Origin: Candidatus Nomurabacteria bacterium
Lineage (GTDB): Bacteria > Patescibacteriota > Patescibacteriia > HK-STAS-PATE-3
Length of the DNA stretch: 64,000 nucleotides
NCBI GenBank assembly: GCA_023898465.1
Contig: CP060223.1
Location: forward strand, 160,001 to 224,000
Reading direction: 5' to 3'
Shown: positions 1-64,000 of the stretch, piece after piece
How the letters are laid out: every line of letters begins with the position of its first letter
Numbering within the stretch: position 1 is the stretch's first letter
The notes under the pieces: model-generated
Database searches by the model: none
What the model was told of the DNA's origin: nothing
The model's input: only the letters and a program-made list of their open reading frames with translations
Made by a program: the position numbers and the translations under genes

Positions 1-3000
1 ATGCGTACACTGTCACCGATTATAATATTGGAATGAGAAATGCTTTCGTTACATACGATGGCACTAACCTTTGGTTTGCTAGTAGTGACGACGATGTGGT
101 GAAGCGCGTGAATCCAGCTAATGGACAAGTTACTTCCACCTATCCAGTTGCTGAATACTTCACACCGAGTGGTATACATTGGGATGGACAATATGTTTGG
201 GTAAAAAATAAAGTTGACACCTCCGAATATCAGCTCATGCGAATTGATGGGTCAAGTAATATTTATTTACCAGGCCCTCTCGGCGGTTTTTTCCCAATTG
301 CTGAAAATTATCCAGATCCTTTTGCTCGATATCAAAGCGATAGATTCTTTGCGCGAAATGGCACAAACACATATCACGATAGTATTTATCGAGTTGACGC
401 AAGCGGAAACATCCTTGTTGAGGATTCACTTTATAGTGGGGGAAATAGCGAATACCGTCATGATGGGCTTCATGTTATTGACGGTTCCACGGTACTTGAT
501 TTCTATACCCGCTTTATACCGGGAACCACTACCTCCCCAGTAGATTTCGGTTTTGTGAAACGCAATAGGACAACCCTTGATGAAGTTGGGTCCAGATGTG
601 TTTTTCATTCACCTAGCTCGATGCAGCTCCGGGCTGGGGTAAGTATTTGGGATGGTACATACGCCTGGTTTTTCGTTAACGATACAAACTTAGGAAAATT
701 TGTAAAAAAGTTTGATCCAAATAACTGTACGCCGGTATTTTCAACTACAGGCGTAGGTTCTTATGGTTATATTGATGCGACCTACGATGGTGGGCAAAAC
801 ATTTATGCCATGAAGGAGGCAAATCGCATTATCATCGAGCGTTGGGATAAAGACACCAATACGTATTCAGAGATTGTAAATAGAGATTGTAGCGTTTGCC
901 GCCCGCTAAAGATTCAGAAGGTGGGAGATAGTTTGTGGGTTACTTATCAAGATGAAGATGGCGGTAAAGTAACCAAGTTCGATTTTTCTGAAGATGCAAG
1001 CCTGACTATTACCTCAGGTCCAAATGCTTCTCCGGTCAATTCTCGCGACGCTACCGTTACTTGGGCAACAAATCTTAATGCCGATTCCCGGGTTGATTTT
1101 GGCACCACAACCGCATACGGGAGTTACCGTACAGACTTTACCGACACAACGAGTCACAGTATTTTTATTAACGGCTTACAACCAAACACGGTATACCATT
1201 ATAAGGTAACTTCTTGTAATGATTACATTTGTGTTTCATCAAGTGATAGGCAATTCACCACAACTGCCTTGCAAGCTCCGGTGGTAACTATTACCGACCC
1301 GACTGATGGGCAAGAAATTCCCACCTCGACATATACCATGATCGGTAATGCGCACGATAACGACGGACTCATTACCAATGCCGCCTATCGAGTATGTTTG
1401 AATAACTGTACTAGTGAGTCATATTCAACCATTGCGAATCCAAACCAAGCTAACTATAACATTAGCAAGTCAATAAGCTTTTCTGGCTATGGTACTTTCC
1501 ATATTCAGGTGCGGGCTCGTGATAATGACAACCTCGAATCAGTAGCTTCAATACATGTACATCGAGGTGCGACACCTGTGGTGAATATTACCAGCCACAC
1601 CAATGGTCAATTGGTTGATACTACTACTATTGATATTTCCGGTAGCGCAACTGACGCCGATGATGCTATTACAACCCCGATGCGGGTTAGTGTGAACGGG
1701 GGAGCTTTCCAAAATATCCCCATTACTTCGAGCCAGAACGTAAGCTGGGGACCTAAAACCATCACTCTTGACTTGGGTGGTAATACCATTCGAGTTGAGG
1801 CTACAGATGCAAGTGGAAATGTTGGCTTCAAGCAAATTGTGGTAAATCGTGGCACGCCGCCAACTGTTGATATTACTTCCCATAATGATGGTGATGAAGT
1901 ACATAGTAGCTCAGTGGCACTATCCGGTACGGCATCTGATAGCGACGGCACAGTGAATCAGGTGCAGGTTCGCGTCAATGGCGGTGCGTGGAGTAATGCC
2001 TCTGGCACGAGTAGTTGGTCAAAATCAATTACCGTGAGTGCTGGGTCAAACTTGGTTGAGGTGCGGGCTCGTGATAATGACAGTCTCTATGGCTATGATC
2101 AGGTAACGCTAATCTATACGATCCCTGATTATACCTTTGAGTTAATCTCCGATAGCCCGCTCACGAAACAACGAGGAGAAAACGCAGAATATACCTTCCG
2201 ATTAAGCGGTATAAATGGATGGAGCACGGCGGTGAATTTAACCGTTGATCAGCGAGATGGCGTTCCAGTGGGTAATTTCACCTGGAGTCGAACAAGTGTG
2301 ACTCCTGATGCAGATGGTGAAGAAGTTACTTTGACCGTTACCACCTCAAACTTAAATCCATCAAGCAGTCCCTTTAATATGCGCGCTAAGGCTGATAAAC
2401 AAGGTGGCGGTAATATTAAGTACGCAAACTTTGATCTGATTTTGACTGATGGACCTGACTTTACCCTGAGCTCTCCAGACACCAGCGAAACTATTCAACC
2501 AGGACAACAAGCACATTATGTCTTGAATTTGGTTGAATCAGTGCCGAGTTATACTTTCCCGGTTGCCTTAACGACTGATTCAATTACCAAGCCGACCGGC
2601 GGCGATCCAGCTGACCTCACTATAAATTACGCCCCTGCTTCAACAACACCAACACCGCATGGCGCTGGGACGTCAGCAGTAACCATTTCAACCGCCAGCG
2701 ATATTCAGGTTGGCACATGGGTGGTAAAAGTGAAGGCAAGTGGAAGCGACCCGCTCTCCCGCATTAAATATCTTGACCTCACGATTATCATTGGTGACGC
2801 GCCTGACTTCGAGATTACTGCAACACCTTTGACGCAAATAGGTGAGTTCGGTGGCACAGTAACCTACACCTTAAACTTGCGTGAAACTATTCCTGAATAC
2901 ACCTGGCCAGTCGCGGTAACCTTAGATCAGGTATGGGGAAATGATGAAGGCGATCAAAGTAGCAAAATTACCACGACAAGCTTGCCACAAAATGTGACTC

Positions 3001-4469
3001 CCGGTGATTCTGCCGGACCTGGTACAAATCAAAATGTAGTAATTAACATTGCAGCAGACGCGCCGGCGGATACCTACACCTTAACCTTTAAAGGTGCTGG
3101 GACAGATCCACTAAATAAGACACATTTTGTGACTGTCGAGCTTGTGTTGCAAGATGTCGACTTTGACATTTATCACACTCAAGGCAGTACCTACCTTCAA
3201 ATTCAAAAAGGCACTTACCGTATATGGGACATAAAAGTAAAATCAATTAACGGTTTTACTGAGCCAGTGCGGACGACCTTAGAGGATGAATGGCCAAATG
3301 ATCCAGAAGCCTGGGATCATATTGCTGCTGAGTTTGTGAACAGCGGCACAAAAGAAATTATTGTCATACCTCCAGCTGACGGTGAAGTAGACGCTTCAGT
3401 TATCATTCGACCTGGTGGAAATACCCCGTGTGGCTTTTATCACATTACTGCGCGCGGTCGGGACGATCAAGTAGTTGGCCCACCTGATACCGCACATAGT
3501 GTCTTGGTAAAATTTGAAGTTGTTGGTTGTGAAGAAGAGGATACTGAGCCGCCAGTCATTGATCCAGCGCAGATTTCTTGCAGCCCGGATGTTGATAGAA
3601 TTACGGTCAACTGGACAACTGACGAGCCGGCCAATGGTACGCTCTTCTATGGCACAAATAATCCGCCAACTGGATCGAAAGCAGAAAATAATGGTCTGGT
3701 TACCAGCCACAGCGTTACGGCAACAGGCTTAAATCAAAATACGACCTACTATTATCAGGTGCAGTCGTGTGATGAGGCAGGCAACTGCAGTGAAAAGATC
3801 CCAGTTCCACCGGGCACATGTCAAACAACAGAATTTATTGACAATGAAGCGCCAGTTGTCAGCTGGGTCGAGCCAAGTGATGGTCAGACCGTCAGCGGTA
3901 CTATTGCTATGAAAGTGAGCGCGACGGATAATATTGGTATTCAGGATGTTCGCTTCCTGGTAGATGGCGCACTCATCAGCACAGATACAAACCCGCCAGG
4001 CTGCGATCCATATTATTGCTATACTACCTGGGATACCACCTTATACTCAGATGGTAATCATTCATTAACCGCAACCGCTCGCGACACTGCAGGTAATCCA
4101 AGCTCTCGAACCATTGTCGTTACAGTTATTAACGACACGACAGGGCCAATGTGTAGCAACTTAAGCTATGAGGTGGGCGCTACATGGGCAAATATTAGCT
4201 GGAGCACGAGCGAAAATTCTGATTCTCGCGTATACTATTGTCGAGAGGGCTATCCTGGAGAACCAGAAACCTGTGGCAATTGCGGCAGTGATGGATATTG
4301 CGCAAATGATCAGCGCGGACCTGACTGCTATTATTGTCAGGCTCAGATTCGTAACGAAAGCGTCATAAGTCACTTAGTTACCTTGAGCGACCTTAACCCT
4401 GGATCCCCGTATCATTTCATGGCTGAGTCATGTGATGATGCTGGAAATTGCGGCCAATGCGGCGGCTAG
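1..4469 (+). CDS. Large extracellular protein, 5'-truncated by the window edge. It has beta-propeller-like N-terminal repeats, tandem Ig-like/FN3-like modules, and a Cys-rich C-terminus.
   Basis: The reading frame is open from nt 3. The first ATG is at 33, but no signal peptide follows it, so the start probably lies upstream of the window. Repeated motifs (TNLWFASSDD, QYVWVKN, YAWFFVND) look like propeller blades. The protein contains FN3-like modules (SRVDFGTTTAYGSYRTDFTDT...NTVYHYKV; RITVNWTTDEPANGTLFYG...TTYYYQVQSCDEAGNCS). Internal repeats are present (VEVRARDNDSL and IQVRARDNDNL; an identical 22-nt stretch at 1507 and 2059). The tail is very Cys-rich. Confidence 0.8.
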   Translation, partial: AYTVTDYNIGMRNAFVTYDGTNLWFASSDDDVVKRVNPANGQVTSTYPVAEYFTPSGIHWDGQYVWVKNKVDTSEYQLMRIDGSSNIYLPGPLGGFFPIAENYPDPFARYQSDRFFARNGTNTYHDSIYRVDASGNILVEDSLYSGGNSEYRHDGLHVIDGSTVLDFYTRFIPGTTTSPVDFGFVKRNRTTLDEVGSRCVFHSPSSMQLRAGVSIWDGTYAWFFVNDTNLGKFVKKFDPNNCTPVFSTTGVGSYGYIDATYDGGQNIYAMKEANRIIIERWDKDTNTYSEIVNRDCSVCRPLKIQKVGDSLWVTYQDEDGGKVTKFDFSEDASLTITSGPNASPVNSRDATVTWATNLNADSRVDFGTTTAYGSYRTDFTDTTSHSIFINGLQPNTVYHYKVTSCNDYICVSSSDRQFTTTALQAPVVTITDPTDGQEIPTSTYTMIGNAHDNDGLITNAAYRVCLNNCTSESYSTIANPNQANYNISKSISFSGYGTFHIQVRARDNDNLESVASIHVHRGATPVVNITSHTNGQLVDTTTIDISGSATDADDAITTPMRVSVNGGAFQNIPITSSQNVSWGPKTITLDLGGNTIRVEATDASGNVGFKQIVVNRGTPPTVDITSHNDGDEVHSSSVALSGTASDSDGTVNQVQVRVNGGAWSNASGTSSWSKSITVSAGSNLVEVRARDNDSLYGYDQVTLIYTIPDYTFELISDSPLTKQRGENAEYTFRLSGINGWSTAVNLTVDQRDGVPVGNFTWSRTSVTPDADGEEVTLTVTTSNLNPSSSPFNMRAKADKQGGGNIKYANFDLILTDGPDFTLSSPDTSETIQPGQQAHYVLNLVESVPSYTFPVALTTDSITKPTGGDPADLTINYAPASTTPTPHGAGTSAVTISTASDIQVGTWVVKVKASGSDPLSRIKYLDLTIIIGDAPDFEITATPLTQIGEFGGTVTYTLNLRETIPEYTWPVAVTLDQVWGNDEGDQSSKITTTSLPQNVTPGDSAGPGTNQNVVINIAADAPADTYTLTFKGAGTDPLNKTHFVTVELVLQDVDFDIYHTQGSTYLQIQKGTYRIWDIKVKSINGFTEPVRTTLEDEWPNDPEAWDHIAAEFVNSGTKEIIVIPPADGEVDASVIIRPGGNTPCGFYHITARGRDDQVVGPPDTAHSVLVKFEVVGCEEEDTEPPVIDPAQISCSPDVDRITVNWTTDEPANGTLFYGTNNPPTGSKAENNGLVTSHSVTATGLNQNTTYYYQVQSCDEAGNCSEKIPVPPGTCQTTEFIDNEAPVVSWVEPSDGQTVSGTIAMKVSATDNIGIQDVRFLVDGALISTDTNPPGCDPYYCYTTWDTTLYSDGNHSLTATARDTAGNPSSRTIVVTVINDTTGPMCSNLSYEVGATWANISWSTSENSDSRVYYCREGYPGEPETCGNCGSDGYCANDQRGPDCYYCQAQIRNESVISHLVTLSDLNPGSPYHFMAESCDDAGNCGQCGG

Positions 4470-4476
4470 ATATATC

Positions 4477-7400
4477 ATGAACTTTATGCGGTATTCCTTC
4501 CTCCAAGTCGATGCAAAAAAACTGATGCGGATCAGCTTGTTTCTGCTATTGCTTGGAGTTAGCGTATTAAGCAGCAGCAATGGAGCTGGGGCAGCTGGTA
4601 GCGTGGTCATCTCCAATGTCCGTATTAATGATTTAACAACGGGGTATGCTGACATTGGATGGAATACTAACCTCCCTTCAGATTCCATTATTGAGTGGGG
4701 TGTGATTGGCGGAGGCTTGCCAAATCAAGTTGCTGCTAGTGATTTAGTAACGACACATCAACTTCGTTTAGAGCCTTTAGCAGCTGATACGGTCTACGAA
4801 TATCGGGTTGGTTCAAAGCTGGACAGTGAGGCAGAATCTGACCGAGCCTGGTTTCCGGACTCAGGAACAATTACCTTTTCCACACCATCAGGCGGTGGCG
4901 GTGGTAGTGACGAGGGTCCGCGCCTCACCAACATTCAAGTAAATGCAAACTGCTGCAGCGGCACCTTTACTTTCTCAACAAATGAGCCTTCGGCGTATAA
5001 AATTACCATTACCGATGGTCCAAACGCCGTAGGAAATTCAAGTACTTCTGCTCCAGGAAACTTCTTAAACGATTGGTCAGTAGCCTATCCAGCGGACTTT
5101 GTGAATAATATTCCTTTACTGGCCTCAAGTAGCTACGAATATAGAATTGAGTTGACTGATCCAGAGGGCAACTATCGTAGCTACGGACCCTTACCATTCA
5201 GGACTGGGTTGAATCAGTTTGATTATGTGTTTACACCTGGAGTTTGTGCGGAAGATAATACACCTCTTGGTCAATGTAATGAAGATGGCTTCTACTGTGG
5301 ACCAGGCGGCTTGGTTATCAACTGTGAAGTTTGTGGATTCCAATGTCAGGTGGGGGAGACGTGCCGTAATGGTGGAGCCTGTACGACTGATCCGGGCTTA
5401 GGGAATGATTCGTATCAGTGTAATCCTCCATCGTGCTATGGTCGGGCCTGTGTGAATAGCGGCAGCGCTTGTAGTACTGATGCGGATTGTCCTGGCAGCT
5501 CTTGTCAGGAGGGTGTTTTCTTGAGTCCAGCTGGGCCAGGGTGTTACGCATCCTGGAATCAATGTAATGCTAACACTGTAGTGCAGGTTGATCGTGATCG
5601 CGTGTGTAATAAGTGGATGACTTGCCGAACCCAAACGCAGGTAACTAATCCTACAACACAGACAACAGAGAACCTTTGCTATGACTTAGCAGCTTGTGCA
5701 GCCATCGGGCCAAATGGTGAGTGCGCGAAGCCACTCTTTGGTAAATATTGTGTAGGCGATGCATTGCGCTTCTGCTCTACTGGTAATGATTGTGAGTCAG
5801 GACTTTGTAAGCCTGCCTCGGGCACTTATTGTGCTGTTCCACGTCGCCCCAGTCCGACTGAGCCCTATGAATATGTGCCCTGTGATGTGAATGAAGGCGG
5901 TACAAATAATCCAACTTGTTTACCTTTTGACTCTAATGGAAAGTGCACTGAATTTCAGCCGGAAAATGTTACTTATGTAAGTCCAATAGATGTGCAAAAG
6001 ATTAAGTATTTGAGCGGATCAGTCAAAGCAGGTCTTCGCTGGAATACTGGGGTTTCTTTTACTTATGATGGACAGTTTCCTTGGTATTTCATGCCACAAG
6101 ACGGCTCGGTTGTGTCGCTAGGTAACGAGGCATTTGAAAATCAAGAATCAACAACTATTACTAGTAGCAACGGGACTCAGCAAACTGTTATTGATTATAC
6201 AACAAGCCCTTGGTCAGCTTACGGACGTCGCGGCAGTGATAATAGTGAAGCGACTATTACAGTTGTTCCAGAGGATGGAACTGGGCAAAGCAATCCAAAT
6301 CATATATTAAAGATAGACCCCACTGACGCGGGTAGCTATTGTCGCGGTGGAGTAAATGACGGAAACGCATGTTCGGGTGATGTTGACTGCGGCGGTGTTG
6401 CTGATTCTTGTGTTGAGGAGTTTTCCGGAGCGCAAGCCCCATCAAGCCCCTTTTCAACTCTTAATGGTGCAAAATATATTATTTCATTTAAGATACGCTC
6501 CTCTGTCCCTGAGGGTCAAACTATTCAAGCGAGAATTATGTCTCCTAATGGTAGTGTAAGTGAGCTGTGGAGAGGGGAGGTAACGACAAGCTGGCAAGGA
6601 ATAGTTGCTAATCCTGTCCCAGTAAAGGGAGGTAGTGGCTGGTTGCAGTTTGTGCGTTTGTCCGATAATAGTGATCCGTTCTACATTGATGATGTGTCTT
6701 TAAATGTAGCTCTCGGGGTTTCAAAGACTAACAATGCTGAACAACTTAATTATGTTCCCCGATCTTGTCGTTTATATCCAAGCGAAGACTCACTACTATG
6801 TCAGTATCGCGATGACTCCGGAGTCCGATACAAGGGGTGGTATGGCTATTGTCTAGAAAAAGATCCTAAATTTGCTGATCGATGCATTTCTTGGTGGCCA
6901 GTGGATATTATTGGCGGAGAAACCGATGTATATGGGACCTTTGGGTCAGAAATTCAGGCAGGTTATTCCGATCGGAGTCCACTCTATTATTGCGTAGAGG
7001 CTGAAGGGGTTACCGGTGGTGACGAGCTAGATCATGACGGAGATGAAAATGATGTTCCAGTTTCGGAAGTATCCGATGGCTGGAGATTATTACGATCGAC
7101 CATGCAGGGCTATGAAAGTGAGAATGGAAAGTGTAATACTATGCGTTTGTGGTATGGAATTGCTTCGAAAGGATTGCTTGGGGGTTGTGATGATAAAGAC
7201 TTTTTCGGTGACACTGATGGAGATTGTGAATGGAGCGGATGTGATGGAAAAGCTGATTACTCGGTATTTCATTTTGACGATAGTAATAATGACCCTGCTC
7301 ATTTTCAGTGGGATCCAGCTGATGAATATTATAAGAATGAAATTATACAAATATGTATAGATGAAAAAGCTACGACACACAGTGATTGGCATATTGGTAG

Positions 7401-9123
7401 GTTTTGTTTAAATGACGATAATAACTGGAAAGCCCGAAGGGAGCCCGGAGGAGGTAATTTCTTTGAGATCGAAGTAGTTTTTAATACTACTACCGGTAGG
7501 TTAGACGCTTTTAAACTATGGGGTAATGATAAAAGTGGAGATTACGGTGGTTTTGAGGCAAATGTTTCAGTCCAACTGCGTGAAACCTGTAATAAAATTG
7601 TGAAGGTGGTAGATGAAAATGGTCAAAATAAAGCTTGGGCAAGCCGATTATCAATTGGAAGTGGCTATACTATTCGCGACATTAATTATGTACTTACGCA
7701 GGATTTGGCACCTTATGGTGGTGCAGTAACAAGCGCTGGTGATCCATCCACCTGGACTGAAAAATTATACGTTGAACAACCGAGGACAAATGAAAATTTC
7801 ACCTTCCCATATCAATCTCGAGCAGGTTCACCGTTTGCTTGCAAAGGTGATTGTTCAAGTAGGGTTTGTATAGGTGGGGGCTCAACTGAGGGCGCAATCT
7901 GTCATACTGCTGACGATTGTCGAGATAATTCAGGAAACCAGGGCGTTTGTGCTGGTGTAGGAGTGTGTTCTATTTCTCAGAAAGCCTGTCAAGGTAATTT
8001 TAGTGAATCGGGTACTTGCTTAGCGCCTGATGGAACAACGTTAACTGCAGATAAATGTTGTTCCCTAGATAATGCAAGTGATATTTGTATAGGGGGTGCA
8101 GCCAGTATTCGAACTAGTCAGGTATACAATACTGACGATGAATACCAGTGTGAAAAATCCGGCGCTTGGTGTGGCTGTAATAGTCCGACAGATTGTAGTA
8201 ATGTCAATGGTGATACTCTTTGCGAGAGCTATCAAGACGGTGATACATGTAAGGCGATCGCACCCGCAAGTATTTTTAAACGCGCTTTTGCAATTAATAA
8301 CTTGCAGCGTATCTTTTCCGAAAGCTATGGATTCTGGACCTGGAGTCAAAAACAAGGAAAATATATAGCTCAAGAAGGGGCAGAGGATTGGTCGCCACCA
8401 ACTAAGCAATGCCTTGTTTGTAATACTTCACCACAAAAGGCCTGCGACCAGCTTGGAACAACATCTCAATGTGGAGGTGCAACTTGTAATCTTATTAGTG
8501 TTCGAGGAACATATAATACGACTGTTCCCGCGGCAGATTACTGTGGAGTGCGCCCACGGACGTATAATTTTTCGGTAAATGATCAGCAGTCAGCGGATGT
8601 TTCCGATGGATCCTGGGTAAACTTTAAATTTAATTCGACAGCTGATAGTGAGCAGTTGCCGTTAGACTCCCTCTTAATTGATTGGAGCGATGGTCAGCAG
8701 CAATCAGTTTACTTCCCTTATGCGCCAAAATCTGATGCAGGAAATCCACATAACTTGAGTCATCGCTATTTTTGCAGCCCGACGACTCTTGAGAATCTCC
8801 CTACGTGTAACAGTGATCCAAAATTACGAACTTATCCTTGTGCTGGTCCGACTGGAGGGGAGAAACAATATTGTGTATATCAACCTCGCGTGGTTGTTAA
8901 AGATAATTGGGGTTGGTGTAATGGCGTGCCAGCTGATTTTCAAGAAGGCTCAGCATGCCCTTGTGCCGACGGGCAATTCTGTCATCCTCAATATAATATA
9001 TGTGTAGATAATGATTATCTTAACCTCTCATGTGAATCAAGTGATATAAACTTCCCACCGAGCTGGCAAGATTACGCGCCAAACAAAACTATTGAGGTGC
9101 ACGTGCAGCCAATTGGAACTTAG
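4477..9123 (+). CDS. Giant secreted cysteine-rich protein of about 1550 aa, with signal peptide, N-terminal FN3-like domain, and many CxxC/EGF-like Cys clusters.
   Basis: A long ORF with a signal-peptide-like N-terminus (MRISLFLLLLGVSVLSSSNGAGAAG; the alternative start ATG is at 4525). An FN3-like segment follows (VVISNVRINDLTTGYADIGWNTNLPSDSIIEWG...YEYRVGS). Cys is abundant throughout. Coding is uniform and no strong antisense ORFs are present. Confidence 0.8.
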   Translation: MNFMRYSFLQVDAKKLMRISLFLLLLGVSVLSSSNGAGAAGSVVISNVRINDLTTGYADIGWNTNLPSDSIIEWGVIGGGLPNQVAASDLVTTHQLRLEPLAADTVYEYRVGSKLDSEAESDRAWFPDSGTITFSTPSGGGGGSDEGPRLTNIQVNANCCSGTFTFSTNEPSAYKITITDGPNAVGNSSTSAPGNFLNDWSVAYPADFVNNIPLLASSSYEYRIELTDPEGNYRSYGPLPFRTGLNQFDYVFTPGVCAEDNTPLGQCNEDGFYCGPGGLVINCEVCGFQCQVGETCRNGGACTTDPGLGNDSYQCNPPSCYGRACVNSGSACSTDADCPGSSCQEGVFLSPAGPGCYASWNQCNANTVVQVDRDRVCNKWMTCRTQTQVTNPTTQTTENLCYDLAACAAIGPNGECAKPLFGKYCVGDALRFCSTGNDCESGLCKPASGTYCAVPRRPSPTEPYEYVPCDVNEGGTNNPTCLPFDSNGKCTEFQPENVTYVSPIDVQKIKYLSGSVKAGLRWNTGVSFTYDGQFPWYFMPQDGSVVSLGNEAFENQESTTITSSNGTQQTVIDYTTSPWSAYGRRGSDNSEATITVVPEDGTGQSNPNHILKIDPTDAGSYCRGGVNDGNACSGDVDCGGVADSCVEEFSGAQAPSSPFSTLNGAKYIISFKIRSSVPEGQTIQARIMSPNGSVSELWRGEVTTSWQGIVANPVPVKGGSGWLQFVRLSDNSDPFYIDDVSLNVALGVSKTNNAEQLNYVPRSCRLYPSEDSLLCQYRDDSGVRYKGWYGYCLEKDPKFADRCISWWPVDIIGGETDVYGTFGSEIQAGYSDRSPLYYCVEAEGVTGGDELDHDGDENDVPVSEVSDGWRLLRSTMQGYESENGKCNTMRLWYGIASKGLLGGCDDKDFFGDTDGDCEWSGCDGKADYSVFHFDDSNNDPAHFQWDPADEYYKNEIIQICIDEKATTHSDWHIGRFCLNDDNNWKARREPGGGNFFEIEVVFNTTTGRLDAFKLWGNDKSGDYGGFEANVSVQLRETCNKIVKVVDENGQNKAWASRLSIGSGYTIRDINYVLTQDLAPYGGAVTSAGDPSTWTEKLYVEQPRTNENFTFPYQSRAGSPFACKGDCSSRVCIGGGSTEGAICHTADDCRDNSGNQGVCAGVGVCSISQKACQGNFSESGTCLAPDGTTLTADKCCSLDNASDICIGGAASIRTSQVYNTDDEYQCEKSGAWCGCNSPTDCSNVNGDTLCESYQDGDTCKAIAPASIFKRAFAINNLQRIFSESYGFWTWSQKQGKYIAQEGAEDWSPPTKQCLVCNTSPQKACDQLGTTSQCGGATCNLISVRGTYNTTVPAADYCGVRPRTYNFSVNDQQSADVSDGSWVNFKFNSTADSEQLPLDSLLIDWSDGQQQSVYFPYAPKSDAGNPHNLSHRYFCSPTTLENLPTCNSDPKLRTYPCAGPTGGEKQYCVYQPRVVVKDNWGWCNGVPADFQEGSACPCADGQFCHPQYNICVDNDYLNLSCESSDINFPPSWQDYAPNKTIEVHVQPIGT

Positions 9124-9126
9124 CAC

Positions 9127-12100
9127 ATGAAATTCTTTTTGAGACTTACAGGTCGGATGCGAGAAAAAAGGGGACTAGGTCCGACTGTGCTTGTGAGTGT
9201 CTTTATTGTTGCCGCACTGGTACTTTTCTTTCCTGAGAGTCGCGCCTATGCCGCAAGCACGGGAGATAAGGTAGCACTCTTCTTTATTGAGAATTTCATG
9301 TACCCGGTGGTGCAGTTTTTGGCGAACGTATTGATTGTGGTAATAAATATCCTCGTCGCCGTTGCGCAGTACAATGGATTTATCAATGCTCCGGCAGTAG
9401 AAAAAGGTTGGGTGATTGTACGCGATCTCTCCAACATGTTTTTCATTGTCTTTTTGCTTATTATTGCGTTTGGTACCATATTTAAAATCGAAGCGTATCG
9501 TTACAATCGCATTCTTGGTAAGCTAGTTATTTTTGCTTTCTTGATTAACTTTTCAAAGTTTGTTGCTGGATTTTGGATAGACATCGGACAGGTGATCATG
9601 TTGACCTTTGTGAACGGGTTTAAGGACGCAGCAGCTGGTAATTTAGCCTCCGGTCTGGGATTAGACAAAACGCTAGAACTTTCAAACAGTCCACTTCAGA
9701 ACATTGACATCACGAGCAAAGCGCTTTATGGCGCTATTATTCTTGCCTTAATCCTCCTAGGGATTGCCGTTGTAGTGACGCTCATTATTACGGTGTTGTT
9801 GCTTTATCGTATTGTGATGTTATGGATATTGATTGTTTTTTCGCCTTTGGCTTTCCTTACCCGTATTTTTCCAAATACGACCAAATACTCTGATCAGTGG
9901 TGGGGTGAGTTTAATAAGAACATCATTGTTGGACCGGTGCTCGCCTTTTTTCTCTGGCTTTCATTAACTGTTATTGCAACAAGCAATGGAAATCTTGCCA
10001 CAGACTTTCAGTCAGTAAGTACGCAAGAGACTACCGGATTATTAGGCACGGCAAATGAGGCTGGTGAAGGCACTGGTCAGACGATTTCCGCCGCCATCAC
10101 TACGATAGGTGAGTCTGATCGTCTACTTTCCTACATGATTACCATTGGTCTCTTGTTAGGCTCTTTGCAAGCTGCACAACAACTCGGTGCTGCTGGGGGT
10201 CGCTGGGCCGGTTCAATGTCAGAGAAACTGAAGACCGGTGGTTTAAGTGCGGCCGGTGTTCTGAGCGGAGTAGCTGCGGCTCGACTTGCCTTACGAGGAG
10301 GAAAGGCTGGTGCAGAGCGTGTCGGGAGTACCGCATGGCGAACTGCGGTTACGAAATCAAAGGTAGGCAATCGACAGATACTGGCACCTTTAACCAGGAA
10401 ATACTGGGAAGGGTATGCACAGCGTGGGGCTGAGCAGCAGCAAGTCCTTGATCGTCGCATGATGGCCCGTGGGCGCACCATGGCTGATATTGTCCGTGAA
10501 ACCAAGCTCTATGGTGGTGGCGGTGACTTAGCCGTGGGCACCTACATTGAAGACACTGAACGCGCCTTGATTAACGAGGGCTATAATGAAAAACAAAAAA
10601 GTTTAGGAAAAAATCCTAGCTCGGAAAAGGTTGTTCAAGAAATGTGGAGCGCCAAAGCACAAAAAGGTGAACAAGGTATTACTTCAAAAAACAGTGGAGC
10701 GCTTCTGGGTGCTAGAAATGGAAATTGGGACGATCTTAACCAAATGATGTTTTTTAATAAGGAGCTTAAATCAAACATTGAAAAATACGGGCCTGACCCT
10801 GATCAAATCCCTGCAGACGTAAAAAGTAAGCTACTTGAAGAATGGGGCTTTAGTACTGATAGTGCCATTGATGAATGGGAAGATGTGGTGAATGAAAGTT
10901 CGAAACACATGCGTGTCATTATGATGAATTATCTAGGCCTGTCACGTAAGTATGATCCAGAATATCTAGCGGCTCAGGAAGCACAAAAGAGAGGGAAGAA
11001 CATCCATATCATGCGTCGTGAAGGCGAGGCTGGTGACGCAGGTGCTGCAAAAGAATATAAAGAAATTATGCAAAAATCCCAGCAACAAGCTATGAACGAA
11101 GCTAAAAACGCTGGAATTGATGATCGCAATCGACTCATAGCCTTACAGTGGGCCGGTGATGAAGCACTTAGTGTGGGTCAGCACGTTGAACAGCGACATG
11201 GACTCTTTAATGAAGAAGAGGGGTATAGCTATATTGGCACCCTAGAAAAAATGGCAGATGATTCTTACGGTCTGCTGAACAAAACAGAATCATCCAAAGT
11301 TATGGAGCGCATGTCGCCTCATGCCATTACTCCGCGCTATTTTGATACGGAAACAGGTGAGATAGACTATAATACTGACGCATCTGAATGGAGCGAGATT
11401 GGGAAACGGATGTTTAAATTCTTTGGTAAGTTTACCAACCGTGAAATTGGACGAATGTCGGGCCGTGTCGGTGAACAAATTATTGGACTTGATGGTGTTG
11501 TAGGAAAGAAAAATGTAATCTTTGATGCAAAAGGTCAATTTTACGAAGGCGAAGGAACAGATGAAGAAAAGAAAGCGCGTCGAGCTGAATCACAACGTCG
11601 GTGGGAGGCTATGTATAGTCAAGACTCACTTTCCGCGAAGAAATTATATATGAAGGTGTTTACCGGAAGTGCTGACGGATTTAAGGATTGGGATAAAGGT
11701 GGACAAACAATAAAAGGATGGACTCCTCCAGCACCGACAGAGGCGGAAAAAGCAGCTGTAAAAAAAGCTGAGGCTGAGGAAAATACAGAGACGGCTAATA
11801 AGGCAACAGGTGAAGAAAAAACATCTACGTCCGATACCGCGCAAAAAGATGAAACTAAATCGCCCGGAGGAGTGGTTTTGACTCCAGGTGCTCAGTTTAA
11901 GGCAGAACAAGAGGGGGAGGTAAAAACATCAGATAGAAGTAGTCAAACTCCTTCAGTAGAGCCTAGTGCTGATGAAAAAGCGCCTTATAATCGAGAACAT
12001 ATGCAAGCCTCTGATAGTTATGGCAGATTGGCGAATTCTTTGACCGCCTATCATGATGAATTGCCAAAATCGGCTGATGAGTTACGTACAACTATTAGCG

Positions 12101-12345
12101 AGCTTGGTCGTAACGTAACAGATGCGGTTGATCGTTTGAATAATATTCAGAGCAATGTAAAAGCTCCAGACTTAAAAAATGAAATAGGCGGTCTGGTAGA
12201 TAAATTGAAGACCCATCAGGAAAACGGAGAATCAATTCGCTTTAATCGAACCCCGGCTGATGAGCAGCGAGAATTCTTTAAGCGCAGTACAGAATTACTT
12301 GGTGAGGTGGGTAAGGTAATAAAAAAGTCAGTTAAAGAAAAGTAG
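9127..12345 (+). CDS. Polytopic membrane protein with a long hydrophilic coiled/charged C-terminal domain. It is VirB6/TrbL-like by architecture and context.
   Basis: It has a signal-like N-terminus plus at least six hydrophobic helices in the first ~300 aa, followed by ~750 aa of hydrophilic K/E-rich sequence. It lies upstream of the VirB3-like and VirB4 genes in the same operon. The VirB6 assignment is inference from topology. No diagnostic motif was verified. Confidence 0.45.
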   Translation: MKFFLRLTGRMREKRGLGPTVLVSVFIVAALVLFFPESRAYAASTGDKVALFFIENFMYPVVQFLANVLIVVINILVAVAQYNGFINAPAVEKGWVIVRDLSNMFFIVFLLIIAFGTIFKIEAYRYNRILGKLVIFAFLINFSKFVAGFWIDIGQVIMLTFVNGFKDAAAGNLASGLGLDKTLELSNSPLQNIDITSKALYGAIILALILLGIAVVVTLIITVLLLYRIVMLWILIVFSPLAFLTRIFPNTTKYSDQWWGEFNKNIIVGPVLAFFLWLSLTVIATSNGNLATDFQSVSTQETTGLLGTANEAGEGTGQTISAAITTIGESDRLLSYMITIGLLLGSLQAAQQLGAAGGRWAGSMSEKLKTGGLSAAGVLSGVAAARLALRGGKAGAERVGSTAWRTAVTKSKVGNRQILAPLTRKYWEGYAQRGAEQQQVLDRRMMARGRTMADIVRETKLYGGGGDLAVGTYIEDTERALINEGYNEKQKSLGKNPSSEKVVQEMWSAKAQKGEQGITSKNSGALLGARNGNWDDLNQMMFFNKELKSNIEKYGPDPDQIPADVKSKLLEEWGFSTDSAIDEWEDVVNESSKHMRVIMMNYLGLSRKYDPEYLAAQEAQKRGKNIHIMRREGEAGDAGAAKEYKEIMQKSQQQAMNEAKNAGIDDRNRLIALQWAGDEALSVGQHVEQRHGLFNEEEGYSYIGTLEKMADDSYGLLNKTESSKVMERMSPHAITPRYFDTETGEIDYNTDASEWSEIGKRMFKFFGKFTNREIGRMSGRVGEQIIGLDGVVGKKNVIFDAKGQFYEGEGTDEEKKARRAESQRRWEAMYSQDSLSAKKLYMKVFTGSADGFKDWDKGGQTIKGWTPPAPTEAEKAAVKKAEAEENTETANKATGEEKTSTSDTAQKDETKSPGGVVLTPGAQFKAEQEGEVKTSDRSSQTPSVEPSADEKAPYNREHMQASDSYGRLANSLTAYHDELPKSADELRTTISELGRNVTDAVDRLNNIQSNVKAPDLKNEIGGLVDKLKTHQENGESIRFNRTPADEQREFFKRSTELLGEVGKVIKKSVKEK

Positions 12346-12351
12346 TTTTTT

Positions 12352-13755
12352 ATGGTTACCTTTGAAGATTTTTACGAATATCACGACGTAGAGCGTCTAT
12401 CAGTCGAGGAAGTACAAAAGGCTGAGGTGTTAGCGGCTATTCGTGACGCATTAACACATGCCTGGTATCAAACCCAGCCTGGTAAGGCTCATTCGGTCCT
12501 TAGTTTTATCGACCAAAAATTTTCTACAATACCAAAGAGTACACTTCCTGAAGAGATAAAAACGCTCCTTTTTCAAATACAATGTATTGTCGAATTTTCT
12601 TCTCTCCCTTCCACCAGTCCGGAAGAAGTTCAAGAATACATGCAAAAGAAATCTCGGGTACCTCTTTTCATTGAAGAGCTTGAATTACAGGACATCATGC
12701 CGAGACTCATCCAGGTGCATTTAGGCTTCCCTGATTTGTTCTTACGTTGGTTTGGATCGGCAGTACAAGGCTTGCGAGCAGGTGAGCAAGAGATCGGCAA
12801 TTCTCGCATCCAATTGTTTAATGGTAAGGTGAGTAGTCCAACAATAGGCTCGTGGACGCAGGACTATGAACGATTTGCCGAAAATCATCCGGCTGATGGT
12901 GACGTAGTTATTGCTGAGTACATGACCAAGAGTCCGAATATTCGTTCCTTGGAAGATTCGGATAAAGCAGCCATTCGTAAGCTCTTTACTTGGTTTAACC
13001 TTTTATCAATCGATCAAAGTCCAATTTTGAGGGTGTCAGAGGCCAGTCGCCCGCGAGTAAGTCCTTCTAGTGTGTCAAAAATACCAGATACTCTTACACA
13101 AGAGCCAGATAATGATGTACTTGCACCAGTTGCCCCACAAAAGAGTATGGGTAAAATAAAACCTGTTCAAAGTGCAGCACAAGAGAAGCCGGAGCGAGAC
13201 GTGAGTCCACAAGAGTTATTACTCACTAATCTGCATAATTCAAGCAACCTAGTTGAGCGCTTTGAACGTTTAGAAAAAGATTTGCCCCCGGCTGGACCAA
13301 AGAGCATTATGCAACTTACTGCATTGGCGGAAAAAGCCTTAGCAGGGCAGGAGAAGTCAGGTCGTGTAATCGCTGGAATATTTCAAATAGTGCGAGCAAG
13401 GGGATTACAAGCCTTACTGAGCGACGCTTCATTTGTGAACCTTATGCGTAAGACAATGGCGCCGGAATTAGAGCAGCGTCTGCGCCTTACGCATGACCAG
13501 GCCGTGCAGGTAAGCGATTCACCGGCCAATCGCATGGTGATCTTAAAAGAGTTTTTTAAGGCTCTCTTTAATACTGCCACCGGATCTGAGGCTGATGCGG
13601 CACGCTTAATGGTGCATGTGGCAAGTATTGTGCCAGAAACAATGGCTGGTCCAGAAGCAGGTTTTGCCTATTTTGATATGAGCGACCAGCATTTCCACTG
13701 GTCTTTGACTGAAGTGCGCTCAGCCGATGGTGTGCTTCGTAACAGAATTCCGTAG
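12352..13755 (+). CDS. Hypothetical cytoplasmic protein within the T4SS-like operon.
   Basis: A 467-aa ORF with no TM segments and no motifs I recognise. Confidence 0.6.
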   Translation: MVTFEDFYEYHDVERLSVEEVQKAEVLAAIRDALTHAWYQTQPGKAHSVLSFIDQKFSTIPKSTLPEEIKTLLFQIQCIVEFSSLPSTSPEEVQEYMQKKSRVPLFIEELELQDIMPRLIQVHLGFPDLFLRWFGSAVQGLRAGEQEIGNSRIQLFNGKVSSPTIGSWTQDYERFAENHPADGDVVIAEYMTKSPNIRSLEDSDKAAIRKLFTWFNLLSIDQSPILRVSEASRPRVSPSSVSKIPDTLTQEPDNDVLAPVAPQKSMGKIKPVQSAAQEKPERDVSPQELLLTNLHNSSNLVERFERLEKDLPPAGPKSIMQLTALAEKALAGQEKSGRVIAGIFQIVRARGLQALLSDASFVNLMRKTMAPELEQRLRLTHDQAVQVSDSPANRMVILKEFFKALFNTATGSEADAARLMVHVASIVPETMAGPEAGFAYFDMSDQHFHWSLTEVRSADGVLRNRIP

Positions 13756-13772
13756 CCACAAAGCCCTCTTCC

Positions 13773-14102
13773 ATGCGGTTGACTTTTGCATTTCCGAGAA
13801 ACATGAATACATGGAGCCTTATGCGGCGTTTAGGGTATAGTCCAGATCGCCGGACAGGCTTCCCAGCCCAGCGTTCCGCAGCTCAGGAATCTAGCTATCA
13901 ACGACGATTGGGTCGATTGGTATACCCCCGATTTCATGTGTACGTAAACCAGGACAGCTCCGATCTTCTTGTGCTCAATATTCACGTAGATATGAAGAAA
14001 ACAAGCTATGAGGGTAGTCACGCTCATTCAGGTGAGTATGATGGACCTTTATTAGAAGAGGAAGCAGCTCGAATTCAGCAATATATCAGCGCAAGCCGCT
14101 AG
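13773..14102 (+). CDS. Small hypothetical protein whose start is uncertain.
   Basis: A 109-aa ORF in an otherwise intergenic 513-nt gap. It has a non-random C-terminal segment (HVYVNQDSSDLLVLNIHVD...YEGSHAHSGEYDGPLLEEEAARIQQY) and no recognised family. It could be non-coding. Confidence 0.35.
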   Translation: MRLTFAFPRNMNTWSLMRRLGYSPDRRTGFPAQRSAAQESSYQRRLGRLVYPRFHVYVNQDSSDLLVLNIHVDMKKTSYEGSHAHSGEYDGPLLEEEAARIQQYISASR

Positions 14103-14158
14103 TTTTTGAAGCTAAAGACAGCTTGAGATAAATAGGCGATGTTTTTTATTTCTATTAC

Positions 14159-14187
14159 TTGGAATTTTCATAGCATTGTGGTATATT
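14159..14187 (+). promoter_or_regulatory. Sigma70-like promoter upstream of the 14269 gene.
   Basis: TTGGAA is followed by a 17-nt spacer and TATATT (-35 at 14159-14164, -10 at 14182-14187), inside an AT-rich gap about 80 nt upstream of the ATG. Confidence 0.5.
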
Positions 14188-14268
14188 ATCCCTAGTTATT
14201 CTCATACCAAAAACCTGTTTTTACGAGGAATTTGGATCAACTAAGGGGCGAACCGCAAAAAAGAAAAG

Positions 14269-15606
14269 ATGATAGATCTCGCAACGATTAATGCCAGTAC
14301 GATTGCTCAGCCGAAAACGCTGGAAGCAGTACGTGCAGAAGTCGATGATGTTGTCTCGCTAGGTGATGTATCGCGGGCAGGGGTTTTGTTATCGTATTTA
14401 CAGCGACAACTTCCCCAATCTCCAAATGATCCAATACGTAACAATTATCAAGAAATACTTCAATCGCTTGAACGGCTTGTTGGAGAGGCAAATCCCGCGG
14501 ATGATGCGCTCATTTCAGAAGAACGTACTCGTGTAGCAGTAAGAGATTCTTCGGGCAAGGTACAGCTCTTTAGTCATGGTCGCTTCCAGAGTCCAGAAGA
14601 GCAAAAACAGCAATTGCGCGAGCGTCCTTCCACTCCTCCGAGCTTCCGGAAGAGCATTGGAAATGTACAAAATAGTACTGAATCGCGAGCCGCGCAAAAG
14701 TCAGTCCCTGTTTCCTTTGATGTTCCGGAGGATGAAGAAGAGATTCGAGAGCATACCAATCGACTTTCCGGACTGCGTTTAAATGATCAGCATAATTATG
14801 AGGCAATGGTGGAGAGTATTATCTCCCATCATCATTTAGAGTTCCCAGATGAGCAGCTAGCGAAACGTTTCAGCACTATTGCAATCTCACGTTTGAAGGG
14901 TATTCGTGATGACAAAGAGGCAAAAGAAATCTTTACTCGTTCGCCAAAGGTCGGTGGCATGGGATTGGCGCCGGAATTAGCCGATGCGGTGCTGCAGTCT
15001 TTGGAGTCAGGCGCTGAAGTGCTTGATGAAAGCTTGCCTGAGGTGCATCCTCAACAGAAAGCGCACGTTCCGACGCCTACACCTCCAGCACCTTCGCGAG
15101 TGCTGCCACATCTAGCAAATCAGCCTACCAAGGTGATGGCGCATCAGGCTATCCCTACGCCGCCTCGTACGCAAACACCAGCAGCAACATCATCTGAGTC
15201 ACGCAAAGTACTTCCTAAGCGTCAAACAGTGCAGGCGAGCGGTCGTCCAACTTTAGACGATATTAAATCTCCTTCGCGTCGACTGGTTGGTCCGGTTGAG
15301 GAGTTGCAGCACCTAAGTCTAGAGGATTTTCGTAATTGGGGATCTACTCCAGCGGATAGTGTACGAAAAGTGTATGAGAAAATTGCCGTGCTTGGACAAG
15401 AATCATTTGGCAAACGCATTGAGGGTGTACAAGCCTGGCGTCAGAGTCCGGTGCATCAACTTTACTTATCCATTAGTCGTGAGAGTTTAGAAAAGGGGAC
15501 GGATGTGAGTAAAGTGATTAGTGAGCGGACGCAGCAAAATAAAGCCTCCTTGAGTGAGGCAGAGTTTCATGCGGTAGTTGATTTAAATACTAAGCTTCGT
15601 TTCTAA
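14269..15606 (+). CDS. Hypothetical protein with a Pro-rich middle region.
   Basis: A 445-aa ORF with a Pro/Thr-rich low-complexity segment (PTPTPPAPSRVLPHLANQPTKVMAHQAIPTPPRTQTPAATSS) and no TM. Confidence 0.6.
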   Translation: MIDLATINASTIAQPKTLEAVRAEVDDVVSLGDVSRAGVLLSYLQRQLPQSPNDPIRNNYQEILQSLERLVGEANPADDALISEERTRVAVRDSSGKVQLFSHGRFQSPEEQKQQLRERPSTPPSFRKSIGNVQNSTESRAAQKSVPVSFDVPEDEEEIREHTNRLSGLRLNDQHNYEAMVESIISHHHLEFPDEQLAKRFSTIAISRLKGIRDDKEAKEIFTRSPKVGGMGLAPELADAVLQSLESGAEVLDESLPEVHPQQKAHVPTPTPPAPSRVLPHLANQPTKVMAHQAIPTPPRTQTPAATSSESRKVLPKRQTVQASGRPTLDDIKSPSRRLVGPVEELQHLSLEDFRNWGSTPADSVRKVYEKIAVLGQESFGKRIEGVQAWRQSPVHQLYLSISRESLEKGTDVSKVISERTQQNKASLSEAEFHAVVDLNTKLRF

Positions 15607-16118
15607 TGCAGTTTGTTGTACCTCAATTCATCGACGTAGAGGATAAAGTCATCGGGCCAATATCAGTGCGGCAGTTTATTCTGCTACTCGTTGGCGCTGG
15701 CATGATTTTCTTAGAGTACGAATTAATTTACCAGTTAAATAACAACATTTGGGTCTTTCTCTTTAGCGCAATTATTACTGGTTTGTTGGACATCGTTTTT
15801 GCCTTTGTGAAGGTGAACGGACGACCTTTTCATTTTTTTCTCCTCAACTTCTTAGTGACCATGCGTGATCCACGTTTACGTATCTGGAGTAAAGAAGTGA
15901 GCCTAAAGGATTTAAAGCGTGAACAGGCAAATGCAAATCCAGTTCAGACGGTAGTGGAGCCAACCAAAAAGTCGCTCACACCCTCAAAGTTGGCAATGCT
16001 TTCTTTGGTTGTTGATACTGGAGGAGCCTTTAAAGCTCCACAGAAGATTCGCGAGGGAAGTGTGAGCGTGAAGCGCGATGAGGCCCCCTCGTTAAGTGAT
16101 GATGAGTTTCGCAGTTAA
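15606..16118 (+). CDS. Small two-TM membrane protein, VirB3/PrgI-like by position.
   Basis: A 170-aa ORF with two hydrophobic helices near the N-terminus (FILLLVGAGMIFLEY...WVFLFSAIITGLLDIVFAF). It sits immediately upstream of the VirB4 genes, as in Gram-positive-type T4SS loci. Its start overlaps the previous gene's stop. Confidence 0.5.
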   Translation: MQFVVPQFIDVEDKVIGPISVRQFILLLVGAGMIFLEYELIYQLNNNIWVFLFSAIITGLLDIVFAFVKVNGRPFHFFLLNFLVTMRDPRLRIWSKEVSLKDLKREQANANPVQTVVEPTKKSLTPSKLAMLSLVVDTGGAFKAPQKIREGSVSVKRDEAPSLSDDEFRS

Positions 16119-16127
16119 TATATTGTT

Positions 16128-16829
16128 ATGGCAGCAAAAAAAATTCAGGACAACAAAAAGAAGCGATCAGTAACGCCAACCCAGCGTTATATCGATATTC
16201 TTGAAGTGAAGGATGATATTGTCGTTCTAAAAGATGGCACGATTCGAGCTGTCCTTTTAGTATCCTCAATTAACTTTGCCCTGAAGTCAGAAGAAGAACA
16301 GAATGCGGTGATCGCCAGCTATACCCAGTTCTTAAACTCTTTAGACTTCTCTATTCAAATCGTTATCCAGTCTCGCCGTTTAAATATTGATGACTACCTC
16401 GAGCGATTAAAGCAGAGTGAGCGAGCGCAACGTAACGAGCTCCTCCGCATGCAGACAAGAGAGTATCGAGAGTATATTGCCGAGCTGATAGATATTGCCG
16501 ACTTAATGGCGAAGCGTTTCTACGTTGTTGTGCCATTTATGCCGCACTCTGATAAACCAAAACGTTTCTTCTCGCGCATACTTGAGGCAGTATCGCCATC
16601 GACAGTTATTCACCTTAAACAGCAGCAGTTTCTCACTTATCGCAGCGAACTTATGAAGCGGGTTGATTATGTTATTGATGGCTTGAGCGCAGCTGGCTTA
16701 AAGGCGGTTATGCTTGATACGCAGAGTTTAATTGAATTGTATTACAATACCTACAATCCAGAATCAGTTGGCCAGCAAAAGTTTGCTGATCTCTCAAAGG
16801 TAAATGTAGAAGGAGGCGGCAATGCCTGA
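16128..16829 (+). CDS. VirB4-family N-terminal domain protein. This is the stand-alone N-terminal half of a split VirB4.
   Basis: A 233-aa ORF. The segment DDIVVLKDGTIRAVLLVSSINFALKSEEEQNAVIASYTQFLNSLDFSIQIVIQSRRLNIDDYL resembles the conserved N-terminal region of VirB4/TraC/PrgJ-type ATPases. It ends at a TGA that overlaps the start of the ATPase ORF. Confidence 0.55.
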   Translation: MAAKKIQDNKKKRSVTPTQRYIDILEVKDDIVVLKDGTIRAVLLVSSINFALKSEEEQNAVIASYTQFLNSLDFSIQIVIQSRRLNIDDYLERLKQSERAQRNELLRMQTREYREYIAELIDIADLMAKRFYVVVPFMPHSDKPKRFFSRILEAVSPSTVIHLKQQQFLTYRSELMKRVDYVIDGLSAAGLKAVMLDTQSLIELYYNTYNPESVGQQKFADLSKVNVEGGGNA

Positions 16830-18801
16830 TATTGATTTTTCCAAAGCAGCTGGCCAGACGCCTTCACCCTCGCCTTTACCAAAGTCAGAGCGGCAACGTC
16901 AGCAAGATGAGCGACTAGAGGCCGAGCAGGAGCGCGAACTACTTGAGGCTGAGCGGGTCTATCGAGCTGGAGTAGTTACTGTTCGCGATTTAATTGCTCC
17001 GGCGGCCATGAAAGTAGAGGCAGACTTCCTGCGATTGGGAAGTCAGTATGTCCGTACTCTCTTTGTTGTTTCATACCCGCGCTATATTACTGTTGGCTGG
17101 TTTGCGCCGATTATTAATTTCAATATCCCGCTAGATATCAGCATGTTCTTCTATCCGATTGAGTCAGCGGTTATTTTGAAGCAGTTGCGAAATAAGGTGG
17201 GTGTACTTGAAGCACAAATTATTTCCGATGCTGAGAAGGGCGCCCCGCGTGATCCAGTACGAGAGACAGCGCTTCGTGATATTGAAAAATTGCGAGATGA
17301 CTTAACGCAAGGTACAGAAAAGTTTTTTCAATTTGCGCTTTACGTAACCATTTACTCTTCGCGTAAAGACCACCTTGATTTACTGACAGAAAAGATCGAA
17401 TCAATTTTAGGAGGTCGATTAATTTACTCTAAGCGTGCCTTCTTCCAGGCTGAGCAAGGTTTCCACTCGACGCTTCCCCTAGGGAGTGATCAACTGCAGG
17501 TGACCTATAACATGAGTTCATCGCCGATTGCGTCGTCTTTCCCCTTCATTTCCTCTGATCTCACCTCAGATAATGGTATTCTCTACGGCATTAATCGCCA
17601 CAACAACAGCTTGATTCTCTTTGATCGTTTCAGCTTGCAGAACGCAAACTTTGTTGTCTTCGCCACGGCTGGAGCTGGTAAGAGCTACGCCATCAAGCTA
17701 GAGATTTTGCGTAGCTTAATGTTGGGCGCCGATGTCATCGTGGTAGATCCAGAAATGGAATATCGTCACTTATCTGATGCCGTTGGAGGGACCTACATTA
17801 ATATATCCCTGAATTCGGATTCAAAGATTAACCCCTTTGACCTACCGCGCCCGTCTCGCGAAGATGAAAAACCGGCTGATATTATTCGTTCCGCCGTTAT
17901 TACCTTAAAGTCTCTCATTCGTCTGATGTTGGGCGAGTTAAATCACGAAGAAGATTCTTTGATTGACCGGGCATTATTAGAGACGTACGCGAAGAAGGAT
18001 ATTACCCCAGATTCAGATTTGCAGAATATAGACCCGCCACTTATGAAGGATTTTGAAGAGGTCTTAGGCGATATGGTGGGAACAGAAGATCTCGTGCAGC
18101 GTTTGAAAAAATACACTGAAGGTACTTTTGCCGGCCTCTTTAACAGCGCTACAAATATTGAATTAAATAATCAGCTCGTAGTGTTCTCGGTACGTGATCT
18201 CGAGGATGAATTACGACCAATCGGAATTTCCACAATTGTCTCTTATATTTGGAATATTGTACGTTCTCAACTGAAGCGTCGCATCCTCGTGATTGATGAG
18301 GCGTGGTGGCTCATGCAACATGAGGACTCAGCTAAGTTTATTTATGCTTTAGTGAAGCGATGTCGTAAATATTATCTTGGAGTAACGACTATTACGCAGG
18401 ATGTGAATGACTTCTTGCGATCACCCTATGGCCAAGCGATTGTAAACAACTCCGCTTTACAGTTACTTATGAAGCAATCGCCAGCCGGTATTGATATCGT
18501 GCAGAAGACTTTCTTGCTCACTCAAGGTGAAAAGTATCTCTTACTTGAGTGTAATGTAGGTGAGGGTATTTTCTTCGCTGGAGCAAAACACGCGGCTATT
18601 AAAGTTGTAGCGAGTTATACCGAGGACCAAATTATTACCTCTGATCCACGCCAGCTCCTAGAGATCGAACAAGCTAAGGAAGAATTCGATGAAGCTTATG
18701 CGGCCGGTCAAACTGATTTGCCGCAAGATCAATTCGGCACAGCAAAAAATGAGCCACTCGAAGCAAAGCGTTCGCTAAGTGATACGGAGGGCTTAGGTTA
18801 G
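16822..18801 (+). CDS. virB4: VirB4/TrbE/CagE-family type IV secretion ATPase (C-terminal ATPase portion).
   Basis: Walker A is VVFATAGAGKSYAIK. Walker B and the DEAW motif are RILVIDEAWWLM. The N-terminal 60 aa form a disordered Q/E-rich linker. A perfect AGGAGG Shine-Dalgarno lies 5 nt upstream of the ATG. Confidence 0.85.
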   Translation: MPDIDFSKAAGQTPSPSPLPKSERQRQQDERLEAEQERELLEAERVYRAGVVTVRDLIAPAAMKVEADFLRLGSQYVRTLFVVSYPRYITVGWFAPIINFNIPLDISMFFYPIESAVILKQLRNKVGVLEAQIISDAEKGAPRDPVRETALRDIEKLRDDLTQGTEKFFQFALYVTIYSSRKDHLDLLTEKIESILGGRLIYSKRAFFQAEQGFHSTLPLGSDQLQVTYNMSSSPIASSFPFISSDLTSDNGILYGINRHNNSLILFDRFSLQNANFVVFATAGAGKSYAIKLEILRSLMLGADVIVVDPEMEYRHLSDAVGGTYINISLNSDSKINPFDLPRPSREDEKPADIIRSAVITLKSLIRLMLGELNHEEDSLIDRALLETYAKKDITPDSDLQNIDPPLMKDFEEVLGDMVGTEDLVQRLKKYTEGTFAGLFNSATNIELNNQLVVFSVRDLEDELRPIGISTIVSYIWNIVRSQLKRRILVIDEAWWLMQHEDSAKFIYALVKRCRKYYLGVTTITQDVNDFLRSPYGQAIVNNSALQLLMKQSPAGIDIVQKTFLLTQGEKYLLLECNVGEGIFFAGAKHAAIKVVASYTEDQIITSDPRQLLEIEQAKEEFDEAYAAGQTDLPQDQFGTAKNEPLEAKRSLSDTEGLG

Positions 18802-18817
18802 CATTAACCTCAAATTT

Positions 18818-19396
18818 ATGCGTAGAATTTTTATCATCATCATCGCGCTTGTACTCTTGATTACCATTGCTGCCCTCATTCTCATCTGGATTGGTGGGGG
18901 AGACGCTTTTAATACCAACGAAAACACCAACACCACAACAAATACTAGCTTGCCGCTTGCAAATACAAATACCACAGTAAACAATAACGTGAATTCGAGT
19001 GTAGATGTTTCCCCTCAGAGCACCTTAATCGGTCAAGGGCGAAGTTTTGCCGAGCGATATGCCAGCTGGTCTCGAGCCGACTTTGATGAGTATATTAGTA
19101 GTCTCAGCGCCTGGATTACTCCTTCCTTCGCAACCGTGCTACAAACAGATAATGAAGCTCTTGATGCGGCAAAAACCGTTCAGTCGGTATCAAGTCGTGT
19201 ATTAACTAGCTCCTATAAGTCCTGGGAAGAGGATAGCTCAGCAAGTATTTCATTTGTGATGGATCGCACAGAACGACGCGACAATGAGCCAGATGCTCAC
19301 TATTATGAAACCTTGGTACTTGACTATACTTTCCTAAATGGAGAGTGGATGGTAAATGGAGCAAGTTGGCAGCCATCACGAGTCCAGCCTGAATAA
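18818..19396 (+). CDS. Membrane-anchored protein with an N/T-rich linker and a C-terminal globular domain (possible VirB8-like component).
   Basis: It has an N-terminal TM (IFIIIIALVLLITIAALILIWIG), a TNTNT-type low-complexity linker, then about 130 aa of globular sequence. The VirB8 analogy rests on size and topology only. Confidence 0.4.
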   Translation: MRRIFIIIIALVLLITIAALILIWIGGGDAFNTNENTNTTTNTSLPLANTNTTVNNNVNSSVDVSPQSTLIGQGRSFAERYASWSRADFDEYISSLSAWITPSFATVLQTDNEALDAAKTVQSVSSRVLTSSYKSWEEDSSASISFVMDRTERRDNEPDAHYYETLVLDYTFLNGEWMVNGASWQPSRVQPE

Positions 19397-19418
19397 TCAG
19401 AATCTTTGCAGTATTTTC

Positions 19419-20552
19419 ATGAGCTTTCGCTATAAAAAATTCGTTGTAGGAATGCTCACCGTTTTTCTCGGGTTTGGGGCGAGCTTTGTAGTCTCACCAG
19501 CTTCGGCACAGACAAGTTTACCCACCTGCTCATCAAGCGAGGTTTTAAATCAAATCGCTGATCACATGCAGCTCAATGTAGCGCTTCCAGGGATTACTAA
19601 CACAGTACAGTGCCTTTCGGAAACAGGTGACCAAGTAAAAACTATCCACGTTTTACAAGCAGAGTCAGGTCAGGAGCTTTCTACGTTTGTGAGAGGCTTC
19701 TATGTGTACTTTGTCTGGATTGTTGGTATTTTAGCAGTCGTGATGACTATGTACGCTGGCATTCAATGGTTAACTGCTGCTGGCAATACTTCACGGATTG
19801 AGAATGCTAAATCTACGATGAATGGTGCGCTTATCGGACTTGTATTGACGCTTACTTCATATGTTATTTTACAGGCAATTAATCCTGATTTAGTGACATT
19901 ACGAGTGCCTTTTGTTGAGCCGGTTGAAACAAGTGTTATTTCTGGGACATTTTGTCCACCAGCCCAGCAGACACAAGCTGAAAATTCAGGTCTGGTGTGC
20001 GGCGAACAACTCAAGTACTCGGATGCAAATGGTGCTGAGCACTTTTGTTTAAGTAGCGCCTGTCGAGCTGCTGATGGGGGAACTGATTGTCTGCCTTGCA
20101 CAGGGGACGGTGTTCCGTACGTGTTTTGTAAGGATCGTGGATACACCTGCGGTTACTACGACTCATTTATTTCAGTGGGGGCTACCATTACTAACTTAGT
20201 GCCAGATAAAGAACTAAAGTCGTTGAAGTTATATCGTACTAACCCAAATGCGCTTGAGGATGATAATGAATTACCATGGAAGCTTGTCAAAGAGTTTAAT
20301 GCAGATCAATTAACCGAAGGCGCGGTGCTGGAATTTACGAGCGATGATTCAGTCCCCCTTATCCAGTTTAAGTTTTCTGCGACATTCCGTGAAAGTTTTT
20401 GGAGTAATCGAGATTGTGACGCAGTAAATCCCGATGGATCAGTAAAACAACTATGGTTTGAATTACCCTATGCGCCTGGGTCAGTTGTTCACCAAGATTT
20501 TACTTTTGATATTCAAGGCATTTACAATAACAGCGAAGGCTGTATTGGTTAA
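19419..20552 (+). CDS. Secreted protein containing a conserved two-helix hydrophobic hairpin module and a Cys-rich C-terminal domain.
   Basis: A signal peptide (MSFRYKKFVVGMLTVFLGFGASFVVSPASAQ) is followed by the hairpin (RGFYVYFVWIVGILAVVMTMYAGIQWLTAAGNTSRIENAKSTMNGALIGLVLTLTSYVILQAINPDLVT) and a C-terminus with many Cys. The hairpin is about 90% identical at protein level to a segment of the 22446 gene. Confidence 0.7.
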   Translation: MSFRYKKFVVGMLTVFLGFGASFVVSPASAQTSLPTCSSSEVLNQIADHMQLNVALPGITNTVQCLSETGDQVKTIHVLQAESGQELSTFVRGFYVYFVWIVGILAVVMTMYAGIQWLTAAGNTSRIENAKSTMNGALIGLVLTLTSYVILQAINPDLVTLRVPFVEPVETSVISGTFCPPAQQTQAENSGLVCGEQLKYSDANGAEHFCLSSACRAADGGTDCLPCTGDGVPYVFCKDRGYTCGYYDSFISVGATITNLVPDKELKSLKLYRTNPNALEDDNELPWKLVKEFNADQLTEGAVLEFTSDDSVPLIQFKFSATFRESFWSNRDCDAVNPDGSVKQLWFELPYAPGSVVHQDFTFDIQGIYNNSEGCIG

Positions 20553-20563
20553 TCACTATTCAT

Positions 20564-21814
20564 ATGGAATTACCCTCACTTTCACGAAATCGAGTACTAG
20601 CTATTTTTGGCTTCTTGGTCGTACTCTTCATTCTTGGCTTCTTGCTTTTCTGGGCTTTTTTCCGCACCGATACCGCCGTAAATGGTAATACCAACACTAC
20701 CTCAAATGGTCGTTTACCAAACACCAATGATGGAGTGAATCGATCAACTACAAATACAAATAGCGTGAGTGTTTTACCGATCACTAATACACAGATAGAG
20801 GTGCCAAGCGCCACTGCCGATGGCGGGAAAACCATTGCGCAATCTTTAGTTGACACCCCTTCGGCAAATATTGCCTTAGCCGGAAATGGTGTTGATCTGA
20901 TTTATTACGAGGAGCTGAGTGGGAAATTCTATCAGCTTGATAGAAATGGCGTGGAGCGAAAAGTATTGAACGACACTACTTTTAAAGGAGTCTCGGATGT
21001 AGCCTGGTCACCAAACCGACAACGTGCCGTGCTTACTTTCAAAGACGGTGCAAATATTGTGTATGATTTTTCCAAGCAGCAGCAGATATCACTACCAACC
21101 GAGCTGCAAGAATTTTCCTTTTCACCTGATTCCGCGCAAATTGCCGCAAAGTTTATTGGTCCGACAAAGGATGATAATTGGCTGGCCGTCGTAGATGTAA
21201 ATGGGGGAAACGTGCAGGTTGTTGAGCCTTTGCGGGATAAGGAAAATCAAGTGCAGGTAAACTGGTCTCCAAACTCGCAAATTGTCGCCACCTATCAGCA
21301 GTCAATTGATAGTGAACGTCAAGAAATTGTTCCTCTAGGTATCCAAGGCGAGAATTTTAAATCCTTCGAAGTTGAGGGGAGGGGTTTTGAAGGAAAGTGG
21401 GACCAAAGTGGAAATAGGCTTCTTTATAGCGTTTACAGTTCATCATCCTCAATGAATCCAGAGTTGTATATTGTGCAGGCGAGGGGCGATGCAATTGGTG
21501 AAAGTAATACACGACTAAATCTGCAAACCTGGCCAGATAAGTGTGCCTTTACCTCGAGTGCTACTAAGGTATATTGTGCGGTTCCGCAGGGTCTAGAAAG
21601 TGGTAGTGGTCTCTATCCAGAGCTAGCAAATAGCGTGCCATATCAATTTTATGAGATTAATCTCAGCACGGGTGTACAGCAGCTGATCGCGACGCCTACT
21701 AATACAACAGGTGAAACAAGGTACTCGGTGGGTAATGTATATTTGTCAGGCGCTGAGGATCAAATCTATTTCACTGATCAGGATGGTAAGATTCGTACAA
21801 TTAAGTTGCGATGA
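20564..21814 (+). CDS. Membrane-anchored TolB-like/WD40-like beta-propeller protein.
   Basis: It has an N-terminal TM, an N/T-rich linker, then repeated AWSPNRQRAVLTF, SFSPDSAQIAAKF and NWSPNSQIVATY blade-like motifs. Confidence 0.6.
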   Translation: MELPSLSRNRVLAIFGFLVVLFILGFLLFWAFFRTDTAVNGNTNTTSNGRLPNTNDGVNRSTTNTNSVSVLPITNTQIEVPSATADGGKTIAQSLVDTPSANIALAGNGVDLIYYEELSGKFYQLDRNGVERKVLNDTTFKGVSDVAWSPNRQRAVLTFKDGANIVYDFSKQQQISLPTELQEFSFSPDSAQIAAKFIGPTKDDNWLAVVDVNGGNVQVVEPLRDKENQVQVNWSPNSQIVATYQQSIDSERQEIVPLGIQGENFKSFEVEGRGFEGKWDQSGNRLLYSVYSSSSSMNPELYIVQARGDAIGESNTRLNLQTWPDKCAFTSSATKVYCAVPQGLESGSGLYPELANSVPYQFYEINLSTGVQQLIATPTNTTGETRYSVGNVYLSGAEDQIYFTDQDGKIRTIKLR

Positions 21815-22449
21815 TGGAGAATAAGAAGCATAATTGGCTCTTACCTTTATTAGTAGCGCTTGCTGCCATAGTCCTGATTGGGTTTACCTGGTGGACTATT
21901 AGCATCCCAACTACGCCGAATCTTTCCACGCGTTTCCCAACTGTACATTTAACTGATCCGGTTCGCGGCGGACAAGATGCGCAGGTGACTATTGTTGAGT
22001 ATAGCGACTTCCAATGTGAATTTTGTCAGACTTGGCATACGGTTGCTCAGCAGATACTAGATAAATATGGCGACAAGGTAAGATTGGTATGGAAAGACTT
22101 TCCCTTAACCGATCTACACCCAGAGGCAAAAGCAGCCGCAGAAGCAGCGCGTTGTGCTCAGCAGCAATTTGCTTTTTGGGAATACCACGATCAACTTTTT
22201 GCACGTCAGAGCGAGTTAGGCACAGCGCTTTATACTGATATTGCCCAAGACCTTGGCCTAGATGCACAAGCCTTTACTCGTTGCCGAGGTTCAGGTGATG
22301 CAGACACTTTCATTACGCAGAGTCAGCAGGAAGGCGTGACCCTTGGGGTAAGTGGCACGCCAACCATCTACGTTGGTCAATACATTTTCAAAGAAGCGCC
22401 AAGTTTTTCTACGGTTGATTCACTTGTTTCTTCATTACTGTCTGAATGA
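21811..22449 (+). CDS. dsbA: DsbA/BdbD-family thiol-disulfide oxidoreductase, membrane-anchored.
   Basis: The catalytic region is VEYSDFQCEFCQTW, with CEFC as the CxxC active site. The cis-Pro loop is GVSGTPTIYV. It has an N-terminal TM. It overlaps its upstream and downstream neighbours by 4 nt each (ATGA). Confidence 0.85.
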   Translation: MMENKKHNWLLPLLVALAAIVLIGFTWWTISIPTTPNLSTRFPTVHLTDPVRGGQDAQVTIVEYSDFQCEFCQTWHTVAQQILDKYGDKVRLVWKDFPLTDLHPEAKAAAEAARCAQQQFAFWEYHDQLFARQSELGTALYTDIAQDLGLDAQAFTRCRGSGDADTFITQSQQEGVTLGVSGTPTIYVGQYIFKEAPSFSTVDSLVSSLLSE

Positions 22450-23636
22450 AGCGAAGGGATCTTTTCTTTATCTTACTCGTGGGAATTGTTGGGGGAGCTT
22501 TTTTCTCTTTGCAGACGCCGACAGCCCAGGCTTCAGAATGTTGTTGTGTAGAAATTGAAGTAGTGGGAGGAGCACCGATACAGGACTGTAAGGTGTTGGA
22601 TGAATGTGCCTTACCTTATTTACCAACAGATCTTGACCCACTCCAATGTGCAGGTGTAAACACAGATATTGAGTCAAGCACTACAAGTGATCCGATTTAT
22701 TTTACGCCTAACGCACCTATCCCAGGAGTTTTTGAAGGACCACAAGAAGTAGACGGCACACTACTGAGTCGCTACATTCGCTCTTTCTATATTTATTTTG
22801 TTTGGATTGTTGGTATCTTAGCAGTAGTGATGACAATGTACGCTGGCATCCAATGGTTAACCGCGGCCGGTAATACTTCGCAAATAGAGAATGCTAAATC
22901 CACCATGAACGGAGCCCTGGTTGGTTTAGTGTTAACGCTGACCTCGTATATTATTTTACAGGCGATTAATCCAGCACTTGTGACGCTTCAAGACCTCTCT
23001 ATCTTTTCAGTTCCAAGTCAGTTGATAGGAGAAAAAGGAGAATCAAGTGCGCGGGGTGATACCGCCGCAGGTTTACCAGAATCAATACAGGATTTAAGTG
23101 GAGTGAGTAATGTCACCAAGTGGGACGACCTGATTCGAACGATAAGTAATGAGAATAACGTCAATCCATATTATGTGAAAGCAATCATGATGATTGAGTC
23201 GCGCGGAAATGCAAACGCGATTTCACCCGTTGGCGCATGCGGATTGATGCAGGTAATGCCGGCAAATGCGAATGGCGTATGCCTGGTCGGTGAAGCACGA
23301 GCAGAGGAGAATATTCGAGCTGGTGTAAATCTCATTGCTCGACTCATTCGAAATACCTGTCCGAGCTCAGCTAGTCTAAAAAGTGGTAAAACTGTGGAGT
23401 GTAATCCACAACAGACAAATTGCTATAACGGCAGCTGGCATTATGTGATTGCGGCATATAATGGAGGAGTGGGGGCTAATTGCTCCTCACAGACTTGTGC
23501 GCCGGCTGGACCAGGCTTAAAAGGTCAGACGTGGTGGGAATGCACAGATAATGGTGGCTTTGCGGAAACTAGAAATTATGTAAAATCGGTAGAAAAGATG
23601 TATACTATTGTGCAAGGTTGGGGGGGTCTGAACTAA
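22446..23636 (+). CDS. Lytic transglycosylase (SLT domain; VirB1-like cell-wall hydrolase) fused to the two-helix hairpin module.
   Basis: The SLT catalytic motif is IMMIESRGNANAISPVGACGLMQVMPANANG (ES...SPVGA.GLMQ.MP). It has a signal peptide and a Cys-rich N-domain (ECCCVEIEVVGG...). The hairpin FYIYFVWIVGILAVVMTMYAGIQWLTAAGNTSQIENAKSTMNGALVGLVLTLTSYIILQAINPALVT matches the 19419 gene. Confidence 0.85.
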   Translation: MKRRDLFFILLVGIVGGAFFSLQTPTAQASECCCVEIEVVGGAPIQDCKVLDECALPYLPTDLDPLQCAGVNTDIESSTTSDPIYFTPNAPIPGVFEGPQEVDGTLLSRYIRSFYIYFVWIVGILAVVMTMYAGIQWLTAAGNTSQIENAKSTMNGALVGLVLTLTSYIILQAINPALVTLQDLSIFSVPSQLIGEKGESSARGDTAAGLPESIQDLSGVSNVTKWDDLIRTISNENNVNPYYVKAIMMIESRGNANAISPVGACGLMQVMPANANGVCLVGEARAEENIRAGVNLIARLIRNTCPSSASLKSGKTVECNPQQTNCYNGSWHYVIAAYNGGVGANCSSQTCAPAGPGLKGQTWWECTDNGGFAETRNYVKSVEKMYTIVQGWGGLN

Positions 23637-23646
23637 GAATTTTTGC

Positions 23647-24990
23647 ATGCGTAACAGCACCCTATTTGTTTGCTCAAAATGTGATGCGCAGTATAGTAGC
23701 TGGCAGGGCCGATGTGCCGAGTGTCAGGCTTGGGGTACTCTAGAGCCAGCCAATGCCAGCGCTAGCGATCAAATGGTTAGCGCAACAAAGCCGGCTGCAG
23801 CTACACCCTTGCATGAATTACGCGGCTCAAATGTTGAGCGATTTAGTACGGGCATAGCAGAATGTGATCGCGTATTAGGTGGCGGGATAGTTCCCGGAGC
23901 AATGTTATTACTGGCTGGCGCGCCGGGTATTGGAAAATCAACTTTAGTGTTGCAACTTGCTTCCCATATTGCGAAGGGCGGCAAAGTGCTCTATGTCTCG
24001 GGTGAGGAATCCGGGGAGCAAGTAAAATTACGTCTTGATCGGCTTGGTTTATCAGCGGAAAATATTGACTTCATCAGTAGCACCGTAATTGAGCCATGCT
24101 TGGCAGCAGCTGATAAACTGAAGCCTCGCCTCATTATTTTTGATTCAGTGCAGACACTCGCTTCGTCCAGTATTCCCTCCGAGGCTGGCACTGTTGGACA
24201 AGTGCGCACGGTTACGAACCTGGCGATGCACTATGCAAAAAATCATACCGTGGCCACTTTACTCATTGGTCACGTGACAAAAGAGGGGGTAACCGCTGGT
24301 CCAAAAACACTGGAGCACTTAGTAGATACTGTACTTTCCTTAGAAGGCGATAATAAGCATCAGTTTCGCTTATTGCGTAGCAGTAAAAATCGCTTTGGCA
24401 CAACCAATGAAGTTGGAGTATTCACGCTCGAGGAAAAAGGATTACGCGAAGTTGCTAATCCATCCGAGCGCTTCTTAGAAGAACGACAGCAGGGTAGTGG
24501 ATCAGTTGTCACAGCAACGATGGAGGGCACTCGAGCTTGGTTAGCAGAGATTCAGGCTCTAGTAAATCCCTCTGTCTTTGGCATGCCGCGACGCTCAGCA
24601 ACTGGAGTTGATGGACAACGTTTGCAGCTTATTCTAGCAGTTTTAACGAGACGAGCAGGTCTGCAATTGGGGACTCAAGATGTATTTGTGAATGTGGTTG
24701 GAGGTATTAGCGTGCGTGAGCCAGCCGCCGATCTCGCTATCGCACTCGCAGTAGCTTCTGCTTTTCGAAATGTTTCGTTTGATTCACACACGGCCATGCT
24801 GGGAGAGATAGGCTTAGGCGGTGAGGTGCGAAGTGTGGGACAAATCGAGCAGCGTGTAAGAGAGCTTGAGCGTATGGATTTTAAGAGAGTGCTGGTGAGT
24901 GCAAAGACCAAGATGAAAAAAAGTGGGATTGAAATTATCCCGGTTGCCACAGTAAAGGACGCCATTACTGCTCTTTTACCAAAAGCTTAG
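23647..24990 (+). CDS. radA: DNA repair protein RadA/Sms.
   Basis: An N-terminal C4 zinc finger (CSKCDAQYSSWQGRCAECQAWGT), Walker A GAPGIGKST, the KNRFG motif, and a Lon-like C-terminal domain. Confidence 0.9.
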   Translation: MRNSTLFVCSKCDAQYSSWQGRCAECQAWGTLEPANASASDQMVSATKPAAATPLHELRGSNVERFSTGIAECDRVLGGGIVPGAMLLLAGAPGIGKSTLVLQLASHIAKGGKVLYVSGEESGEQVKLRLDRLGLSAENIDFISSTVIEPCLAAADKLKPRLIIFDSVQTLASSSIPSEAGTVGQVRTVTNLAMHYAKNHTVATLLIGHVTKEGVTAGPKTLEHLVDTVLSLEGDNKHQFRLLRSSKNRFGTTNEVGVFTLEEKGLREVANPSERFLEERQQGSGSVVTATMEGTRAWLAEIQALVNPSVFGMPRRSATGVDGQRLQLILAVLTRRAGLQLGTQDVFVNVVGGISVREPAADLAIALAVASAFRNVSFDSHTAMLGEIGLGGEVRSVGQIEQRVRELERMDFKRVLVSAKTKMKKSGIEIIPVATVKDAITALLPKA

Positions 24991-25586
24991 GCTTCTTTTT
25001 TCCAGTCGCCCTCACTGAAACGATTCACGCCCTTATCATGCCAGTCATGTGGGTTCGCTTTTTGGATTGCGTCCCAGATTTTCTTAGCTGATGCAGTGGA
25101 GAGCTTTTCGCGCAACATCGATTGGCGTTTTGGTCCAAAAGTTTCGTTTATCTTATTACCCTTGCTTGATTGTTCGCTTATTTCAAATTCTTGGTCAAGG
25201 ATATCAGCATCCTTCACAATCTTTGCTTCGATAGATTCCTTTGCCTGATACTCACGAAATAGCTCTACATATTCACTTCCTAGCGAAGTGTCATGGAAAA
25301 TGTCCTGGGCTGCTTTTTCTTCATTTCGGCTAGTATAGAGGCGTGATACATAGTGCACATCACCCGTTCGAGTTTCCGGTAAATCATGCACGAGGGCCAT
25401 TTTAGCAATCTTGCCCGCATCGCCCTGGTTTTCGTGTCTGGCAAGAGTAAGGGCAATCCAGATAACCCGGATAGTATGTTCGCTGTCATTGGCAAAATCA
25501 GCGTTCAGAAACTGTCGCCAAGTACGTGGAATAAAGCGAAAAGTGCCTACTTCATACAGGAATTGAATATCGCGCTCGAGGCTCAT
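24987..25586 (-). CDS. HD-domain phosphohydrolase (YfbR-like 5'-deoxynucleotidase family).
   Basis: HD motif ALVHDLPETRTGD, upstream His IWIALTLARHEN, and about 200 aa in length. Confidence 0.75.
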   Translation of the reverse strand: MSLERDIQFLYEVGTFRFIPRTWRQFLNADFANDSEHTIRVIWIALTLARHENQGDAGKIAKMALVHDLPETRTGDVHYVSRLYTSRNEEKAAQDIFHDTSLGSEYVELFREYQAKESIEAKIVKDADILDQEFEISEQSSKGNKINETFGPKRQSMLREKLSTASAKKIWDAIQKANPHDWHDKGVNRFSEGDWKKEA

Positions 25587-25625
25587 AGGGGTAGTGTAAT
25601 AAGGGAAGGGGAAAAAGTAAATGCG

Positions 25626-27683
25626 TTACTCCCAGTGCACTGCATCATGCCGAATTGTTTCAAGTAACCCTGGCCACTTCTCCAGGTTGACGTCTTGTTG
25701 CAATAGCTCTTTCGCAATATCGCGAGTATGAGCAATAAGCTCAATATCTTGGAGTGACGCCATGCGAAAATCAGGTAAACCGGATTGTCGGCCTCCGCGT
25801 AATTCACCGGGCCCGCGGCGCTTCAGGTCTTCTTCAGCTACGGCAAAACCGCTCCTGGTTGCCGCGAATTTTTTCAGACGACCACTTGTTTCTGATTGAC
25901 TTAAGAGGAAGCAATACGATTGGGCGTCACCTCGGCCGACTCGTCCACGAAATTGATGCAGTTGCGCTAGACCAAAACGTTCAGCATTTTCAATCACCAT
26001 CACGCTTGCATTTGGCACATCTATGCCTACCTCGATGACTGCAGTTGCTACTAGGATGTCATAGTGATGATCAGCAAAGTCACGCATAATCTTTTCTTTT
26101 TCCTTGCTCCCAAGTTTGCCGTGCAGGAGTGCTACACGGAGTTTAGGGAAGACATGCTTTTGTAATTCTTCCGCCATATGCGTGGCAGCTTTGACGCCCA
26201 GCAAGTCGGATTCATCTATGAGCGCGGTAATGACAAAAGCTTGTCGACCTTGCGCAATTTGTTGTGCAATAAAGCCGTACATTTCCTTTCGCTTTGCCTC
26301 GGGAATGAGATGCGTTCTTATAGGCTTACGATTTTTTGGCATTTCGGTGATCGTGCTGATATCCAAATCGCTATAGAGAGTAAGCGCTAGGGTGCGGGGG
26401 ATCGGCGTTGCGGTCATGGAGAGAAAGTGTGGCTCTGTACTTAATGCTGTGCCAGTTTTTTCTTTAAGGAGTTTACGCTGAGCCACCCCGAAGCGATGCT
26501 GCTCGTCAATGATGATAAGTCCGAGACTTTGGAATTGAACATCTTCAACTAACAGGGCGTGAGTGCCAATCACCAACTGGATGCTTCCCTGGCCAATTTC
26601 TTTTTTGAGCTGCGATTTTTTAATAGCATCATTTCTATTTGCCTTTGCTTGGGATCCAGTTAAAAGAGCGATAGTTATTGACGTGTCCTGCAGGGTTTTT
26701 TGTATACTTTGGAAATGCTGCTCAGCCAGTACTTCAGTTGGTGCCATGATGGCAACTTGATGTTTGCTCCACATAGTGTTAAGAGCAGCCAAGATGGCTA
26801 CTAGGGTTTTTCCTGATCCGACATCACCCTGCAGTAAGCGATTCATTGGGTGGGCCTCGTTCATGCTCTGAATAATTTCCCAGGCTGCATTACGCTGTCC
26901 ATTGGTTAAGGTGAAGGGGAGCGTCGCTACAAAGTCTTTTGTTGCTTTTTCATGAAACTCAATCTTGGGTGCTGCAGCATGATGCAGTTGTGCGCGGTGC
27001 ATTTGATTATGTAACTGGAAACGCAGCAACTCATCAAAGGCAAGTCGAGCTCGCGCGGCCCTTAGTGCAGCATAGGTTTTTGGGAAGTGAATATCCCGTA
27101 CGGCAGTCTCGAGCTTTGGTAGCTTTTCGCTTTGACGGATTTTTGTTGGTAGAGGATCTTTAATCTCTTCCACGCAGGGTAGTGCCTGTTGCACCAAGTA
27201 GCGGAGGTACTTTGGCGTCAAACCATCAGTAACTGGATAGATAGGCACAATGCGTCCGGTATGCGTTTGTTCATCCTTCACTGGCTCGAAACTTGGATTG
27301 GTCATTTGCAGGCTGCCATCCTTTGCCAGGCTTGGTGTGCCGCTGACAATTATTTCCTCGTTATTCTCTAAACTCTTGGCGATATAGGCTTGATTAAACC
27401 AGACAAGCTTCAGATAACCACTCTCATCTTTCACAGCCGCTTCAGTAATACTCATCCGGCGACGGAAGCTACGACGGGCTCCAAGCAGCTCAACATGCAC
27501 ACGCACACTCGCTGCTATCCCAGCCTGCAAGCGAGAAATAGGGATGACTTGCGAAAAATCCTCATAGCGAAAAGGGTAATGCTGCAGCAGTTGGCGTACG
27601 TTTTGGATACCGAGACGTTGAAGCGCTTGAGCGATTTTTGGTCCTACTCCACGCAGTTGGGTAAGCGGTGTTTTGAGGTCCAT
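25626..27683 (-). CDS. recG: ATP-dependent DNA helicase RecG.
   Basis: An N-terminal wedge/HhH region (LRGVGPKIAQAL), helicase motif I GDVGSGKT, DEQH in IIDEQHRFG, TATPIPRT, and QFRGRVGRG. The protein is 685 aa. Confidence 0.9.
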   Translation of the reverse strand: MDLKTPLTQLRGVGPKIAQALQRLGIQNVRQLLQHYPFRYEDFSQVIPISRLQAGIAASVRVHVELLGARRSFRRRMSITEAAVKDESGYLKLVWFNQAYIAKSLENNEEIIVSGTPSLAKDGSLQMTNPSFEPVKDEQTHTGRIVPIYPVTDGLTPKYLRYLVQQALPCVEEIKDPLPTKIRQSEKLPKLETAVRDIHFPKTYAALRAARARLAFDELLRFQLHNQMHRAQLHHAAAPKIEFHEKATKDFVATLPFTLTNGQRNAAWEIIQSMNEAHPMNRLLQGDVGSGKTLVAILAALNTMWSKHQVAIMAPTEVLAEQHFQSIQKTLQDTSITIALLTGSQAKANRNDAIKKSQLKKEIGQGSIQLVIGTHALLVEDVQFQSLGLIIIDEQHRFGVAQRKLLKEKTGTALSTEPHFLSMTATPIPRTLALTLYSDLDISTITEMPKNRKPIRTHLIPEAKRKEMYGFIAQQIAQGRQAFVITALIDESDLLGVKAATHMAEELQKHVFPKLRVALLHGKLGSKEKEKIMRDFADHHYDILVATAVIEVGIDVPNASVMVIENAERFGLAQLHQFRGRVGRGDAQSYCFLLSQSETSGRLKKFAATRSGFAVAEEDLKRRGPGELRGGRQSGLPDFRMASLQDIELIAHTRDIAKELLQQDVNLEKWPGLLETIRHDAVHWE

Positions 27684-27734
27684 GACCCTAAGTGTAGCAG
27701 GGCTGGTCGGAAAAGCGAATGGAGAAAATAGCCG

Positions 27735-28604
27735 CTATTGTGCTAGATTTTTGTAGGAAATTGTCCTCTGCGGAAAAGGAATTTCAATACTTGCTTTGTC
27801 AAATTCCGACTTGACCCGCTTACGATATTCCCGCATGACATCCCATTGTCGGAGAGGTTTGGTATCACCTAATACTTTTAAGATAATTGCCGAGTCGGCA
27901 AACTGCTCAACCCCCAAGACTTTTGGCGCTTCAATAAGATCATTTTTCCAAGTCCCATCATTCATCATGTCTTGTCCAATTTGATTGAGGACTTGAATAG
28001 CGTAATCAAGATTTGTTTCATAGGCCACTCCAATATCAAGATTGAGGCGTGACCAGTACTTGGACATATTTGAAGAGGTTTTAATTTCTCCATTAGGGAT
28101 ATAATGTTGCACGCCGTCTAAATCACGTAACACGGTTCGCCGTAAATTAATGTCTTCTACCAAGCCGCCTATGCCGGCAATTTTCACTACGTCGCCTTTG
28201 CGATAGTGATTTTCGATGATGATAAACAGACCGGAGATAAGATCGCGGATAAGGTATTGACCACCAAAGCCAAATGCTAAACCAGCGACGCCGGCCGTGG
28301 CAATGAGTGGTCCAATGTTAATGCCTATCTCCGAAAGTATCATGAGTATGGCAGTGAGCCATAATACTACTCGAAGGCTGGAGATGGCGATGCTATTAAG
28401 CGTATCTTCTCGCTTACCCAGCGCGGCTTCTCGTACACCTTCTTGCGCTTCCTCATGCTGGATGCGGCGTACAATGTGATGCATACCTCGTTTAATGAGT
28501 CGTTCAATGACCACCTGCGCAATGCTCACGCCAACTAAGACAATGAGTATTTGAATACCGTGTCCGCTTAGCCAATCAAATATGGGTGTATACCATTGTT
28601 CCAT
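27735..28604 (-). CDS. mscS: Small-conductance mechanosensitive channel (MscS family).
   Basis: It has three TM helices and the conserved MscS beta-domain (LIRDLISGLFIIIENHYRKGDVVKIAGIGGLVEDINLRRTVLRDLDGVQHYIPNGEI). Confidence 0.85.
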   Translation of the reverse strand: MEQWYTPIFDWLSGHGIQILIVLVGVSIAQVVIERLIKRGMHHIVRRIQHEEAQEGVREAALGKREDTLNSIAISSLRVVLWLTAILMILSEIGINIGPLIATAGVAGLAFGFGGQYLIRDLISGLFIIIENHYRKGDVVKIAGIGGLVEDINLRRTVLRDLDGVQHYIPNGEIKTSSNMSKYWSRLNLDIGVAYETNLDYAIQVLNQIGQDMMNDGTWKNDLIEAPKVLGVEQFADSAIILKVLGDTKPLRQWDVMREYRKRVKSEFDKASIEIPFPQRTISYKNLAQ

Positions 28605-28666
28605 AGTTTTTTTGGTAAATAAAAAATAGCTCGCCTTTCATTAGTAACAAGGATGAGCGGATATGT

Positions 28667-29647
28667 CTACCCTCGATAGACGAGGTAGCTGATATAGAGG
28701 ACGTAGAGCAATAGGAAAGTGGTACCCTCCCAGCGCGTGAGCTGGTTTTTCTTCCCCACAAACATAGCCAAGAAAAGCAGAATAGTTACGCCAGCAGCAA
28801 AGATAGCATCAAAGGTAATTGTGCCACTAAAGGGAATTTGTAAGATAACTGCCGTTAGGCCCAGTACCCAGAAGACATTGAAAATGTTTGATCCGACAAT
28901 GTTGCCGATAGCAATATCATTATGTCCACGTGCAGCTGCCACAACTGAGGTAGCAAGCTCGGGAAGGGAAGTGCCAACGGCCACAACGGTGAGTCCAATA
29001 ATCGCTTCTGATAGACCGGCCAATCTCGCTAGAGTGACTGCATTATCAACAAGTAGCTGCCCACCAAAGTAGAGGCCAATAAGACCGCCTAGAATGAGTA
29101 AGGCCGAGGTTCCTGAGGGGTAGGTTTTTACATCCTCGCCTTGATCACCCTCGACACGGCTGACGGAAAAAGCATAAAACATAAAAATGAAGAATACCGC
29201 CATGAGGGTGAAACCGTCAGTTCGAGTGATTGCGTTTATCGCGCTTCCATCAAAGAAAATATCGTTTCCCATGATAACAATAAGCACTGCGGCAAGAATG
29301 GCAAAAGGGATTTCTCGCCAGACAGTTTGCCGCTTTACTTCCATTGGCCGAATAAAGGAACTGATGCCAAGAATAAGAAGAATATTGGCAATATTACTCC
29401 CGAGAATATTTCCTACCGCAATGTCAGCTGTTCCTTTAGCCGCAGAAACAATGTTTACAATAAGCTCTGGCGAGGAGGTGCCAAAAGCCACAATGGTAAG
29501 TCCAATAACTAGTGTGGAAACGCCCCAACGCTTCGCAAGTGAGGCAGCGCCTCGTACAAGTGATTCAGCGCCTACGATGAGTAGCGCGAGGCCCAACAGT
29601 AAGAGAAAAATGGCAGTAATCATGTCGTCAATAAAAGGGAAAAACAA
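28667..29647 (-). CDS. Na+/Ca2+ exchanger-family (CaCA, YrbG-like) membrane transporter.
   Basis: Two alpha-repeat signatures are present (GTSSPEL...GNILGSNIANIL and GTSLPELATSV...GNIVGSNIFNV). It is polytopic and 326 aa long. Confidence 0.85.
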   Translation of the reverse strand: MFFPFIDDMITAIFLLLLGLALLIVGAESLVRGAASLAKRWGVSTLVIGLTIVAFGTSSPELIVNIVSAAKGTADIAVGNILGSNIANILLILGISSFIRPMEVKRQTVWREIPFAILAAVLIVIMGNDIFFDGSAINAITRTDGFTLMAVFFIFMFYAFSVSRVEGDQGEDVKTYPSGTSALLILGGLIGLYFGGQLLVDNAVTLARLAGLSEAIIGLTVVAVGTSLPELATSVVAAARGHNDIAIGNIVGSNIFNVFWVLGLTAVILQIPFSGTITFDAIFAAGVTILLFLAMFVGKKNQLTRWEGTTFLLLYVLYISYLVYRG

Positions 29648-29680
29648 TAAAAGTATAGCAAAAAAGAATAAAAAAAGACA

Positions 29681-29953
29681 TTAGCGAAAAGGATATCGGA
29701 CAGTGCTATAAGTGGCTTGTAACTGTGTTCGGAGATCTTGACGACCTTTTCCTCCTTTCAAATAACGATCTCTTCGTAGTGCATCAATACTTGAAATATA
29801 GATTTCTACGTAAATTAGTTTTAATGGTCTACGATACTTTGTTGATAGTACAAATCCGTTTTGATGTTTTTTAATACGATTATTAAGGTTATTCGTTGAG
29901 CCAATATAGAGCTTCTTGTCATATAAGCTTAAAAGAATATAAACGTAATACAT
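29681..29953 (-). CDS. GIY-YIG nuclease-domain protein (small stand-alone YhbQ-like).
   Basis: The motif is YYVYILLSLYDKKLYIGSTNNLNNRIKKH. The protein is 90 aa. Confidence 0.8.
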   Translation of the reverse strand: MYYVYILLSLYDKKLYIGSTNNLNNRIKKHQNGFVLSTKYRRPLKLIYVEIYISSIDALRRDRYLKGGKGRQDLRTQLQATYSTVRYPFR

Positions 29954-30042
29954 AACAGAAGTGACGACATTTCGCCACGAATGTATGTATATAATGATAG
30001 TGATTGGTGTCGCGCTAAGCGCGACTTCGCACCACGCTTAGC

Positions 30043-30119
30043 GTGGTGCGCCCGGCAGGGATCGAACCTACGACCTCAGGCTCCGCAAGCCTGCGCTCTA
30101 TCCAACTGAGCTACGGGCG
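30043..30119 (-). tRNA. tRNA-Arg (anticodon GCG) with encoded CCA.
   Basis: The reverse complement folds as a cloverleaf: acceptor GCGCCCG/CGGGCGC, D-arm GCTCAGTTGGATAGAGC, anticodon stem CAGGC/GCCTG with loop TTGCGGA, and T-arm GTAGGTTCGATCCCTGC. ACCA is at the 3' end. Confidence 0.75.
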
Positions 30120-30214
30120 CATATATAATGCGTTAGATTTTAATATTGTCATCGAGATGGCCGAGGGGCCAACTGCCCGCTCGCCATCGCTTGCGCTTAG
30201 GCGCATGCGGGCGA

Positions 30215-30227
30215 GAGCTACGGGCGC
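30215..30227. repeat. 13-nt exact copy of the tRNA-Arg 5' end (gagctacgggcgc), located 108 nt from the original at 30107-30119.
   Basis: Direct sequence match. A GC-rich inverted repeat (gcccgc...gcgggc) lies between the two copies. Confidence 0.8.
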
Positions 30228-30297
30228 GTATTCACGCGTAGAGATGACTATATTGAGTCGTTGCGGTAACGACCCTCGGGACTTTAGCGTATCTGCA

Positions 30298-30783
30298 CTA
30301 GAGTTTCAAGAGGCGACTAAGTGCCTCCGAAGTAGTCTCATCTTCTCGTTCTAAATCTTCCTCTAAATGCTCGAGAAGTACCTTACGGACCTCAATAGGA
30401 TTTTCGTCCTCCAAAGGGATAACGAGCATAGGTCGGAAGGTGCTTTTAAAAGGCACGTAGAGCTTTTTTACCTCTGGTGGACGATAAGCAATCCAGAAGT
30501 TTTTTAACGCTTCATATTCAAAAAAGTCGTTTCCAATATGCAGACCATCCTCGGTAATATCGATGGTGACATCTTGTGGCCTACGTCGATTTTGCAGTAC
30601 AAGTATGACCGCAATGATAATGAGGATGATGGCGAAGAGGAAATTAAATGTCAGCATGGCAAACAAGAATGACAGCGCGCCAATCACGCCAACAATCATA
30701 TACCATCGTCGGCTACGGTTATGTTGGACGTAGTCAGGGAAGTGCCAAGTGGCTAGGACTTCACCGTATTCACTGTCGGCCAT
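30298..30783 (-). CDS. Hypothetical two-TM membrane protein.
   Basis: The tracked ORF (to 30882) would overlap tRNA-Ser. The internal start MADSEYGEV at 30783 avoids that overlap. Two hydrophobic helices are present, and the C-terminus is acidic. Confidence 0.55.
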   Translation of the reverse strand: MADSEYGEVLATWHFPDYVQHNRSRRWYMIVGVIGALSFLFAMLTFNFLFAIILIIIAVILVLQNRRRPQDVTIDITEDGLHIGNDFFEYEALKNFWIAYRPPEVKKLYVPFKSTFRPMLVIPLEDENPIEVRKVLLEHLEEDLEREDETTSEALSRLLKL

Positions 30784-30838
30784 AGGTGTGTTGATTAATA
30801 TTGATGCGTAATGCTGTGCGATTCGTCCTGCGCTAGGG

Positions 30839-30925
30839 CGGAAGGGGTGGGATTCGAACCCACGGAACCCTTTCAGGCCCAACGGTTTTCAAGACCGTCC
30901 CTTTCGACCACTCAGGCACCCTTCC
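30839..30925 (-). tRNA. tRNA-Ser (anticodon UGA), type II with a long variable arm.
   Basis: Reverse complement: acceptor GGAAGGG/CCCTTCC, anticodon stem ACGGT/ACCGT with loop CTTGAAA, long variable arm TGGGCCTGAAAGGGTTCCG, and T-arm GTGGGTTCGAATCCCAC. CCA is not encoded. Confidence 0.8.
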
Positions 30926-31090
30926 ACCTCAGTGCAGGATCTCAATCGCGACCATTCCACAGGTTCAATTCCGTGCGTCAGGTCTTAAAAAATGCACGGC
31001 ATGAGCACTGGAATTGTACGTAAAACACCAGTTTTTTTCAAGGGGCGAGAGTGATATACTTACTATATTCACGCATTAATATCAAGAGCT

Positions 31091-31624
31091 ATGGAATCAC
31101 ACCTTGGGACGAATATGATTACGTGGTGGGTAATTTTTCCCATCCTCATTTTAGCGGCGGTCGGTATTATTTGGATGATTGCAAAAATGAAGCTCAGTCC
31201 GATGAAGCGAGCAGGGATGATTGTTGGCGGTATTTTTACCTTTATTGGTTTTTCCGTTGTGGTGCTGGGTGTGTATTATCAATTGAGTATGCATTTCTCA
31301 GGAACTTTTCAGATTTATGCGTATTCAAACTTCGCTCCAAATAATGATCCTTTTAACGAGGTGGTTGGCAGCGACGGTCGTCTACTTACCATGCAAGGCG
31401 TTAAGCAGGAAGATGGAAAAGTATTTTTTGTAAAACATCCCGATCCTGATTATCCGACGGGACTATTTGTATTCACGCCAGGTAAAATGATAGTTGCTGA
31501 GGAAAAAGATAATCAAATTACCATCCCTGAAGACGTTCCAGGATCATTATCAAATGTCACTAAAACTTCACTTTGGTGGGCGCTGACCAAGGATATTTAT
31601 CTACTTGAGTCTAAGGCAAGCTAG
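31091..31624 (+). CDS. Hypothetical membrane protein.
   Basis: A 177-aa ORF with two N-terminal TM helices and a soluble C-terminal domain. It is the only + strand gene in the - strand block. Confidence 0.55.
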   Translation: MESHLGTNMITWWVIFPILILAAVGIIWMIAKMKLSPMKRAGMIVGGIFTFIGFSVVVLGVYYQLSMHFSGTFQIYAYSNFAPNNDPFNEVVGSDGRLLTMQGVKQEDGKVFFVKHPDPDYPTGLFVFTPGKMIVAEEKDNQITIPEDVPGSLSNVTKTSLWWALTKDIYLLESKAS

Positions 31625-31641
31625 AGCCTATGCAATTAGTA

Positions 31642-32256
31642 TCAACTCTTTGACGGCCTTGGAGCAAAATATCGCCAGCCGAAAAAGATTAGGACTATAG
31701 CCACTAATATCAAACTCAAATACAGCAGTAAGTTTTTTGTGCTTGATTCGGCCTCTTCTGTATCATAGTGAAATGCTTCACGTACAGTAATTTCAATTGC
31801 GTCGTTAGGAACGCGAAAAGTTTGAATTACTTCTTCCATTTTCGATATATCCGAGTTTGTCGCTACATTGATGGTAATTTTATTCTTTAACTCATTTATC
31901 CCAGAACCCGTGATTCCGTCAACAGTATAAATTATGTTATAAATTTGTTGATACCAACTATTGATTTGATTAAAGCTATATTTTACCGTATCAATTACAT
32001 ATATGGGATTTTCGTCCCTAAATAGCGGTTCTTGAGCCTCTAGTACACTGAGGACACGTTGGTGTACTTCGGGGTCTTCTGAAGCCACATTAATATGTAT
32101 AATTTGTCCGACATAATAGTAGCCAGCAAATTCAGGCGCAGTAGCTGCAATGTTTAGGAATTTATCATGAATAGAATCTTGGAAAAAGGCAGTACATGGG
32201 AACAATAAAATAATAGCTAGGCTAAATAGTCCGCTTTTAAAAATCTTTTTTTGCAT
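31642..32256 (-). CDS. Hypothetical exported or lipoprotein-like protein with a C-terminal TM anchor.
   Basis: A signal peptide followed by Cys (LFPCTAF), and a C-terminal hydrophobic helix (LLLYLSLILVAIVLIFFGW). Confidence 0.5.
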   Translation of the reverse strand: MQKKIFKSGLFSLAIILLFPCTAFFQDSIHDKFLNIAATAPEFAGYYYVGQIIHINVASEDPEVHQRVLSVLEAQEPLFRDENPIYVIDTVKYSFNQINSWYQQIYNIIYTVDGITGSGINELKNKITINVATNSDISKMEEVIQTFRVPNDAIEITVREAFHYDTEEAESSTKNLLLYLSLILVAIVLIFFGWRYFAPRPSKS

Positions 32257-32287
32257 AGTCGCAGTCCCTTTATTAAAACACCTGCGT

Positions 32288-32785
32288 TTATTCTATCCTT
32301 ATCACCTTACACGTAACCGTTTTAGCTCCTGATTGATAAGTGATACTTTCTCCTACTCGATGACTCATCAGGGCGGAGCCAATAGGTGAATTCTGTGAAA
32401 TTATTCCTTGGCTTGGATTTGCTTCGGCGGAACCGAGAATCTGATAAGTTTTTTGTTGACCCTCAATCTCAATGGTGACATGATGACCGAGCTGTATTTC
32501 AGAAGTGTTTCTTGGCGTTCTGATAATTTCTGCACGCTTTAGTTGATCCTCAAGCTCAAGTATTCTTTGATTCATTCCGCGCAAACGCCCTTTAGCCATT
32601 GCATACCCGGCATTTTCAGAAAAATCACCGCCCTCACTAAGTACCTTAACTTCCTCAGCTAAGCGTGCGCGAGTGTTTTTGATCTTTTGCAAAGTTTCTT
32701 GCAGTTCGGTGTGTTTTGCTTCTGTGAGACGAGTGTCTGGTACGGCCTGTGCGTATGTGCTTGGTTTTCGTTTTGGAATTCGCAT
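32288..32785 (-). CDS. greA: Transcription elongation factor GreA.
   Basis: An N-terminal coiled-coil, the GreA motif GDFSENAGYAMAKGRL, and a C-terminal FKBP-like domain. The protein is 165 aa. Confidence 0.85.
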   Translation of the reverse strand: MRIPKRKPSTYAQAVPDTRLTEAKHTELQETLQKIKNTRARLAEEVKVLSEGGDFSENAGYAMAKGRLRGMNQRILELEDQLKRAEIIRTPRNTSEIQLGHHVTIEIEGQQKTYQILGSAEANPSQGIISQNSPIGSALMSHRVGESITYQSGAKTVTCKVIRIE

Positions 32786-32926
32786 GGCGCTTGTTATATG
32801 TTGAGGTGTGTAGAATAACGAGACACAAGGGTTAAGTGCCGTGTATCCATCGATATAGCTGACTGTCGCGACATTATTATATTTAGAATTCGTTACTGTA
32901 ATTAACCAATTATTATTTGTGTCTGT

Positions 32927-33430
32927 CTAACGAATTTCAAAAGTGTGTAGAGAGGAGCTTAATATAGGCATATTTTGTCCTTGGTATAAAAAGCCCTGGA
33001 TTGTATATACTCCCGGCGTTGAAGGAATAGGAATATCGGGGTAGGAGTTTGGAAGAGGATTCCAAAGATATTTGTCTAATCTTGTTTCGTATATTACTTC
33101 TTCTCCAGAACTAAAAGTTTTTGAGCTGAGGGAAAGATCATGAACCGCCCGAGAATCCCACAGTTGCTTTCCATTCATATCCGATATTACAAACGCATGT
33201 GCGGGATTCCCTCCAAGCTCTATAGTAATAGCTTGATCGCTAGAATTTTTAACATGCAGTTTTAGTGTGACTTCTTCACCAACCCTAATTGAAGCGGGAA
33301 CATCTAGAGTAAGTTCGAGTAATTTAGCGGAATTCTGTGGAAGGCTGATACGGAGAACTAGATAGGTCCCTATTATTCCAATTAAGACAATCAAGAGAAT
33401 AAATATCGACTTTTGTGTTGCTAGTTTCAT
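32927..33430 (-). CDS. Hypothetical membrane-anchored exported protein.
   Basis: A 167-aa ORF with an N-terminal TM and a beta-rich C-terminal domain. Confidence 0.5.
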   Translation of the reverse strand: MKLATQKSIFILLIVLIGIIGTYLVLRISLPQNSAKLLELTLDVPASIRVGEEVTLKLHVKNSSDQAITIELGGNPAHAFVISDMNGKQLWDSRAVHDLSLSSKTFSSGEEVIYETRLDKYLWNPLPNSYPDIPIPSTPGVYTIQGFLYQGQNMPILSSSLHTFEIR

Positions 33431-33455
33431 AGTAGAAAAAATGTACTAGCTGTGC

Positions 33456-33512
33456 TGGCGGAGAGGGTGGGATTCTGCTCCCCCGAGCCATTCACGGAGC
33501 TCATGGCTCTCC
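33456..33512 (-). pseudogene. Degenerate tRNA-like remnant carrying a 20-nt exact copy of the tRNA-Ser(GCU) 3' end.
   Basis: tggcggagagggtgggattc at 33456-33475 is identical to 33595-33614, which is the tRNA 3' terminus including CCA. The adjacent sequence can pair as an acceptor-like stem (GGAGAG/CTCTCC) plus one hairpin, but it lacks the D-arm and anticodon arm. Confidence 0.45.
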
Positions 33513-33594
33513 TCCGCAGCCGGGCGGCCTCGCTGCATCCCTTACGGGCGCTCGGCTCGCCTTCGAATGCAATTATTTTGCCACGCTCAGAGCG

Positions 33595-33684
33595 TGGCGG
33601 AGAGGGTGGGATTCGAACCCACGGAGCCCTTTCGAGCTCAACACATTAGCAGTGTGCTGCTTTCGACCACTCAGCCACCTCTCC
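33595..33684 (-). tRNA. tRNA-Ser (anticodon GCU), type II with encoded CCA.
   Basis: Reverse complement: acceptor GGAGAGG/CCTCTCC, anticodon stem GCACA/TGTGT with loop CTGCTAA, long variable arm TGAGCTCGAAAGGGCTCC, T-arm GTGGGTTCGAATCCCAC, and GCCA at the 3' end. Confidence 0.8.
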
Positions 33685-33783
33685 ATGTAGTATTGCAAAA
33701 GTTTTAAAATGACCCAACTCTACACTTCTTCGTTTTATTTTTTTACTCGTCCGCCACGGCTAGACCCTAGGCGTGGCGGGCGG

Positions 33784-33795
33784 GCCACCTCTCCA
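33784..33795. repeat. 12-nt exact copy of the tRNA-Ser(GCU) 5' end (gccacctctcca), located 110 nt from the original at 33674-33685.
   Basis: Direct sequence match. A GC-rich hairpin (ccgccacg...cgtggcgg) lies between the two copies. Confidence 0.8.
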
Positions 33796-33798
33796 AAA

Positions 33799-34512
33799 TT
33801 ACTTGTCAGTGTTTTTAAGGCCTTTCGCGAATACAAGACCCCACACACGCTTGGCACCGGCCTGTTTACAGACCTGGGCCGCGGCCGCTAAGGTTGCGCC
33901 TGTAGTGAACACATCGTCGATGAGTATAACAGATTTTTCCGCGAAATCAAGGCCTGGACGGATTTGAAATGCATTGGCCAAATTTCGGATTCGATCGCTT
34001 GCCTGCAATCTGGCCTGCTGTTGCGTGGCTTTCACTCGGAGAAGCGCATCTGTGCTTATTAAGTTCGTTTCCTCAGCTACTACCCGGCTGAGATAAGCAC
34101 TTTGATTAAAGCCGCGAAAACGTAAGCGTGAAGAATGCAGAGGGATAGGGACGAGTATCGCGTTAGGTAAAGTCGGTTGATGCTCAGTCAGGCTGCGCGC
34201 CATGTGTTTACCGAGGAAGGGATATATTCCTTTCCAGAATTTGAATTTATATCCGTGAATAATTTCATGGACAAGGGGAGCTTGGTAGCTAGTGACCGCG
34301 ATCAAAGCATCGAGAGCTTTTTCTTTTTGGCACGCGTCGCAGGTAGTATTCATCTTATTCGCTTGATGACAAAAAGGACAGACGCGGGGAGCTGCTGGAA
34401 ATACATTACACTTTTCACATAACCATTCACCTTCGCGTCCGCAACCTAAACACTCGATCGGAAAAAGGAGATCGAGAAGTAGGGTAAAAAGTTTTTGGAG
34501 CTGAATTGGCAT
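33799..34512 (-). CDS. comFC: ComF-family protein (ComFC-like: double zinc ribbon plus phosphoribosyltransferase domain).
   Basis: Cys pairs CLGCG...CEKC and CPFC...CDAC, plus the PRTase motif VILIDDVFTTGATL. Confidence 0.8.
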   Translation of the reverse strand: MPIQLQKLFTLLLDLLFPIECLGCGREGEWLCEKCNVFPAAPRVCPFCHQANKMNTTCDACQKEKALDALIAVTSYQAPLVHEIIHGYKFKFWKGIYPFLGKHMARSLTEHQPTLPNAILVPIPLHSSRLRFRGFNQSAYLSRVVAEETNLISTDALLRVKATQQQARLQASDRIRNLANAFQIRPGLDFAEKSVILIDDVFTTGATLAAAAQVCKQAGAKRVWGLVFAKGLKNTDK

Positions 34513-34566
34513 AGTAGCGTATCATTATCCCGTGAGGGATGATCGCCACCATGTCTAGAATACGGG

Positions 34567-37086
34567 TCAGGTCGTAAAGGTGAGTTGGCCGTTACGAGCA
34601 CCTACTGTTACTTTAGCGCCAGCCTGAATTGATCCATCGAGCAATTTAGCCGCTAATGCATTTTCAATATGCTCTTGAATGACGCGACGAACTGCCCGTG
34701 CGCCAAATTCTGGCTTAAATCCTGTTTGCGCAATAAATTCTTCAGCGCCACGAGTGAGCTTGATGCTGATATGTTGTTCCTCAAGTCGTTGACGTAACTC
34801 CTTCATCTGCAAGCGAACGATCTCGATAACCTGCTCAGGATTTAATGGACGGAACACGATAATCTCATCAAGTCGATTCAGGAACTCCGGTCGAAATTCT
34901 CGCTCCACTTCATGCAGCACCTGTTCTTTAATGCGTTGATACTCAGTCTCAAAGTCTGAGCTCTTTTCCTCTTTTGCTGAGGTTGCGAAACCTAGACTGG
35001 CTGCTCGCTGCAATTCGGCAATGCCAATATTCGAGGTCATGATGATAATGGTATTTTTGAAGTTCACCCGGCGACCGCTGGCATCGGTTAGGTGGCCATC
35101 ATCCAATACTTGCAAGAAGACATTAAAAATATCCGGATGCGCTTTTTCAATTTCATCGAGTAATAAGACCGAATACGGTTTACGTCTGATTTGATCTGTT
35201 AGGGTGTTTTGATCTTTGTAGCCCACATAACCGGCCGGTGCGCCAAGCAACTTTGAAGTATTAAAACTTTCGCCGTATTCCGACATATCAATGCGAATAA
35301 GCGCCTTTGGATCTTTAAAAACTATTTCAGCAATCTTTTTCGCAGTTTCCGTTTTACCAATACCGGAGGGACCCAGGAAAAGGAAAGAGGCAATCGGCCT
35401 GCTTGGATGACTTAAGCCAACTCGTGAGCGACGGATAAAACTGGAGACTGACTTGATCGCCTCGTCCTGGCCGACGATGTGTTCTTTCAGTAGCGCTTCC
35501 AGGTTTAAGAGGCGTTCTTTTTCCTCTTTCACCAAATCCTCCAGCGGGATGCCGGTAGCGCGTGAAATAACTTCAGCGATTTTTTGCGTATCAACCGTGC
35601 CTTCGTAGCGTGATTCCTCGAGGCGAATTTTTTCCTGCAGTTTTTCTAAACGCTTGCGCAGTTGTAATTCTTCATTGCGTGCCTTGACTGCTTCGGCAAA
35701 GTTTTCTGATTGTACAGAAGCATTTTTTACCTGCTCTAATTCCTGCAGCCGATTTTCAATTTCCTCGTACTGCTGCATCAACGGACTTTTCTTACGCAGC
35801 ACTTTTTGCTTCGAAGCCGCTTCATCAATCAAATCAATTGCCTTGTCCGGCAGGAATTTATCTTGGATATAGCGCACACTCATTTGTACGGCAGCTTGTA
35901 CCGCATCGTCAGTGATGTGCACCCGATGATACTGTTCATAATAACGCTTGATGCCCTGCAGTATTTTAATTGTTTCCTCAGGGGTAGGTTCATCTACAAT
36001 AATAGGCTGGAAACGTCGCTCTAGGGCCGCGTCAGCTTCAATATGCTTACGATATTCATCGAGTGTGGTGGCGCCAATGCAGCGGACATTCCCTTTTGCC
36101 AGGGCGGGCTTCAAAATATTTGCCGCATCCATAGAGCCAGAAGCTGAGCCGGTGCCGACGATGGTGTGCAGCTCATCAATAAAGAGGATGATATTAGGAT
36201 CAGCTTTAATCTCTTCAATAACCTGACGGAGACGACTTTCAAATTCGCCGCGATACATTGTCCCGGCTACTAGGAGACTCATATCTAAGCTCAAGAGTCG
36301 CTTGTTGCGCAGCGCGTCGGGCACTTGTTTTTCCATAATTTTCTTGGCCAGACCCTCCACAATTGCTGTTTTTCCGACTCCCGGGTCTCCAATCAACACA
36401 GGATTATTTTTTGTGCGTCGAGAAAGGATATTCATTAAACGATCAATTTCACCCTCTCGGCCGATTACTGGGTCAATACCTTTTTGTAGCGAGGAATTGG
36501 TTAATTCGGTGGTGAAAAATTCGAGCGCCGATCCTTTTTGTTGATTTGGGTCACCCATAATACCCGCCTCGAGTGCCTCCTCTTTACCTACCTCAAAGAA
36601 ACCAGTCAGGTCAGGGAATTTGGTGGTGCTACGGAGGACGACATACACTTGGCGCTGAATCTCTTTCAATTTTATCGCGTGCTCATTGAAGTAGCGTTCT
36701 AAGGTGGGATCATTGAGTTGCAATAAACCTAGGAGCAGATGTTCAGTGCCAATATACTTATGTCCGTGCTCTTTTGCGATCAAGGCAGCTTTTTCGGTTG
36801 CTCTCTTAGCTGGCAAAGAAAATTTTACCTGCTCTTTGGTAAAATGAAGATCAGGGGAAAGAGGTTCATTCCGCTCAATAATAAAACTCTTGAGTATTTC
36901 AGCTTCCACACCCGCCTTGTTTAATATTTCTGCAGCAATACCTCCGCGGCTTTCGAGTAAGCCATAGAGCAAATGTTCAGGGTTTAAAAAGACGTGGCGT
37001 AGATCAGCTGATAAACGCGAAGCCTGCTCAAAGGTGGCCTTGAGATGGGTAGTAAATTTTTGTGCTAGAGGTGGTTTCTTCTCCAT
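34567..37086 (-). CDS. clpC: Clp ATPase, ClpC-type (Clp_N repeats, two AAA+ modules, middle coiled-coil).
   Basis: For module 1, Walker A is GDPGVGKTA and Walker B is ILFIDELHT. For module 2, Walker A is [11 protein letters not shown] and Walker B is [12 protein letters not shown]. The N-terminus has a doubled Clp_N region. The protein is 839 aa. Confidence 0.85.
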
Positions 37087-37099
37087 GAGAAGTAGATTG

Positions 37100-37143
37100 A
37101 AGATACAAAAATGTTCGCTTTATGTCAATCTCTGAAGTCAGAG
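37100..37143 (-). promoter_or_regulatory. Putative clpC promoter with an adjacent palindromic operator.
   Basis: On the - strand, TTGACA (37123-37128) is followed by a 17-nt spacer and TATCTT (37100-37105). The perfect 6-bp inverted repeat CTCTGA-ct-TCAGAG (37130-37143) abuts the -35. The leader before the ATG at 37086 is very short. Confidence 0.4.
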
Positions 37144-37172
37144 CTTAGCACGTTGAGCGAGAGATACAAGGC

Positions 37173-37955
37173 CTATGCTAGTGACTTTTTACTGCGCGTT
37201 TCTGCGTAAAGAGTGCCAAGCAGAGAAGTGATAGCCGGCAAGGTGATTAAGATGAGTATACCTCGCAGCCAGACGTTTAATCCGTCGAGTTCAGTAGAGA
37301 TAACGAAGCAAAGTACAATCAGTACGGCAAAGAGCGCAAAAAGTCGCAAACGTGATTGCCGGGCGTAGTCTCGACTAATGCTTAGGGCCTGCGTCCCTTT
37401 TTTCTCCTCCCAGATAACAATGAATGGAGTGTAGGCAAACCATAGAGTAAAGAGAGCCAGGAAGAAGAAGGTAAGCAGGAGGATAGGCAGGACTCCGCCG
37501 AAGTACCAGCGACTAATAGCATAGGCTAGCGCAATGCCACTCACCAGTATTGCGCAAAGCGTAATCAAGGCGGGTAGTGAGATAAGGAGTACGCCAGTGT
37601 AGCGCTTCCAAAGTGAGATAATTTTCTCTTCACCGCCGAGTATGGCACGATGCAGGATAGAGGTCATCCAGGTAACAAAAAAACCATTCAGCGCAAAGTA
37701 GAGCAGGGCAAATCCGATAATGGTAAATGGATCTCCTAAAATATTTACGCTGGCTCGTATGATTCCTGACAGGCTAGAAATAGAAAAGAGTGATCCAAAA
37801 TCAGGCTTCAGATAGCTTAGCGCAAAGTAAAGCACGGTATTACACGCTACTAACAACAAGGTCACAGCGAAGAGGCCAAACCAAGCATGTTGGAGGTCAC
37901 GAATCCACCAGCGGCGAAAACTACGAATGTTATTGGGTGTTGTTTTCTCTGGCAT
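37173..37955 (-). CDS. Hypothetical polytopic membrane protein.
   Basis: A 260-aa ORF with at least five hydrophobic helices. Confidence 0.55.
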   Translation of the reverse strand: MPEKTTPNNIRSFRRWWIRDLQHAWFGLFAVTLLLVACNTVLYFALSYLKPDFGSLFSISSLSGIIRASVNILGDPFTIIGFALLYFALNGFFVTWMTSILHRAILGGEEKIISLWKRYTGVLLISLPALITLCAILVSGIALAYAISRWYFGGVLPILLLTFFFLALFTLWFAYTPFIVIWEEKKGTQALSISRDYARQSRLRLFALFAVLIVLCFVISTELDGLNVWLRGILILITLPAITSLLGTLYAETRSKKSLA

Positions 37956-38664
37956 GGAAATGAATCAGCTCAGTATAGAGCGAGTAGATGAACACAACAG
38001 TGAAAGGCCACAGCAAAATATCACTTGCCAAGGGTCCAAAAACCGGAATAGTGCTAATGGTAGCCGATAGTGCGGCAAGTAAAATAAACCCAAGTAGCGT
38101 AATGAGCAGGACAGACCAAAATTTCCCCTTTACTAAACCATTACCTCTTTTTAATGCATCAATCGCAGATTTATTTTCAACAACAACTACCGTTGGCGCA
38201 AACATGAACCATATACCTAAGACAATGCCTGGAATAATAAAGAGTATAATTCCGCCCAAGACGGCGAGAGTACCAAGGAATCCAGCTATGAGCAGTGGAA
38301 GTGTTTTAGGCAGTACTGCGCGTATTTCATTGGCAATGTTTCGAGAGGAGTTATGGAGTATGCTGATAATGACTCCGGAACCCAGTGTCGTGAAGATGCC
38401 GTTTAACAGAATAACCAGAGAGGTAAATGATACCCTCAGCGTAGAAGTAAATTGTTCAGGATTATTAAATGGATCAATAAGGCCGAGATTAGCTTTCACC
38501 TGATCAAGACCGCCATTGAGATAGGTGAGTGTCATGGTAATAATGGTTACCAATGCAGAGACAGCGATAATTTGATTTGAGTAGGTCCAGAAGCGCTCCC
38601 AGCTCTTTTGGATGATGGTGAAGAGGTTAAAGGAGTTTGTTGCTTGTACCGGTGGATTATCCAT
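37930..38664 (-). CDS. Hypothetical polytopic membrane protein.
   Basis: A 244-aa ORF with multiple TM helices. It overlaps the downstream gene by 26 nt. Confidence 0.55.
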   Translation of the reverse strand: MDNPPVQATNSFNLFTIIQKSWERFWTYSNQIIAVSALVTIITMTLTYLNGGLDQVKANLGLIDPFNNPEQFTSTLRVSFTSLVILLNGIFTTLGSGVIISILHNSSRNIANEIRAVLPKTLPLLIAGFLGTLAVLGGIILFIIPGIVLGIWFMFAPTVVVVENKSAIDALKRGNGLVKGKFWSVLLITLLGFILLAALSATISTIPVFGPLASDILLWPFTVVFIYSLYTELIHFHARENNTQ

Positions 38665-39565
38665 GATGTTGGCCGCCCATTTCTCTTAATGCTTGAATAC
38701 GTTTTTCAATTGGAGGATGAGTAGAGAACACACCTGAGATGTTCTTAGCTACTGTACCGAAAGGATTCGCAATGTACAAATGCGCTGTAGCATTTGAGGC
38801 TCGTTGTAATTTCGATGACCGGGATATTTTTTGCAAAGCCGAAGCAAGTCCATCAGGATAGCGAGTAAGCAGCGCACCCGAAGCATCCGCCAGATATTCG
38901 CGACGACGGGATACAGCAAATTTAATCAATTGTGCAATGATTGGCGAGAGAATAATGAGCACCAATCCAAGTATGGCAAAAACTGCATTTCCAGAAGATC
39001 GATCGCGATTTCCCCGAAAGCTCCTAAGCATCGAGCCCCGGATGAACATGTCCGAGATAATCGCGACCATACCGACCAGCACCGTTACTAGGGTCATGAA
39101 TCGAATATCATAGTTTCCAATGTGGGAGAGTTCATGCGCCAGCACGCCTTCGAGCTCCTCATTTTCCAAATGCTCCAATAAGCCGCTTGTCACGGCCAGT
39201 GAAGCGTGTTTTGGGTCCCGACCAGTAGCAAAGGCGTTCATTGCCTGATCAGGGATAATGTAGATCTGAGGAAGGGGTAGTCCTGATGTGATGCAGAGAT
39301 TCTCAACCATCCGGTAAAGATAGGGGTTATCTTCCTTGCGAATCGGACGAGCGCCTGATGACCAGAGCGCGACTTTATCCCCAGCAAAGTAGCCGCCTAT
39401 ACTCATGGTAATAGCCAAAAATAGGGCAATACCAAGGAAGAAGACACCGGAATCAGACCACGCGTCGATGGAATAACCCAGAGCTACAATGAAAACGAGG
39501 AAGAATACCATCAGTAGCACTGATCGGCGCTTATTTGCGGCAATATGCGTGTAGGTTGTCGCCAT
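38657..39565 (-). CDS. htpX: HtpX-like M48 zinc metalloprotease.
   Basis: The HExxH motif is HELSHIGNYD. A downstream Glu is present (REYLAD), along with N-terminal TM helices. Confidence 0.85.
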   Translation of the reverse strand: MATTYTHIAANKRRSVLLMVFFLVFIVALGYSIDAWSDSGVFFLGIALFLAITMSIGGYFAGDKVALWSSGARPIRKEDNPYLYRMVENLCITSGLPLPQIYIIPDQAMNAFATGRDPKHASLAVTSGLLEHLENEELEGVLAHELSHIGNYDIRFMTLVTVLVGMVAIISDMFIRGSMLRSFRGNRDRSSGNAVFAILGLVLIILSPIIAQLIKFAVSRRREYLADASGALLTRYPDGLASALQKISRSSKLQRASNATAHLYIANPFGTVAKNISGVFSTHPPIEKRIQALREMGGQHHG

Positions 39566-39581
39566 GTATCCTTGAGCGCGA

Positions 39582-40136
39582 CTAGAATTTTACCTGAACG
39601 TTTTCTCGCTCGCTTGGTTCTTCGATCTCAAAGAATTCGCGAGTCTTGAAGCCAAACATTCCGGCGATCAAGTTGGTTGGGAAAACCTGCAACTTTGTGT
39701 TCAGATCTCGTACGTTACCATTAAAGAAGCGACGAGATGCTTGAATCTTGTTTTCCGTGTCAGAGAGCTCGTCCTGTAGTTTGGCAAAGTTTTCTGAAGA
39801 ACGTAGCTGTGGATAATTTTCCGACACAGCAAAAAGGCTTTTTAAAGCACCAGAGAGAGCGTTTTCTGCCTGTGCTTTTGCCTCAGTTCCCTGGGCGCTA
39901 ATTGCTTGAGCTCGAGCCTCGGTGACTTTAATAAAGACATTCTGCTCTTGCTGCGCATAACCTTTCACCGTTTCAACGAGATTGGGGATAAGGTCGTGTC
40001 GTCGCTTTAACTGAACGTCAATATCTGACCATGCTTCATCAGTGCGGTTGCGTAGACTAATAAGACCGTTGTAGGTTCCCCAGAACCAGAGCGCAATCAG
40101 AGCGATAAGTGCGAGTACAATCCAAAGATATAACAT
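39582..40136 (-). CDS. lemA: LemA-family protein.
   Basis: It has an N-terminal TM and the LemA signature (YNGLISLRNRTDEAWSDIDVQLKRRHDLIPNLVETVKGYA). LemA and HtpX commonly occur as a pair. Confidence 0.85.
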   Translation of the reverse strand: MLYLWIVLALIALIALWFWGTYNGLISLRNRTDEAWSDIDVQLKRRHDLIPNLVETVKGYAQQEQNVFIKVTEARAQAISAQGTEAKAQAENALSGALKSLFAVSENYPQLRSSENFAKLQDELSDTENKIQASRRFFNGNVRDLNTKLQVFPTNLIAGMFGFKTREFFEIEEPSERENVQVKF

Positions 40137-40159
40137 AATAGAGTTGCTTAGAAGTTAAA

Positions 40160-40678
40160 TTATTGCGAAAGGACTATTTTTTGAGCTGTACCTTTATTTA
40201 CTTGTCCAGCAGTATTTTTCGCTAATACTTGTATTTTATCACCAACTGATAGGGAAGAGATAGTAATGCTTTCCTCAGTGGCTGGAGCCGCATCAGTATA
40301 GTAGATTGTCCGTACAATAGCAGTATTTTCCTCAATCGTAAGGGTAATTTCTTCTCCATTTTCACCCTGCATAATGAGGGAATTACCTTGAATTCGTGCA
40401 ATAGTGCCACTAATTCCGATCATTTGACGAGCTTCATCGGAAATTTGCGATCCGGAAAGCCTTTCCAGCGCTCCCATACCTGTTACTTCATTTCCATTCG
40501 TGTCACTTTCATTTTGCTGTTGGCCCGGGAACACTAAGACGAGGACGGTAAGAATAGTCAGCACAATAGTAACGCCAATAACTGAACGCATAACCCTAAT
40601 CCAAGGGTCGTGCGCGTGTTGTCCTAGCTCGGTCTTTCGTATAATGTTTTGTGTCAGACCTGGAGTTTGTTTAGGCAT
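40160..40678 (-). CDS. Hypothetical membrane-anchored protein.
   Basis: A 172-aa ORF with one N-terminal TM. Confidence 0.5.
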   Translation of the reverse strand: MPKQTPGLTQNIIRKTELGQHAHDPWIRVMRSVIGVTIVLTILTVLVLVFPGQQQNESDTNGNEVTGMGALERLSGSQISDEARQMIGISGTIARIQGNSLIMQGENGEEITLTIEENTAIVRTIYYTDAAPATEESITISSLSVGDKIQVLAKNTAGQVNKGTAQKIVLSQ

Positions 40679-40687
40679 GGGATTTTG

Positions 40688-40716
40688 TTGACGCTAGGTC
40701 GAGAAAGTGGTAGAAT
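40688..40716 (+). promoter_or_regulatory. Sigma70-like promoter for the paralog operon.
   Basis: TTGACG (40688-40693) is followed by a 17-nt spacer and TAGAAT (40711-40716). It lies in the divergent intergenic region upstream of the 40850 gene. Confidence 0.5.
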
Positions 40717-40849
40717 TTTTTTGTATTTTTTGGACGAGTGTAATTCGACCATCTGACCTACTCTATGATAGTATAGGTGTGTCGACAAGGCTCTGTCAAA
40801 GCCATTTTCCTTACTACAACAAAATTGTGCTACATCGGGGGAGTACATA

Positions 40850-41881
40850 TTGATGCGAATAAATAGTAATTCGCGTCGAAAAAAGCATATTAGTCTGCTC
40901 GTCATTCTTGGAGTGACGATGCTGTTTTTTGGTGTTTCCCAAGCATTTGCGTATTGGACTGAGCCTGATTTACCAGCCCCTGATTCCAGCGTGGGATATC
41001 CGATTTTCCAGGGCAGTGCAAGTGATATTTCTAGCCTTCTCAGTCAAACTAAGACCGGTGGACTCACTATTGGTCCTCCTGGAACTTTAGATATATCAGG
41101 TGGATTAAACACCAGCACTGTTTCTAGCACCTCAAATGTGGTTGTGGACAGTGGCCAGCTCTGTTTAAACGGTTTGTGTATTAGCTCATGGGGTGCGATT
41201 GCGGGAGGATATGTCCATCTGAGCCCTATTTCGGCTGATGCGGGTACGCTTTGGGTGCAGAGTAACAGTTCTGACCCGGCGCTAAACTCAAAGATTATTC
41301 CTAAAAGCAACTTCTTTGGAGTCCGCAGTATTGCCGCAGAGCCAAGTCCAGCTGCTCAGACTGCTGGAATAGCAGGTGATAGTTCAGATCAAGCCTCACC
41401 ACCCGGAGACACTCCCACCTATGGTATCGGTGGCGTGGCGGTTAACATCTCCTTCTGTGTTGGTGGAAGTAACGCCGGCGAGGTGTGTACGGCAAATAGC
41501 GATTGTACTTCAAATGTTTGTACGCCATACGATAAGAGTACGGGTGTATGGGGCTCAAATGGTGGAAATGCGAATGCCTGGGCTGGACGTTTCGATGGTC
41601 GGGTCGGTGTAGAAGGCGAACTTTGTATTAACGGCGATTGTCGCGATGTTTCAAACTGGGGCCCACCTGGTGGGTATAACGATTATGTGCGGGTACAAGA
41701 CAGCGGTGATCCTATTTTCCAAAGCGGTTTGGTAAAAATTCAAGGTACAGTGAAGAGTGGTCAGTTTGTTTTAGGTGCGCCGACTGCCTCCACCTCAATT
41801 TTGTTGACCTGCGGCGATAATCTTTGTAATTACGGTGAAAATGGCGAAAATATTGTAAATTGCGCGGAGGATTGTTCCTAA
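40850..41881 (+). CDS. Secreted protein, short member of the paralog family (N-terminal EPD-motif domain only).
   Basis: Signal peptide, then YWTEPDLPAPD, QLCLNGLCISSWG, and a C-terminal TCGDNLCNYGENGENIVNCAEDCS that matches an internal motif of the 41883 and 47020 proteins. Confidence 0.75.
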   Translation: MMRINSNSRRKKHISLLVILGVTMLFFGVSQAFAYWTEPDLPAPDSSVGYPIFQGSASDISSLLSQTKTGGLTIGPPGTLDISGGLNTSTVSSTSNVVVDSGQLCLNGLCISSWGAIAGGYVHLSPISADAGTLWVQSNSSDPALNSKIIPKSNFFGVRSIAAEPSPAAQTAGIAGDSSDQASPPGDTPTYGIGGVAVNISFCVGGSNAGEVCTANSDCTSNVCTPYDKSTGVWGSNGGNANAWAGRFDGRVGVEGELCINGDCRDVSNWGPPGGYNDYVRVQDSGDPIFQSGLVKIQGTVKSGQFVLGAPTASTSILLTCGDNLCNYGENGENIVNCAEDCS

Positions 41882-41882
41882 T

Positions 41883-43511
41883 ATGCGACATCTTTCCTCC
41901 ATTGGAACGCTGCTTCTCCTCATCATACTAGGGACGACTAATGCTTTGCCTGTGCATGCACAATGGGTCGAACCTGATACTGGTGAATTTCCTACCACCG
42001 GAGGAAGCACGCAAGCGCCTTTAAATACTTCCAACGTAGATCAAACAAAGACTGGATCATTCTTTTTACAGCGCGGCTTAACAGCGGAGAATGGAGTGAG
42101 TTCAAGCGGCGTACTCACGGTACAAAATGGTAATTTGCGTGTTACGCCAGACGGCGGCGGTCAAATTTGTCTCAACGGTGTATGTAAAAGCTCGTTAGAA
42201 ACAAGCTCGGATAACTATGTACGTTTGTCTGCGATTGATCCTGACCTCGGCTTTGTGCTACTCGGTGATGGCTCAACTAACGAAGGTTATTTAGACATTA
42301 GTTCGACCGAAACAATTGGCTTATACGGTATTGCCGGTGATCCTATAACAAAAAACACCTACGGTTTATTGGGTATTGCTGGTGCTGATGATGCTCCGTG
42401 GCCTAATTTTTCAGCCGGTGTTTTTGGTGAGGCTGGTGCAAATACAAGTCAATCGATTGGTTTATCTGGTGTGAGTCCCGATCCAGACGGCCCTGCCTAT
42501 GCAGCCTACTTTAAGGGGCGAGTGAATATTGTGGGATGTCTTGAGTGGAATGGAGGCACTTGCTTAAATGCGTGGCCAAGTGGATTACCAAGCGGTGAGT
42601 ATGTTGCGCTTCTTGAAGATGACGATGAGCCGCAAATAGGAAATATTGATTTATCGACCAGCTCGACAACAGTTTTTACTAGCGTTGTGTTAGGCGATGA
42701 CCCCTCGGGCTTAAGTTTACCTGTGACCTGTGGAGACGGTATTTGCAACAATAGCGAGAGTGGGCTTACTTGTGCGATCGATTGTTTCACCATTATCAAC
42801 CTCCAAGTTACCAATATTACGGATGGCAGTGCTACCGTTACCTGGCGTACGCTGATCAATGCTGATTCATATGTTGAGTATGGATTGACCAGCGATTTTG
42901 GTAGTGATGTATATGATGCCTCGATGGTGACGATGCACTCTTTGCAAATACATAGCTTGAATCATGATACGCATTACTATTTCCGGGTCCGCACAACGAC
43001 CGGCTCGGGCATTTCTCAAACCAGCTCGATACAATCATTCACAACCCTACTTGATCAGACAGCACCTAATGTGCCGGCTAATTTGCGAACTACAACCCCA
43101 GCACCAGATCGAGTGCCATTAGCGTGGTTCCACTCTCAGCTTGATAATCCGGGTGGATCTGGTTTTAAAGAGTTCATTGTTTATCGTGATGGATCACCCT
43201 ACGACACTACCGGTAATACCTACTATGTAGATTATTTCCCAGATCCTGGATATGACCACGTCTATTGGGTGACTGCTGTGGATAATCGTAACAATGAGTC
43301 AGAGGCTTCAAATCCACTTATCGTGCATGTACCAACTCCGTGTATTAGCGACCTTGACTGTACTGATCCGCAGTATCCAGTTTGTTATGGTGCATTGGGG
43401 TGTGGCACACCTCCGCCCGGAGGCTCGCCAGTCATGCTTAAAGAAATTCCCTTAGAGTATTCCCAATATCAGGATCCAGGTGGTTGGGATGAAGGAGGTG
43501 GCTGGTACTAA
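41883..43511 (+). CDS. Secreted paralog with N-terminal EPD-motif domain, FN3 domains, and Cys-rich C-terminus.
   Basis: Signal peptide, then QWVEPDTGEFP, QICLNGVCKSS, TCGDGICNNSESGLTCAIDCF, two FN3-like modules (VTWRTLINADSYVEYG...THYYFRV; ...YWVTAVDNRNNESE), and a C-terminal GGSPVMLKE motif. Confidence 0.8.
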   Translation: MRHLSSIGTLLLLIILGTTNALPVHAQWVEPDTGEFPTTGGSTQAPLNTSNVDQTKTGSFFLQRGLTAENGVSSSGVLTVQNGNLRVTPDGGGQICLNGVCKSSLETSSDNYVRLSAIDPDLGFVLLGDGSTNEGYLDISSTETIGLYGIAGDPITKNTYGLLGIAGADDAPWPNFSAGVFGEAGANTSQSIGLSGVSPDPDGPAYAAYFKGRVNIVGCLEWNGGTCLNAWPSGLPSGEYVALLEDDDEPQIGNIDLSTSSTTVFTSVVLGDDPSGLSLPVTCGDGICNNSESGLTCAIDCFTIINLQVTNITDGSATVTWRTLINADSYVEYGLTSDFGSDVYDASMVTMHSLQIHSLNHDTHYYFRVRTTTGSGISQTSSIQSFTTLLDQTAPNVPANLRTTTPAPDRVPLAWFHSQLDNPGGSGFKEFIVYRDGSPYDTTGNTYYVDYFPDPGYDHVYWVTAVDNRNNESEASNPLIVHVPTPCISDLDCTDPQYPVCYGALGCGTPPPGGSPVMLKEIPLEYSQYQDPGGWDEGGGWY

Positions 43512-46500
43512 TGCGCTATTTCCAACTTCATTTACGTAAACGTTTAACAAATCTGGTGACTTTTGGATTAGCCGTACTTATGCTCGGCGTACTTATGATT
43601 GCTAGCCGTTTCGTAGGTAACGCAAATGCAGAATTTGGACTGACACCACGGTGGTCAACTGAGCCTCATGTGGGAGATAGTTCAGTCTACATTGGTCCAT
43701 GGTCAGCACCGATACAAAACTCTGCTTCCAGTCGACTCTTTGTATATACCGATGATATTCCTGGCGGGGATCGCAATAATTACGTGTTCCGTGTGAACGA
43801 TGATGGTAGCTCAGTGTTAGGAACCAAACTCACTCCAGCGCTAAATGTGGGAACAAACCAGGGAAATAATTTTGGCTTTGTCTCAGATGGTATCGGCGGC
43901 GCTTACGTTGGTTGGACCTCTAACGTTATTGGGGTGGGGTATAACAACGTCATTGCTCGAGTAGGTTCAAGTGGTAATTTGCAGTGGGTGCGTGCAAACA
44001 ATGATGCCGTGGGTGTATCTGAAGTAAACTGGGGACAGTATTTAGCCTCAGACACGAGTGGCAATGCGCTTATTACTTACTTTAAGGGTAGTTCTGTGTG
44101 TGCGATGAAGCTTAGTCGAGCAACTGGTGTGAGTCAGTGGTCATCATCAGCCAATTGTACCGTGGGAGCTCGATCTGCCCGTGAAATTTATCACTCTAGT
44201 TCAAATGCCATTGTGCGAGGCATGATTTCTGATCAACAGGGCGGCATGATTGTGCTACATCGCGATGGCGCAGGAAGCATTTTGCATGCCACTCGAGTAA
44301 ATAGTACTGGTACCGTACTCTGGACAGTAAGCATTACCGATGCTACTGGTGGTTCTCCAACTGGATTAGAATTATTTGCCAAGACTCCAGATACTTTTTA
44401 TGCGATTTGGCGTAAGAGCTCATCAAACTTTATTCAAGCTTTTCACACCTCAGATGGAAGTGCTGCCTGGGTTAACCCCCTCCTCTTTGCTGAATCGAAT
44501 AGCTATGATCCATCAAGTCAATTTGATCGAGCAAAGTTTGTTTGGAGTGGAGCCGATGAGTTGGCCACCGCTTGGCGGCGAACATCTGATAGCGCCCTGG
44601 TAACGAATCGCATTAATGTGGAAACGGGCGCGAAGCGTTGGGCTTCCGACGTTGTAGTGACGACCGAAGCTGAGGATAATAACTATAAAGTGGCAGGGAC
44701 GGCTCAGGGAGTCACCTTCTTTGCCTATTGTCATGATAATGTGCCATCTGATTCAGCACTTTGTGAAATGCAGGGAGTGAGTGCGGGCGGAGCGCTTGTC
44801 TTTTCTGCTGACGGAGTTGATGTTCGACGGAGTAAACCAGATGACATGCAATTCGGTCTGCACACCGTTACTTCATCGACAAGTAACACATATTGTTTGG
44901 ATGAGGGCTTCCGACGTATTGGAGAATCTGTTGGTGCACAAAGTTATTGTCTGAATAGTTTACCTACAGTTTCAGATCCGATTTGTAGTATTGATAACGG
45001 TAGTAATTTTGTACTTTGTTCTGATGCACAACAGGGTTCAACGGTGAGTCACGTGCAAGTAACCTGTGACCCAGGAGATTTTGTCCCACTTTCAGAAGGT
45101 ATGGTAGCAAATACTAGTGGAGTGCACGAGGATTCTGCCTTTATTGAGGGTCGCTATGTGGTATATCGCTATCTTGACTCCGGTCCTCGATGGAAAGTGT
45201 ACGCGTACGATTTAGGTCCTGATCAGCAGTTTGGTACGGGTGATGACCTAGGCACAAAAATTTTGGTGGATGAGGGGAGTATTGATACCTACCCACAAGA
45301 TATTAAGAATGGAAGAATTTTATATTGGCGTTCAGCTGGTGGCACGGCCTCTTTGCGTTTTTATAACCTCAGTGATGACTCGATAGATCCAGGCACCTTA
45401 ACGAGCGTCGCCTTTTCTTCAATTTCTGGCTACGATGGACGCTACTTAGTCTATGCACCTAGCGGCACAACCAACTTGAGTGTGAAAGATTTAGGTGTGG
45501 ACGAGGTGCTCGGTACGGCTGATGACGGGGGAAGCACTCAGCTTAATTCGACGCCCATGGCAAACTATGCCCGGGTGAGTGGACGTTATGCAGTTGGGCA
45601 CTCCACCGGTGGTTTAGATGATATCTATCTCTTCGATCTTACTTCGATTACACAAACACCTGTATATAGCAATGCTTCGGTGCAAGCTGATGTGCCAGAT
45701 ATCCAAGGACGATATATTGCTTGGATGGATTTTCGTAATGATCCAAATGGGTACGATGATGGCAGCGGCACCAGCAATGGCGACATCTTCATTTATGACA
45801 TGGGTCCAGATGAACAATACGGCACCTCTGATGATATCGGTGAATCACAAATCAGCGCCTCGGCGAAAAAAGATAGCTCACCGCGGATTGCCGGTACAAA
45901 GATTCTCTGGCATCAAACACAGAATGGCGGCGCGTCCGATGCAAATCAAAACGTTATGATGTACGACCTCGGACCGGATGGTGAATATGGTACGGCCGAC
46001 GATACTTCAGAAACCCAATTAACCAATAGTCTTAATAATGAATACTGGCCACGCGGAGATGGTGAGAACATTGTTTGGTTAAGCGATCAAAACGGTCCAG
46101 CAAATACCGATATTTTTATTACACCAGCTGGAATTGGTGCTGCATCAATAAGCGAAGTTCGCTTCACTATGACTGCGCCATCTGGTACGCGTTATGTTGA
46201 TCAAGTAGCTGGTGAGGTGAATGCTTCAACGTATACTCTTTATTACCCTGAGCTCATTGACGAAGAGGGGCAGTGGACGGTACAAGCCACTTGTGAAGAT
46301 GTGGCTGGACAAACAGTGCAGCGTGAAAGTATTTGGGATGTTGGACCTTGGCCTTTTAGTGATCAGCAAAAACTTTCTGTCTACGACGGAGTAGCGCAAA
46401 TTTCTAAGAATTCCGGTGATACGATGGAGATAGGTAATGCTGGACGCGATATTACCTCGAATGGAAATATTTACATCCGCCCGAATAACAGTTACGCGGG

Positions 46501-47020
46501 AGCGTACTTCGAAGGCGTAGCTTCAACTGGATCGCAGCGACTCCATCTACCCTATGGTGTGCCAGGTCAACACACTGTCTTTGCCAAGGGCACAGGTACG
46601 GTAAATAGCGCAGATGGTGCGAGTGGAATTGCAGGAATTTTTACAGGACTCTCTAATAATGCAGGTGGCAGTGGGGTTTACGGTGATGTAATGAGTTGTG
46701 CAAGCAGCGGTGGATGTGCCGCAGGGTATTTCCAGGGTGGAGATCAGATTGGCCTCTACGCCTCGACAAACAATGCCTCTTTACCAGCCCTACGAGCAGA
46801 AAACGCTGCCACACCAAATGCATCTACGCTGAATATGTCCGCACTCTTTACGGGTAAGGTGCAAGTGAGTCAGGACCTCTCCGGTTCATTTAGCCCTGAT
46901 GCCTGTGTATGGGTGACGGTAGACGTGGGCGATACTGTGTGTCCAAACGAAGGCTTTGTCTTTGGTTACGATAGCACCAGTTTCGGAGTAGCTGATAAAC
47001 TTTATTGTTGCGGAAACTAA
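43511..47020 (+). CDS. Large secreted or membrane-anchored paralog of 1169 aa, with repeat units and the shared C-terminal YCC domain.
   Basis: An N-terminal TM/signal is followed by EFGLTPRWSTEPH. There are four repeats of about 45 aa (D[LM]G[PV]D..[YL]GT.DD.G). The last ~230 aa are homologous to the 48686 and 49461 proteins and end in LYCCGN. A TAATG stop/start overlap joins it to the previous gene. Confidence 0.8.
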   Translation: MRYFQLHLRKRLTNLVTFGLAVLMLGVLMIASRFVGNANAEFGLTPRWSTEPHVGDSSVYIGPWSAPIQNSASSRLFVYTDDIPGGDRNNYVFRVNDDGSSVLGTKLTPALNVGTNQGNNFGFVSDGIGGAYVGWTSNVIGVGYNNVIARVGSSGNLQWVRANNDAVGVSEVNWGQYLASDTSGNALITYFKGSSVCAMKLSRATGVSQWSSSANCTVGARSAREIYHSSSNAIVRGMISDQQGGMIVLHRDGAGSILHATRVNSTGTVLWTVSITDATGGSPTGLELFAKTPDTFYAIWRKSSSNFIQAFHTSDGSAAWVNPLLFAESNSYDPSSQFDRAKFVWSGADELATAWRRTSDSALVTNRINVETGAKRWASDVVVTTEAEDNNYKVAGTAQGVTFFAYCHDNVPSDSALCEMQGVSAGGALVFSADGVDVRRSKPDDMQFGLHTVTSSTSNTYCLDEGFRRIGESVGAQSYCLNSLPTVSDPICSIDNGSNFVLCSDAQQGSTVSHVQVTCDPGDFVPLSEGMVANTSGVHEDSAFIEGRYVVYRYLDSGPRWKVYAYDLGPDQQFGTGDDLGTKILVDEGSIDTYPQDIKNGRILYWRSAGGTASLRFYNLSDDSIDPGTLTSVAFSSISGYDGRYLVYAPSGTTNLSVKDLGVDEVLGTADDGGSTQLNSTPMANYARVSGRYAVGHSTGGLDDIYLFDLTSITQTPVYSNASVQADVPDIQGRYIAWMDFRNDPNGYDDGSGTSNGDIFIYDMGPDEQYGTSDDIGESQISASAKKDSSPRIAGTKILWHQTQNGGASDANQNVMMYDLGPDGEYGTADDTSETQLTNSLNNEYWPRGDGENIVWLSDQNGPANTDIFITPAGIGAASISEVRFTMTAPSGTRYVDQVAGEVNASTYTLYYPELIDEEGQWTVQATCEDVAGQTVQRESIWDVGPWPFSDQQKLSVYDGVAQISKNSGDTMEIGNAGRDITSNGNIYIRPNNSYAGAYFEGVASTGSQRLHLPYGVPGQHTVFAKGTGTVNSADGASGIAGIFTGLSNNAGGSGVYGDVMSCASSGGCAAGYFQGGDQIGLYASTNNASLPALRAENAATPNASTLNMSALFTGKVQVSQDLSGSFSPDACVWVTVDVGDTVCPNEGFVFGYDSTSFGVADKLYCCGN

Positions 47021-48681
47021 TGCATTCAAAACTACGCATCTCAATTTTCTTTCTCGCTACAATCATTGTAGGAACCTTTGCTTTCAGGGCGATGGCTTTT
47101 ATCGAGCCGGATGATTTCCCGCCCAGTGATACAACGAGCGCACCAGTATTGACTGGTCCACAGGATCAGACTCGTCAGGGACCCCTGACAGTGCAAGGCA
47201 ACGTTAGCGCTTCCGGACCTTTAATTACTCGTGATAGTGAAATCGTTACCTCCGGTGATGTTACGGTGAGCGGTGGTGCTTCAATTTGTTTGAATGGAGA
47301 TTGTATTAACGCATGGACAGCGGCACTTGGTGATTTTGTTCGTCTCTCGCCACCGTCATCTGACGACGGATATATTCACTTGCAAGGTGGGGCTACTTTC
47401 CAAGCTGCCACTGACGCTGACTTTGCTCTATATTCTCGCGCCATTGCTCCGACAGCTAGTGCGAGTTATGGCTTTTATGGCAAGTCTTGGACTGGTCCAG
47501 TTACGAATAACTATAGCTACGGCGTACTTGGAGTGGCAGCTCATGAGGGAATAAATCCCGGAGCCCTAGCTTATGGCATTTTTGGCTGGAATGGAGATAA
47601 CCTCAATGCCTATGCAGGCTATTTCACTGGGAATGTTCAGTTAGTGAATAACTCGGAACTTTGTCTGACTGATGGTTTCACTATTGACTGTCGAACCACT
47701 TGGCCAAATGGAGCACCGGGCGAAGAATTTCTCCTCTTACAAAATACTTGGCCTACTTCAAGTCAGATTGGAAACACCGCGGTGAGTGGAAATGCGCAAT
47801 TTGCGAATGCGCTGTTGGGTGATCCGGGCGCCGGCACTCTTACCTGTGGCGACGGATTTTGTTCCGAGGATGCGATCAGTTGTCCAATTGACTGCCCGAC
47901 GATAACGAACATCGATGCGGAGTGGCTGACCTCTAGCAGCGCCCAGTTTACCTGGACTTCAAATACGACGATGACCTCAGTAGTTCAGTTTGGTCTTTCA
48001 GATCTCTATGGTGGACAAGACATTGACGGTTCATATGTCACAAGTCATTCAATCACCATTGAGGGCCTAGATAGCGATCAGGATTATCATTACCGCGTTG
48101 GTGGTCTGACGGAAAATTCTGGTGCAGCTGTGTTTTCCTCAGATCAAATATTGTCAGCCAGCGTGGTTGATATTGATCCTCCGCCAGTTCCGAGTGGATT
48201 AGTACTTGATGTGCATATTCCACCTCCATCTCCAACAGAAATCATCGACTTAACCTGGGCTCATGATTTGAGCGATAACCCAGTGGGTGGAAGTGGTTTT
48301 AAAGAATTTCATATCTATCGATTAGACTGGTCAGTTGGTCCTCCCTTTGTAATGATTGGCACCACCACCGATTTGAATTTCATTGATGATTCAGGGGATT
48401 TGAGTCAGACAAATGATTATACCTATAGTGTCACTGCAGTGGATAATAATGGCAATGAGTCAGATCCTTTCGAGCGAGCAGTGCACATTCCAGCGAGGTG
48501 TTCTTTTGATGTGGAATGTGGCGTTGATCCGGGATATCCTTTCTGCTGTACATGGAATGAAGGTGATAAAGCCTGTAGCGCAACTTCTTGTAAAGGAGGC
48601 GGGTCTCCAATTATGTTGAAGGAAGACCCTCCGCCATTAGGGCCACCTCCATGTAACGGTCCTGATTGTTATGGACCATAA
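47020..48681 (+). CDS. Secreted paralog with N-terminal EPD-motif domain, FN3 domains, and Cys-rich C-terminus.
   Basis: AFIEPDDFPPSD, SICLNGDCINAWT, TCGDGFCSEDAISCPIDCP, FN3 modules (ITNIDAEWLTSSSAQFTWTSN...YHYRV; YTYSVTAVDNNGNESD), and a C-terminal GGSPIMLKE motif. The start is at the TAATG overlap (the tracked 47005 start is 15 nt upstream). Confidence 0.8.
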   Translation: MHSKLRISIFFLATIIVGTFAFRAMAFIEPDDFPPSDTTSAPVLTGPQDQTRQGPLTVQGNVSASGPLITRDSEIVTSGDVTVSGGASICLNGDCINAWTAALGDFVRLSPPSSDDGYIHLQGGATFQAATDADFALYSRAIAPTASASYGFYGKSWTGPVTNNYSYGVLGVAAHEGINPGALAYGIFGWNGDNLNAYAGYFTGNVQLVNNSELCLTDGFTIDCRTTWPNGAPGEEFLLLQNTWPTSSQIGNTAVSGNAQFANALLGDPGAGTLTCGDGFCSEDAISCPIDCPTITNIDAEWLTSSSAQFTWTSNTTMTSVVQFGLSDLYGGQDIDGSYVTSHSITIEGLDSDQDYHYRVGGLTENSGAAVFSSDQILSASVVDIDPPPVPSGLVLDVHIPPPSPTEIIDLTWAHDLSDNPVGGSGFKEFHIYRLDWSVGPPFVMIGTTTDLNFIDDSGDLSQTNDYTYSVTAVDNNGNESDPFERAVHIPARCSFDVECGVDPGYPFCCTWNEGDKACSATSCKGGGSPIMLKEDPPPLGPPPCNGPDCYGP

Positions 48682-48685
48682 GTAT

Positions 48686-49459
48686 ATGCAAATGCAAAAA
48701 CATCAATTCGTACTAATATTTGGAACTGTGCTTTTCTCTGCTCTCTTCCTGGTCAGTAGTGCCTTGCCTGAAAAAGGGTATGCGGCTACACCTTTTGGAG
48801 GAAACAGCAATAAGCGCTTGTCTATTTATAATGGTACTTTATTACTTGATGGTAGCGCACAATTGCGCTTAGGTAATGCCGGTCGCGATATTCAAGCAAG
48901 CGGGACTCTGTATCTGCGTCCTGATGGAAGCGCGCGTGGCTCCTTCTTCAGCGGTGTTACCAATGATGTTGGTCAGCGCCTTTCATTAACTGGCGGCATT
49001 AGTGGCAGTGATACTATCCAAGCCTCCTGGATCGGAACGAATGGAGTAGACGAAACTCGAGGCGCGGTCACTGGTTATTTCCACGGCGCTCCTGATAGTG
49101 CGGTTGGTGCCGCAATTTTTGGTGAAGTACAATCATGTGGTGTTGGGCAAACCTGTTACGCTGGTTACTTTGCCGGTGGCCAAAGCACAGGAGTGCAAAC
49201 GTATACGGCGACAAATCCAAACGGTGGAGCTACTCCTGCTTTGCAAGTATTAAATGCTGATGCAAATGGCGTAGCCGCTTCCTTTACCGGTAATGTGCAG
49301 ACAAATCGGCTTATTCTCGATAATAATACTCGTTCTGCGTGTACCTGGGAGTCGGTAAGCGGTGCAGAATTAGTCTGCCCTAGCGGAAAATTATTAGCCG
49401 GTGTCCGAGCGAGTAATACAGACCCAGTCATTTCTGATATTTATTGTTGTGAGCTGTAA
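48686..49459 (+). CDS. Secreted protein made up essentially of the shared YCC domain alone.
   Basis: Signal peptide, then LSIYNGT, GNAGRDIQASGTLYLRPDGS, QTCYAGYFAGGQ, and a C-terminal CPSGKLLAGVRASNTDPVISDIYCCEL. The start is chosen just after the upstream stop. Confidence 0.75.
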   Translation: MQMQKHQFVLIFGTVLFSALFLVSSALPEKGYAATPFGGNSNKRLSIYNGTLLLDGSAQLRLGNAGRDIQASGTLYLRPDGSARGSFFSGVTNDVGQRLSLTGGISGSDTIQASWIGTNGVDETRGAVTGYFHGAPDSAVGAAIFGEVQSCGVGQTCYAGYFAGGQSTGVQTYTATNPNGGATPALQVLNADANGVAASFTGNVQTNRLILDNNTRSACTWESVSGAELVCPSGKLLAGVRASNTDPVISDIYCCEL

Positions 49460-49460
49460 T

Positions 49461-51716
49461 ATGCAATTCCCGCGATTACATAAACTACACATTTTAAGCG
49501 CGATGTTCATCGCAGTGCTTGGTTTAGGTGTCGCAGTTGGTGCCTACACCTATTCAAACTGGACTCGACAGCAAAAAGGAGCCGAGAATACGAGCGCTAG
49601 TACTGATAATGGTCCAACCGCGAACGTGGTGCAGGGGACGGTGTCGGGTTGTGTAAGCGGTACCACGCAAACGGTTGATTGGACGATGGTACGAGATGGA
49701 GAGCTTATCGTTGTTGCACATTCTGAGTCACAGGAAAAACTTTGCATTTATGATTATAACAGCGTTGCCACTTCACCGATTCGACAATATGACATGACTC
49801 AATCCGAGCGAAGTCCGGTTGTGGTAGGGGATGTGCTCTATCGAGTCAAAAAAGGCTTAAGTCCAATTCAAGTAGAGGCACGTTCACTCATCGATGGATC
49901 AGTGCTGTGGACAAAAACGATTAGCTCAACTGCGGTGGGTAGTACTTACAATGTAATAACCGCAGCTAATGGCAATCTCTATATCGGAGCGAAATTTAAT
50001 GGATCCGAGCAGAGAGTGCTCGCACTGCAGCAGATTGATGGTCAGCTGTTATGGATGCGCACTATTGAGCCAAGCTTTGGCTTTTCGACCAGCGTTGAAC
50101 AGCTTGGCGCCTTAGCAGTTAGTAGTGATCAAGTGTTTATCCAATTTGTTGAAGGTTCGCTGTCTGATGGTCGGGTTGGTTATCGTGCGCTTAATGCGAG
50201 TACTGGAGCCGTGAACTGGACTGCCGGTCCTTATGGTTCCGGAGTGATTCGGACCAGAGCGTCACTAATTTACGCTGATAATGCTATTTATGCTGCGCCT
50301 GATGCATATATTTCTCTCAGTTCAGCTACTGGAAATCAAACCTGGAATCAAGCAATGGCAGCTACGAATGAGGCCTTAAGTATCGCCTATAGCAGCACTA
50401 AGGTGTACTACTCCGAGCGACGAAGCACGCAATACGCCTATCTCGCTCGAAGTGCTATAAACGGCGGTTTGTCATGGACAGCTGGAAATTATAACGGCTC
50501 TATTGGTGATGGTCCCCTTGTCGTAGTAAATAACAACTTCCTATATCACTGCGCAAATAGTACCTTGCGAGGCATTTCCACTGTGACTGGTTTTGTTACG
50601 TTCACGGGAGTTGCGCCCACCTTCTGCAATGCCGCTGCAGTATATAATGGAATATTGTATGTGAATGGTAATGCCGGCTCAGTAGACCAAGGTAAAGTGC
50701 GTTTAATCGCAAATACTTTGCCCGCAAGCGCTACAACAACAGTTGGTGTGCCGACATGTAGCATTGATAATGGTTCTAATTACGTTGATTGCGCGAACTT
50801 ACAATATGGCGCGATTGTGACACATGCTCGGACAACCTGTACGAGTACTGCAGGAGTAAAAGAGGTGCAGTTCACCTTAACAGGGCCCGCCGGTACACAA
50901 TACTCCTCAGTAAAAGCACAAACAGTCGTCGGTGCTACCTATACTACACATGCGCCGGGAACGCTCGTAGGTAGTGGGCAATGGACCCTGACGGCAAAGT
51001 GCGTGAATAGCATTAATGAGAGTACATCGAATCAAAAGATTTGGACTGTTGGATCTGCTCCAAGTGAAGGATCTCAGAAGCTTTCTATTTACGAAGGAAG
51101 CGCTCGCTTTACTGATGGTGAGACTATGGAAGCGGGTGCGCTCAGCGGAGATGCAAATATCGACTGGATTGGCTCTGATAGTATTTATGTTCGTCCAAAC
51201 ACTTCAAACGGTTCTTCATTCTTCCAAGGTGTTTCAGCACTTGATCGGCAAAGCCTCTATTTAAGCGGCGGCATTAATGCGAAACCAAGCTTGGAAGCAG
51301 TTGGTTTAGGACAAAATGGAGTACCGTACCTAGGCTCTGCTATTGCCTCAACTTTTGATGGGGCTAGTTTTTCCTCCGGTGGCGGTGCAATTTACGGAGG
51401 AGTGAGTAGTTGCGGGGCAGGGAAAACTTGCTACGCAGGATACTTCAATAACAGCTCCGAAACTGGCTATGGTATTCTCGTTACGAATAACTCCGCGTCG
51501 CAACCTACGCTTCGGGCGGAAAATTTAGCCGGTGGCACTGCAGCCAATTTCGTGGGCGTAGCTAAGGTGAGTGGCGATCTACAGGCAGATAATAATACGG
51601 TGAATAGTTGTACCTGGACACCAGTGAGTGCAAAAGAATGTCCGGCTGGGACTGTCGCCTCTGGTATGCGATTTAGCGGAGGAGTGGTGAGCGAATATAA
51701 TTGTTGTAGTCTCTAA
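49461..51716 (+). CDS. Secreted paralog with a beta-propeller-like N-terminal region and the shared C-terminal YCC domain.
   Basis: Signal/TM, then a region of about 450 aa, then LSIYEGS, IYVRPNTSNGS, KTCYAGYFNNSS, and a C-terminal ECPAGTVASGMRFSGGVVSEYNCCSL. Confidence 0.8.
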   Translation: MQFPRLHKLHILSAMFIAVLGLGVAVGAYTYSNWTRQQKGAENTSASTDNGPTANVVQGTVSGCVSGTTQTVDWTMVRDGELIVVAHSESQEKLCIYDYNSVATSPIRQYDMTQSERSPVVVGDVLYRVKKGLSPIQVEARSLIDGSVLWTKTISSTAVGSTYNVITAANGNLYIGAKFNGSEQRVLALQQIDGQLLWMRTIEPSFGFSTSVEQLGALAVSSDQVFIQFVEGSLSDGRVGYRALNASTGAVNWTAGPYGSGVIRTRASLIYADNAIYAAPDAYISLSSATGNQTWNQAMAATNEALSIAYSSTKVYYSERRSTQYAYLARSAINGGLSWTAGNYNGSIGDGPLVVVNNNFLYHCANSTLRGISTVTGFVTFTGVAPTFCNAAAVYNGILYVNGNAGSVDQGKVRLIANTLPASATTTVGVPTCSIDNGSNYVDCANLQYGAIVTHARTTCTSTAGVKEVQFTLTGPAGTQYSSVKAQTVVGATYTTHAPGTLVGSGQWTLTAKCVNSINESTSNQKIWTVGSAPSEGSQKLSIYEGSARFTDGETMEAGALSGDANIDWIGSDSIYVRPNTSNGSSFFQGVSALDRQSLYLSGGINAKPSLEAVGLGQNGVPYLGSAIASTFDGASFSSGGGAIYGGVSSCGAGKTCYAGYFNNSSETGYGILVTNNSASQPTLRAENLAGGTAANFVGVAKVSGDLQADNNTVNSCTWTPVSAKECPAGTVASGMRFSGGVVSEYNCCSL

Positions 51717-51717
51717 T

Positions 51718-54700
51718 ATGGCATTTGTACAACGACATTCACGAGCACTATTTATCAGTATATTCGCAACACTTGTTATAGTGGCTGCTGGACTTCTTAT
51801 TGCAAAGGTTAGTTTTGCTGGGCTCGAGTGGGAGCCGCAAAAACCTCCAGAAGTATATCAGAATAACAGTAGCATCGACTTCTATAAAGTTGATTTCCAA
51901 CAAAACCCCAGCGATAATAAATACTATGGTTGGGTGGTAGGTGAGGACTTAAGCGGTAAACAATCAAGCCTCCTTTACTTTAATGGCGCTTTTTGGAAAT
52001 CAATTACCGACGACGGTTTGGGTGCGGGGTCGACATCGGACCTCTTTGATGTTTCCGCTGTTTGGAATTCAGATATTGATCAGTATCTTGTTTGGGCAGT
52101 AGGGGAAAATCAAGCGCTCTGGTATTTAACTGACAGCGAGACTGTGTGTAATAGTGAAGCTATCCCATGTCCTGATAGTCCAGCTGGAGCTGTGACTTTA
52201 AATTCGGTTGAAGGTGCTTGGTATAGCGGAGATGATAAAGTTGCCTTTTTTGTAGGTGATAACGGGCACATTTATCATGCAGTGGCTGATGATTACCAAA
52301 GCGCATTCGCCTACACCGCAGCATTTGCTACGAGCGGGACCATCCGCGATATTGATTCTTTTGACGCTGCACATACTTGGGCAGTATCAAGTGATGGCAA
52401 GATATATTTTAATAGCGATTATCTGACAAACTCGTGGGTGCAACAAGCCTCTTTCCCAGGCATTGATTTTACAGGAGTGTCAGCGGCAGATGCCAGCCAC
52501 GTATGGGCTTCGGCAATTAACGGCACAAAAGGTCAAATTTATTTTTACGACGGGTCCACCTGGTCGCTCCAATTCACTACAGTGCTTGATATTCCGCTTC
52601 ATGATGTGAGTGCATTTTATAATCCTACTTTATCTATTTATAATGCCTTTGCGGTTGGTGATATTGATTCCTCTACAGGCAACGGAGGTGTTTATCAATA
52701 TAATGGTACAATTTGGGAACGGCAGGATTCAAATAATAATGGTGAAGTATTACGCGGCATTTCTGCTGCCAGCCTTATTGAGATACGAGCCGTTGGTGCG
52801 AACACCACACTCTTAACCAGCTCACCGGGAAATATATTTGGTTGGATTTGGCTAGGATCAAGCACAAGTAATGGAAGTGGCGATGCGCTGGGATGGGGAA
52901 GCGGAAGCTGCGCTAATCTTGATAGTTGTGAAAGTGCTGGCTTTACTTACGGCGTAAACATCCGCCGCAGTGGCACCAGTCAAGGTGCTTTGTCTGGTTA
53001 CTTTTGGCTAGGGAATGCTGATCCGGATGCTTATATTCCAAATGACTGTGACACCGATCCAGGCGTCGAAGCTTGTCAATCTAATTCGAGCATTAGCTGC
53101 ACTACTGATTTTGAATGTCGTTGCGCTATTAATTCAGCAGCTTGTTTTTCAACTGGTTGGATGTCGTTTAACAAAAAAGGCTCGGATGGTGTGACTGATG
53201 AGGCTGGCACACCTCCAGCTGCACCGTACAATGATGGTGCGCAAAACTATATTGCTCGATTTGATGCAAAGACGGGTAAGGTAACTGGCTGGGCTCGTTT
53301 ACTTTCCTTATACGAAGATCCAAGCACTGGTGGCTGGATTCGTTTGCGAGGGAATGCAGTTACTCCGAATGTAGGTGACTTACCAGTCCGAGACTGTAAA
53401 AATTGTGGCAAATTCTGCAGTCTCGACACTACGTATAAGTGTACAGTTGACGCTGACTGTAATGTAGACGCAGACGGTGATGGAACAGATGAAAACTACG
53501 GCCCGTGTAATGTGAGTGTTTGTAAGATTTGTAATGCTTTAAATGATGAAACAATCGTTTCTGCAAACATGTGCTCAAATACCGGCGGCACCTCATGTAC
53601 GCGACGTTGTGAGCTTAACAACAGTATTACCTGTACCGATGATGCAGATTGTATAGGATTTGGCTCATGTGTGAATGAGACTTTTTGTGATTCTTGTGTG
53701 ACCTATGACCAATATGGTGTAGCGATTGATGACGCAACTGGTAAGATTACCGGCTATGCTTGGAGTGGCGCGTCTACTACATATGGTCAACTTGGCTGGA
53801 TTGATTTTAATCGAGCAAACTATTATAGCCAGGCTTGGTTACAGACCCAATTTGGGAATATCTACGCTCAAGCTGATATCGGTAGCGTTGGTACGCCAGC
53901 TGCTCCAGAGGGTAAATGTAATGCGACATACGTGATTAGTGCAGCTGGTACCATCACTAACTTCTGTTCGCGCTACGAAGAAATCGATCCAACCGCCCCG
54001 CCAGGGGACTACACCACTCGCCCCTTCATCCAGCAAAACTACGATGAAATTTATTATCCAACCGAGGCAAATAACTATACGAACGTCCTAGGAAAATTGG
54101 ATCCAGATGCTCTGGTGCAGGATGTGGGCGCTGGAAAAAATAAATATGGCGATGAAATCATTACGGTAAACAGCGATGCTGATTTACTTGACCTTGGCTT
54201 GTGTGATGCTGACGGAGTAACGCTTGATGGCAAGGTATATCATGTGGTTGGAAATCTCAGTATCGGTGTCTGTAATCCTGGTAGCGGTGATGTTACTGAA
54301 TTGATTATTAAGAATTCTTCACTCGCCAGTGGGTCAGGGACAATAGTGGTTGATGGTAATCTCACCATTGATATGAATATAAGCTACGAACAAAGTTCAA
54401 TCTCTAATATTAGAGATTTGGCCTCCCTGGGTGTGATGGTGAAGAAAAATATGATAGTGACTGGTGATGTAGATTCAATCGTCGGCTCCTATATCGTCTT
54501 TGGAACCGATGAGACAGAAGCTAATAAATTTAGTGGAATTAAGATTGAAAACTCCTTAATCGAACGCTCCTTTAGTGCGCAAGGTCTCATGATCGCCCGA
54601 GGCTTCAAATTCGAGCGCACATATCGTGGCACCTTAATCGATCCACAACCAGCTGAGCAGGTGGTATACGATGGACGGGTGATTGCAAATACGCCGCCAG

Positions 54701-54756
54701 GATTCCGTGATTTTGCGAAAGTCTTACCAGTTATTCGAGAAACCATACCTTTTTAA
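51718..54756 (+). CDS. Large membrane-anchored secreted Cys-rich protein (1012 aa) with an N-terminal EPQ motif.
   Basis: An N-terminal TM is followed by GLEWEPQKPPE. The middle is Cys-rich (CKNCGKFCSLDTTYKCTVDADCNVDADGDG...) and the C-terminus is beta-helix-like. It is the last gene of the paralog operon. Confidence 0.75.
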   Translation: MAFVQRHSRALFISIFATLVIVAAGLLIAKVSFAGLEWEPQKPPEVYQNNSSIDFYKVDFQQNPSDNKYYGWVVGEDLSGKQSSLLYFNGAFWKSITDDGLGAGSTSDLFDVSAVWNSDIDQYLVWAVGENQALWYLTDSETVCNSEAIPCPDSPAGAVTLNSVEGAWYSGDDKVAFFVGDNGHIYHAVADDYQSAFAYTAAFATSGTIRDIDSFDAAHTWAVSSDGKIYFNSDYLTNSWVQQASFPGIDFTGVSAADASHVWASAINGTKGQIYFYDGSTWSLQFTTVLDIPLHDVSAFYNPTLSIYNAFAVGDIDSSTGNGGVYQYNGTIWERQDSNNNGEVLRGISAASLIEIRAVGANTTLLTSSPGNIFGWIWLGSSTSNGSGDALGWGSGSCANLDSCESAGFTYGVNIRRSGTSQGALSGYFWLGNADPDAYIPNDCDTDPGVEACQSNSSISCTTDFECRCAINSAACFSTGWMSFNKKGSDGVTDEAGTPPAAPYNDGAQNYIARFDAKTGKVTGWARLLSLYEDPSTGGWIRLRGNAVTPNVGDLPVRDCKNCGKFCSLDTTYKCTVDADCNVDADGDGTDENYGPCNVSVCKICNALNDETIVSANMCSNTGGTSCTRRCELNNSITCTDDADCIGFGSCVNETFCDSCVTYDQYGVAIDDATGKITGYAWSGASTTYGQLGWIDFNRANYYSQAWLQTQFGNIYAQADIGSVGTPAAPEGKCNATYVISAAGTITNFCSRYEEIDPTAPPGDYTTRPFIQQNYDEIYYPTEANNYTNVLGKLDPDALVQDVGAGKNKYGDEIITVNSDADLLDLGLCDADGVTLDGKVYHVVGNLSIGVCNPGSGDVTELIIKNSSLASGSGTIVVDGNLTIDMNISYEQSSISNIRDLASLGVMVKKNMIVTGDVDSIVGSYIVFGTDETEANKFSGIKIENSLIERSFSAQGLMIARGFKFERTYRGTLIDPQPAEQVVYDGRVIANTPPGFRDFAKVLPVIRETIPF

Positions 54757-54762
54757 GGTTTC

Positions 54763-54791
54763 TTGCGACAGAGTAAGAAAAATGCTATAAT
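54763..54791 (+). promoter_or_regulatory. Near-consensus sigma70 promoter upstream of pilM.
   Basis: TTGCGA (54763-54768) is followed by a 17-nt spacer and TATAAT (54786-54791), about 45 nt upstream of the pilM ATG. Confidence 0.55.
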
Positions 54792-54838
54792 TGATCGAGT
54801 TCATACACGTTTTTTCTAAATGATTAGGACGCTGGGGG

Positions 54839-55927
54839 ATGGGTTTATTTAACAAAAAAGAAAGCTATCTCGGGATTGATATCGGCACTTCTAGTATTAA
54901 AGTGTCTGAATTCAGAAACGAAGAAGGTCGTCCGCGCTTGTTAAGTTATGGCTTTGTCGAGCAACCAAGCGAGGTTTTAAAAAGCGATTCACCCGAAGCA
55001 ATCCAGCAAGTGGTGACTACCTTGTTAGGTGTGTTTAAAAAGGGCCATATGCAAAGCCGCAAAGTGGTTTCGGCTCTGCCTAGCTACGCAGTTTTCACAT
55101 CGATTTTGAGCTTGCCAGTAATGCCGAAGAAGGATTTATACTCGGCAATTCGCTGGGAGGCAAAAAAAATCGTCCCAATGTCCCTCGATGAAATGGTGCT
55201 AGACTGGCGCTTACTCCATGACCCAGAAGAGGCGACTGATGAAAAAGGTAAAAAGAGCAAAAAGGATCAAATAAGCAGTGGAGGTCCTAAAAATACCCGT
55301 GTGCTCATTACGGCAGCTCCAAAAAACTTAGTTAAACGTTACATTGATATATTTAAACTGGCTGAGCTCGAAATCGTCAGCCTAGAAACCGAGTCATTTG
55401 CCCTTGTTCGTTCACTTCTTGGACGAGATAATTCCACAGTGATGGTGGTGGATATCGGGGCAATTGCCACGGAAATAAGCGTTATACTCGATGGTATACC
55501 TTTTCTCAATCGAAGTATCGACGTAGGGGGAGAAACTATTACGAAATCAATAGCCAATAGTCTCAATATTGATGCAGAACGCGCTGAGCAAATTAAGCGC
55601 GACTTTGGCGTTATGAGTGGGCCGAGCACGAGTCAGATTCCTCGGGTTATTGAATTTGTCATGCAGAATATCGTGAATGAGATTCGCTATATTTTATCGA
55701 TGTATCAAAATCAGGGCGAAAAGCCAATTGAAAAAATTGTGTTGTCTGGTGGATCAGCCTTCCTGCCCAATTTGCCTAGCTATCTCGAGCAGATGATTAA
55801 GCTCAAATGCTATATTGGAGATCCGTGGGCTCGAGTAGTCTACCCAGTAGAATTAAAGCCAGTGCTAGATGAGATTGGACCACGCTTTGCCGTGGCAAAT
55901 GGTCTAGCCATGCGTGAAATTGTGTAA
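54839..55927 (+). CDS. pilM: Type IV pilus assembly protein PilM (actin-like ATPase fold).
   Basis: The N-terminus LGIDIGTSSIKVSEF is typical of PilM. An acetate/sugar-kinase fold signature is present (VVDIGAIATEISV...LSGGSA). Confidence 0.85.
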   Translation: MGLFNKKESYLGIDIGTSSIKVSEFRNEEGRPRLLSYGFVEQPSEVLKSDSPEAIQQVVTTLLGVFKKGHMQSRKVVSALPSYAVFTSILSLPVMPKKDLYSAIRWEAKKIVPMSLDEMVLDWRLLHDPEEATDEKGKKSKKDQISSGGPKNTRVLITAAPKNLVKRYIDIFKLAELEIVSLETESFALVRSLLGRDNSTVMVVDIGAIATEISVILDGIPFLNRSIDVGGETITKSIANSLNIDAERAEQIKRDFGVMSGPSTSQIPRVIEFVMQNIVNEIRYILSMYQNQGEKPIEKIVLSGGSAFLPNLPSYLEQMIKLKCYIGDPWARVVYPVELKPVLDEIGPRFAVANGLAMREIV

Positions 55928-55930
55928 TCT

Positions 55931-57244
55931 ATGGATATTAATCTCCTAAAAGATACTCAGCGATCTGAGGACCAGAAGAAAAAACAGTTGAACTCAACTG
56001 GTAATCAGGAGATGACAAATCCAGACAAGCTCCCGCCCGCTAAACCGGAGCCAAAGCTGCCTTCACGCTTTAGCACCTGGCTACAATCCCTCCGTGGTAA
56101 AAAAAATCCTAAAGAAATGCAAGAGGAAGAAATTATTCAAGAACCAATAAAAGCCCCAAAAAGTCCAACATTTGATGAGAGCGCTCGACCCAAGACCGAG
56201 GATATTTTTGCTGACCTCGACACACCCTCTTCTCAGCCTGAGTCAAATCCAGAGCCAATCATGTCAGATGAAGAGTCTTTACAAACCTTTACGCCGCCAG
56301 AGCCTAAGAAAAAGCAAGCAATGCCCAATGCGGTGAAACCCCCACGCTTCACTCAGAAGATGGAAGAAATTAAAATGACGCCTCCGCCAGAGTTACCCAA
56401 GAAAAAGGTAAAGCAGCCAAAAATTTCCTCATCGCGCGACCAATCCTTTTTGGTAAACTTGCTGCCAACTGAGTTTCAGCGATCAATTGACCCCCGTTCG
56501 AAATTAATCAGCCTGGGAATTACCGTTTTAATCACCGCCTTAGTGATTGGAGCTGCCTATGGAGCGTTGACGCTCTACCGCACCTCTATTTTAGAGCAGA
56601 TTCAGAGTCTACGTACGGAGCGCTCGGTTGTAGAAAGTACTATTAGCGATTTGCGCCCGAGTCAGCGTGAGGCGATTACCACAAAAGAGCGGACTGAATT
56701 GGTAAAGACCTTACTTGACCAGCACGTGTATTGGACAAGGTTTTTTGAAAAGCTTGAGGAATATACCATTGATGACGTGTATTACATTGGTGCCTTTAAT
56801 GGAAGTCTGGGTGGTCAAATTACGCTTTCGGCAGTTGGCACTTCCTTTAGTGCTCCGGCGCGCCAGTTAATTGCTTTTCAACAAGCCAGCGACTTTGTTT
56901 CCAGCGTGCGAATTACCTCAGCCCGTTCGGCTGATTCAGCCACTGGAACCACCGTCGGCAGCACCGGCACTGAGCAGATTTCTTTTTCGGTAACACTAAG
57001 CCTACTGCCTGACCTTTTCTATTATGATGCTTCTACCTTCCCCTTAGAGCGAATCGGCAATGTAACAACACCTTTGCCCGGTGACACTTCGCTCTTACCT
57101 GGTGCAACCGGAGTACCGGACTTAGGGACATCCACCAATACCAATACTTCAGGAGCTACAAATACGAACACCTCGACAAATACTAATTCAAGTACGAATA
57201 CCAACACCAGCACGACGCTTAATAGCAATATCTCGAACCCATGA
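55931..57244 (+). CDS. pilN: PilN-like pilus assembly protein with an unusually long Pro/Lys/Glu-rich cytoplasmic N-terminal extension and a T/N-rich C-terminal tail.
   Basis: The PilN motif (FLVNLLPTEF) lies immediately before a single TM (LISLGITVLITALVIGAAYGALTLY). A periplasmic domain follows. The C-terminus is low-complexity TNTNTS. The N-terminus also begins MDINLLK. Confidence 0.7.
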   Translation: MDINLLKDTQRSEDQKKKQLNSTGNQEMTNPDKLPPAKPEPKLPSRFSTWLQSLRGKKNPKEMQEEEIIQEPIKAPKSPTFDESARPKTEDIFADLDTPSSQPESNPEPIMSDEESLQTFTPPEPKKKQAMPNAVKPPRFTQKMEEIKMTPPPELPKKKVKQPKISSSRDQSFLVNLLPTEFQRSIDPRSKLISLGITVLITALVIGAAYGALTLYRTSILEQIQSLRTERSVVESTISDLRPSQREAITTKERTELVKTLLDQHVYWTRFFEKLEEYTIDDVYYIGAFNGSLGGQITLSAVGTSFSAPARQLIAFQQASDFVSSVRITSARSADSATGTTVGSTGTEQISFSVTLSLLPDLFYYDASTFPLERIGNVTTPLPGDTSLLPGATGVPDLGTSTNTNTSGATNTNTSTNTNSSTNTNTSTTLNSNISNP

Positions 57245-57909
57245 AAATCTTCGGCAAAAGCTTCACTGAATTCTTAATTGAGCAATACCGCTATGTATTA
57301 GTGGCGGTTGCGCTTATACTTGCTTTGGTCGGCTATCTGGTGTTTATTGGACCGGAATTGCAAGAAGTCCGTCGTTTCGGTACAGCTGACTTAAAAGATG
57401 AGAAATCGAAATTAGAAGATCGGAAAACCTATTTGACTCGTTTACAGGGCATGCTTGATGCCTATAGTACGCTGAATCAAAATAGTTTAAGCGAGTTAGA
57501 GGGGGTGCTACCGACCTATGAAGATATCCCTGACCTCTTCATTATTGTAGAGGACTTGGCCAAGCAGAGTGGCTTATCACTCAGTTCTGTTTCTATTAAT
57601 CCGGCGAATTTAGAATCCGAATCAAGCGCAGCCGGTGCAAGTACAACATCGCTGAGTCAGTTGGCTAAATCAAAGAACTTAAAAGCCTTTGACATCTCAG
57701 TGACGGCTATTAATGGTACTTCATACGAAGATTTCAAAGACTTTATTACGAATATCGAAAATAGCAACCGCCTGTTTGATGTGCGATCTATGCAGTTTAC
57801 GCCGGAGCCGCGTCAGTCAGCTGACCGTACGAGTGAGACCTCAGCTGCTACGACTCCGTACTCAATCAACTTGCGCACTTATTATATTGACGGTGAGGAG
57901 GCTTCCTAA
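57241..57909 (+). CDS. pilO: PilO-like pilus assembly protein.
   Basis: A 222-aa ORF with an N-terminal TM (YVLVAVALILALVGYLVFIG), a coiled-coil, and a periplasmic domain. It occupies the PilO position in the pilMNO order. Confidence 0.6.
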   Translation: MKIFGKSFTEFLIEQYRYVLVAVALILALVGYLVFIGPELQEVRRFGTADLKDEKSKLEDRKTYLTRLQGMLDAYSTLNQNSLSELEGVLPTYEDIPDLFIIVEDLAKQSGLSLSSVSINPANLESESSAAGASTTSLSQLAKSKNLKAFDISVTAINGTSYEDFKDFITNIENSNRLFDVRSMQFTPEPRQSADRTSETSAATTPYSINLRTYYIDGEEAS

Positions 57910-57912
57910 GCT

Positions 57913-58206
57913 ATGGCACTGGTACAGAAAAGCAATAAAAAGAGCGTCACTATTTTACTCAGCGTCCTGGTCGGTGTCACGGTGATTGGTTTACTTGTGT
58001 ATTTCCTGGTTATCGCTCCACCGGATGTTGATCCAAATGTGAATACCTCCAATAATATTGTGCAGAGAGATTTGCCAATCTACACTACCTTTGGCGAAGA
58101 CTTGTTTGATGATCCGCGTTTCCGCGCCCTCGTGCCCTATGGTGATCTGCCGGTTGATCTAGGTGACGTGGGGAGGACTAACCCATTTGAGAAGCCATCC
58201 CCATGA
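57913..58206 (+). CDS. Small single-TM protein of the pilus operon.
   Basis: A 97-aa ORF with an N-terminal TM (VTILLSVLVGVTVIGLLVYFLVIA). It is translationally coupled, overlapping pilB by 4 nt. Confidence 0.5.
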   Translation: MALVQKSNKKSVTILLSVLVGVTVIGLLVYFLVIAPPDVDPNVNTSNNIVQRDLPIYTTFGEDLFDDPRFRALVPYGDLPVDLGDVGRTNPFEKPSP

Positions 58207-59984
58207 GCGCTGCCCGACGTAGCAGCTCGGTTCAGGACGATTCCGTCTTAGGCATGCCTAGGGCGATTATTAATGACTTGGAAGAACGGGGATTAATCAG
58301 CGAGGAAACTCTAGCTCAATATGTAGAGCAGGCTAAAGCAAAGAAGTTTACCCTCGAACGGATTCTCTTAGATACTCGAGCAGTGAGGGAAGAGGATATC
58401 ACCAAAGCAAAGGGCAAGCTTTTTAACGTGCCCTATGTTGAGCTATTTGGAAAAATAGTACGCGCTGAGGTGCTGAATCTAATACCACAGGAGTTAGCGC
58501 AAAACTACAGCATGGTAGCCTTTAGCCGAGATGCTGATGAGCTATCTGTGGCAATGGTGAATCCATCTGACTTTAAGGCGCTAGAAGCAATTGAATTCAT
58601 TGCTCGTAAAAATCGCCTCAAATTAAAGTATTTCATTGCCTCGGAAACAGGCGTGAAGCACATATTGCAGCAATACGAGAGTCTTTCCGCTGAAGTTGAA
58701 GAAGCGCTCAAGGATACAGAGTCAGAAGGCGACGCAGAGGTAAAGTTAAACATTGCCGAGCCGGGCATGGAGGAGGTAATCCGCCAAGCTCCGGTTTCAA
58801 AGATGGTTTCGGTTATTATGCGACACGCAGTAGAGGGTAAAGCTTCTGACGTGCACATCGAGCCAGTCGGCAATGAATCTCGCATTCGCTATCGTATTGA
58901 TGGTGTGCTGCATACCTCGCTTGTGTTGCCAAAGCATGTCCATGCCTCAATCGTTGCGCGCATTAAGGTGCTGTCTAATTTGAAGATTGATGAAACGCGT
59001 GTGCCGCAAGATGGTCGCTTCCGCATGAATATTGACGGGAGAGATGTTGACTATCGTGTTTCTACACTGCCGCTCGTCAACCAAGAAAAAGTCGTGATGC
59101 GTATTCTCGACACTAGTGGCGCCATGACTGATTTGCAGGATTTGGGTTTCGACGGGCGCAATTACGAAATTATTCAGGAGAACATTGATAAATCCCACGG
59201 AATGATTTTAGTCACTGGTCCGACCGGTTCTGGTAAGTCAACCACCCTCTATGCCATTATGAGTCGCTTGAATGAGGAATCTGTGAATATTGTGACGCTG
59301 GAAGATCCGGTTGAATATTATATGAAAGGAGTAAACCAGTCACAAATTAATCCTGACGTTGGACTTACCTTTGCAGCAGGTTTGCGCTCCATCTTACGTC
59401 AGGACCCTGACATCGTCATGGTTGGAGAAATTCGGGATACTGAAACTGCAGATTTGGGTGTGCACGCCTCATTGACTGGTCACGTGGTACTCTCAACGCT
59501 TCACACCAACGACGCTTTTGGAGCAATACCGCGTTTTATTGACATGAAGATCGAACCATTCTTACTTGCTTCATCGCTCAATGTTGTCATTGCCCAACGC
59601 CTGGTCCGTCGTATTTGTCAGCATTGTACGACCACGATGGAGATACCGGCCGCCTTGCAAAAAGAGGTACAAGAGGGCTTAAAAGAATTAAAGCCTGAGC
59701 AGTTACCAAAAGGTATTAGTCTAAATTCGCCTAAGTTTTATCGAGGTAAAGGTTGTGTACGCTGTGAAAATACCGGCTATAAAGGCCGTGTTGCTATTGC
59801 TGAGGTGCTAGATATGACTGAAAATTTGAAGAAGGTGATCACTGGTGAACAGGCGAGAATTTTAGAGAACATTCACGAAGAATTTAATAGACAGGGCCTA
59901 TTAACCATGAAGCAGGATGGCTTACTGAAGGCTCTGCGCGGCTTAACCACCATTGAAGAGGTGTGGGACGCTACCCGAGAATAA
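58203..59984 (+). CDS. pilB: Type IV pilus assembly ATPase PilB (GspE family), catalytically intact.
   Basis: Walker A is LVTGPTGSGKSTT. The Asp box is EDPVEY. Walker B is IVMVGEIRDTETA. The His box is GHVVLSTLHTNDA. The tetracysteine motif is CQHC...CVRC. It also has an N-terminal GSPII-type domain. Confidence 0.9.
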   Translation: MSAARRSSSVQDDSVLGMPRAIINDLEERGLISEETLAQYVEQAKAKKFTLERILLDTRAVREEDITKAKGKLFNVPYVELFGKIVRAEVLNLIPQELAQNYSMVAFSRDADELSVAMVNPSDFKALEAIEFIARKNRLKLKYFIASETGVKHILQQYESLSAEVEEALKDTESEGDAEVKLNIAEPGMEEVIRQAPVSKMVSVIMRHAVEGKASDVHIEPVGNESRIRYRIDGVLHTSLVLPKHVHASIVARIKVLSNLKIDETRVPQDGRFRMNIDGRDVDYRVSTLPLVNQEKVVMRILDTSGAMTDLQDLGFDGRNYEIIQENIDKSHGMILVTGPTGSGKSTTLYAIMSRLNEESVNIVTLEDPVEYYMKGVNQSQINPDVGLTFAAGLRSILRQDPDIVMVGEIRDTETADLGVHASLTGHVVLSTLHTNDAFGAIPRFIDMKIEPFLLASSLNVVIAQRLVRRICQHCTTTMEIPAALQKEVQEGLKELKPEQLPKGISLNSPKFYRGKGCVRCENTGYKGRVAIAEVLDMTENLKKVITGEQARILENIHEEFNRQGLLTMKQDGLLKALRGLTTIEEVWDATRE

Positions 59985-60009
59985 TTTTGCCAATAATTTT
60001 ATTACGCCT

Positions 60010-60420
60010 ATGACAAAGGCAACAAGTAGTGCAAAAGAGCAGTCAAAAAAGAAGAATCCCCAAGTGCTTATTGTGGAGGATGATACCTTCCTGTCTGGAA
60101 TGTACGTCACCAAACTTGAGCTAGAGGGGATTGATGTAGAGTTGGCCAGTGATGGTCAGCAGGCTATTAATGTCGTGCAGAAGAGGAGACCAGATGTCAT
60201 CCTGCTCGATGTGGTGATGCCTAAGATGTCGGGATTCGATGTCTTGACTTGGTTAAAAAAGACCAAAGAGACAAAAGATATCCCGGTTATCTTATTAACC
60301 AATTTGGGAGAGAAAGAAGACGTACAAAAAGGCTTGAAGCTTGGCGCTGTCGATTATCTCATCAAAGCACATTTCTTGCCATCAGAAGTGGTAGAAAAGA
60401 TTAAGCGTATTGTTCGCTAG
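60010..60420 (+). CDS. Stand-alone response-regulator receiver domain (CheY/PilH-like).
   Basis: The acidic pocket is LIVEDD. The phospho-acceptor lies in ILLDVVMP. A conserved Thr is in LLT and a Lys in YLIKA. There is no output domain. The start was chosen at MTKATSS to avoid overlap with pilB. Confidence 0.8.
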   Translation: MTKATSSAKEQSKKKNPQVLIVEDDTFLSGMYVTKLELEGIDVELASDGQQAINVVQKRRPDVILLDVVMPKMSGFDVLTWLKKTKETKDIPVILLTNLGEKEDVQKGLKLGAVDYLIKAHFLPSEVVEKIKRIVR

Positions 60421-60421
60421 C

Positions 60422-61498
60422 ATGCCCTCATCCGACACTATAGCTATTCAGAAAATTTTGGCCTCGGCGGCTGATTATGGAGCCTCTGATATTCACATTG
60501 TGCCAGGTAATCCACCGACCCTGCGCGTGGACGGTAAATTAGTGCCTTTAGAGAATGAAGTAGTGGTCACGCCGGACCTGATGACCGCTTTAGAAGAACT
60601 TTTACTTACCCCTGAGCAACGTGAGCGTTTCCATGCTGACAAGGAGCTTGTCACAGCAACCAGCTTAGAGAATCGCCAACGTTTTAAAGCCAGCTTTTTT
60701 TACCAAAAGGGTTTACCAGCCAGTTCGCTCCGTTTAATTGCCAGCCGACCAAAGTCTGTCCGAGATTTAGGCTTACCGGATAATATTGAGGACCTCGCCC
60801 GTTTGTCATCTGGACTCGTGGTTATTTCAGGTCCCTACGGATCAGGACGGTCTTCAACGGTGTCCGCCTTACTCCAAACAATTAATCAGCAGCGCGCCGC
60901 TCATGTGGTTACGATTGAGTGGCCGATTGAGCATCTGTTTGTCAACGAGAAGAGTATGATAGAGCAGCGTGAAGTAGGTCGTGACACACAATCGTTTACC
61001 AAGGCGATTGAAACGGCAACTCGAGAAGATGTGGATGTGGTGATGGTGTCTGAGATGGAGGATCCAAATGTGGTGCAGTCAGTGTTGCAAATTGCCTCGA
61101 CTGATCGTTTAGTCGTGAGTATGTTATTAGCCGATTCGGTGCCGCAAACGGTAGAAAAAATCCTTGACGCATATCCGGCTGAGGAACAGGAGCAGGCTCG
61201 ACGTATTTTTGCCGAACATCTGGGTGGTATCGTGTGTCAGCGTCTCTTACCGCGTGTGGGCGGCGGGCGCATTGTGGTAGCAGAAATCCTGCTGCCCACT
61301 GATCCGGTGCGCGCCCTTATTCGCGATGGGCAGATTGGTCAGCTCAAGACTATGCTACAAAGCTCCCAAGAGGAGGGATTAGTTTCTTTTGATCGTTATT
61401 TAGCCGCTTTAGTACGTAATGGTGAAATATTAGTTGATGATGCATTAGCCAATGCAAATGATCGGGCCGAGCTCTCAGCCGCCCTACGAGGACGATAA
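60422..61498 (+). CDS. pilT: PilT-family retraction ATPase homolog with degenerate catalytic motifs.
   Basis: It aligns along its full length with PilT (GASDIHIVPGNPPTLRVDG, NQREVGRDTQSF, AEEQEQ, GGGRIVVAEILL). However, Walker A is GPYGSGRSS (Lys replaced by Arg), the Asp box is EWPIEH instead of EDPIEF, and the His box is DRLVVSMLLAD instead of GHLVFGTLHT. The ATG at 60422 follows a TTG at 60410. Confidence 0.8.
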   Translation: MPSSDTIAIQKILASAADYGASDIHIVPGNPPTLRVDGKLVPLENEVVVTPDLMTALEELLLTPEQRERFHADKELVTATSLENRQRFKASFFYQKGLPASSLRLIASRPKSVRDLGLPDNIEDLARLSSGLVVISGPYGSGRSSTVSALLQTINQQRAAHVVTIEWPIEHLFVNEKSMIEQREVGRDTQSFTKAIETATREDVDVVMVSEMEDPNVVQSVLQIASTDRLVVSMLLADSVPQTVEKILDAYPAEEQEQARRIFAEHLGGIVCQRLLPRVGGGRIVVAEILLPTDPVRALIRDGQIGQLKTMLQSSQEEGLVSFDRYLAALVRNGEILVDDALANANDRAELSAALRGR

Positions 61499-61504
61499 TT
61501 ACTT

Positions 61505-62713
61505 ATGCCAAATTTTGAATATACTGCACGAGATAGTCAGGGAAATACCAGTACAGGTATTGTTGAAGCGCCAACTGAGAGCATAGCGCAGGATGTTTTG
61601 CGTGAACGCGGTTTGATAGTGACCGGTATTAGCGAGCGTCAGCGCAAAGCGCTTTTTCAAACCTCGCTGAACATATTTAATCGCGTGCCTCGTCGTGATG
61701 TCACTATTTTTTCACGGCAGCTGGCAGTGATGATTTCGGCCACGGTACCGATTGTGCAGGCTTTGCGTATCCTCGTGAAGCAGACAGAAAACGTAGCTTT
61801 TAAGATTATTATCTCAGAGGTTGCTGATGAGGTTGACGGTGGATCAAAGCTTTCCGCCACTTTAGGGAAGTATCCTCATGTGTTCAATGATTTCTTTGTG
61901 CACATGATTCGATCTGGTGAAACCACGGGTAAGTTGGATGAAACGCTCAACTATTTAGCTGATCAGCAGGAAAAAGACTACGATTTGATCTCTAAGATCA
62001 AAGGCTCGATGACCTATCCGGTCTTTATTCTGGGTGCTTTGGTGGCTGTCGGTATCCTTATGATGATTTTTGTGATTCCACAGCTGACCGATATCCTGAC
62101 AGCTGGTGGGCAAGAGCTGCCGATTATGACGCGAGCTTTAATCGCTACCTCGGCATTTTTGCAGACAAAGTGGTGGGTGTTGCTTATTGTGATTGCGCTT
62201 TTGTACGCGGCATATCGCTTTGTGGAGCGGTCTGAGCAAGGTCAAGACGTGATTGATCGCTTGAAGCTGCACTTCCCAATTTTTGGACAAATTTTTCAGC
62301 GTATTTACCTTGTCCGTTTCGCGCGCAGCTTATCAACCTTAATCTCCAGCGGCGTGCCAATTACTCGCTCACTCGAGATTGTGGCTGATGTGATTGATAA
62401 CCGTCTCTATCGTAAGTTAACCAAAGAGACTATTGAAGCAATTGAGGGAGGTAAATCTATCTCCTATGTCTTTGCGCAAAATAAAGATATCCCTCCTATG
62501 TTGACGCAGATGATGAGCATTGGTGAATCAACTGGTAAGCTTGATTTCATTTTAGAAAAGCTGGCAAATTTCTACAGTCGTGAGCTAGAAAACAACGTAG
62601 CAAACCTGGTTAGCCTGATCGAACCTTTGATTCTGGTGGTTATGGGTGTGGCAGTTGCCTTCCTCGTTATCGCTATTCTCTTGCCGATGTATAATTTGTC
62701 ATCAGCCATTTAG
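61505..62713 (+). CDS. pilC: Type IV pilus platform protein PilC (GspF family).
   Basis: A 402-aa ORF with two GspF-type repeats and three TM helices. The N-terminus is PNFEYTARDSQGNTSTGIVEA. Confidence 0.85.
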   Translation: MPNFEYTARDSQGNTSTGIVEAPTESIAQDVLRERGLIVTGISERQRKALFQTSLNIFNRVPRRDVTIFSRQLAVMISATVPIVQALRILVKQTENVAFKIIISEVADEVDGGSKLSATLGKYPHVFNDFFVHMIRSGETTGKLDETLNYLADQQEKDYDLISKIKGSMTYPVFILGALVAVGILMMIFVIPQLTDILTAGGQELPIMTRALIATSAFLQTKWWVLLIVIALLYAAYRFVERSEQGQDVIDRLKLHFPIFGQIFQRIYLVRFARSLSTLISSGVPITRSLEIVADVIDNRLYRKLTKETIEAIEGGKSISYVFAQNKDIPPMLTQMMSIGESTGKLDFILEKLANFYSRELENNVANLVSLIEPLILVVMGVAVAFLVIAILLPMYNLSSAI

Positions 62714-62892
62714 CTAAAGTTAGCCGAAAAAGTAGGGGATTTGTTGTCGAATGTGGAAAAGTAAGAACACTTGTTCGGTATTTGCAAAAATGGTACACTA
62801 CAACTGTACAAATTGCGTACACTAAAAGCCTCGGCATATTTCACGCGTGAAGTATGTACAACGGCAAAATGAAAGGGGGTGAGACAGAAAGA

Positions 62893-63459
62893 ATGAAAAA
62901 AGGATTCACACTTATTGAGCTCTTGGTCGTGATCGCGATCATCGGTATTTTGTCTGCAATTGGGCTCGTCTCACTAAACGGTGCACGTGAAAAGGCCCGT
63001 GACGCCCAAGCCAAGTCTGACCTTGGTCAGATGCGCACTGCGTTGACCTTGTTTGCTGATGATAACGGTGGAAGCTTTGTTGGAGTGCAGGTAGCAGGCG
63101 CAAGTAATACGCCTGATTGTTCTGGTGACACAAACGACGCCGGATCGACCGCAGCTGGTAATGATTAAGTGTGGGATAGCAACGACGGTTACCGATTATC
63201 TCTCAACCTATCTAAATTCACCACGAGCTTGGTTACTGGCGCGGACGCGTGCGAAGGTCGTTATGGTTATGTGGCAAATGAATTCAGCTGCTACCGTAAA
63301 CGACGCTGATGATTATGTGTTGTTCTATAGACCGAAACAGGTGATGGACAAAACTACTACAAGCTTAGCGCTGACGGGCAGTCGGTTGATTATTCAGATA
63401 ATGAAACAGGTGTTCCTACCTGTCCAAACACGGGTGCGGCTTGTACGCTAAATCCGTAA
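62893..63459 (+). pseudogene. Type IV pilin gene that has an intact prepilin N-terminus but is interrupted by in-frame stops and compensating frameshifts (pseudogene or silent-cassette-like).
   Basis: The class III signal is MKKGFTLIELLVVIAIIGILSAIGL. An in-frame TAA lies at 63166. The same frame then continues with pilin-like sequence (VWDSNDGYRLSL...GADACEGRYGYVANEFSC), matching GIWDGTGG...YGYVSNG of the downstream pilin. Further in-frame TGA, TGA and TAG lie at 63307-63330. The +1 frame carries DDYVLFY, similar to SDYGLYY in the neighbouring pilin. The original frame ends ...TGDGQNYYKLSADGQSVDYSDNETGVPTCPNTGAACTLNP* at 63459, just before a terminator. Confidence 0.65.
62959..63035 (+). repeat. 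77-nt segment perfectly identical to 63619..63695 (the conserved pilin N-terminal region).
   Basis: A direct nucleotide comparison of the two pilin genes shows the flanking codons differ at synonymous sites while these 77 nt are identical. Confidence 0.9.
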
Positions 63460-63470
63460 GGTTGATAAAC

Positions 63471-63500
63471 AAAAAAGGGGTGCTAGTTGACCCCTTTTTT
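63471..63500 (+). terminator. Rho-independent terminator (bidirectional hairpin).
   Basis: AAAAAAGGGG, loop tgctagttga, CCCCTTTTTT. This is a 10-bp perfect stem with A- and T-tracts, located 12 nt after the pilin-frame stop. Confidence 0.8.
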
Positions 63501-63552
63501 GTTTATTGTGCTATACTTACCGCATTGAAGCTTAAGTTAAAGGGGGTAGTTA

Positions 63553-64000
63553 ATGAAAAAAGGATTCACACTTATTGAGCTCCTAGTTGTTATCGCGATT
63601 ATTGGAGTACTTTCTGCTATTGGGCTCGTCTCACTAAACGGTGCACGTGAAAAGGCCCGTGACGCCCAAGCCAAGTCTGACCTTGGTCAGATGCGTACAG
63701 CATTAACTTTATTTGCTGACGATAGCGGTGGATATTATCCAGATGTACAAAGTGATAGTCCTGGTGTGCCAGATGAGAGCGCTCCCAATTTAACTGAGGG
63801 CGGTATTTGGGATGGCACCGGTGGGTCAATAATTCCAAGTTATCTATCAGCAGAACTTGAATCCGGCTCAAGTACTCCTTACGGTTATGTATCGAATGGA
63901 CTAGATGCTACTCCAAATGTATCTAGCGATTATGGGCTCTATTACTTGTTAGAATCTGGCGATGGAGCGCGCTACTACGTGCTTACTGCCAATGGAACAG
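63553..64000 (+). CDS. Type IV pilin (major pilin candidate), 3' end beyond the window.
   Basis: MKKGFTLIELLVVIAIIGVLSAIGLVSLNGAREKARDAQAKSDLGQMRTALTLFADD... with GGGGGT as a Shine-Dalgarno 6 nt upstream. The ORF is open to the end of the window. Confidence 0.85.
   Translation, partial: MKKGFTLIELLVVIAIIGVLSAIGLVSLNGAREKARDAQAKSDLGQMRTALTLFADDSGGYYPDVQSDSPGVPDESAPNLTEGGIWDGTGGSIIPSYLSAELESGSSTPYGYVSNGLDATPNVSSDYGLYYLLESGDGARYYVLTANGT

Follow-up and report, generated by a model that had tools for sequence, protein, structure and literature searches.

A chromosomal type IV secretion locus of the ABY1 type, ending at radA, in Candidatus Nomurabacteria

Introduction

[quoted passage not shown] The survey of Quinonero-Coronel et al. 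(2025; PMC12102498) describes its set as TrsD, PrgI, VirB6 and PF18895 pilins without a relaxase, and VirB8 homologues occur almost only in ABY1. Relaxases are present in only ~100 Patescibacteria genomes, and no adhesins were found. The T4CP is rarely encoded near virB4; VirD4 homologues are present in many genomes, far from virB4. In ABY1, the T4SS is co-located with comF, recG and radA, for which functional coordination was suggested, and in other classes the same T4SS lies near dnaA/dnaN. In Southlakia epibionticum, the T4SS encoded by SEML1_0006-0019 is essential for epibiotic growth, and comEC is not essential (Wang et al., 2023; PMC10633639). The transformation of Saccharibacteria depends on ComEC with T4P (PMC12857230).

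Here, we describe a T4SS locus in a stretch of 64,000 nucleotides, hereafter the window, from Candidatus Nomurabacteria bacterium (GCA_023898465.1 CP060223.1:160001-224000). The kind of system and its ABY1 linkage to radA, recG and comF are already published (PMC12102498) and are not new; the window provides a clean and complete example of an ABY1-type locus. The locus was compared by tblastn with 80 GTDB species/loci (Kerfeldbacteria, Falkowbacteria and others). Counts given out of 39 cover the loci whose downstream flank reached 8 kb or more, and the count of comF next to gene J covers the 57 loci in which it reached 3.5 kb or more.

Results and discussion

Overall organization of the locus

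The locus is a co-directional, tightly packed gene run on the + strand, which occupies window positions 1-24990. A preliminary interpretation of the DNA, the sequence-only reading, had proposed one + strand run joining the T4SS genes, giant proteins, a DsbA, an SLT and RadA. Gene calls recover all of the named genes on this strand at the coordinates given below, and their domains are confirmed. The small overlaps it described are seen as TAATG at F/G and as ATGA at L/M and at M/N, and the biggest spacer within the run is 166 nt (14103-14268), just 5′ of gene F. The run ends at radA, because the next gene (an HD hydrolase) is convergent and overlaps the radA stop. Thus, the proposed 25-kb operon holds at its radA end; its start does not lie in the window, since the run begins upstream. 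A scan for promoters and terminators gave counts not above those of shuffled sequence; therefore, the operon boundaries are predicted from gene spacing and strand only.

The Pfam scan of every large ORF in the 64-kb window found no VirD4/T4CP, no relaxase and no T4SS VirB11, in agreement with the sequence-only reading. The same scan found no VirB9 or VirB10 domains, as expected of a monoderm. No integrase is present in the window, which samples 64 kb of a ~1.08-Mb genome. The GC content is uniform across the window, the flanks of the locus consist of housekeeping genes and tRNAs, and an Rfam scan of the window finds three tRNAs and nothing else. The core of the earlier proposal, a Gram-positive-type chromosomal T4SS module lacking the coupling protein, relaxase and VirB11, is therefore upheld by HMMs, synteny and the literature. 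Its description as 'minimal' was too modest. The locus encodes VirB1-like, VirB2-like (two), VirB3-like, split VirB4-like, VirB6-like and probably VirB8-like parts. Among them, the TrsD-like gene H, the two pilin-hairpin domains and the putatively VirB8-like gene J had been overlooked at first reading.

The predicted translocon core

Profile HMM matches to VirB4, PrgI/VirB3 and TrbL/VirB6 (membrane domain) all lie above thresholds. The VirB6-like protein (9127..12345, +) is an extended polytopic membrane protein with ~6-7 TM helices in residues 1-290, followed by a hydrophilic Lys/Glu-rich tail of ~700 residues. The full protein scores 23.8 bits against TrbL/VirB6 (PF04610), below the gathering threshold (GA) of 25.9; the membrane domain alone (residues 1-458) scores 30.9 bits, above GA. 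TrbL is also matched by 11/40 VirB6-like orthologues, and conservation across the loci is limited to the membrane domain. The VirB6 profile found nothing among PDB sequences.

Three soluble or small proteins are encoded between virB6 and prgI. Gene D (12352..13755, +) encodes a soluble protein of 467 residues with no Pfam, NCBIfam or PDB match. It is poorly conserved, with tblastn matches in 3/80 loci. Gene E (13773..14102, +) encodes a small basic protein of 109 residues (93 if called from 13821). It matches no Pfam or NCBIfam family; 13 loci carry it at ~44% identity, and in each of them it sits between virB6 and F. Gene F (14269..15606, +) encodes a cytoplasmic all-helical protein of 445 residues, which occurs in 75/80 loci, always just 5′ of prgI-trsD-virB4. 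Its AF2 model has three helical modules separated by Pro-rich linkers, with pLDDT >90 at residues 10-75, 180-255 and 340-445. Despite this confident model, no PDB fold matches with E<1. F is a large family without annotation: it comprises 2587 clusters at 50% identity (E<=1e-3), and the ten diverse long members scanned contain no Pfam domain. D and F had been put forward as possible VirB8/VirB9/VirB10-like folds. We reject this assignment, since both are soluble cytoplasmic proteins with no TM helix or signal peptide and the F model is all-helical. A paralogy comparison of D with F shows no significant similarity.

The gene following F encodes the PrgI/VirB3-like small membrane protein (15606..16118, +), which has two TM helices and scores 35.5 bits against PF12666 (GA 27); it is found in 79/80 loci. 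Gene H (16128..16829, +) is TrsD-like (NF041427, E=4.5e-7; precomputed annotation PF26593, TraC-like) and corresponds to a detached N-terminal domain of VirB4. On the CD1110 VirB4 profile of 752 positions, H covers 11-136 and VirB4 covers 156-729, so the two proteins supply complementary parts. H is present in 80/80 loci with a median identity of 57%, and it overlaps virB4 by 8 nt. A frameshifted pseudogene is rejected as the origin of the split, because H and virB4 are separate genes in every one of the 80 loci.

VirB4 (16822..18801, +) is an ATPase of the MPF-FATA / CD1110 type. It scores 352.6 bits against the NCBIfam model NF045971 ('VirB4-like, CD1110 family'; cutoff 325), matches P-loop_TraG (E=2.6e-30) and AAA_10 in Pfam, and retains an intact Walker A (ATAGAGKS) and Walker B (ILVIDE). 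The best 120 listed of more than 8000 homologues are 72-87% identical and 599-682 residues long, and the named taxa among these 120 belong to the Patescibacteria group. By sequence, VirB4 thus appears to cluster with the MPF-FATA-related VirB4s of Patescibacteria. The locus probably derives from the conjugation machinery of monoderm MPF-FATA systems, without its relaxase or coupling protein.

Genes downstream of virB4

Gene J (18818..19396, +) lies directly 3′ of virB4, a position conserved in the core order of the related loci. The protein is bitopic: a TM helix at its N-terminus is followed by an Asn/Thr-rich linker and an α+β domain of ~120 residues. The homologue search gave two proteins, so the model is based on a two-sequence alignment and is of moderate confidence; its NTF2/VirB8-like fold scores are weak and are shared with generic NTF2-like proteins. 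A 69-member J profile matched PDB sequences through TM and low-complexity noise only. From the fold of the model and the position of the gene, J is probably VirB8-like.

Gene K (19419..20552, +; start from Logan contig L081) encodes a Cys-rich membrane protein composed of a signal peptide, an extracellular N-domain, a VirB2-like T4SS_pilin TM hairpin (PF18895, 3e-10) and a Cys-rich C-domain of 200 residues. Gene N (22446..23636, +) fuses a similar hairpin (1.3e-8) to an SLT lytic transglycosylase domain (PF01464, 3.4e-15) with the catalytic 'IES' motif, and its N-terminus is Cys-rich. The PF18895 scores of K and N are 40.4 and 35.2 bits, both above the GA of 26.6. The hairpins are 82% identical and are embedded in proteins of ~400 residues each. 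The hairpin-SLT fusion is covered by a single HSP across both domains in at least 12 loci. In the related loci, the hairpin occurs solely within large Cys-rich proteins of 275-1006 residues, and small-pilin arrays are absent. The PF01464 match and the 'IES' motif support the earlier prediction of an SLT enzyme with a VirB1-like function.

Between K and N, gene L (20564..21814, +) encodes another bitopic protein, in which an Asn/Thr linker joins the N-terminal TM helix to an ectodomain that weak Pfam matches predict to be β-propeller-like. The protein is ~40% identical over its full length in 28 loci; single-sequence searches of the PDB with L, and likewise with D, returned nothing meaningful. 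Gene M (21811..22449, +) encodes a membrane-anchored DsbA-like thiol-disulfide oxidoreductase (Thioredoxin_4, 2e-29; DSBA, 2e-17) with a CEFC motif and an N-terminal TM helix, as the sequence-only reading had recognized. The DsbA gene is present in 14/39 loci.

Giant secreted proteins upstream of virB6

The giant secreted protein of gene A (1..4469, +, cut by the window start) contains Ig-like and fn3 domains (Pfam Big_7 ×4, fn3 and Glucodextran_B). We completed the gene with contig L081, which is identical to the window over 22345 nt (0 mismatches); 874 nt of sequence are in view beyond the window edge. On this contig, A starts 102 nt before the window and its full product has 1523 residues and a signal peptide, and window positions 1-32 contain no in-frame stop codon. 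Directly upstream of A and outside the window, a Cys-rich gene of 2046 residues ends 1 nt before A. Gene B (4477..9123, +) encodes a giant secreted Cys-rich protein, whose signal peptide is followed by an fn3-like N-domain; the protein has 1548 residues from the called start and 1563 as an ORF from the GTG at 4432. Collinear orthologues of B lie directly 5′ of virB6 in 24 related loci. A single-sequence search with B found no PDB sequence match, and a paralogy comparison of A with B shows no significant similarity. Both A and B had been described as giant, Cys-rich and adhesin-like. The giant size holds for both proteins; only B is truly Cys-rich, with 81 Cys in the 1563-residue ORF versus 26 in the 1478 residues of A visible within the window.

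Conservation and the radA, recG and comF neighbourhood

The core order F-PrgI-TrsD-VirB4-J is near-universal in the 80 loci, and the synteny of the related genomes thus agrees with the assignment of the core. The K-L-DsbA-N block is present in ~23/39 loci. In the same loci, the median identity of VirB4 is 74%, compared with 47% for RadA and 47% for RecG. Such conservation of VirB4 points to strong selection and to vertical inheritance.

The last gene of the run encodes the RadA/Sms recombination helicase (23647..24990, +), with a zinc ribbon, an AAA_25/KaiC domain containing the Walker A GAPGIGKS, the KNRFG motif and a Lon_C/ChlI-like C-domain. Outside the operon, two conserved neighbours are encoded on the - strand: the RecG helicase (25626..27683; RecG_wedge, 5e-31) and a ComF-like protein (33799..34512) composed of a double zinc ribbon (DZR_2) and a phosphoribosyltransferase (Pribosyltran). 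radA lies 3′ of the T4SS genes in 43 loci, and recG lies within 10 kb of virB4 in 36/39 loci. In 9/57 loci, all inversion-bearing, comF is found immediately 3′ of J. These variants are accounted for by one inversion of the K..comF segment; therefore, they do not count as separate linkages. The placement of radA at the end of the operon is a synteny specific to the class and conserved for long, which hints at a link to DNA without proving one.

Proposed working of the locus

As a whole, the locus is very probably a Patescibacteria chromosomal T4SS in the ABY1 arrangement. Domain identities apart, we infer every step of this working. The membrane translocon would consist of the extended VirB6, PrgI/VirB3 and the VirB8-like J, and would be energised by VirB4, whose N-domain would be supplied as a separate polypeptide by the TrsD-like H. 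N, held at the membrane by its VirB2-like hairpin, may open the peptidoglycan as a lytic transglycosylase. The membrane-anchored DsbA could oxidise the cysteines in the extracellular parts of K, N and the upstream giant proteins, and these giant proteins may form contact or adhesion structures towards the host cell. Both the DsbA-substrate relation and the adhesin role are suggested by co-location and Cys content only. F would serve as a soluble helical accessory in the cytoplasm. By analogy with the Southlakia homologue, the most likely role is host interaction, in which proteins or other molecules would pass between the cell and its host, rather than conjugation.

The neighbourhood raises the alternative that the T4SS takes up or releases DNA as a monoderm analogue of Helicobacter ComB and hands this DNA to ComF, RadA and RecG, possibly with T4P. 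We consider it unlikely, although the component set (VirB2-like, B3, B4, B6 and putatively VirB8-like) equals ComB minus the outer-membrane parts. The linkage speaks for it: radA is last in the operon, all 39 loci have radA, recG or comF no more than 10 kb from virB4, and comF, recG and a full T4P cluster share the same 64-kb window. Functional coordination is also suggested in PMC12102498. However, this linkage is specific to ABY1, the T4SS lying near dnaA/dnaN elsewhere, and the variants with comF next to J reduce to a single inversion. RadA, RecG and ComF are also housekeeping or competence proteins of most bacteria. Moreover, transformation in Saccharibacteria proceeds via ComEC and T4P, and the essentiality of the T4SS does not depend on ComEC (PMC10633639; PMC12857230). 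A fuller version, to which we give a similarly low probability, holds that the ABY1 T4SS was repurposed for DNA import or export, with an operon coupling to RadA and links to ComF, RecG and T4P. It would have a DsbA-dependent disulfide-rich exterior, and the hairpin would act as an enzyme or adhesin anchor and not as a polymerising pilin.

It is far less probable, to the point of being barely credible, that the locus is a remnant or working part of an ICE with its relaxase and coupling protein beyond the window. The VirB4 family is typified by conjugative elements (CD1110/CTn2), T4CP genes are frequently distant from virB4 (PMC12102498), and the operon start lies beyond the 64 kb covered. Nevertheless, these 64 kb contain no integrase, relaxase or T4CP, and the GC is uniform among housekeeping neighbours. 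The sequence-only reading would have accepted an ordinary conjugative element on finding a relaxase and VirD4 immediately upstream; the next gene in that direction encodes another giant secreted protein instead. The locus keeps its chromosomal context in 80 species, where VirB4 exceeds RadA and RecG in conservation; this and the rarity of relaxases in Patescibacteria (PMC12102498) also stand against an ICE.

Comparison with known systems

The crenarchaeal Ced system shares a VirB4/HerA-like ATPase and works in DNA import without a relaxase. Membership in Ced is rejected, since VirB4 scores 44.6 bits to CedB (cutoff 700) and the CedA score is 15 bits (cutoff 330). Helicobacter pylori ComB resembles the locus in its VirB2/3/4/6/8-type set (VirB8 putatively so here), which is chromosomal and lacks VirD4, VirB11 and a relaxase; the locus described here is, in addition, adjoined by recombination and competence genes. 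However, ComB belongs to a diderm and includes VirB7, VirB9 and VirB10, and the shared sequence families are generic VirB only.

The locus also resembles the conjugative MPF-FATA systems of Gram-positive bacteria (pCF10 Prg/Pcf, pGO1/pIP501 Trs/Tra and Clostridioides difficile CTn2 CD1110). VirB4 passes the CD1110 cutoff, the PrgI/TrsC-TrsD-VirB4 order equals trsC-trsD-trsE, and VirB6-like, putative VirB8-like, cell-wall hydrolase and large surface proteins are encoded in the locus. The differences are the lack of a relaxase and T4CP in 64 kb, a location on neither a plasmid nor an ICE, the VirB2-like hairpin domains, which Gram-positive systems lack, and a hydrolase with SLT only and no CHAP domain.

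The closest match is the T4SS of Patescibacteria, which shares the MPF-FATA-related VirB4 with an adjacent TrsD-like gene, PrgI/VirB3, VirB6, PF18895 domains and a putative VirB8-like protein, as well as the chromosomal location without a nearby relaxase or T4CP and the ABY1-type radA/recG/comF neighbourhood. The published descriptions (PMC12102498; PMC10633639) do not mention a hairpin confined to large Cys-rich proteins, one of them SLT-fused, as seen here; neither do they mention an in-locus DsbA or the F family. A conserved giant Cys-rich secreted protein lies 5′ of virB6, whereas no adhesins are reported in PMC12102498. In summary, the window holds no new kind of system, and several accessory features go beyond the published surveys: the VirB4 N-domain as its own gene, the hairpin-anchored SLT and Cys-rich domains, the in-locus DsbA, the conserved giant Cys-rich secreted protein 5′ of virB6, and the unannotated cytoplasmic helical family F, whose members form at least 2,500 clusters at 50% identity. 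They offer testable starting points for structural and genetic studies and are not surprises.

Extent of the predicted operon

Fifteen co-directional + strand ORFs, which we call genes A to N followed by radA, run from the window start to position 24990. Neighbouring genes are separated by gaps or overlaps of at most 17 nt, the sole exception being a 166-nt gap before gene F (14269), and the TAATG and ATGA start/stop overlaps described in the sequence-only reading are real in the window sequence. radA closes the run, since the gene that follows, for an HD-domain hydrolase, is convergent and reaches across the stop codon of radA. Thus, the single + strand run ending with radA that had been proposed stands, but its beginning lies outside the window. 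The reading frame of gene A has no in-frame stop ahead of position 33 of the window, and a metagenomic (Logan) contig, L081, which shows 0 mismatches to the window over 22,345 nt, supplies the full gene; it encodes 1523 aa with a signal peptide and starts 102 nt upstream of the window. On the same contig, a gene for a 2046-aa Cys-rich protein ends 1 nt before gene A. Since gene A reaches outside the window and is preceded by this further gene, the predicted operon begins upstream of the window and spans at least 31 kb, with 16 or more genes. Its only sizeable intergenic gap (14103–14268) contains one extended −10 promoter-like match (14159–14187); such sites are no more frequent than in shuffled sequence. 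The gap may hold an internal promoter ahead of the F–PrgI–TrsD–VirB4 core.

Components of the secretion system

For comparison, the proteins of the window were all placed on 80 related loci, each from a different GTDB species; Kerfeldbacteria, Falkowbacteria and unclassified Patescibacteria make up most of them. The VirB6, VirB3 and VirB4 assignments made from the sequence are borne out by profile HMMs, with TrbL (on the membrane domain), PrgI and NF045971 all over threshold; that parts list overlooked the TrsD-like gene H. VirB4 (16822–18801, +) matches P-loop_TraG (2.6e-30) and AAA_10, keeps intact Walker A and Walker B motifs, and scores 352.6 bits, over the curated cutoff of 325, with NCBIfam NF045971, 'VirB4-like conjugal transfer ATPase, CD1110 family'. 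Gene H (16128–16829, +) overlaps virB4 by 8 nt and encodes a 233-aa protein with a TrsD/TraD family match. On the 752 positions of NF045971, H covers 11–136 and VirB4 covers 156–729; since the two proteins match different parts of one profile, the N-domain of VirB4 is predicted to be detached as the separate TrsD-like polypeptide H. A frameshift artefact is ruled out by the same two-gene arrangement in 80/80 related loci.

The VirB3-like protein (15606–16118, +) scores over the PrgI gathering threshold. For the 1072-aa VirB6-like protein (9127–12345, +), TrbL falls just under its threshold on the whole sequence (23.8 versus 25.9) and passes it on the membrane domain alone (30.9 bits); TrbL matches occur in 11 of 40 orthologues. 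The hydrophilic extension made up by the C-terminal 700 aa is not conserved, and the product is therefore a predicted 'extended VirB6'.

The suggestion that the products of D (12352) and F (14269–15606, +) could be VirB8-, VirB9- or VirB10-like does not hold: both are soluble, without a TM segment or signal peptide, and the confident predicted structure of F consists of three modules, all helical, with Pro-rich linkers between them. A fold search of this model against the PDB gave no match. No Pfam, NCBIfam or PDB entry matches the family of F, which is large: it has 2587 clusters at 50% identity (E ≤ 1e-3), of which 1827 reach E ≤ 1e-30. The F gene lies directly upstream of prgI in 75/80 loci.

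Hairpin proteins and the distal genes

The proteins K (19419–20552, +) and N (22446–23636, +) both contain the two-helix hairpin of PF18895 'T4SS_pilin' (VirB2-like), followed in N by an SLT domain with the catalytic Glu-Ser motif. At least 12 loci carry this hairpin–SLT fusion. All 56 hairpin domain matches in 32 loci of the class ABY1 lie within ORFs of 275–1006 aa with 6–54 Cys, and none is a small stand-alone pilin. Since the hairpins occur only in large Cys-rich ORFs and the SLT fusion recurs, the ABY1 'pilin' may be a membrane anchor and not a fibre subunit. The K and N hairpins are encoded by a 200-nt direct repeat (19698–19897 and 22785–22984, 81% identity) and are 82% identical as proteins, compared with about 30–55% to the hairpins of other genomes and roughly 40–50% for hairpins between genomes, which suggests intragenomic homogenisation or gene conversion between the two genes.

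Between L and N lies the gene of a membrane-anchored DsbA with a CEFC motif (21811–22449, +). L (20564–21814, +) is bitopic with a beta-propeller-like ectodomain. In both the putatively VirB8-like J (18818–19396) and L, an N-terminal TM helix is followed by an Asn/Thr-rich low-complexity linker with NTNxNT repeats, with 33% identity between the two N-termini over 64 aa; this segment may be a common stalk or a glycosylation-type spacer. RadA (23647–24990, +) has a zinc ribbon, Walker A, the KNRFG motif and a Lon-like C-domain.

Conservation of the locus

VirB4 has more than 8000 homologues; the best 120 listed are 72–87% identical and 599–682 aa long, and those that are named bear the labels Kerfeldbacteria, Parcubacteria or Patescibacteria. 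The core F–PrgI–TrsD–VirB4–J is essentially universal in the 80 loci. Of the 61 loci with enough flank, 43 have VirB6 at 6–10 kb upstream of virB4, and the giant Cys-rich secreted protein B has a collinear orthologue directly before VirB6 in 24 loci. Downstream, about 23/39 loci carry the K–L–DsbA–N block ahead of radA as in the window (DsbA in 14), others have radA directly after J, and a third group has comF after J, an arrangement explained by one inversion of the segment K..comF. Median identities across the ABY1 loci (L001–L080) are 74% for VirB4, 57% for H, 47% for RadA and 47% for RecG (25626–27683). VirB4, by a wide margin, and H are better conserved than their housekeeping neighbours RadA and RecG. 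GC content is uniform in the window, and housekeeping genes and tRNAs surround the locus. As judged from these sequences, the locus is not a mobile element but a core chromosomal system that is inherited vertically and is under strong selection.

The absence of VirD4, relaxase and VirB11 noted earlier was reproduced: among all large ORFs of the 64-kb window, Pfam detected no VirD4/T4CP, no relaxase or integrase, and no VirB11 of the T4SS type. The only T2SSE-family ATPases in the window are PilB and PilT of the type IV pilus cluster at 54.8–63.2 kb. A degenerate or partial ICE is a very unlikely origin of the locus.

The type IV pilus cluster is complete (54839–63168, probably reaching about 63.9 kb); in gene order, its products are PilM, a 437-aa protein at the place of PilN, PilO, PilB, a response regulator, PilT, PilC and a pilin bearing an N-methylation motif. 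There is a possible second pilin-like N-terminus near 63.5–63.7 kb, where antisense ORFs have 'MAWASRAFSRAPFSETSPIA' in common. Directly upstream of the pilus genes, 40850–54756 contains seven co-directional genes for secreted proteins (262–1169 aa, 6–30 Cys each). Two of these match fn3/Pur_ac_phosph_N and the others have no Pfam match; at least four carry a similar motif right behind the predicted signal peptide (AYWTEPDLP, AQWVEPDTG, AFIEPDDFP, GLEWEPQKP), which could be a sorting or pilus-associated signal.

Proposed function

The following mechanism starts from the domain identities established here, and we infer its remaining steps. VirB6, PrgI and the VirB8-like J would form a membrane translocon, energised by VirB4 together with its detached N-domain H, and F would be a cytoplasmic accessory. 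The hairpin-anchored SLT of N would open the cell wall. The giant secreted proteins are probably a contact or adhesion structure; their cysteines, like those of K and N, would be oxidised by DsbA. By analogy with Saccharibacteria, we favour a role in host interaction. ComB-type DNA uptake or DNA release is an improbable alternative, its one line of evidence being synteny: radA, recG or comF lies within 10 kb of virB4 in 39/39 loci whose downstream flank is 8 kb or longer. However, the synteny is specific to the class, and shared ancestry accounts for most of it.

Comparison with published systems

The same system was reported in a T4SS survey across Patescibacteria (Quinonero-Coronel et al. 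2025, PMC12102498), in which VirB4 forms a monophyletic clade related to MPF-FATA and TrsD homologues are very frequent beside virB4. The survey lists PrgI-type VirB3, VirB6 and PF18895 VirB2-like pilins as components, with VirB8 homologues almost only in class ABY1; relaxases are nearly absent, T4CP genes are seldom near virB4 and the location is chromosomal, in ABY1 together with comF, recG and radA. Tn-seq showed that Southlakia epibionticum cannot grow as an epibiont without its homologous cluster, whereas comEC is required for transformation and not for growth (Wang et al. 2023, PMC10633639; findings summed up in a 2025 FEMS review, PMC12857230). Therefore, the T4SS interpretation of the sequence-only reading is correct in substance, and the locus belongs to a known, published kind. 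Whereas the survey found no adhesins, the gene directly before virB6 here encodes a conserved giant protein that is Cys-rich and secreted. This conserved protein goes beyond the published surveys, as do the DsbA inside a T4SS locus, the hairpins in large ORFs with the hairpin–SLT fusion, the suggested K/N hairpin homogenisation and the large, unannotated F family.

Follow-up and report, generated by a model that had tools for sequence, protein, structure and literature searches.

The window (the whole 64,000-nt stretch of DNA that was analysed, from contig CP060223.1 of a Candidatus Nomurabacteria bacterium) contains two adjacent genes, ORF1 and ORF2, which overlap at their junction and lie directly downstream of a gene for a PrgI/VirB3-like membrane protein. 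Genes for further components of a type IV secretion system (T4SS) are found on either side. The features, with positions counted within the window, are as follows.

9127..12345, + strand: VirB6/TrbL-like large membrane protein, 1072 aa (PF04610 TrbL, E 4.2e-5, below the curated cut-off)
15606..16118, + strand: PrgI / VirB3-like small membrane protein, 170 aa (PF12666 PrgI, E 1.5e-8, residues 10–93); first gene of the PrgI-TrsD-VirB4 module
16128..16829, + strand: ORF1, 233 aa, stop TGA at 16827–16829; free-standing TrsD-like / 'TraC-like' protein, matching the first half of VirB4's N-terminal domain
16811..16816, + strand: AGGAGG Shine-Dalgarno for ORF2, within the 3' end of ORF1, read from the sequence
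16822..18801, + strand: ORF2, 659 aa, ATG at 16822–16824; VirB4 lacking the first ~150–200 residues
16822..16829, + strand: ORF1/ORF2 overlap ATGCCTGA, 8 nt, from the ORF2 start to the ORF1 stop; layout expected for translational coupling
ORF2 layout, in residues: variable N-terminal tail 1–~40; second half of the N-terminal domain ~60–244; ATPase domain 245–606
17662..17685, + strand: Walker A P-loop ATAGAGKS, ORF2 residues 281–288; G284, G286, K287 and S288 invariant in 25 homologues
18283..18300, + strand: Walker B ILVIDE, ORF2 residues 488–493, from a motif search; D492 and E493 invariant in 25 homologues
19356..20552, + strand: VirB2-like pilin-domain protein (PF18895 T4SS_pilin, E 3e-10)
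22446..23636, + strand: T4SS_pilin domain fused to an SLT lytic transglycosylase, VirB1-like (PF01464 SLT, 3.4e-15; PF18895, 1.3e-8)

By these Pfam and NCBIfam matches, the locus has the composition of a Patescibacteria-type T4SS (PMC12102498), with a VirB4 accompanied by TrsD and with PrgI/VirB3, VirB6-like and VirB2-like pilin genes close by. No VirD4 and no relaxase was found among the window ORFs scanned with Pfam. The closest homologues of both ORF1 and ORF2 are all from Patescibacteria, and a protein identical to ORF2 is on deposit from a 'Candidatus Nomurabacteria' MAG.

ORF2 is in the +1 frame relative to ORF1, and the AGGAGG is separated from its ATG by a spacer of 5 nt (CGGCA); both points agree with the sequence-only reading of this DNA. 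That reading also had the TGA of ORF1 overlapping the ATG of ORF2, which needs correcting: the two codons share no bases, and it is the reading frames that overlap, by the 8 nt listed above. With a stop/start overlap and the ribosome-binding site of the second gene lying within the first, the sequence layout is that of a translationally coupled pair. The 8-nt overlap recurs in the relative L001 and in a contig of the independent Logan assembly of run SRR12358676, in which the junction is base-identical and genes of 233 and 659 aa are called; the VirB6/TrbL-like gene is also present in the Logan contig. The AGGAGG is kept in L001, and a strong Shine-Dalgarno is confined to the window and the relative closest to it. 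A promoter and terminator scan of 13.7–25.2 kb gave counts at chance level, with no hit between ORF1 and ORF2.

Division of VirB4 between ORF1 and ORF2

ORF2 scores 352.6 bits against the CD1110 VirB4 profile NF045971, above the cut-off of 325, over positions 156–729 of 752. Its residues 245–606 match the VirB4 C-terminal domain of PDB 4AG5 (2.1e-47), and the Walker A and Walker B motifs within this 4AG5-like domain are both intact, which identifies ORF2 as a VirB4 ATPase. The N-terminal end is variable, the first ~35 consensus positions of the homologue alignment having no majority residue. Among the matches listed are 8,000 homologues of ORF2; the best 120 are all 599–682 aa long and none is fused.

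ORF1 belongs to a large family of small proteins, with more than 7,695 homologues in the database at E-values down to 1e-136, of which the best 120 all measure 218–249 aa, again with no fusion. PF26593 (TraC-like) is recorded, as a precomputed match rather than a fresh profile run, on the identical 233-aa Logan product and on all of these 120 homologues. Against the TrsD/TraD family profile NF041427, ORF1 scores 29.9 bits (E 4.5e-7) over positions 24–99 of 201, far below the cut-off of 200 bits. By sequence, ORF1 is homologous to TrsD, yet outside the narrow staphylococcal/Bacillus subfamily that NF041427 describes. Its genomic context is of the NF041427 type, namely a protein of ~200–270 aa whose gene has a PrgI/VirB3-like gene before it and a VirB4 gene with a shortened N-terminus after it. 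The C-terminus is a conserved natural end (...L-x-L/V-E). Comparison of the window with a relative 85–89% identical gives pN = 0.10 and pS = 0.80 for ORF1, with synonymous sites saturated, and by this measure ORF1 is under purifying selection. Taken with the homologue numbers, this puts both ORFs well above anything that chance would produce.

The fold of ORF1 points in the same direction as its profile matches. In a Foldseek search with the ORF1 model, the top 14 PDB matches are all TrwK/VirB4 chains. A search of PDB chain sequences with ORF1, or with a 26-sequence ORF1 profile, returned no VirB4 and only chance-level matches, and hhalign of the ORF1 profile against TrwK gave a probability of 1.9% (E 0.026), which is weak and usable as a rough register only. 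At the sequence level, the likeness of ORF1 to Gram-negative VirB4 is thus very weak.

Three full-length VirB4 profiles are shared by the two proteins without overlap. ORF1 covers positions 11–136 of the 752 in CD1110 VirB4 (3.8e-6) and ORF2 positions 156–729; in VirB4_plasma they take 94–233 of 894 (3e-12) and 292–893, respectively, and in TIGR00929 18–151 of 792 (1e-3) and 240–726. No single chain in the window spans the whole of NF045971, positions 11–136 coming from ORF1. A virtual fusion of ORF1 and ORF2 scores 374.3 bits against NF045971 and reaches 317 bits on VirB4_plasma, up from 268, in an alignment of which one stretch runs across the junction. The fusion is colinear with the 786-aa fused TraC of Alicyclobacillus, in which ORF1 27–110 corresponds to residues 1–86 (7e-10) and ORF2 to residues 211–778 (1e-47). 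Together the two proteins contain 892 aa, within the 752–894 of the VirB4 profiles. Single-sequence AlphaFold prediction of the virtual fusion gave an unusable model (pLDDT 35).

The N-terminal domain of TrwK comprises residues 15–400 (PMC9259494), and ORF2 147–222 aligns with TrwK 299–377. The break falls midway through the N-terminal domain of VirB4, at about TrwK residue 200–215; since the similarity between ORF1 and TrwK is very weak, this position rests on the profile coordinates and the ORF2 alignment. By the same alignments, the break is not at the linker joining the N-terminal domain to the ATPase, and ORF2 retains ~185 aa of the N-terminal domain. The sequence-only reading had taken the 233-aa ORF for a VirB4 N-terminal domain and proposed alignment to full-length VirB4 as a check. 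The alignment bears out the relationship, with ORF1 occupying N-terminal positions and ORF2 the remainder of the same profiles, and the homology of ORF1 stands on the three VirB4 profiles and the top 14 Foldseek matches. The extent does not, because ORF2 ~60–244 is still N-terminal domain and the 4AG5-like part starts at 245, which leaves ORF1 with the first half only. For the same reason the split cannot be placed between the N-terminal domain and the ATPase, and the start of ORF2, which had been read as the canonical inter-domain linker, is a variable N-terminus downstream of a break inside the N-terminal domain.

Conservation of the split and competing explanations

The same split, which had been suggested as something to look for in related genomes, is present throughout the relatives. 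In each of the 77 related loci (at species level) whose downstream DNA could be read, all from Patescibacteria, the ORF1 homologue stops and virB4 follows; the stop lies 0–60 nt from the end of homology in every one of them. The geometry of the junction varies. Relative frames 0, 1 and 2 occur in 20, 27 and 30 of the loci, and the distance between the genes ranges from -26 to +192 nt: 11 pairs overlap and 43 are separated by 0–20 nt, giving 54 of 77 with an overlap or a gap of at most 20 nt, and in the other 23 the spacer exceeds 20 nt and reaches at most 192 nt. The ORF2 homologue has its own ATG in 75 of the 77 loci, the start being taken as the first in-frame ATG. Hairpins built from repeats were observed between the two cistrons in 15–20% of relatives.

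These comparisons show two genes that are separate, conserved and jointly colinear with full-length VirB4. The explanation we favor, with a probability of about 0.8, is a chromosomal T4SS locus of Patescibacteria (CPR) in which VirB4 is made as two polypeptides from adjacent, overlapping genes. ORF2 would be translated from its own ATG with the help of the Shine-Dalgarno inside the end of ORF1, and ribosomes terminating on ORF1 would probably re-initiate there, so that coupled translation would yield the two products in roughly equal amounts. Because 23 of the 77 relatives have long spacers, such tight coupling is not universal and equal amounts are not guaranteed across the clade. The two products would then assemble non-covalently into a complete N-terminal domain, as their colinearity with VirB4 and the fusions suggest. 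In R388, the N-terminal domain of VirB4 is wrapped by VirB3 and forms the dimer interface (PMC9259494); the rebuilt domain would correspond to this part of VirB4, and ORF1 would link the PrgI/VirB3-like membrane protein encoded upstream to the ATPase. A bridging module is also suggested by a PrgI-TrsD fusion in an actinomycete plasmid, described below.

Adjacent ORFs that overlap by 8 nt, lie one frame apart and together have the size of a full VirB4 could also arise from a sequencing or assembly frameshift, or from a recent pseudogenising indel, in one 890-aa virB4 gene. This explanation has practically no chance of being correct, given the stop in all 77 related loci, in all three frames and with spacers of up to 192 nt, the lack of any fused protein among the 240 best homologues, the identical junction in an independent assembly, and the conserved natural C-terminus and purifying selection of ORF1. 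A sequencing frameshift had already been argued against from the strong Shine-Dalgarno, and the conserved stop in three relative frames upholds that conclusion. The genes are separate as proposed, but the Shine-Dalgarno is not what decides it: 55 of the 77 relatives have zero matches to any of the Shine-Dalgarno motifs searched, and most have no clear one. Programmed ribosomal frameshifting or stop read-through, producing a full-length VirB4 besides or instead of the two products, is highly improbable as well. The overlap and the +1 frame in the window are geometrically permissive, and in the 20 relatives with ORF2 in frame 0 read-through of one stop could fuse the products. No slippery heptamer motif is present at the GGC-AAT-GCC-TGA junction, however, and ORF2 has its own ATG nearly throughout and its own Shine-Dalgarno in the window. 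The free variation of frame, overlap and distance, together with the long spacers, means that no recoding signal is conserved.

A further possibility, unlikely in our view, is that ORF1 descends from a VirB4 N-terminus and is now an independent accessory factor, such as a chaperone for assembly, a regulator or a protein that partners PrgI alone. It would account for the listing of TrsD as a separate component with no assigned function and for Gracilibacteria, in which TrsD homologues are mostly not beside virB4 (PMC12102498). The module is also fused to PrgI in Embleya, with another gene before the ATPase, and to a DUF7139 domain in a haloarchaeal plasmid, and the hairpin-bearing spacers of 15–20% of relatives could uncouple expression. 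What weighs against an accessory factor is that in the window, pGO1, Embleya and Haloplanus, which are all the cases examined, the region absent from the partner VirB4 is precisely the one supplied by the ORF1 module, so that the N-terminal domain of the ATPase would be incomplete without ORF1. The fused versions are moreover colinear, and gene adjacency and order are strongly conserved.

The two-polypeptide explanation could be extended to subunit choice. In R388, only six 'central' VirB4 subunits of the twelve bind VirB3. The N-terminal module might be a separately dosed adaptor that selects which VirB4 subunits dock on PrgI/VirB3, with the hairpins as a ratio-tuning device; we consider this a speculative and quite doubtful proposal. 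Were it true, a split would give the cell control over the ratio of adaptor to ATPase, and TrsD, the most widespread function-less component of monoderm/Patescibacteria T4SSs, would be the VirB3-VirB4 coupling subunit.

Comparison with known systems

Pairing TrsD with VirB4 in this way is normal for Patescibacteria and for many Firmicutes (Gram-positive) plasmids, and the arrangement is already known. Pfam and NCBIfam both have entries for it, and a survey from 2025 (Quinonero-Coronel et al., PMC12102498) describes it, with TrsD homologues adjoining virB4 in 1,664 Patescibacteria cases; as a discovery it is a small matter. A TrsD homologue is essential in Southlakia epibionticum (PMC12102498; Wang et al. 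2023, PMC10633639). In the survey TrsD is a component in its own right, with 'no function assigned' and 'remote homology to the N-terminal portion of VirB4'; the absence of that portion from the partner VirB4 is not stated there in so many words. The resemblance of TrsD to the VirB4 N-terminus rests on the citation of Guglielmini 2014 in that survey, together with the present tests; the word TrsD does not occur in the main text of Guglielmini 2014 (PMC4027160). A literature search found nothing on a split VirB4 or on PF26593. Compared with the Patescibacteria T4SS of the survey, the window has the same set of components, likewise chromosomal, and nothing substantial differs.

The closest parallel in a plasmid is TrsC-TrsD-TrsE of pGO1 from Staphylococcus aureus (TraC-TraD-TraE of pSK41), assigned to the MPF_FATA class, pGO1 subclass. 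The trsC gene is PrgI-like and occupies the same position as the window PrgI gene. In the same order, the pGO1 and window proteins measure 135 and 170 aa (PrgI-like), 227 and 233 aa (TrsD) and 672 and 659 aa (VirB4). ORF1 matches TrsD by BLASTP at 4e-7, and ORF2 is colinear with TrsE from residues 21 and 7 to residues 595 and 617, respectively (E 6e-47), with a shared start point. Together, TrsD and TrsE align to VirB4 profiles in one continuous stretch, and the break point is identical to that in the window. The differences are that pGO1, a conjugative plasmid, carries a relaxase and the coupling protein VirD4, whereas the window locus is chromosomal with pilin-like genes, and that trsD and trsE are separated by 14 nt where the window genes overlap.

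Colinearity, the pGO1 break point and the fusions to PrgI and to VirB4 support a concrete and testable role for TrsD. It would supply the first half that the N-terminal domain of its partner VirB4 lacks, and would be the likely bridge to VirB3/PrgI. For annotation, this means that short 'DUF87/ATP-binding' VirB4 genes are not truncated, and it is relevant to modelling the essential T4SS of epibiotic Patescibacteria.

Other systems share this layout or cut and join the same parts differently. The three-gene PrgI-TrsD-VirB4 layout, with overlaps, is found on plasmids of Pontibacillus, Thermoanaerobacterium and C. botulinum. In the actinomycete Embleya, a plasmid protein (L085:3638-4684) is a PrgI-TrsD fusion, with PrgI at residues 14–101 and the ORF1 profile at 145–249 (hhalign probability 96%), and is separated from the ATPase gene by another gene; in a haloarchaeal plasmid, the TrsD module is joined to the DUF7139 domain instead. 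Full-length single-chain VirB4 proteins were also compared, namely R388 TrwK (PDB 7O41/8RTB), the CD1110 family, the Mycoplasma Mbov_0397 family and Alicyclobacillus TraC. Relative to these, the split pair covers the profile positions in the same order, with the ORF1 model showing the fold of the VirB4 N-terminus; it differs by the interruption of the chain and by ~100 extra, poorly conserved residues near the junction (ORF1 210–233 and ORF2 1–~40). VirB3-VirB4 fusion proteins of Campylobacter plasmids, as cited in PMC12102498, join neighbouring parts in yet another way. In the window, PrgI, ORF1 and ORF2 are three separate polypeptides, and their gene order mirrors the order of the parts in the VirB3-VirB4 and PrgI-TrsD fusions. 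By analogy, these systems show VirB3/PrgI, the VirB4 N-terminal module and the ATPase as what would be one functional chain, cut and joined variously by evolution.

Layout of the gene pair and its locus

ORF1, a TrsD-like gene, and ORF2, a VirB4 ATPase gene, belong to a T4SS locus. The features of the window considered here are as follows.

33-9123 and 41883-54756, +: two clusters of very large proteins (1478, 1563, 1169, 1012 and 771 aa)
12352-13755, +: conserved gene without Pfam match, 467 aa
14269-15606, +: conserved gene without Pfam match, 445 aa
15606-16118: PrgI/VirB3-like membrane protein directly upstream of ORF1, 170 aa (Pfam PF12666, 1.5e-8)
16128-16829, +: ORF1, 233 aa, stop TGA at 16827-16829
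16811-16816: AGGAGG (Shine-Dalgarno), 5 nt 5' of the ORF2 ATG
16822-18801, +: ORF2, 659 aa, ATG at 16822; 8-nt overlap with ORF1, ATGCCTGA
19356-20552: second pilin-domain protein, with a cysteine-rich C-terminal extension of ~220 aa
22446-23636, +: pilin-VirB1 fusion, 396 aa, with T4SS_pilin (VirB2-like, residues 108-174) and SLT lytic transglycosylase (229-345) domains
58203-59984: PilB-type T2SS/T4P ATPase

A 1072-aa VirB6/TrbL-like protein is encoded further upstream of PrgI, and ORF2 is followed by the two T4SS_pilin-domain proteins, a DsbA-like protein and then RadA and RecG; neither VirD4 nor a relaxase was found among the scanned window ORFs. The 445- and 467-aa genes, located between the VirB6-like gene and PrgI and both called in an independent Logan contig too, are candidates for unrecognised T4SS components. 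The large proteins, which probably act at the surface or in adhesion, contain Ig-like, fibronectin-III or purple-acid-phosphatase-N-type domains or have no Pfam match; one cluster immediately precedes the T4SS genes and the other is upstream of the PilB-type ATPase.

ORF2 is read in the +1 frame relative to ORF1. The sequence-only reading had the ORF coordinates, this frame and the AGGAGG spacing right, but its overlap of the ORF1 TGA with the ORF2 ATG does not hold, as the two codons share no bases. The gene overlap and the ribosome-binding site within ORF1 suggest that translation of ORF2 would be coupled to termination on ORF1. A small hairpin of 5 pairs, AGGCGGCAATGCCT (16814-16827, +), spans the last Shine-Dalgarno bases and the ORF2 ATG; its opening by a ribosome terminating on ORF1 would fit, but matches of this kind occurred at chance frequency in a scan (7 observed versus 10.4 expected). 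Both the ATGCCTGA overlap and the AGGAGG are kept in L001, a relative's locus 85-89% identical with many third codon positions changed. A strong Shine-Dalgarno, proposed earlier as the argument for a genuine split, is present; it is limited to the window and L001, most relatives having no clear one, and is therefore not the key argument for two genes.

Conservation of two separate genes

ORF1 and ORF2 are a real pair of genes. Homologues of ORF1 form more than 7,695 clusters at 90% identity; the 120 best each measure 218-249 aa, match Pfam PF26593 ('TraC-like') and share a C-terminal motif at their end. For ORF2, each of the 120 best homologues measures 599-682 aa, and none is fused. When relatives were scanned with each species represented by a single genome, at least 573 loci were obtained; the 80 retained belong to Kerfeld-, Uhr-, Falkow-, Komeili-, Buchanan-, Parcubacteria and other Patescibacteria. 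Downstream DNA could be read in 77 of them, and in every one of these the ORF1 homologue stops 0-60 nt from the end of homology and a VirB4 gene follows. The relative frames 0, 1 and 2 are represented by 20, 27 and 30 loci, and the distance from stop to start is an overlap in 11, a gap of 0-20 nt in 43, of 21-60 nt in 8 and of more than 60 nt in 15.

A one-base sequencing error could not yield such varied frames and gaps with the stop kept throughout, which excludes an artefact. The junction is also base-identical in an independent Logan assembly (SRR12358676), and ORF1 evolves under purifying selection (pN 0.10 versus pS 0.80), so that a frameshift artefact or pseudogene has practically no probability left and the two-polypeptide VirB4 proposed from the sequence is genuine. 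Programmed frameshifting or read-through, for which no signal, frame or distance is conserved, is hardly more probable.

In non-overlapping TrsD-like/virB4 pairs, a long hairpin frequently makes up the spacer, its arms being 5-8 nt tandem repeats such as (CGCATAA)n...(GTTACGC)n over 192 nt in locus L046 and (CCCTAAA)n in L065. Such hairpins, with MFE z-scores of -4 to -8.4, lie between the ORF1-homologue stop and the virB4 start (locus positions ~6640-6900) in these two loci and in L080, L061, L023, L030 and L037; their position is constant and their sequence distinct in each genome, and the window has none. They could be intercistronic stem-loops that set how much TrsD is made per VirB4, or palindromic repeat elements of a generic kind in these genomes.

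A database protein identical to ORF2 comes from a MAG labelled 'Candidatus Nomurabacteria bacterium' and is encoded on a 1.08-Mb contig. Loci L001, L014, L019, L020, L024 and ~25 others come from 'MAG TPA_asm' records titled 'uncultured Gammaproteobacteria bacterium'. Their TrsD-VirB4 locus is of the Patescibacteria type and 55-89% identical to the window, and these third-party assemblies seem to bear the wrong organism name.

The part of VirB4 encoded by each gene

In each of three full-length VirB4 models from NCBIfam, ORF1 matches one segment and ORF2 the following one, without overlap: 11-136 and 156-729 of the CD1110 profile (752 positions), 94-233 and 292-893 of the Mycoplasma profile VirB4_plasma (894), and 18-151 and 240-726 of TIGR00929 (792). 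With the two fused in silico, VirB4_plasma scored 317 bits instead of 268, with a single aligned stretch (residues 173-838 of the virtual fusion) crossing the junction. A naturally fused TraC/VirB4 of 786 aa, from an Alicyclobacillus plasmid, is likewise colinear with the virtual fusion: ORF1 27-110 aligns with its residues 1-86 (7e-10) and ORF2 with 211-778 (1e-47). An AlphaFold model of ORF1 (26 sequences, pLDDT 68.6) retrieved TrwK/VirB4 chains of R388 as its top 14 PDB matches (E 2.8e-3, probability 1.0) and no other close match. The predicted resemblance of the 233-aa ORF to a VirB4 N-terminus is thereby borne out.

The cut lies inside the N-terminal domain and not, as had been supposed, where this domain meets the ATPase. 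The crystallised VirB4 C-terminal domain (4AG5) begins only at ORF2 residue 245, the ORF2 profile 147-573 aligns with TrwK 299-735 (probability 95.5%), and the TrwK N-terminal domain comprises residues 15-400 (PMC9259494); judged from these alignments, ORF2 keeps ~185 residues of that domain. ORF1 is its first half, with the cut roughly at TrwK 200-215. ORF2 opens with ~40 variable, low-complexity residues, which are a tail within the N-terminal domain rather than the canonical inter-domain linker previously suggested. The ATPase motifs of ORF2 are intact.

We favour a true colinear split of VirB4 (probability about 0.8), in which both products would assemble non-covalently into a complete N-terminal domain. 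That ORF1 is instead an independent accessory factor, no longer part of this domain, is unlikely, because every examined partner VirB4 lacks the corresponding region.

Module fusions and known systems

Alicyclobacillus and the CD1110 and Mycoplasma families have the ORF1-type module joined to VirB4. In the Embleya sp. plasmid NZ_CP108778 it extends PrgI at the C-terminal end, giving a 349-aa 'PrgI family protein' (L085:3638-4684) with the PrgI domain at 14-101 and the ORF1 profile at 145-249 (hhalign 96%, 4.8e-9); an XF1762-family gene follows, then a 643-aa VirB4 starting at CD1110 position 202. In the archaeal Haloplanus rubicundus plasmid (L086:3962-5539) it forms the N-terminus of a 526-aa protein with a C-terminal DUF7139, and the 774-aa VirB4 directly 3' starts at CD1110 position 160. 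These fusions on either side, together with the fixed order PrgI-TrsD-VirB4, argue that ORF1 may bridge PrgI/VirB3 and the ATPase, which we hold somewhat less firmly than the colinear split. In R388, VirB3 wraps the VirB4 N-terminal domain, and the contact within the VirB4 dimer is made by that domain alone (PMC9259494). ORF1 and ORF2 also match the actinobacterial SCO6880 family weakly, a hint that an arrangement like that of the Embleya plasmid may be common in Actinomycetota.

Adjacency of TrsD and virB4 is published, with 1,664 of 2,272 TrsD homologues adjoining virB4 (Quinonero-Coronel et al. 2025, PMC12102498). The window pair is therefore a routine, already known instance rather than the unusual two-gene VirB4 envisaged earlier. 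In the literature we found no paper under the phrase 'split VirB4' and no explicit statement that the region supplied by TrsD is precisely the one missing from the partner VirB4; the small interpretive gain is a concrete, testable function for TrsD. ORF1 matches the NCBIfam 'TrsD/TraD family conjugative transfer protein' at 4.5e-7, well under the family cut-off, and TrsD of the S. aureus plasmid pGO1 at 4e-7. The gene order of pGO1 is trsC (PrgI-like, 135 aa), trsD (227 aa) and trsE (VirB4, 672 aa). ORF2 aligns with TrsE end to end from the same starting point (residue 21 with residue 7, 6e-47), and pGO1 TrsD and TrsE together give one continuous alignment to VirB4 profiles. Pontibacillus, Thermoanaerobacterium and C. 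botulinum plasmids have the identical three-gene layout with short overlaps.

Follow-up and report, generated by a model that had tools for sequence, protein, structure and literature searches.

A VirB2-type pilin hairpin carried by two proteins of one Candidatus Nomurabacteria type IV secretion operon evolves in concert

Two genes within a chromosomal type IV secretion system (T4SS) operon of a Candidatus Nomurabacteria MAG, from the ultra-small bacteria of the Patescibacteria, encode proteins that differ in most of their length and yet share a nearly identical hydrophobic hairpin. What is this hairpin, and why are its two copies so alike? These questions were addressed in a 64,000-nucleotide stretch of the genome (the window), starting from a sequence-only reading that had taken the hairpin for a module shared between two secreted proteins. 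The proteins are called protein A and protein S here.

Comparison of the two 210-nt segments originally proposed as the module (19692-19901 and 22779-22988) showed that 64 of the 70 translated residues are identical (91.4%), in line with the figure of about 90% given before. Nucleotide identity had been put at about 85%, which proved too high. The measured value was 163 of 210 positions (77.6%), and the 47 differences are spread over codon positions 1, 2 and 3 as 8, 3 and 36. When the full proteins were aligned by BLASTP, a single significant segment was obtained (aa 80-162 of protein A and aa 100-182 of protein S, 68 of 83 residues identical, E = 3e-42), and nothing was significant beyond it. 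The homologous stretch is therefore about 83 aa long and the flanks of the two proteins are unrelated, as had been supposed. Only two copies were found in the window by tblastn and a module HMM. A weak third tblastn match (38921-39079, E = 0.07) falls within the ORF of an M48 peptidase and was dismissed as chance. The coordinates of both copies and of the surrounding operon are listed in Table 1.

Table 1. Features of the T4SS operon around the two hairpin genes (position 1 is the first letter of the window).
Feature	Position	Strand	Basis
Extended VirB6/TrbL-like polytopic membrane protein, 1072 aa	9127..12345	+	PF04610 TrbL, E = 4.2e-5, 23.8 bits, below the 25.9 cutoff
PrgI (VirB3-like)	15606..16118	+	PF12666, 35.5 bits (cutoff 27)
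TraC-like protein upstream of VirB4	16128..16829	+	Orthologues in L001-L003 with PF26593 TraC-like, 79-89% identical
VirB4-type ATPase, T4SS signature protein	16822..18801	+	NCBIfam NF045971 (CD1110 family), 352.6 bits (cutoff 325); P-loop_TraG, 105.9 bits
Membrane-anchored 192-aa protein with Asn/Thr-rich linker, between VirB4 and protein A	18818..19396	+	ORF; 36-41% identity in L001-L003 and L005
Protein A, 377 aa (NCBI H6760_00730)	19419..20552	+	PF18895 at aa 85-154, 40.6 bits; exact database match P0025
Hairpin module copy 1, protein A aa 80-162	19656..19904	+	BLASTP segment; encloses the earlier 19692-19901
Membrane-anchored β-propeller-like protein between the hairpin genes	20564..21814	+	Sub-threshold β-propeller Pfam matches only; same position in all related loci
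DsbA-like thioredoxin with N-terminal membrane segment, between the hairpin genes	21811..22449	+	Thioredoxin_4, 103.3 bits; DSBA, 64 bits
Protein S, 396 aa	22446..23636	+	PF18895, 35.2 bits; PF01464 SLT, 56.1 bits
Hairpin module copy 2, protein S aa 100-182	22743..22991	+	BLASTP segment; encloses the earlier 22779-22988
SLT catalytic domain of protein S, Pfam envelope aa 229-345	23130..23480	+	Pfam, motifs, fold

The two proteins share a layout. Each begins with a hydrophobic stretch resembling a signal peptide, which closes with A-x-A (ASAQ, AQAS) ahead of the mature part; signal peptides were assigned by eye and from hydropathy. A short cysteine-containing domain follows, with two cysteines in protein A and six in protein S, and the earlier description of a signal peptide and a small Cys-containing N-domain ahead of the module was thus borne out. 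Next come two hydrophobic helices on either side of TAAGNTS.IENAKSTMNG, and hydropathy profiles contain three hydrophobic segments per protein, the signal-like one and the two helices. Modelling of the hairpin with AlphaFold (AF2), which had been proposed as a check, returned two long helices joined by a 4-residue turn, at residues 86-119 and 124-154 of protein A and 106-139 and 144-174 of protein S. The polar turn and the helix-end motifs (AAGN, AK, NP) are conserved, and there are near-invariant Gly/Ala positions. All cysteines lie outside the hairpin and occur in even numbers (2+10 in protein A, 6+8 in protein S).

Profile searches place the module in a known family. Both full-length proteins exceed the gathering threshold (26.6 bits) of PF18895, 'Type IV secretion system pilin', and so do the modules when searched in isolation (40.0 and 38.4 bits). 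On this evidence the module of the window is a VirB2-type T4SS pilin hairpin, used twice in one operon. The likeness to VirB2/TrbC-type pilins that the sequence-only reading had noted holds at this level, but direct comparisons with classical VirB2/TrbC gave nothing significant for the window proteins. Neither protein matches PF04956, the classical VirB2/TrbC family, at E <= 0.1, although some relatives do: the L009 locus gives E = 1e-4 (below threshold), and 11 of the 132 relatives covered by the Pfam scan match at E < 1e-3. When a profile built from 31 diverse hairpins was run against the sequences of the whole PDB, it returned no solved pilin and only two chance membrane-protein matches (E > 1). 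An hhalign comparison with A. tumefaciens VirB2, the sequence of which was checked against 8CUE, gave E = 0.099 over 17 columns only and is not significant. The window proteins score 20.9-24.6 bits against NCBIfam NF045849 (Mbov_0395 pilin-like conjugal transfer protein of Mycoplasma ICEs) and do not reach its cutoff of 40; 28 of the 31 diverse hairpins match it below cutoff at E <= 0.01 (best 7.7e-9). By profile comparison, these matches indicate a related family and not membership.

In size the window proteins depart from small stand-alone pilins (~100-160 aa), and this is typical of their kin: of the 148 single-hairpin proteins nearest to them, 139 continue for 150 aa or more beyond the hairpin on its C-terminal side. 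The hairpin-SLT architecture was found in 26 database proteins. In other relatives the hairpin is joined to M15/VanY, M23, NlpC/P60, 3D or unknown C-domains, and some chains carry 2-7 hairpins in tandem, one of them with four hairpins followed by an SLT domain. The same family also gives stand-alone small pilins in arrays (L013).

The genomic setting ties the module to secretion, and the proposed association with a T4SS was upheld. In the window and in nine related loci, the hairpin genes lie beside T4SS core genes (VirB4, VirB3/PrgI, VirB6). The module adjoins VirB4 in every related locus with enough flanking sequence, including more distant ones, and the order of genes in the operon is identical in four other genomes. 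An equivalent of the VirB6/TrbL-like gene, of ~1065 aa, heads loci L001 and L002. The DsbA-like gene, the stop of which overlaps the start of protein S, is kept at the same position in L001, L002, L003, L005, L008 and L009. The 192-aa protein upstream of protein A matched no family in Pfam or NCBIfam. Scanning of the window genes revealed neither a relaxase nor a coupling protein. A search for a small 'major' pilin in the locus, by module HMM over the window and inspection of the neighbours, found none: a 109-aa ORF (13773-14102) is soluble and basic without a hairpin, and the 467-, 445- and 233-aa neighbours are all soluble.

The identification of the 22446 gene as an SLT lytic transglycosylase was confirmed (threshold for PF01464 21.3 bits, E = 3.4e-15). 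From the signal-like segment, protein S proceeds through its 6-Cys ectodomain, the hairpin and a linker to a family-1 lytic transglycosylase domain. In 23 protein S orthologues E251-S252, G266..Q269 and Y338-N339-G340-G341 are invariant (motifs ES, GLMQ and AYNGG). The AF2 model of the SLT domain has a pLDDT of 93-98, and Foldseek matched it to LtgA, Slt, MltF, MltC and MltE (best E = 2e-5, with 34 matches at E <= 1e-3). Judged from profiles, motifs and the model, protein S joins a pilin hairpin and a family-1 lytic transglycosylase in one chain, and for the enzyme we predict a VirB1-type role. In protein A, a signal-like segment (aa 1-31), a small 2-Cys ectodomain and the hairpin lead into a Cys-rich (10 Cys), β-rich C-domain, modelled by AF2 with a pLDDT of 80-90. 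No PDB fold match was found for this model at E < 0.01. The A-type C-domain is fast-evolving, with 26-35% identity where VirB4 retains 79-88%, and it may be an adhesin or tip-type domain.

Why, then, are the two hairpins so similar? The earlier suggestion of a cassette shuffled between proteins holds on a deep timescale, given the varied domains joined to the hairpin in relatives, but recent shuffling is not the source of the similarity within the genome. Hairpins of the same genome are 80-91% identical (90% in the distant L009 pair), and against orthologues of other lineages identity is 64-83%, or ~50% for distant ones. In a quartet of the window with L001, L002 and L003, informative amino acid sites favoured grouping by genome over grouping by gene by 32:2 in helix 1 and the loop and by 15:5 in helix 2; the corresponding nucleotide counts, 104:11:9 and 33:17:12, also favoured grouping by genome. 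Where the hairpins group in this way, the flanking domains are orthologous across lineages. The end of helix 2 in copy 2 of the window (SYIILQAINP) has A-type residues, where other S-type orthologues have SF..LR.INP. Identical runs of 52 nt in L001 and 49 nt in L003 were detected (permutation p < 1e-4) and read as recent gene-conversion tracts. No identical run longer than the number of differences would predict was found in L002, L005, L008, L009, L010, L012 or the window itself, where the longest run is 14 nt (p = 0.66). The window pair has dN = 0.08 and dS ~1.85, with dN/dS ~0.04 and synonymous sites nearly saturated; given this dS and the short longest run, recent duplication or conversion in the window was rejected. 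The test covered the hairpin pairs of nine genomes, and for two of these a close relative was also in the set. It was shown that the two hairpins evolve in concert, through strong purifying selection and recurrent gene conversion, the latter with recent tracts in L001 and L003. Both genes have long stood in this syntenic arrangement, and their hairpins are homogenised, not recently shuffled. This concerted evolution is the new part of the finding; databases already contain both the domain and the architecture.

The same data bear on whether the similarity could be due to chance, to a generic pair of transmembrane (TM) helices in low-complexity hydrophobic sequence, or to mis-assembly or a recent duplication. 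We consider any of these extremely improbable. Some multi-hairpin relatives do weakly match the Cyt_bd_oxida_II, NicO and DctQ Pfam families. However, the BLASTP score and the specific PF18895 match speak against chance, and with 47 nucleotide differences and so high a dS, the copies can be neither a recent duplicate nor the product of a collapsed assembly. Further, a search for the module in related genomes recovered the gene pair in independent NCBI and Logan assemblies. The sequence-only reading had allowed that the module might be a generic TM pair of unrelated transporters; what was found instead is a pilin-family match that stands consistently next to VirB4.

With this in mind, we think it fairly probable that the two proteins share the hairpin as a module for assembly or targeting, which links both ectodomains to the T4SS. 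In the literature, PF18895 proteins count as the VirB2-like pilins of Patescibacteria (PMC12102498), and in Southlakia the predicted pilin genes of the T4SS cluster are essential (PMC10633639). For PrgF, a VirB2-like protein of a Gram-positive T4SS, an essential part in conjugation has been reported, and the protein has been modelled as a pilus (bioRxiv 10.64898/2025.12.18.695078). We infer the topology, the co-assembly, any polymerisation and the role of the protein A C-domain as follows. A Sec-type signal peptide would export each protein, leaving the small N-domain and the large C-domain outside the cell and the hairpin in the membrane. The polar turn (TAAGN..IENAK) would then be on the cytoplasmic side, as in a VirB2 pilin that has yet to be extracted. 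The SLT domain of protein S must be extracytoplasmic because it needs to reach peptidoglycan. The operon's DsbA-like enzyme would oxidise the ectodomain cysteines, protein S would supply a VirB1-type lytic transglycosylase and protein A a variable Cys-rich β domain. If the common hairpin is recognised and assembled by the VirB4/VirB6/VirB3 machinery, both ectodomains would be tied to the same structure, either a pilus or stalk or a base in the membrane, and the two hairpins would have to stay compatible for co-assembly to work.

An alternative reading is that the hairpin is a plain membrane anchor, comparable to the N-terminal TM segment of PrgK, TraG(pIP501) and CwlT. It would only tether two extracytoplasmic proteins, never leaving the membrane or polymerising, and the similarity of the copies would be a by-product of neutral gene conversion. 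The enzymes fused to the hairpin (SLT, M15/VanY, M23, NlpC/P60, 3D) are the set known from membrane-anchored Gram-positive T4SS hydrolases (PMC12102498). The window proteins are much larger than pilins and have no significant similarity to solved ones. The conversion tracts show that homogenisation is mechanistic, and gene conversion can homogenise paralogues without selection for co-assembly. Nevertheless, the low dN/dS reflects conservation far tighter than a generic anchor would lead one to expect, and the polar turn and helix-end motifs are conserved and Gly/Ala positions near-invariant. The small pilins of the L013 array come from the same family, and tandem multi-hairpin chains make little sense for an anchor. 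We regard a plain anchor as an unlikely explanation.

If the hairpin is an assembly module, as we favour, does it form a filament? The multi-hairpin chains hint at hairpin-hairpin assembly. Against a filament, each protein has three to four times the size of a classical pilin, a 200-aa domain on each subunit would crowd a VirB2-type filament, and the locus yielded no small 'major' pilin from which one would mainly be built. This crowding also weighs on the idea of a pilus-mounted weapon, in which the hairpin would polymerise into or cap a T4SS pilus and carry the lytic transglycosylase (a peptidase in other lineages) and the adhesin-like domain outward, the enzyme serving to breach the wall of a host bacterium instead of the producer's own. 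Both termini of VirB2-type pili face outward (bioRxiv 10.64898/2025.12.18.695078), so fused ectodomains would be displayed, and the fast evolution of the A-type C-domain relative to VirB4 fits a host-contact surface. A cultured relative depends on its T4SS for epibiotic growth (PMC10633639), and the genes scanned here include no relaxase or coupling protein. However, VirB1-type enzymes normally remodel the producer's own wall, and we consider this weapon improbable. Equally doubtful is its most specific form, in which the fused hairpins would be the sole VirB2-like elements of this Paceibacteria-type T4SS and would co-polymerise into, or cap, a short pilus or stalk bearing a peptidoglycan cutter and a variable adhesin that drill the host wall, with conversion selected for lattice compatibility.

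In the one cultured species of Patescibacteria tested, epibiotic growth requires the T4SS, and the presence of VirB2-like pilins sets the T4SSs of this phylum apart among monoderm systems. In a large branch of Patescibacteria, if the assembly module that we favour is correct, the 'pilin' hairpin would serve to link ectodomains, the system's cell-wall hydrolase among them, to the machine and would not be a small stand-alone subunit. The concerted evolution of the hairpins of one operon suggests that both are handled by the same assembly step. A caution for surveys also follows, namely that VirB1 and VirB2 can be one gene; the observation that most genomes with VirB2 lack VirB1 may thus partly reflect how hits are scored. 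The sub-threshold link to Mycoplasma ICEs suggests, at the level of profiles, that these pilins came with monoderm-type machinery and were not borrowed from diderm systems. Basic classification is unchanged, since this is a known family with a modestly new variant of architecture.

Similar to the window proteins, the VirB2-like pilins of Southlakia epibionticum and Nanosynbacter lyticus (PMC12102498, PMC10633639) belong to PF18895. They have the same chromosomal, relaxase-less, MPF-FATA-like T4SS context near virB4, and a two-helix hairpin after a signal peptide. The published arrays hold 2-11 pilin genes, in tandem or one non-pilin gene apart, with a mean identity of ~25% and a maximum of 54%. 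In contrast, the window has only two hairpins, each inside a protein of ~380-400 aa with large ectodomains. These are two non-pilin genes apart and 91% identical, and the copies are homogenised by gene conversion in related genomes. We found no mention of fusion to a lytic transglycosylase in Quinonero-Coronel et al. 2025 (PMC12102498) or Wang et al. 2023 (PMC10633639). PrgF of Enterococcus pCF10 (ter Beek et al. 2025, bioRxiv 10.64898/2025.12.18.695078) also belongs to a monoderm T4SS and has a two-TM hairpin with a short polar/charged loop. It was modelled to assemble on a VirB6-like pentamer, within a type of machinery shared with the window (PrgI, CD1110-type VirB4). PrgF is a small stand-alone protein, unlike the window proteins, and the likeness noted here is one of layout and machinery; the nearest monoderm match found for the window hairpin is the Mycoplasma ICE protein NF045849, below threshold.

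Protein S shares with VirB1-type hydrolases (A. tumefaciens VirB1, PrgK, TraG of pIP501 and CwlT) the SLT family-1 domain, the ES, GLMQ and AYNGG motifs, a T4SS operon and a predicted extracytoplasmic membrane tether. In protein S, however, a hairpin of the pilin family takes the place of the single N-terminal TM helix as tether, with a signal peptide and a Cys-rich ectodomain ahead of it, and the protein has no second CHAP or NlpC/P60 domain. Classical VirB2/TrbC/TraA pilins (PF04956; T-pilus 8CUE/8EXH) have in common with the window proteins a signal peptide, two hydrophobic helices, a short loop and association with VirB4, VirB6 and VirB3. They differ in that PF04956 is unmatched, hhalign is not significant and the window proteins have large extra parts at both termini. 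Concerted evolution by gene conversion is known for multicopy surface and secretion genes, in which paralogous segments are more alike than orthologues and identical tracts have sharp borders. Here conversion stays within a domain of ~80 codons, the only homologous part of two genes that lie 3 kb apart, and it homogenises its targets, in contrast to the diversifying antigenic variation of the pilE/pilS type.

The two-helix hairpin is common to protein A and protein S, two secreted proteins that had been described as otherwise unrelated. The translated 70-aa modules (19692-19901 and 22779-22988) are identical at 64/70 residues (91%), in line with the approximately 90% given by the sequence-only reading. 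Its nucleotide figure of about 85% is corrected to 78% (163/210), and third codon positions account for 36 of the 47 differences. BLASTP of the full-length proteins aligned residues 80-162 of A with 100-182 of S (68/83 identical, E = 3e-42) and returned no second significant segment. The homologous stretch is thus about 83 codons long (19656-19904 and 22743-22991); outside it the proteins are indeed unrelated. Chance or artefact is excluded as the source of the similarity. Neither tblastn nor a purpose-built module HMM found a further hairpin copy in the 64-kb window. Both proteins begin with a hydrophobic signal-like segment closed by A-x-A, followed by a short Cys-containing domain, the hairpin and a large C-terminal region, just as a signal peptide and Cys-containing N-domain had been proposed.

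The earlier likening of the module to T4SS pilins is upheld by Pfam PF18895 'Type IV secretion system pilin', which both copies match above its gathering threshold of 26.6 bits (protein A, 40.6 bits; protein S, 35.2 bits). This family and PF04956 were used to call VirB2-like pilins in 3,035 Patescibacteria genomes (Quinonero-Coronel et al. 2025, PMC12102498). Exact database matches showed that protein A is H6760_00730, annotated hypothetical, and that protein S is annotated 'transglycosylase SLT domain-containing protein'; close relatives carry the NCBI name 'pilin'. Judged from sequence matches, the hairpin family is very large: phmmer queried 1.84 billion representative proteins with one 70-aa module and gave 17,787 matches at E <= 1e-3, of which 1,272 reached E <= 1e-10. 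A Pfam scan gave no PF04956 match in either protein, a 31-sequence hairpin profile found no pilin among PDB sequences, and hhalign of the hairpin against A. tumefaciens VirB2 was not significant. Some relatives reach PF04956 (L009, a related T4SS locus from another genome, at E = 1e-4; 11/132 at E < 1e-3). Below cutoff, 28 of 31 diverse hairpins matched NF045849, the NCBIfam model of a Mycoplasma ICE 'pilin-like conjugal transfer protein'. A second Mycoplasma ICE family, the ATPase family NF045975, is matched by the VirB4 of the window. These two Mycoplasma matches suggest that the hairpin pilin arrived with monoderm-type machinery and not from a diderm T4SS.

Both genes belong to a single tightly packed string on the + strand (33-24990). 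The giant Ig/fn3 ORFs lie directly upstream of the VirB6-like gene and, together with more fn3-like ORFs at 41883-48681, probably encode surface or adhesin proteins. The 109-aa ORF has no family match and is kept in place in the related loci L001, L002 and L003 (108, 98 and 109 aa). Neither a relaxase nor a coupling protein turned up in those window genes that were scanned, in agreement with published Patescibacteria T4SSs (PMC12102498; PMC10633639). The gene order, with the hairpin genes flanking the β-propeller and DsbA genes, recurs in L001, L002, L003 and L005 and more loosely in L008, L009, L010 and L012; VirB4 adjoins the hairpin genes in every related locus where the contig extends far enough. 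Linkage of the operon to recombination genes is also conserved, with radA directly 3′ of the hairpin-hydrolase gene in all related loci reaching there and recG nearby (L001, L002, L003, L005, L009, L011). The L002/L007 contig (CAZWTD010000015.1) is titled 'uncultured Gammaproteobacteria bacterium' yet bears a T4SS locus of Patescibacteria type, a sign that the MAG is mislabelled or mis-binned; its VirB4 is split into two calls (522 + 110 aa), implying a frameshift or assembly error. A complete-looking type IV pilus locus (54839-63168) shares the window with the T4SS.

Features of the window around the T4SS operon and the type IV pilus locus
Feature	Position	Strand	Remarks
Two giant Ig/fn3 proteins (probably surface)	33-9123	+	1478 and 1563 aa; Big_7, fn3, PhoD_N-like Ig-type domains
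Extended VirB6/TrbL-like protein	9127-12345	+	slightly under threshold
Three soluble proteins	between VirB6/TrbL-like and PrgI genes	+	
Small ORF	13773-14102	+	one of the three soluble proteins above; 109 aa, basic; within T4SS operon, flanked by the other two
PrgI/VirB3-like	15606-16118	+	
TraC-like protein	16128-16829	+	
VirB4, CD1110 family	16822-18801	+	above NCBIfam cutoff
Small anchored protein	between VirB4 and protein A genes	+	
Protein A	19419-20552	+	
Anchored β-propeller-like protein	between protein A and DsbA-like genes	+	
DsbA-like thioredoxin	21811-22449	+	
Protein S	22446-23636	+	
radA	23647-24990	+	directly after protein S gene
recG	25626-27683	-	
tRNA Arg-GCG	30044-30120	-	downstream of T4SS locus
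tRNA Ser-TGA	30836-30926	-	downstream of T4SS locus
tRNA Ser-GCT	33595-33684	-	downstream of T4SS locus
PilM	within 54839-63168		type IV pilus locus
Response regulator	within 54839-63168		type IV pilus locus
PilB-type ATPase with MshEN domain	58203-59984		type IV pilus locus
PilT-like ATPase	60410-61498		type IV pilus locus
PilC/T2SSF	61505-62713		type IV pilus locus
Type IV pilin	62854-63168		prepilin motif KKGFTLIELLVV

The assignment of protein S to the SLT lytic transglycosylases held. Its SLT domain (PF01464) scores 56.1 bits, and the family-1 motifs E251-S252, G266..Q269 and Y338-N339-G340-G341 are invariant in 23 orthologues. In the AF2 model the hairpin is confident (pLDDT 81-88) and the catalytic domain very confident (93-98), the latter matching LtgA, Slt, MltF, MltC and MltE in structure. 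Based on the domain, motifs and modelled fold, we predict that protein S is the system's VirB1-type enzyme with a pilin-hairpin tether. In the AF2 model of protein A the hairpin is seen again (helices at 86-119 and at 124-154), followed by a β-rich C-domain with ten cysteines (pLDDT 80-90), for which no convincing PDB fold match was found. This domain is only 26-35% identical across genomes in which VirB4 is 79-88% identical, which we interpret as rapid evolution of an exposed surface. The hairpin itself holds no cysteines; on its two sides protein A has 2+10 and protein S 6+8, even numbers throughout. A cleaved signal peptide followed by two membrane helices would leave both flanking domains of each protein outside the cell, where the SLT domain must be and where the operon's DsbA-like enzyme can act.

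The sequence-only reading had regarded the module as a cassette shuffled between T4SS-associated proteins. This stands on a deep timescale, since the hairpin is joined to varied domains and forms tandem chains. Among the proteins returned for protein S, 26 combine PF18895 with PF01464; other hairpins accompany VanY/M15 (database proteins P0041 and P0061, and L009), NlpC/P60 (P0033), M23, M15_4 or 3D. A single hairpin is present in 148 of the 192 nearest module-bearing proteins (medians of 73 aa before and 216 aa after it), with at least 150 aa following in 139/148. The other 44 carry two to seven tandem hairpins per chain; P0069 has six, and P0075 four and then an SLT domain. Linkers are about 30-40 aa in these tandem relatives, which also include P0073, P0074, P0076 and P0194. 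In published Patescibacteria pilin-gene arrays, mutual identity averages ~25% and peaks at 54% (PMC12102498). In Candidatus Levyibacteriota (L013:1721-3537), four small stand-alone pilins (131-160 aa) form an array with a VirB4-like gene ~5 kb downstream of it; the closest neighbours among the four are 60-80% identical in the hairpin, against that 54% maximum for whole proteins.

Within the window, recent shuffling does not account for the 91% identity. In genomes with clearly orthologous flanking domains, the paired hairpins are as similar as orthologues or more so: 91% in the window, 81, 80, 83 and 83% in L001, L002, L003 and L005, compared with 64-83% between orthologues across lineages. 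Among distant lineages the contrast is marked: the L009 pair, whose enzyme is an M15 peptidase and not SLT, is 90% identical mutually and at most 54% to anything else. Informative quartet sites (window, L001, L002, L003) group by genome over gene at 32:2 (aa) and 104:11 (nt) in helix 1 plus loop, and at 15:5 and 33:17 in helix 2. Compared codon by codon, the pairs of L001 and L003 show long unchanged stretches, with identical runs of 52 nt and 49 nt respectively (permutation p < 1e-4 each), that give way sharply to synonymous differences, a signature of recent gene conversion. No recent tract is present in the window pair (longest run 14 nt, p = 0.66), with dN 0.08 and dS ~1.85; its identity is thus old homogenisation since kept by strong purifying selection. 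The helix-2 end of the window's protein S (SYIILQAINP) has A-type residues, whereas other S-type orthologues have SF..LR.INP, which points to A-to-S conversion over the entire module in this lineage.

With this in mind, we considered what the shared hairpin might do. If it were a plain membrane anchor, its similarity would be a neutral by-product of the conversion just described; we regard this main rival as unlikely. We lean towards a VirB2-type element that the T4SS core would recognise and assemble, so that a common hairpin would put the cell-wall-cutting enzyme and the variable surface domain on one structure. Family membership, operon context and topology argue for this shared assembly. 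So do the strong sequence conservation, which includes polar motifs at the turn, the relatives with hairpins in tandem and the concerted evolution of the two copies. In a bolder version, the hydrolase and an adhesin would ride on a pilus and be directed at the host's wall; this seems improbable.

Databases already contain the hairpin domain and its combination with SLT. In the literature treating these pilins, VirB1 homologues are reported separately from pilins and no mention of a hairpin-hydrolase fusion was found (PMC12102498; PMC10633639); nor did we find 'poly-pilins' of two to seven tandem hairpins described there. Likewise, we found no published description of a branch made up of large hairpin-plus-ectodomain proteins, of an operon's VirB1-type enzyme as such a protein, or of concerted evolution of an operon's two hairpins by gene conversion. 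These points are relevant to T4SS and CPR specialists. In assembled pili, VirB2 termini point outward, and a published model places the VirB2-like PrgF of a Gram-positive system on a VirB6-like pentamer (bioRxiv 10.64898/2025.12.18.695078).
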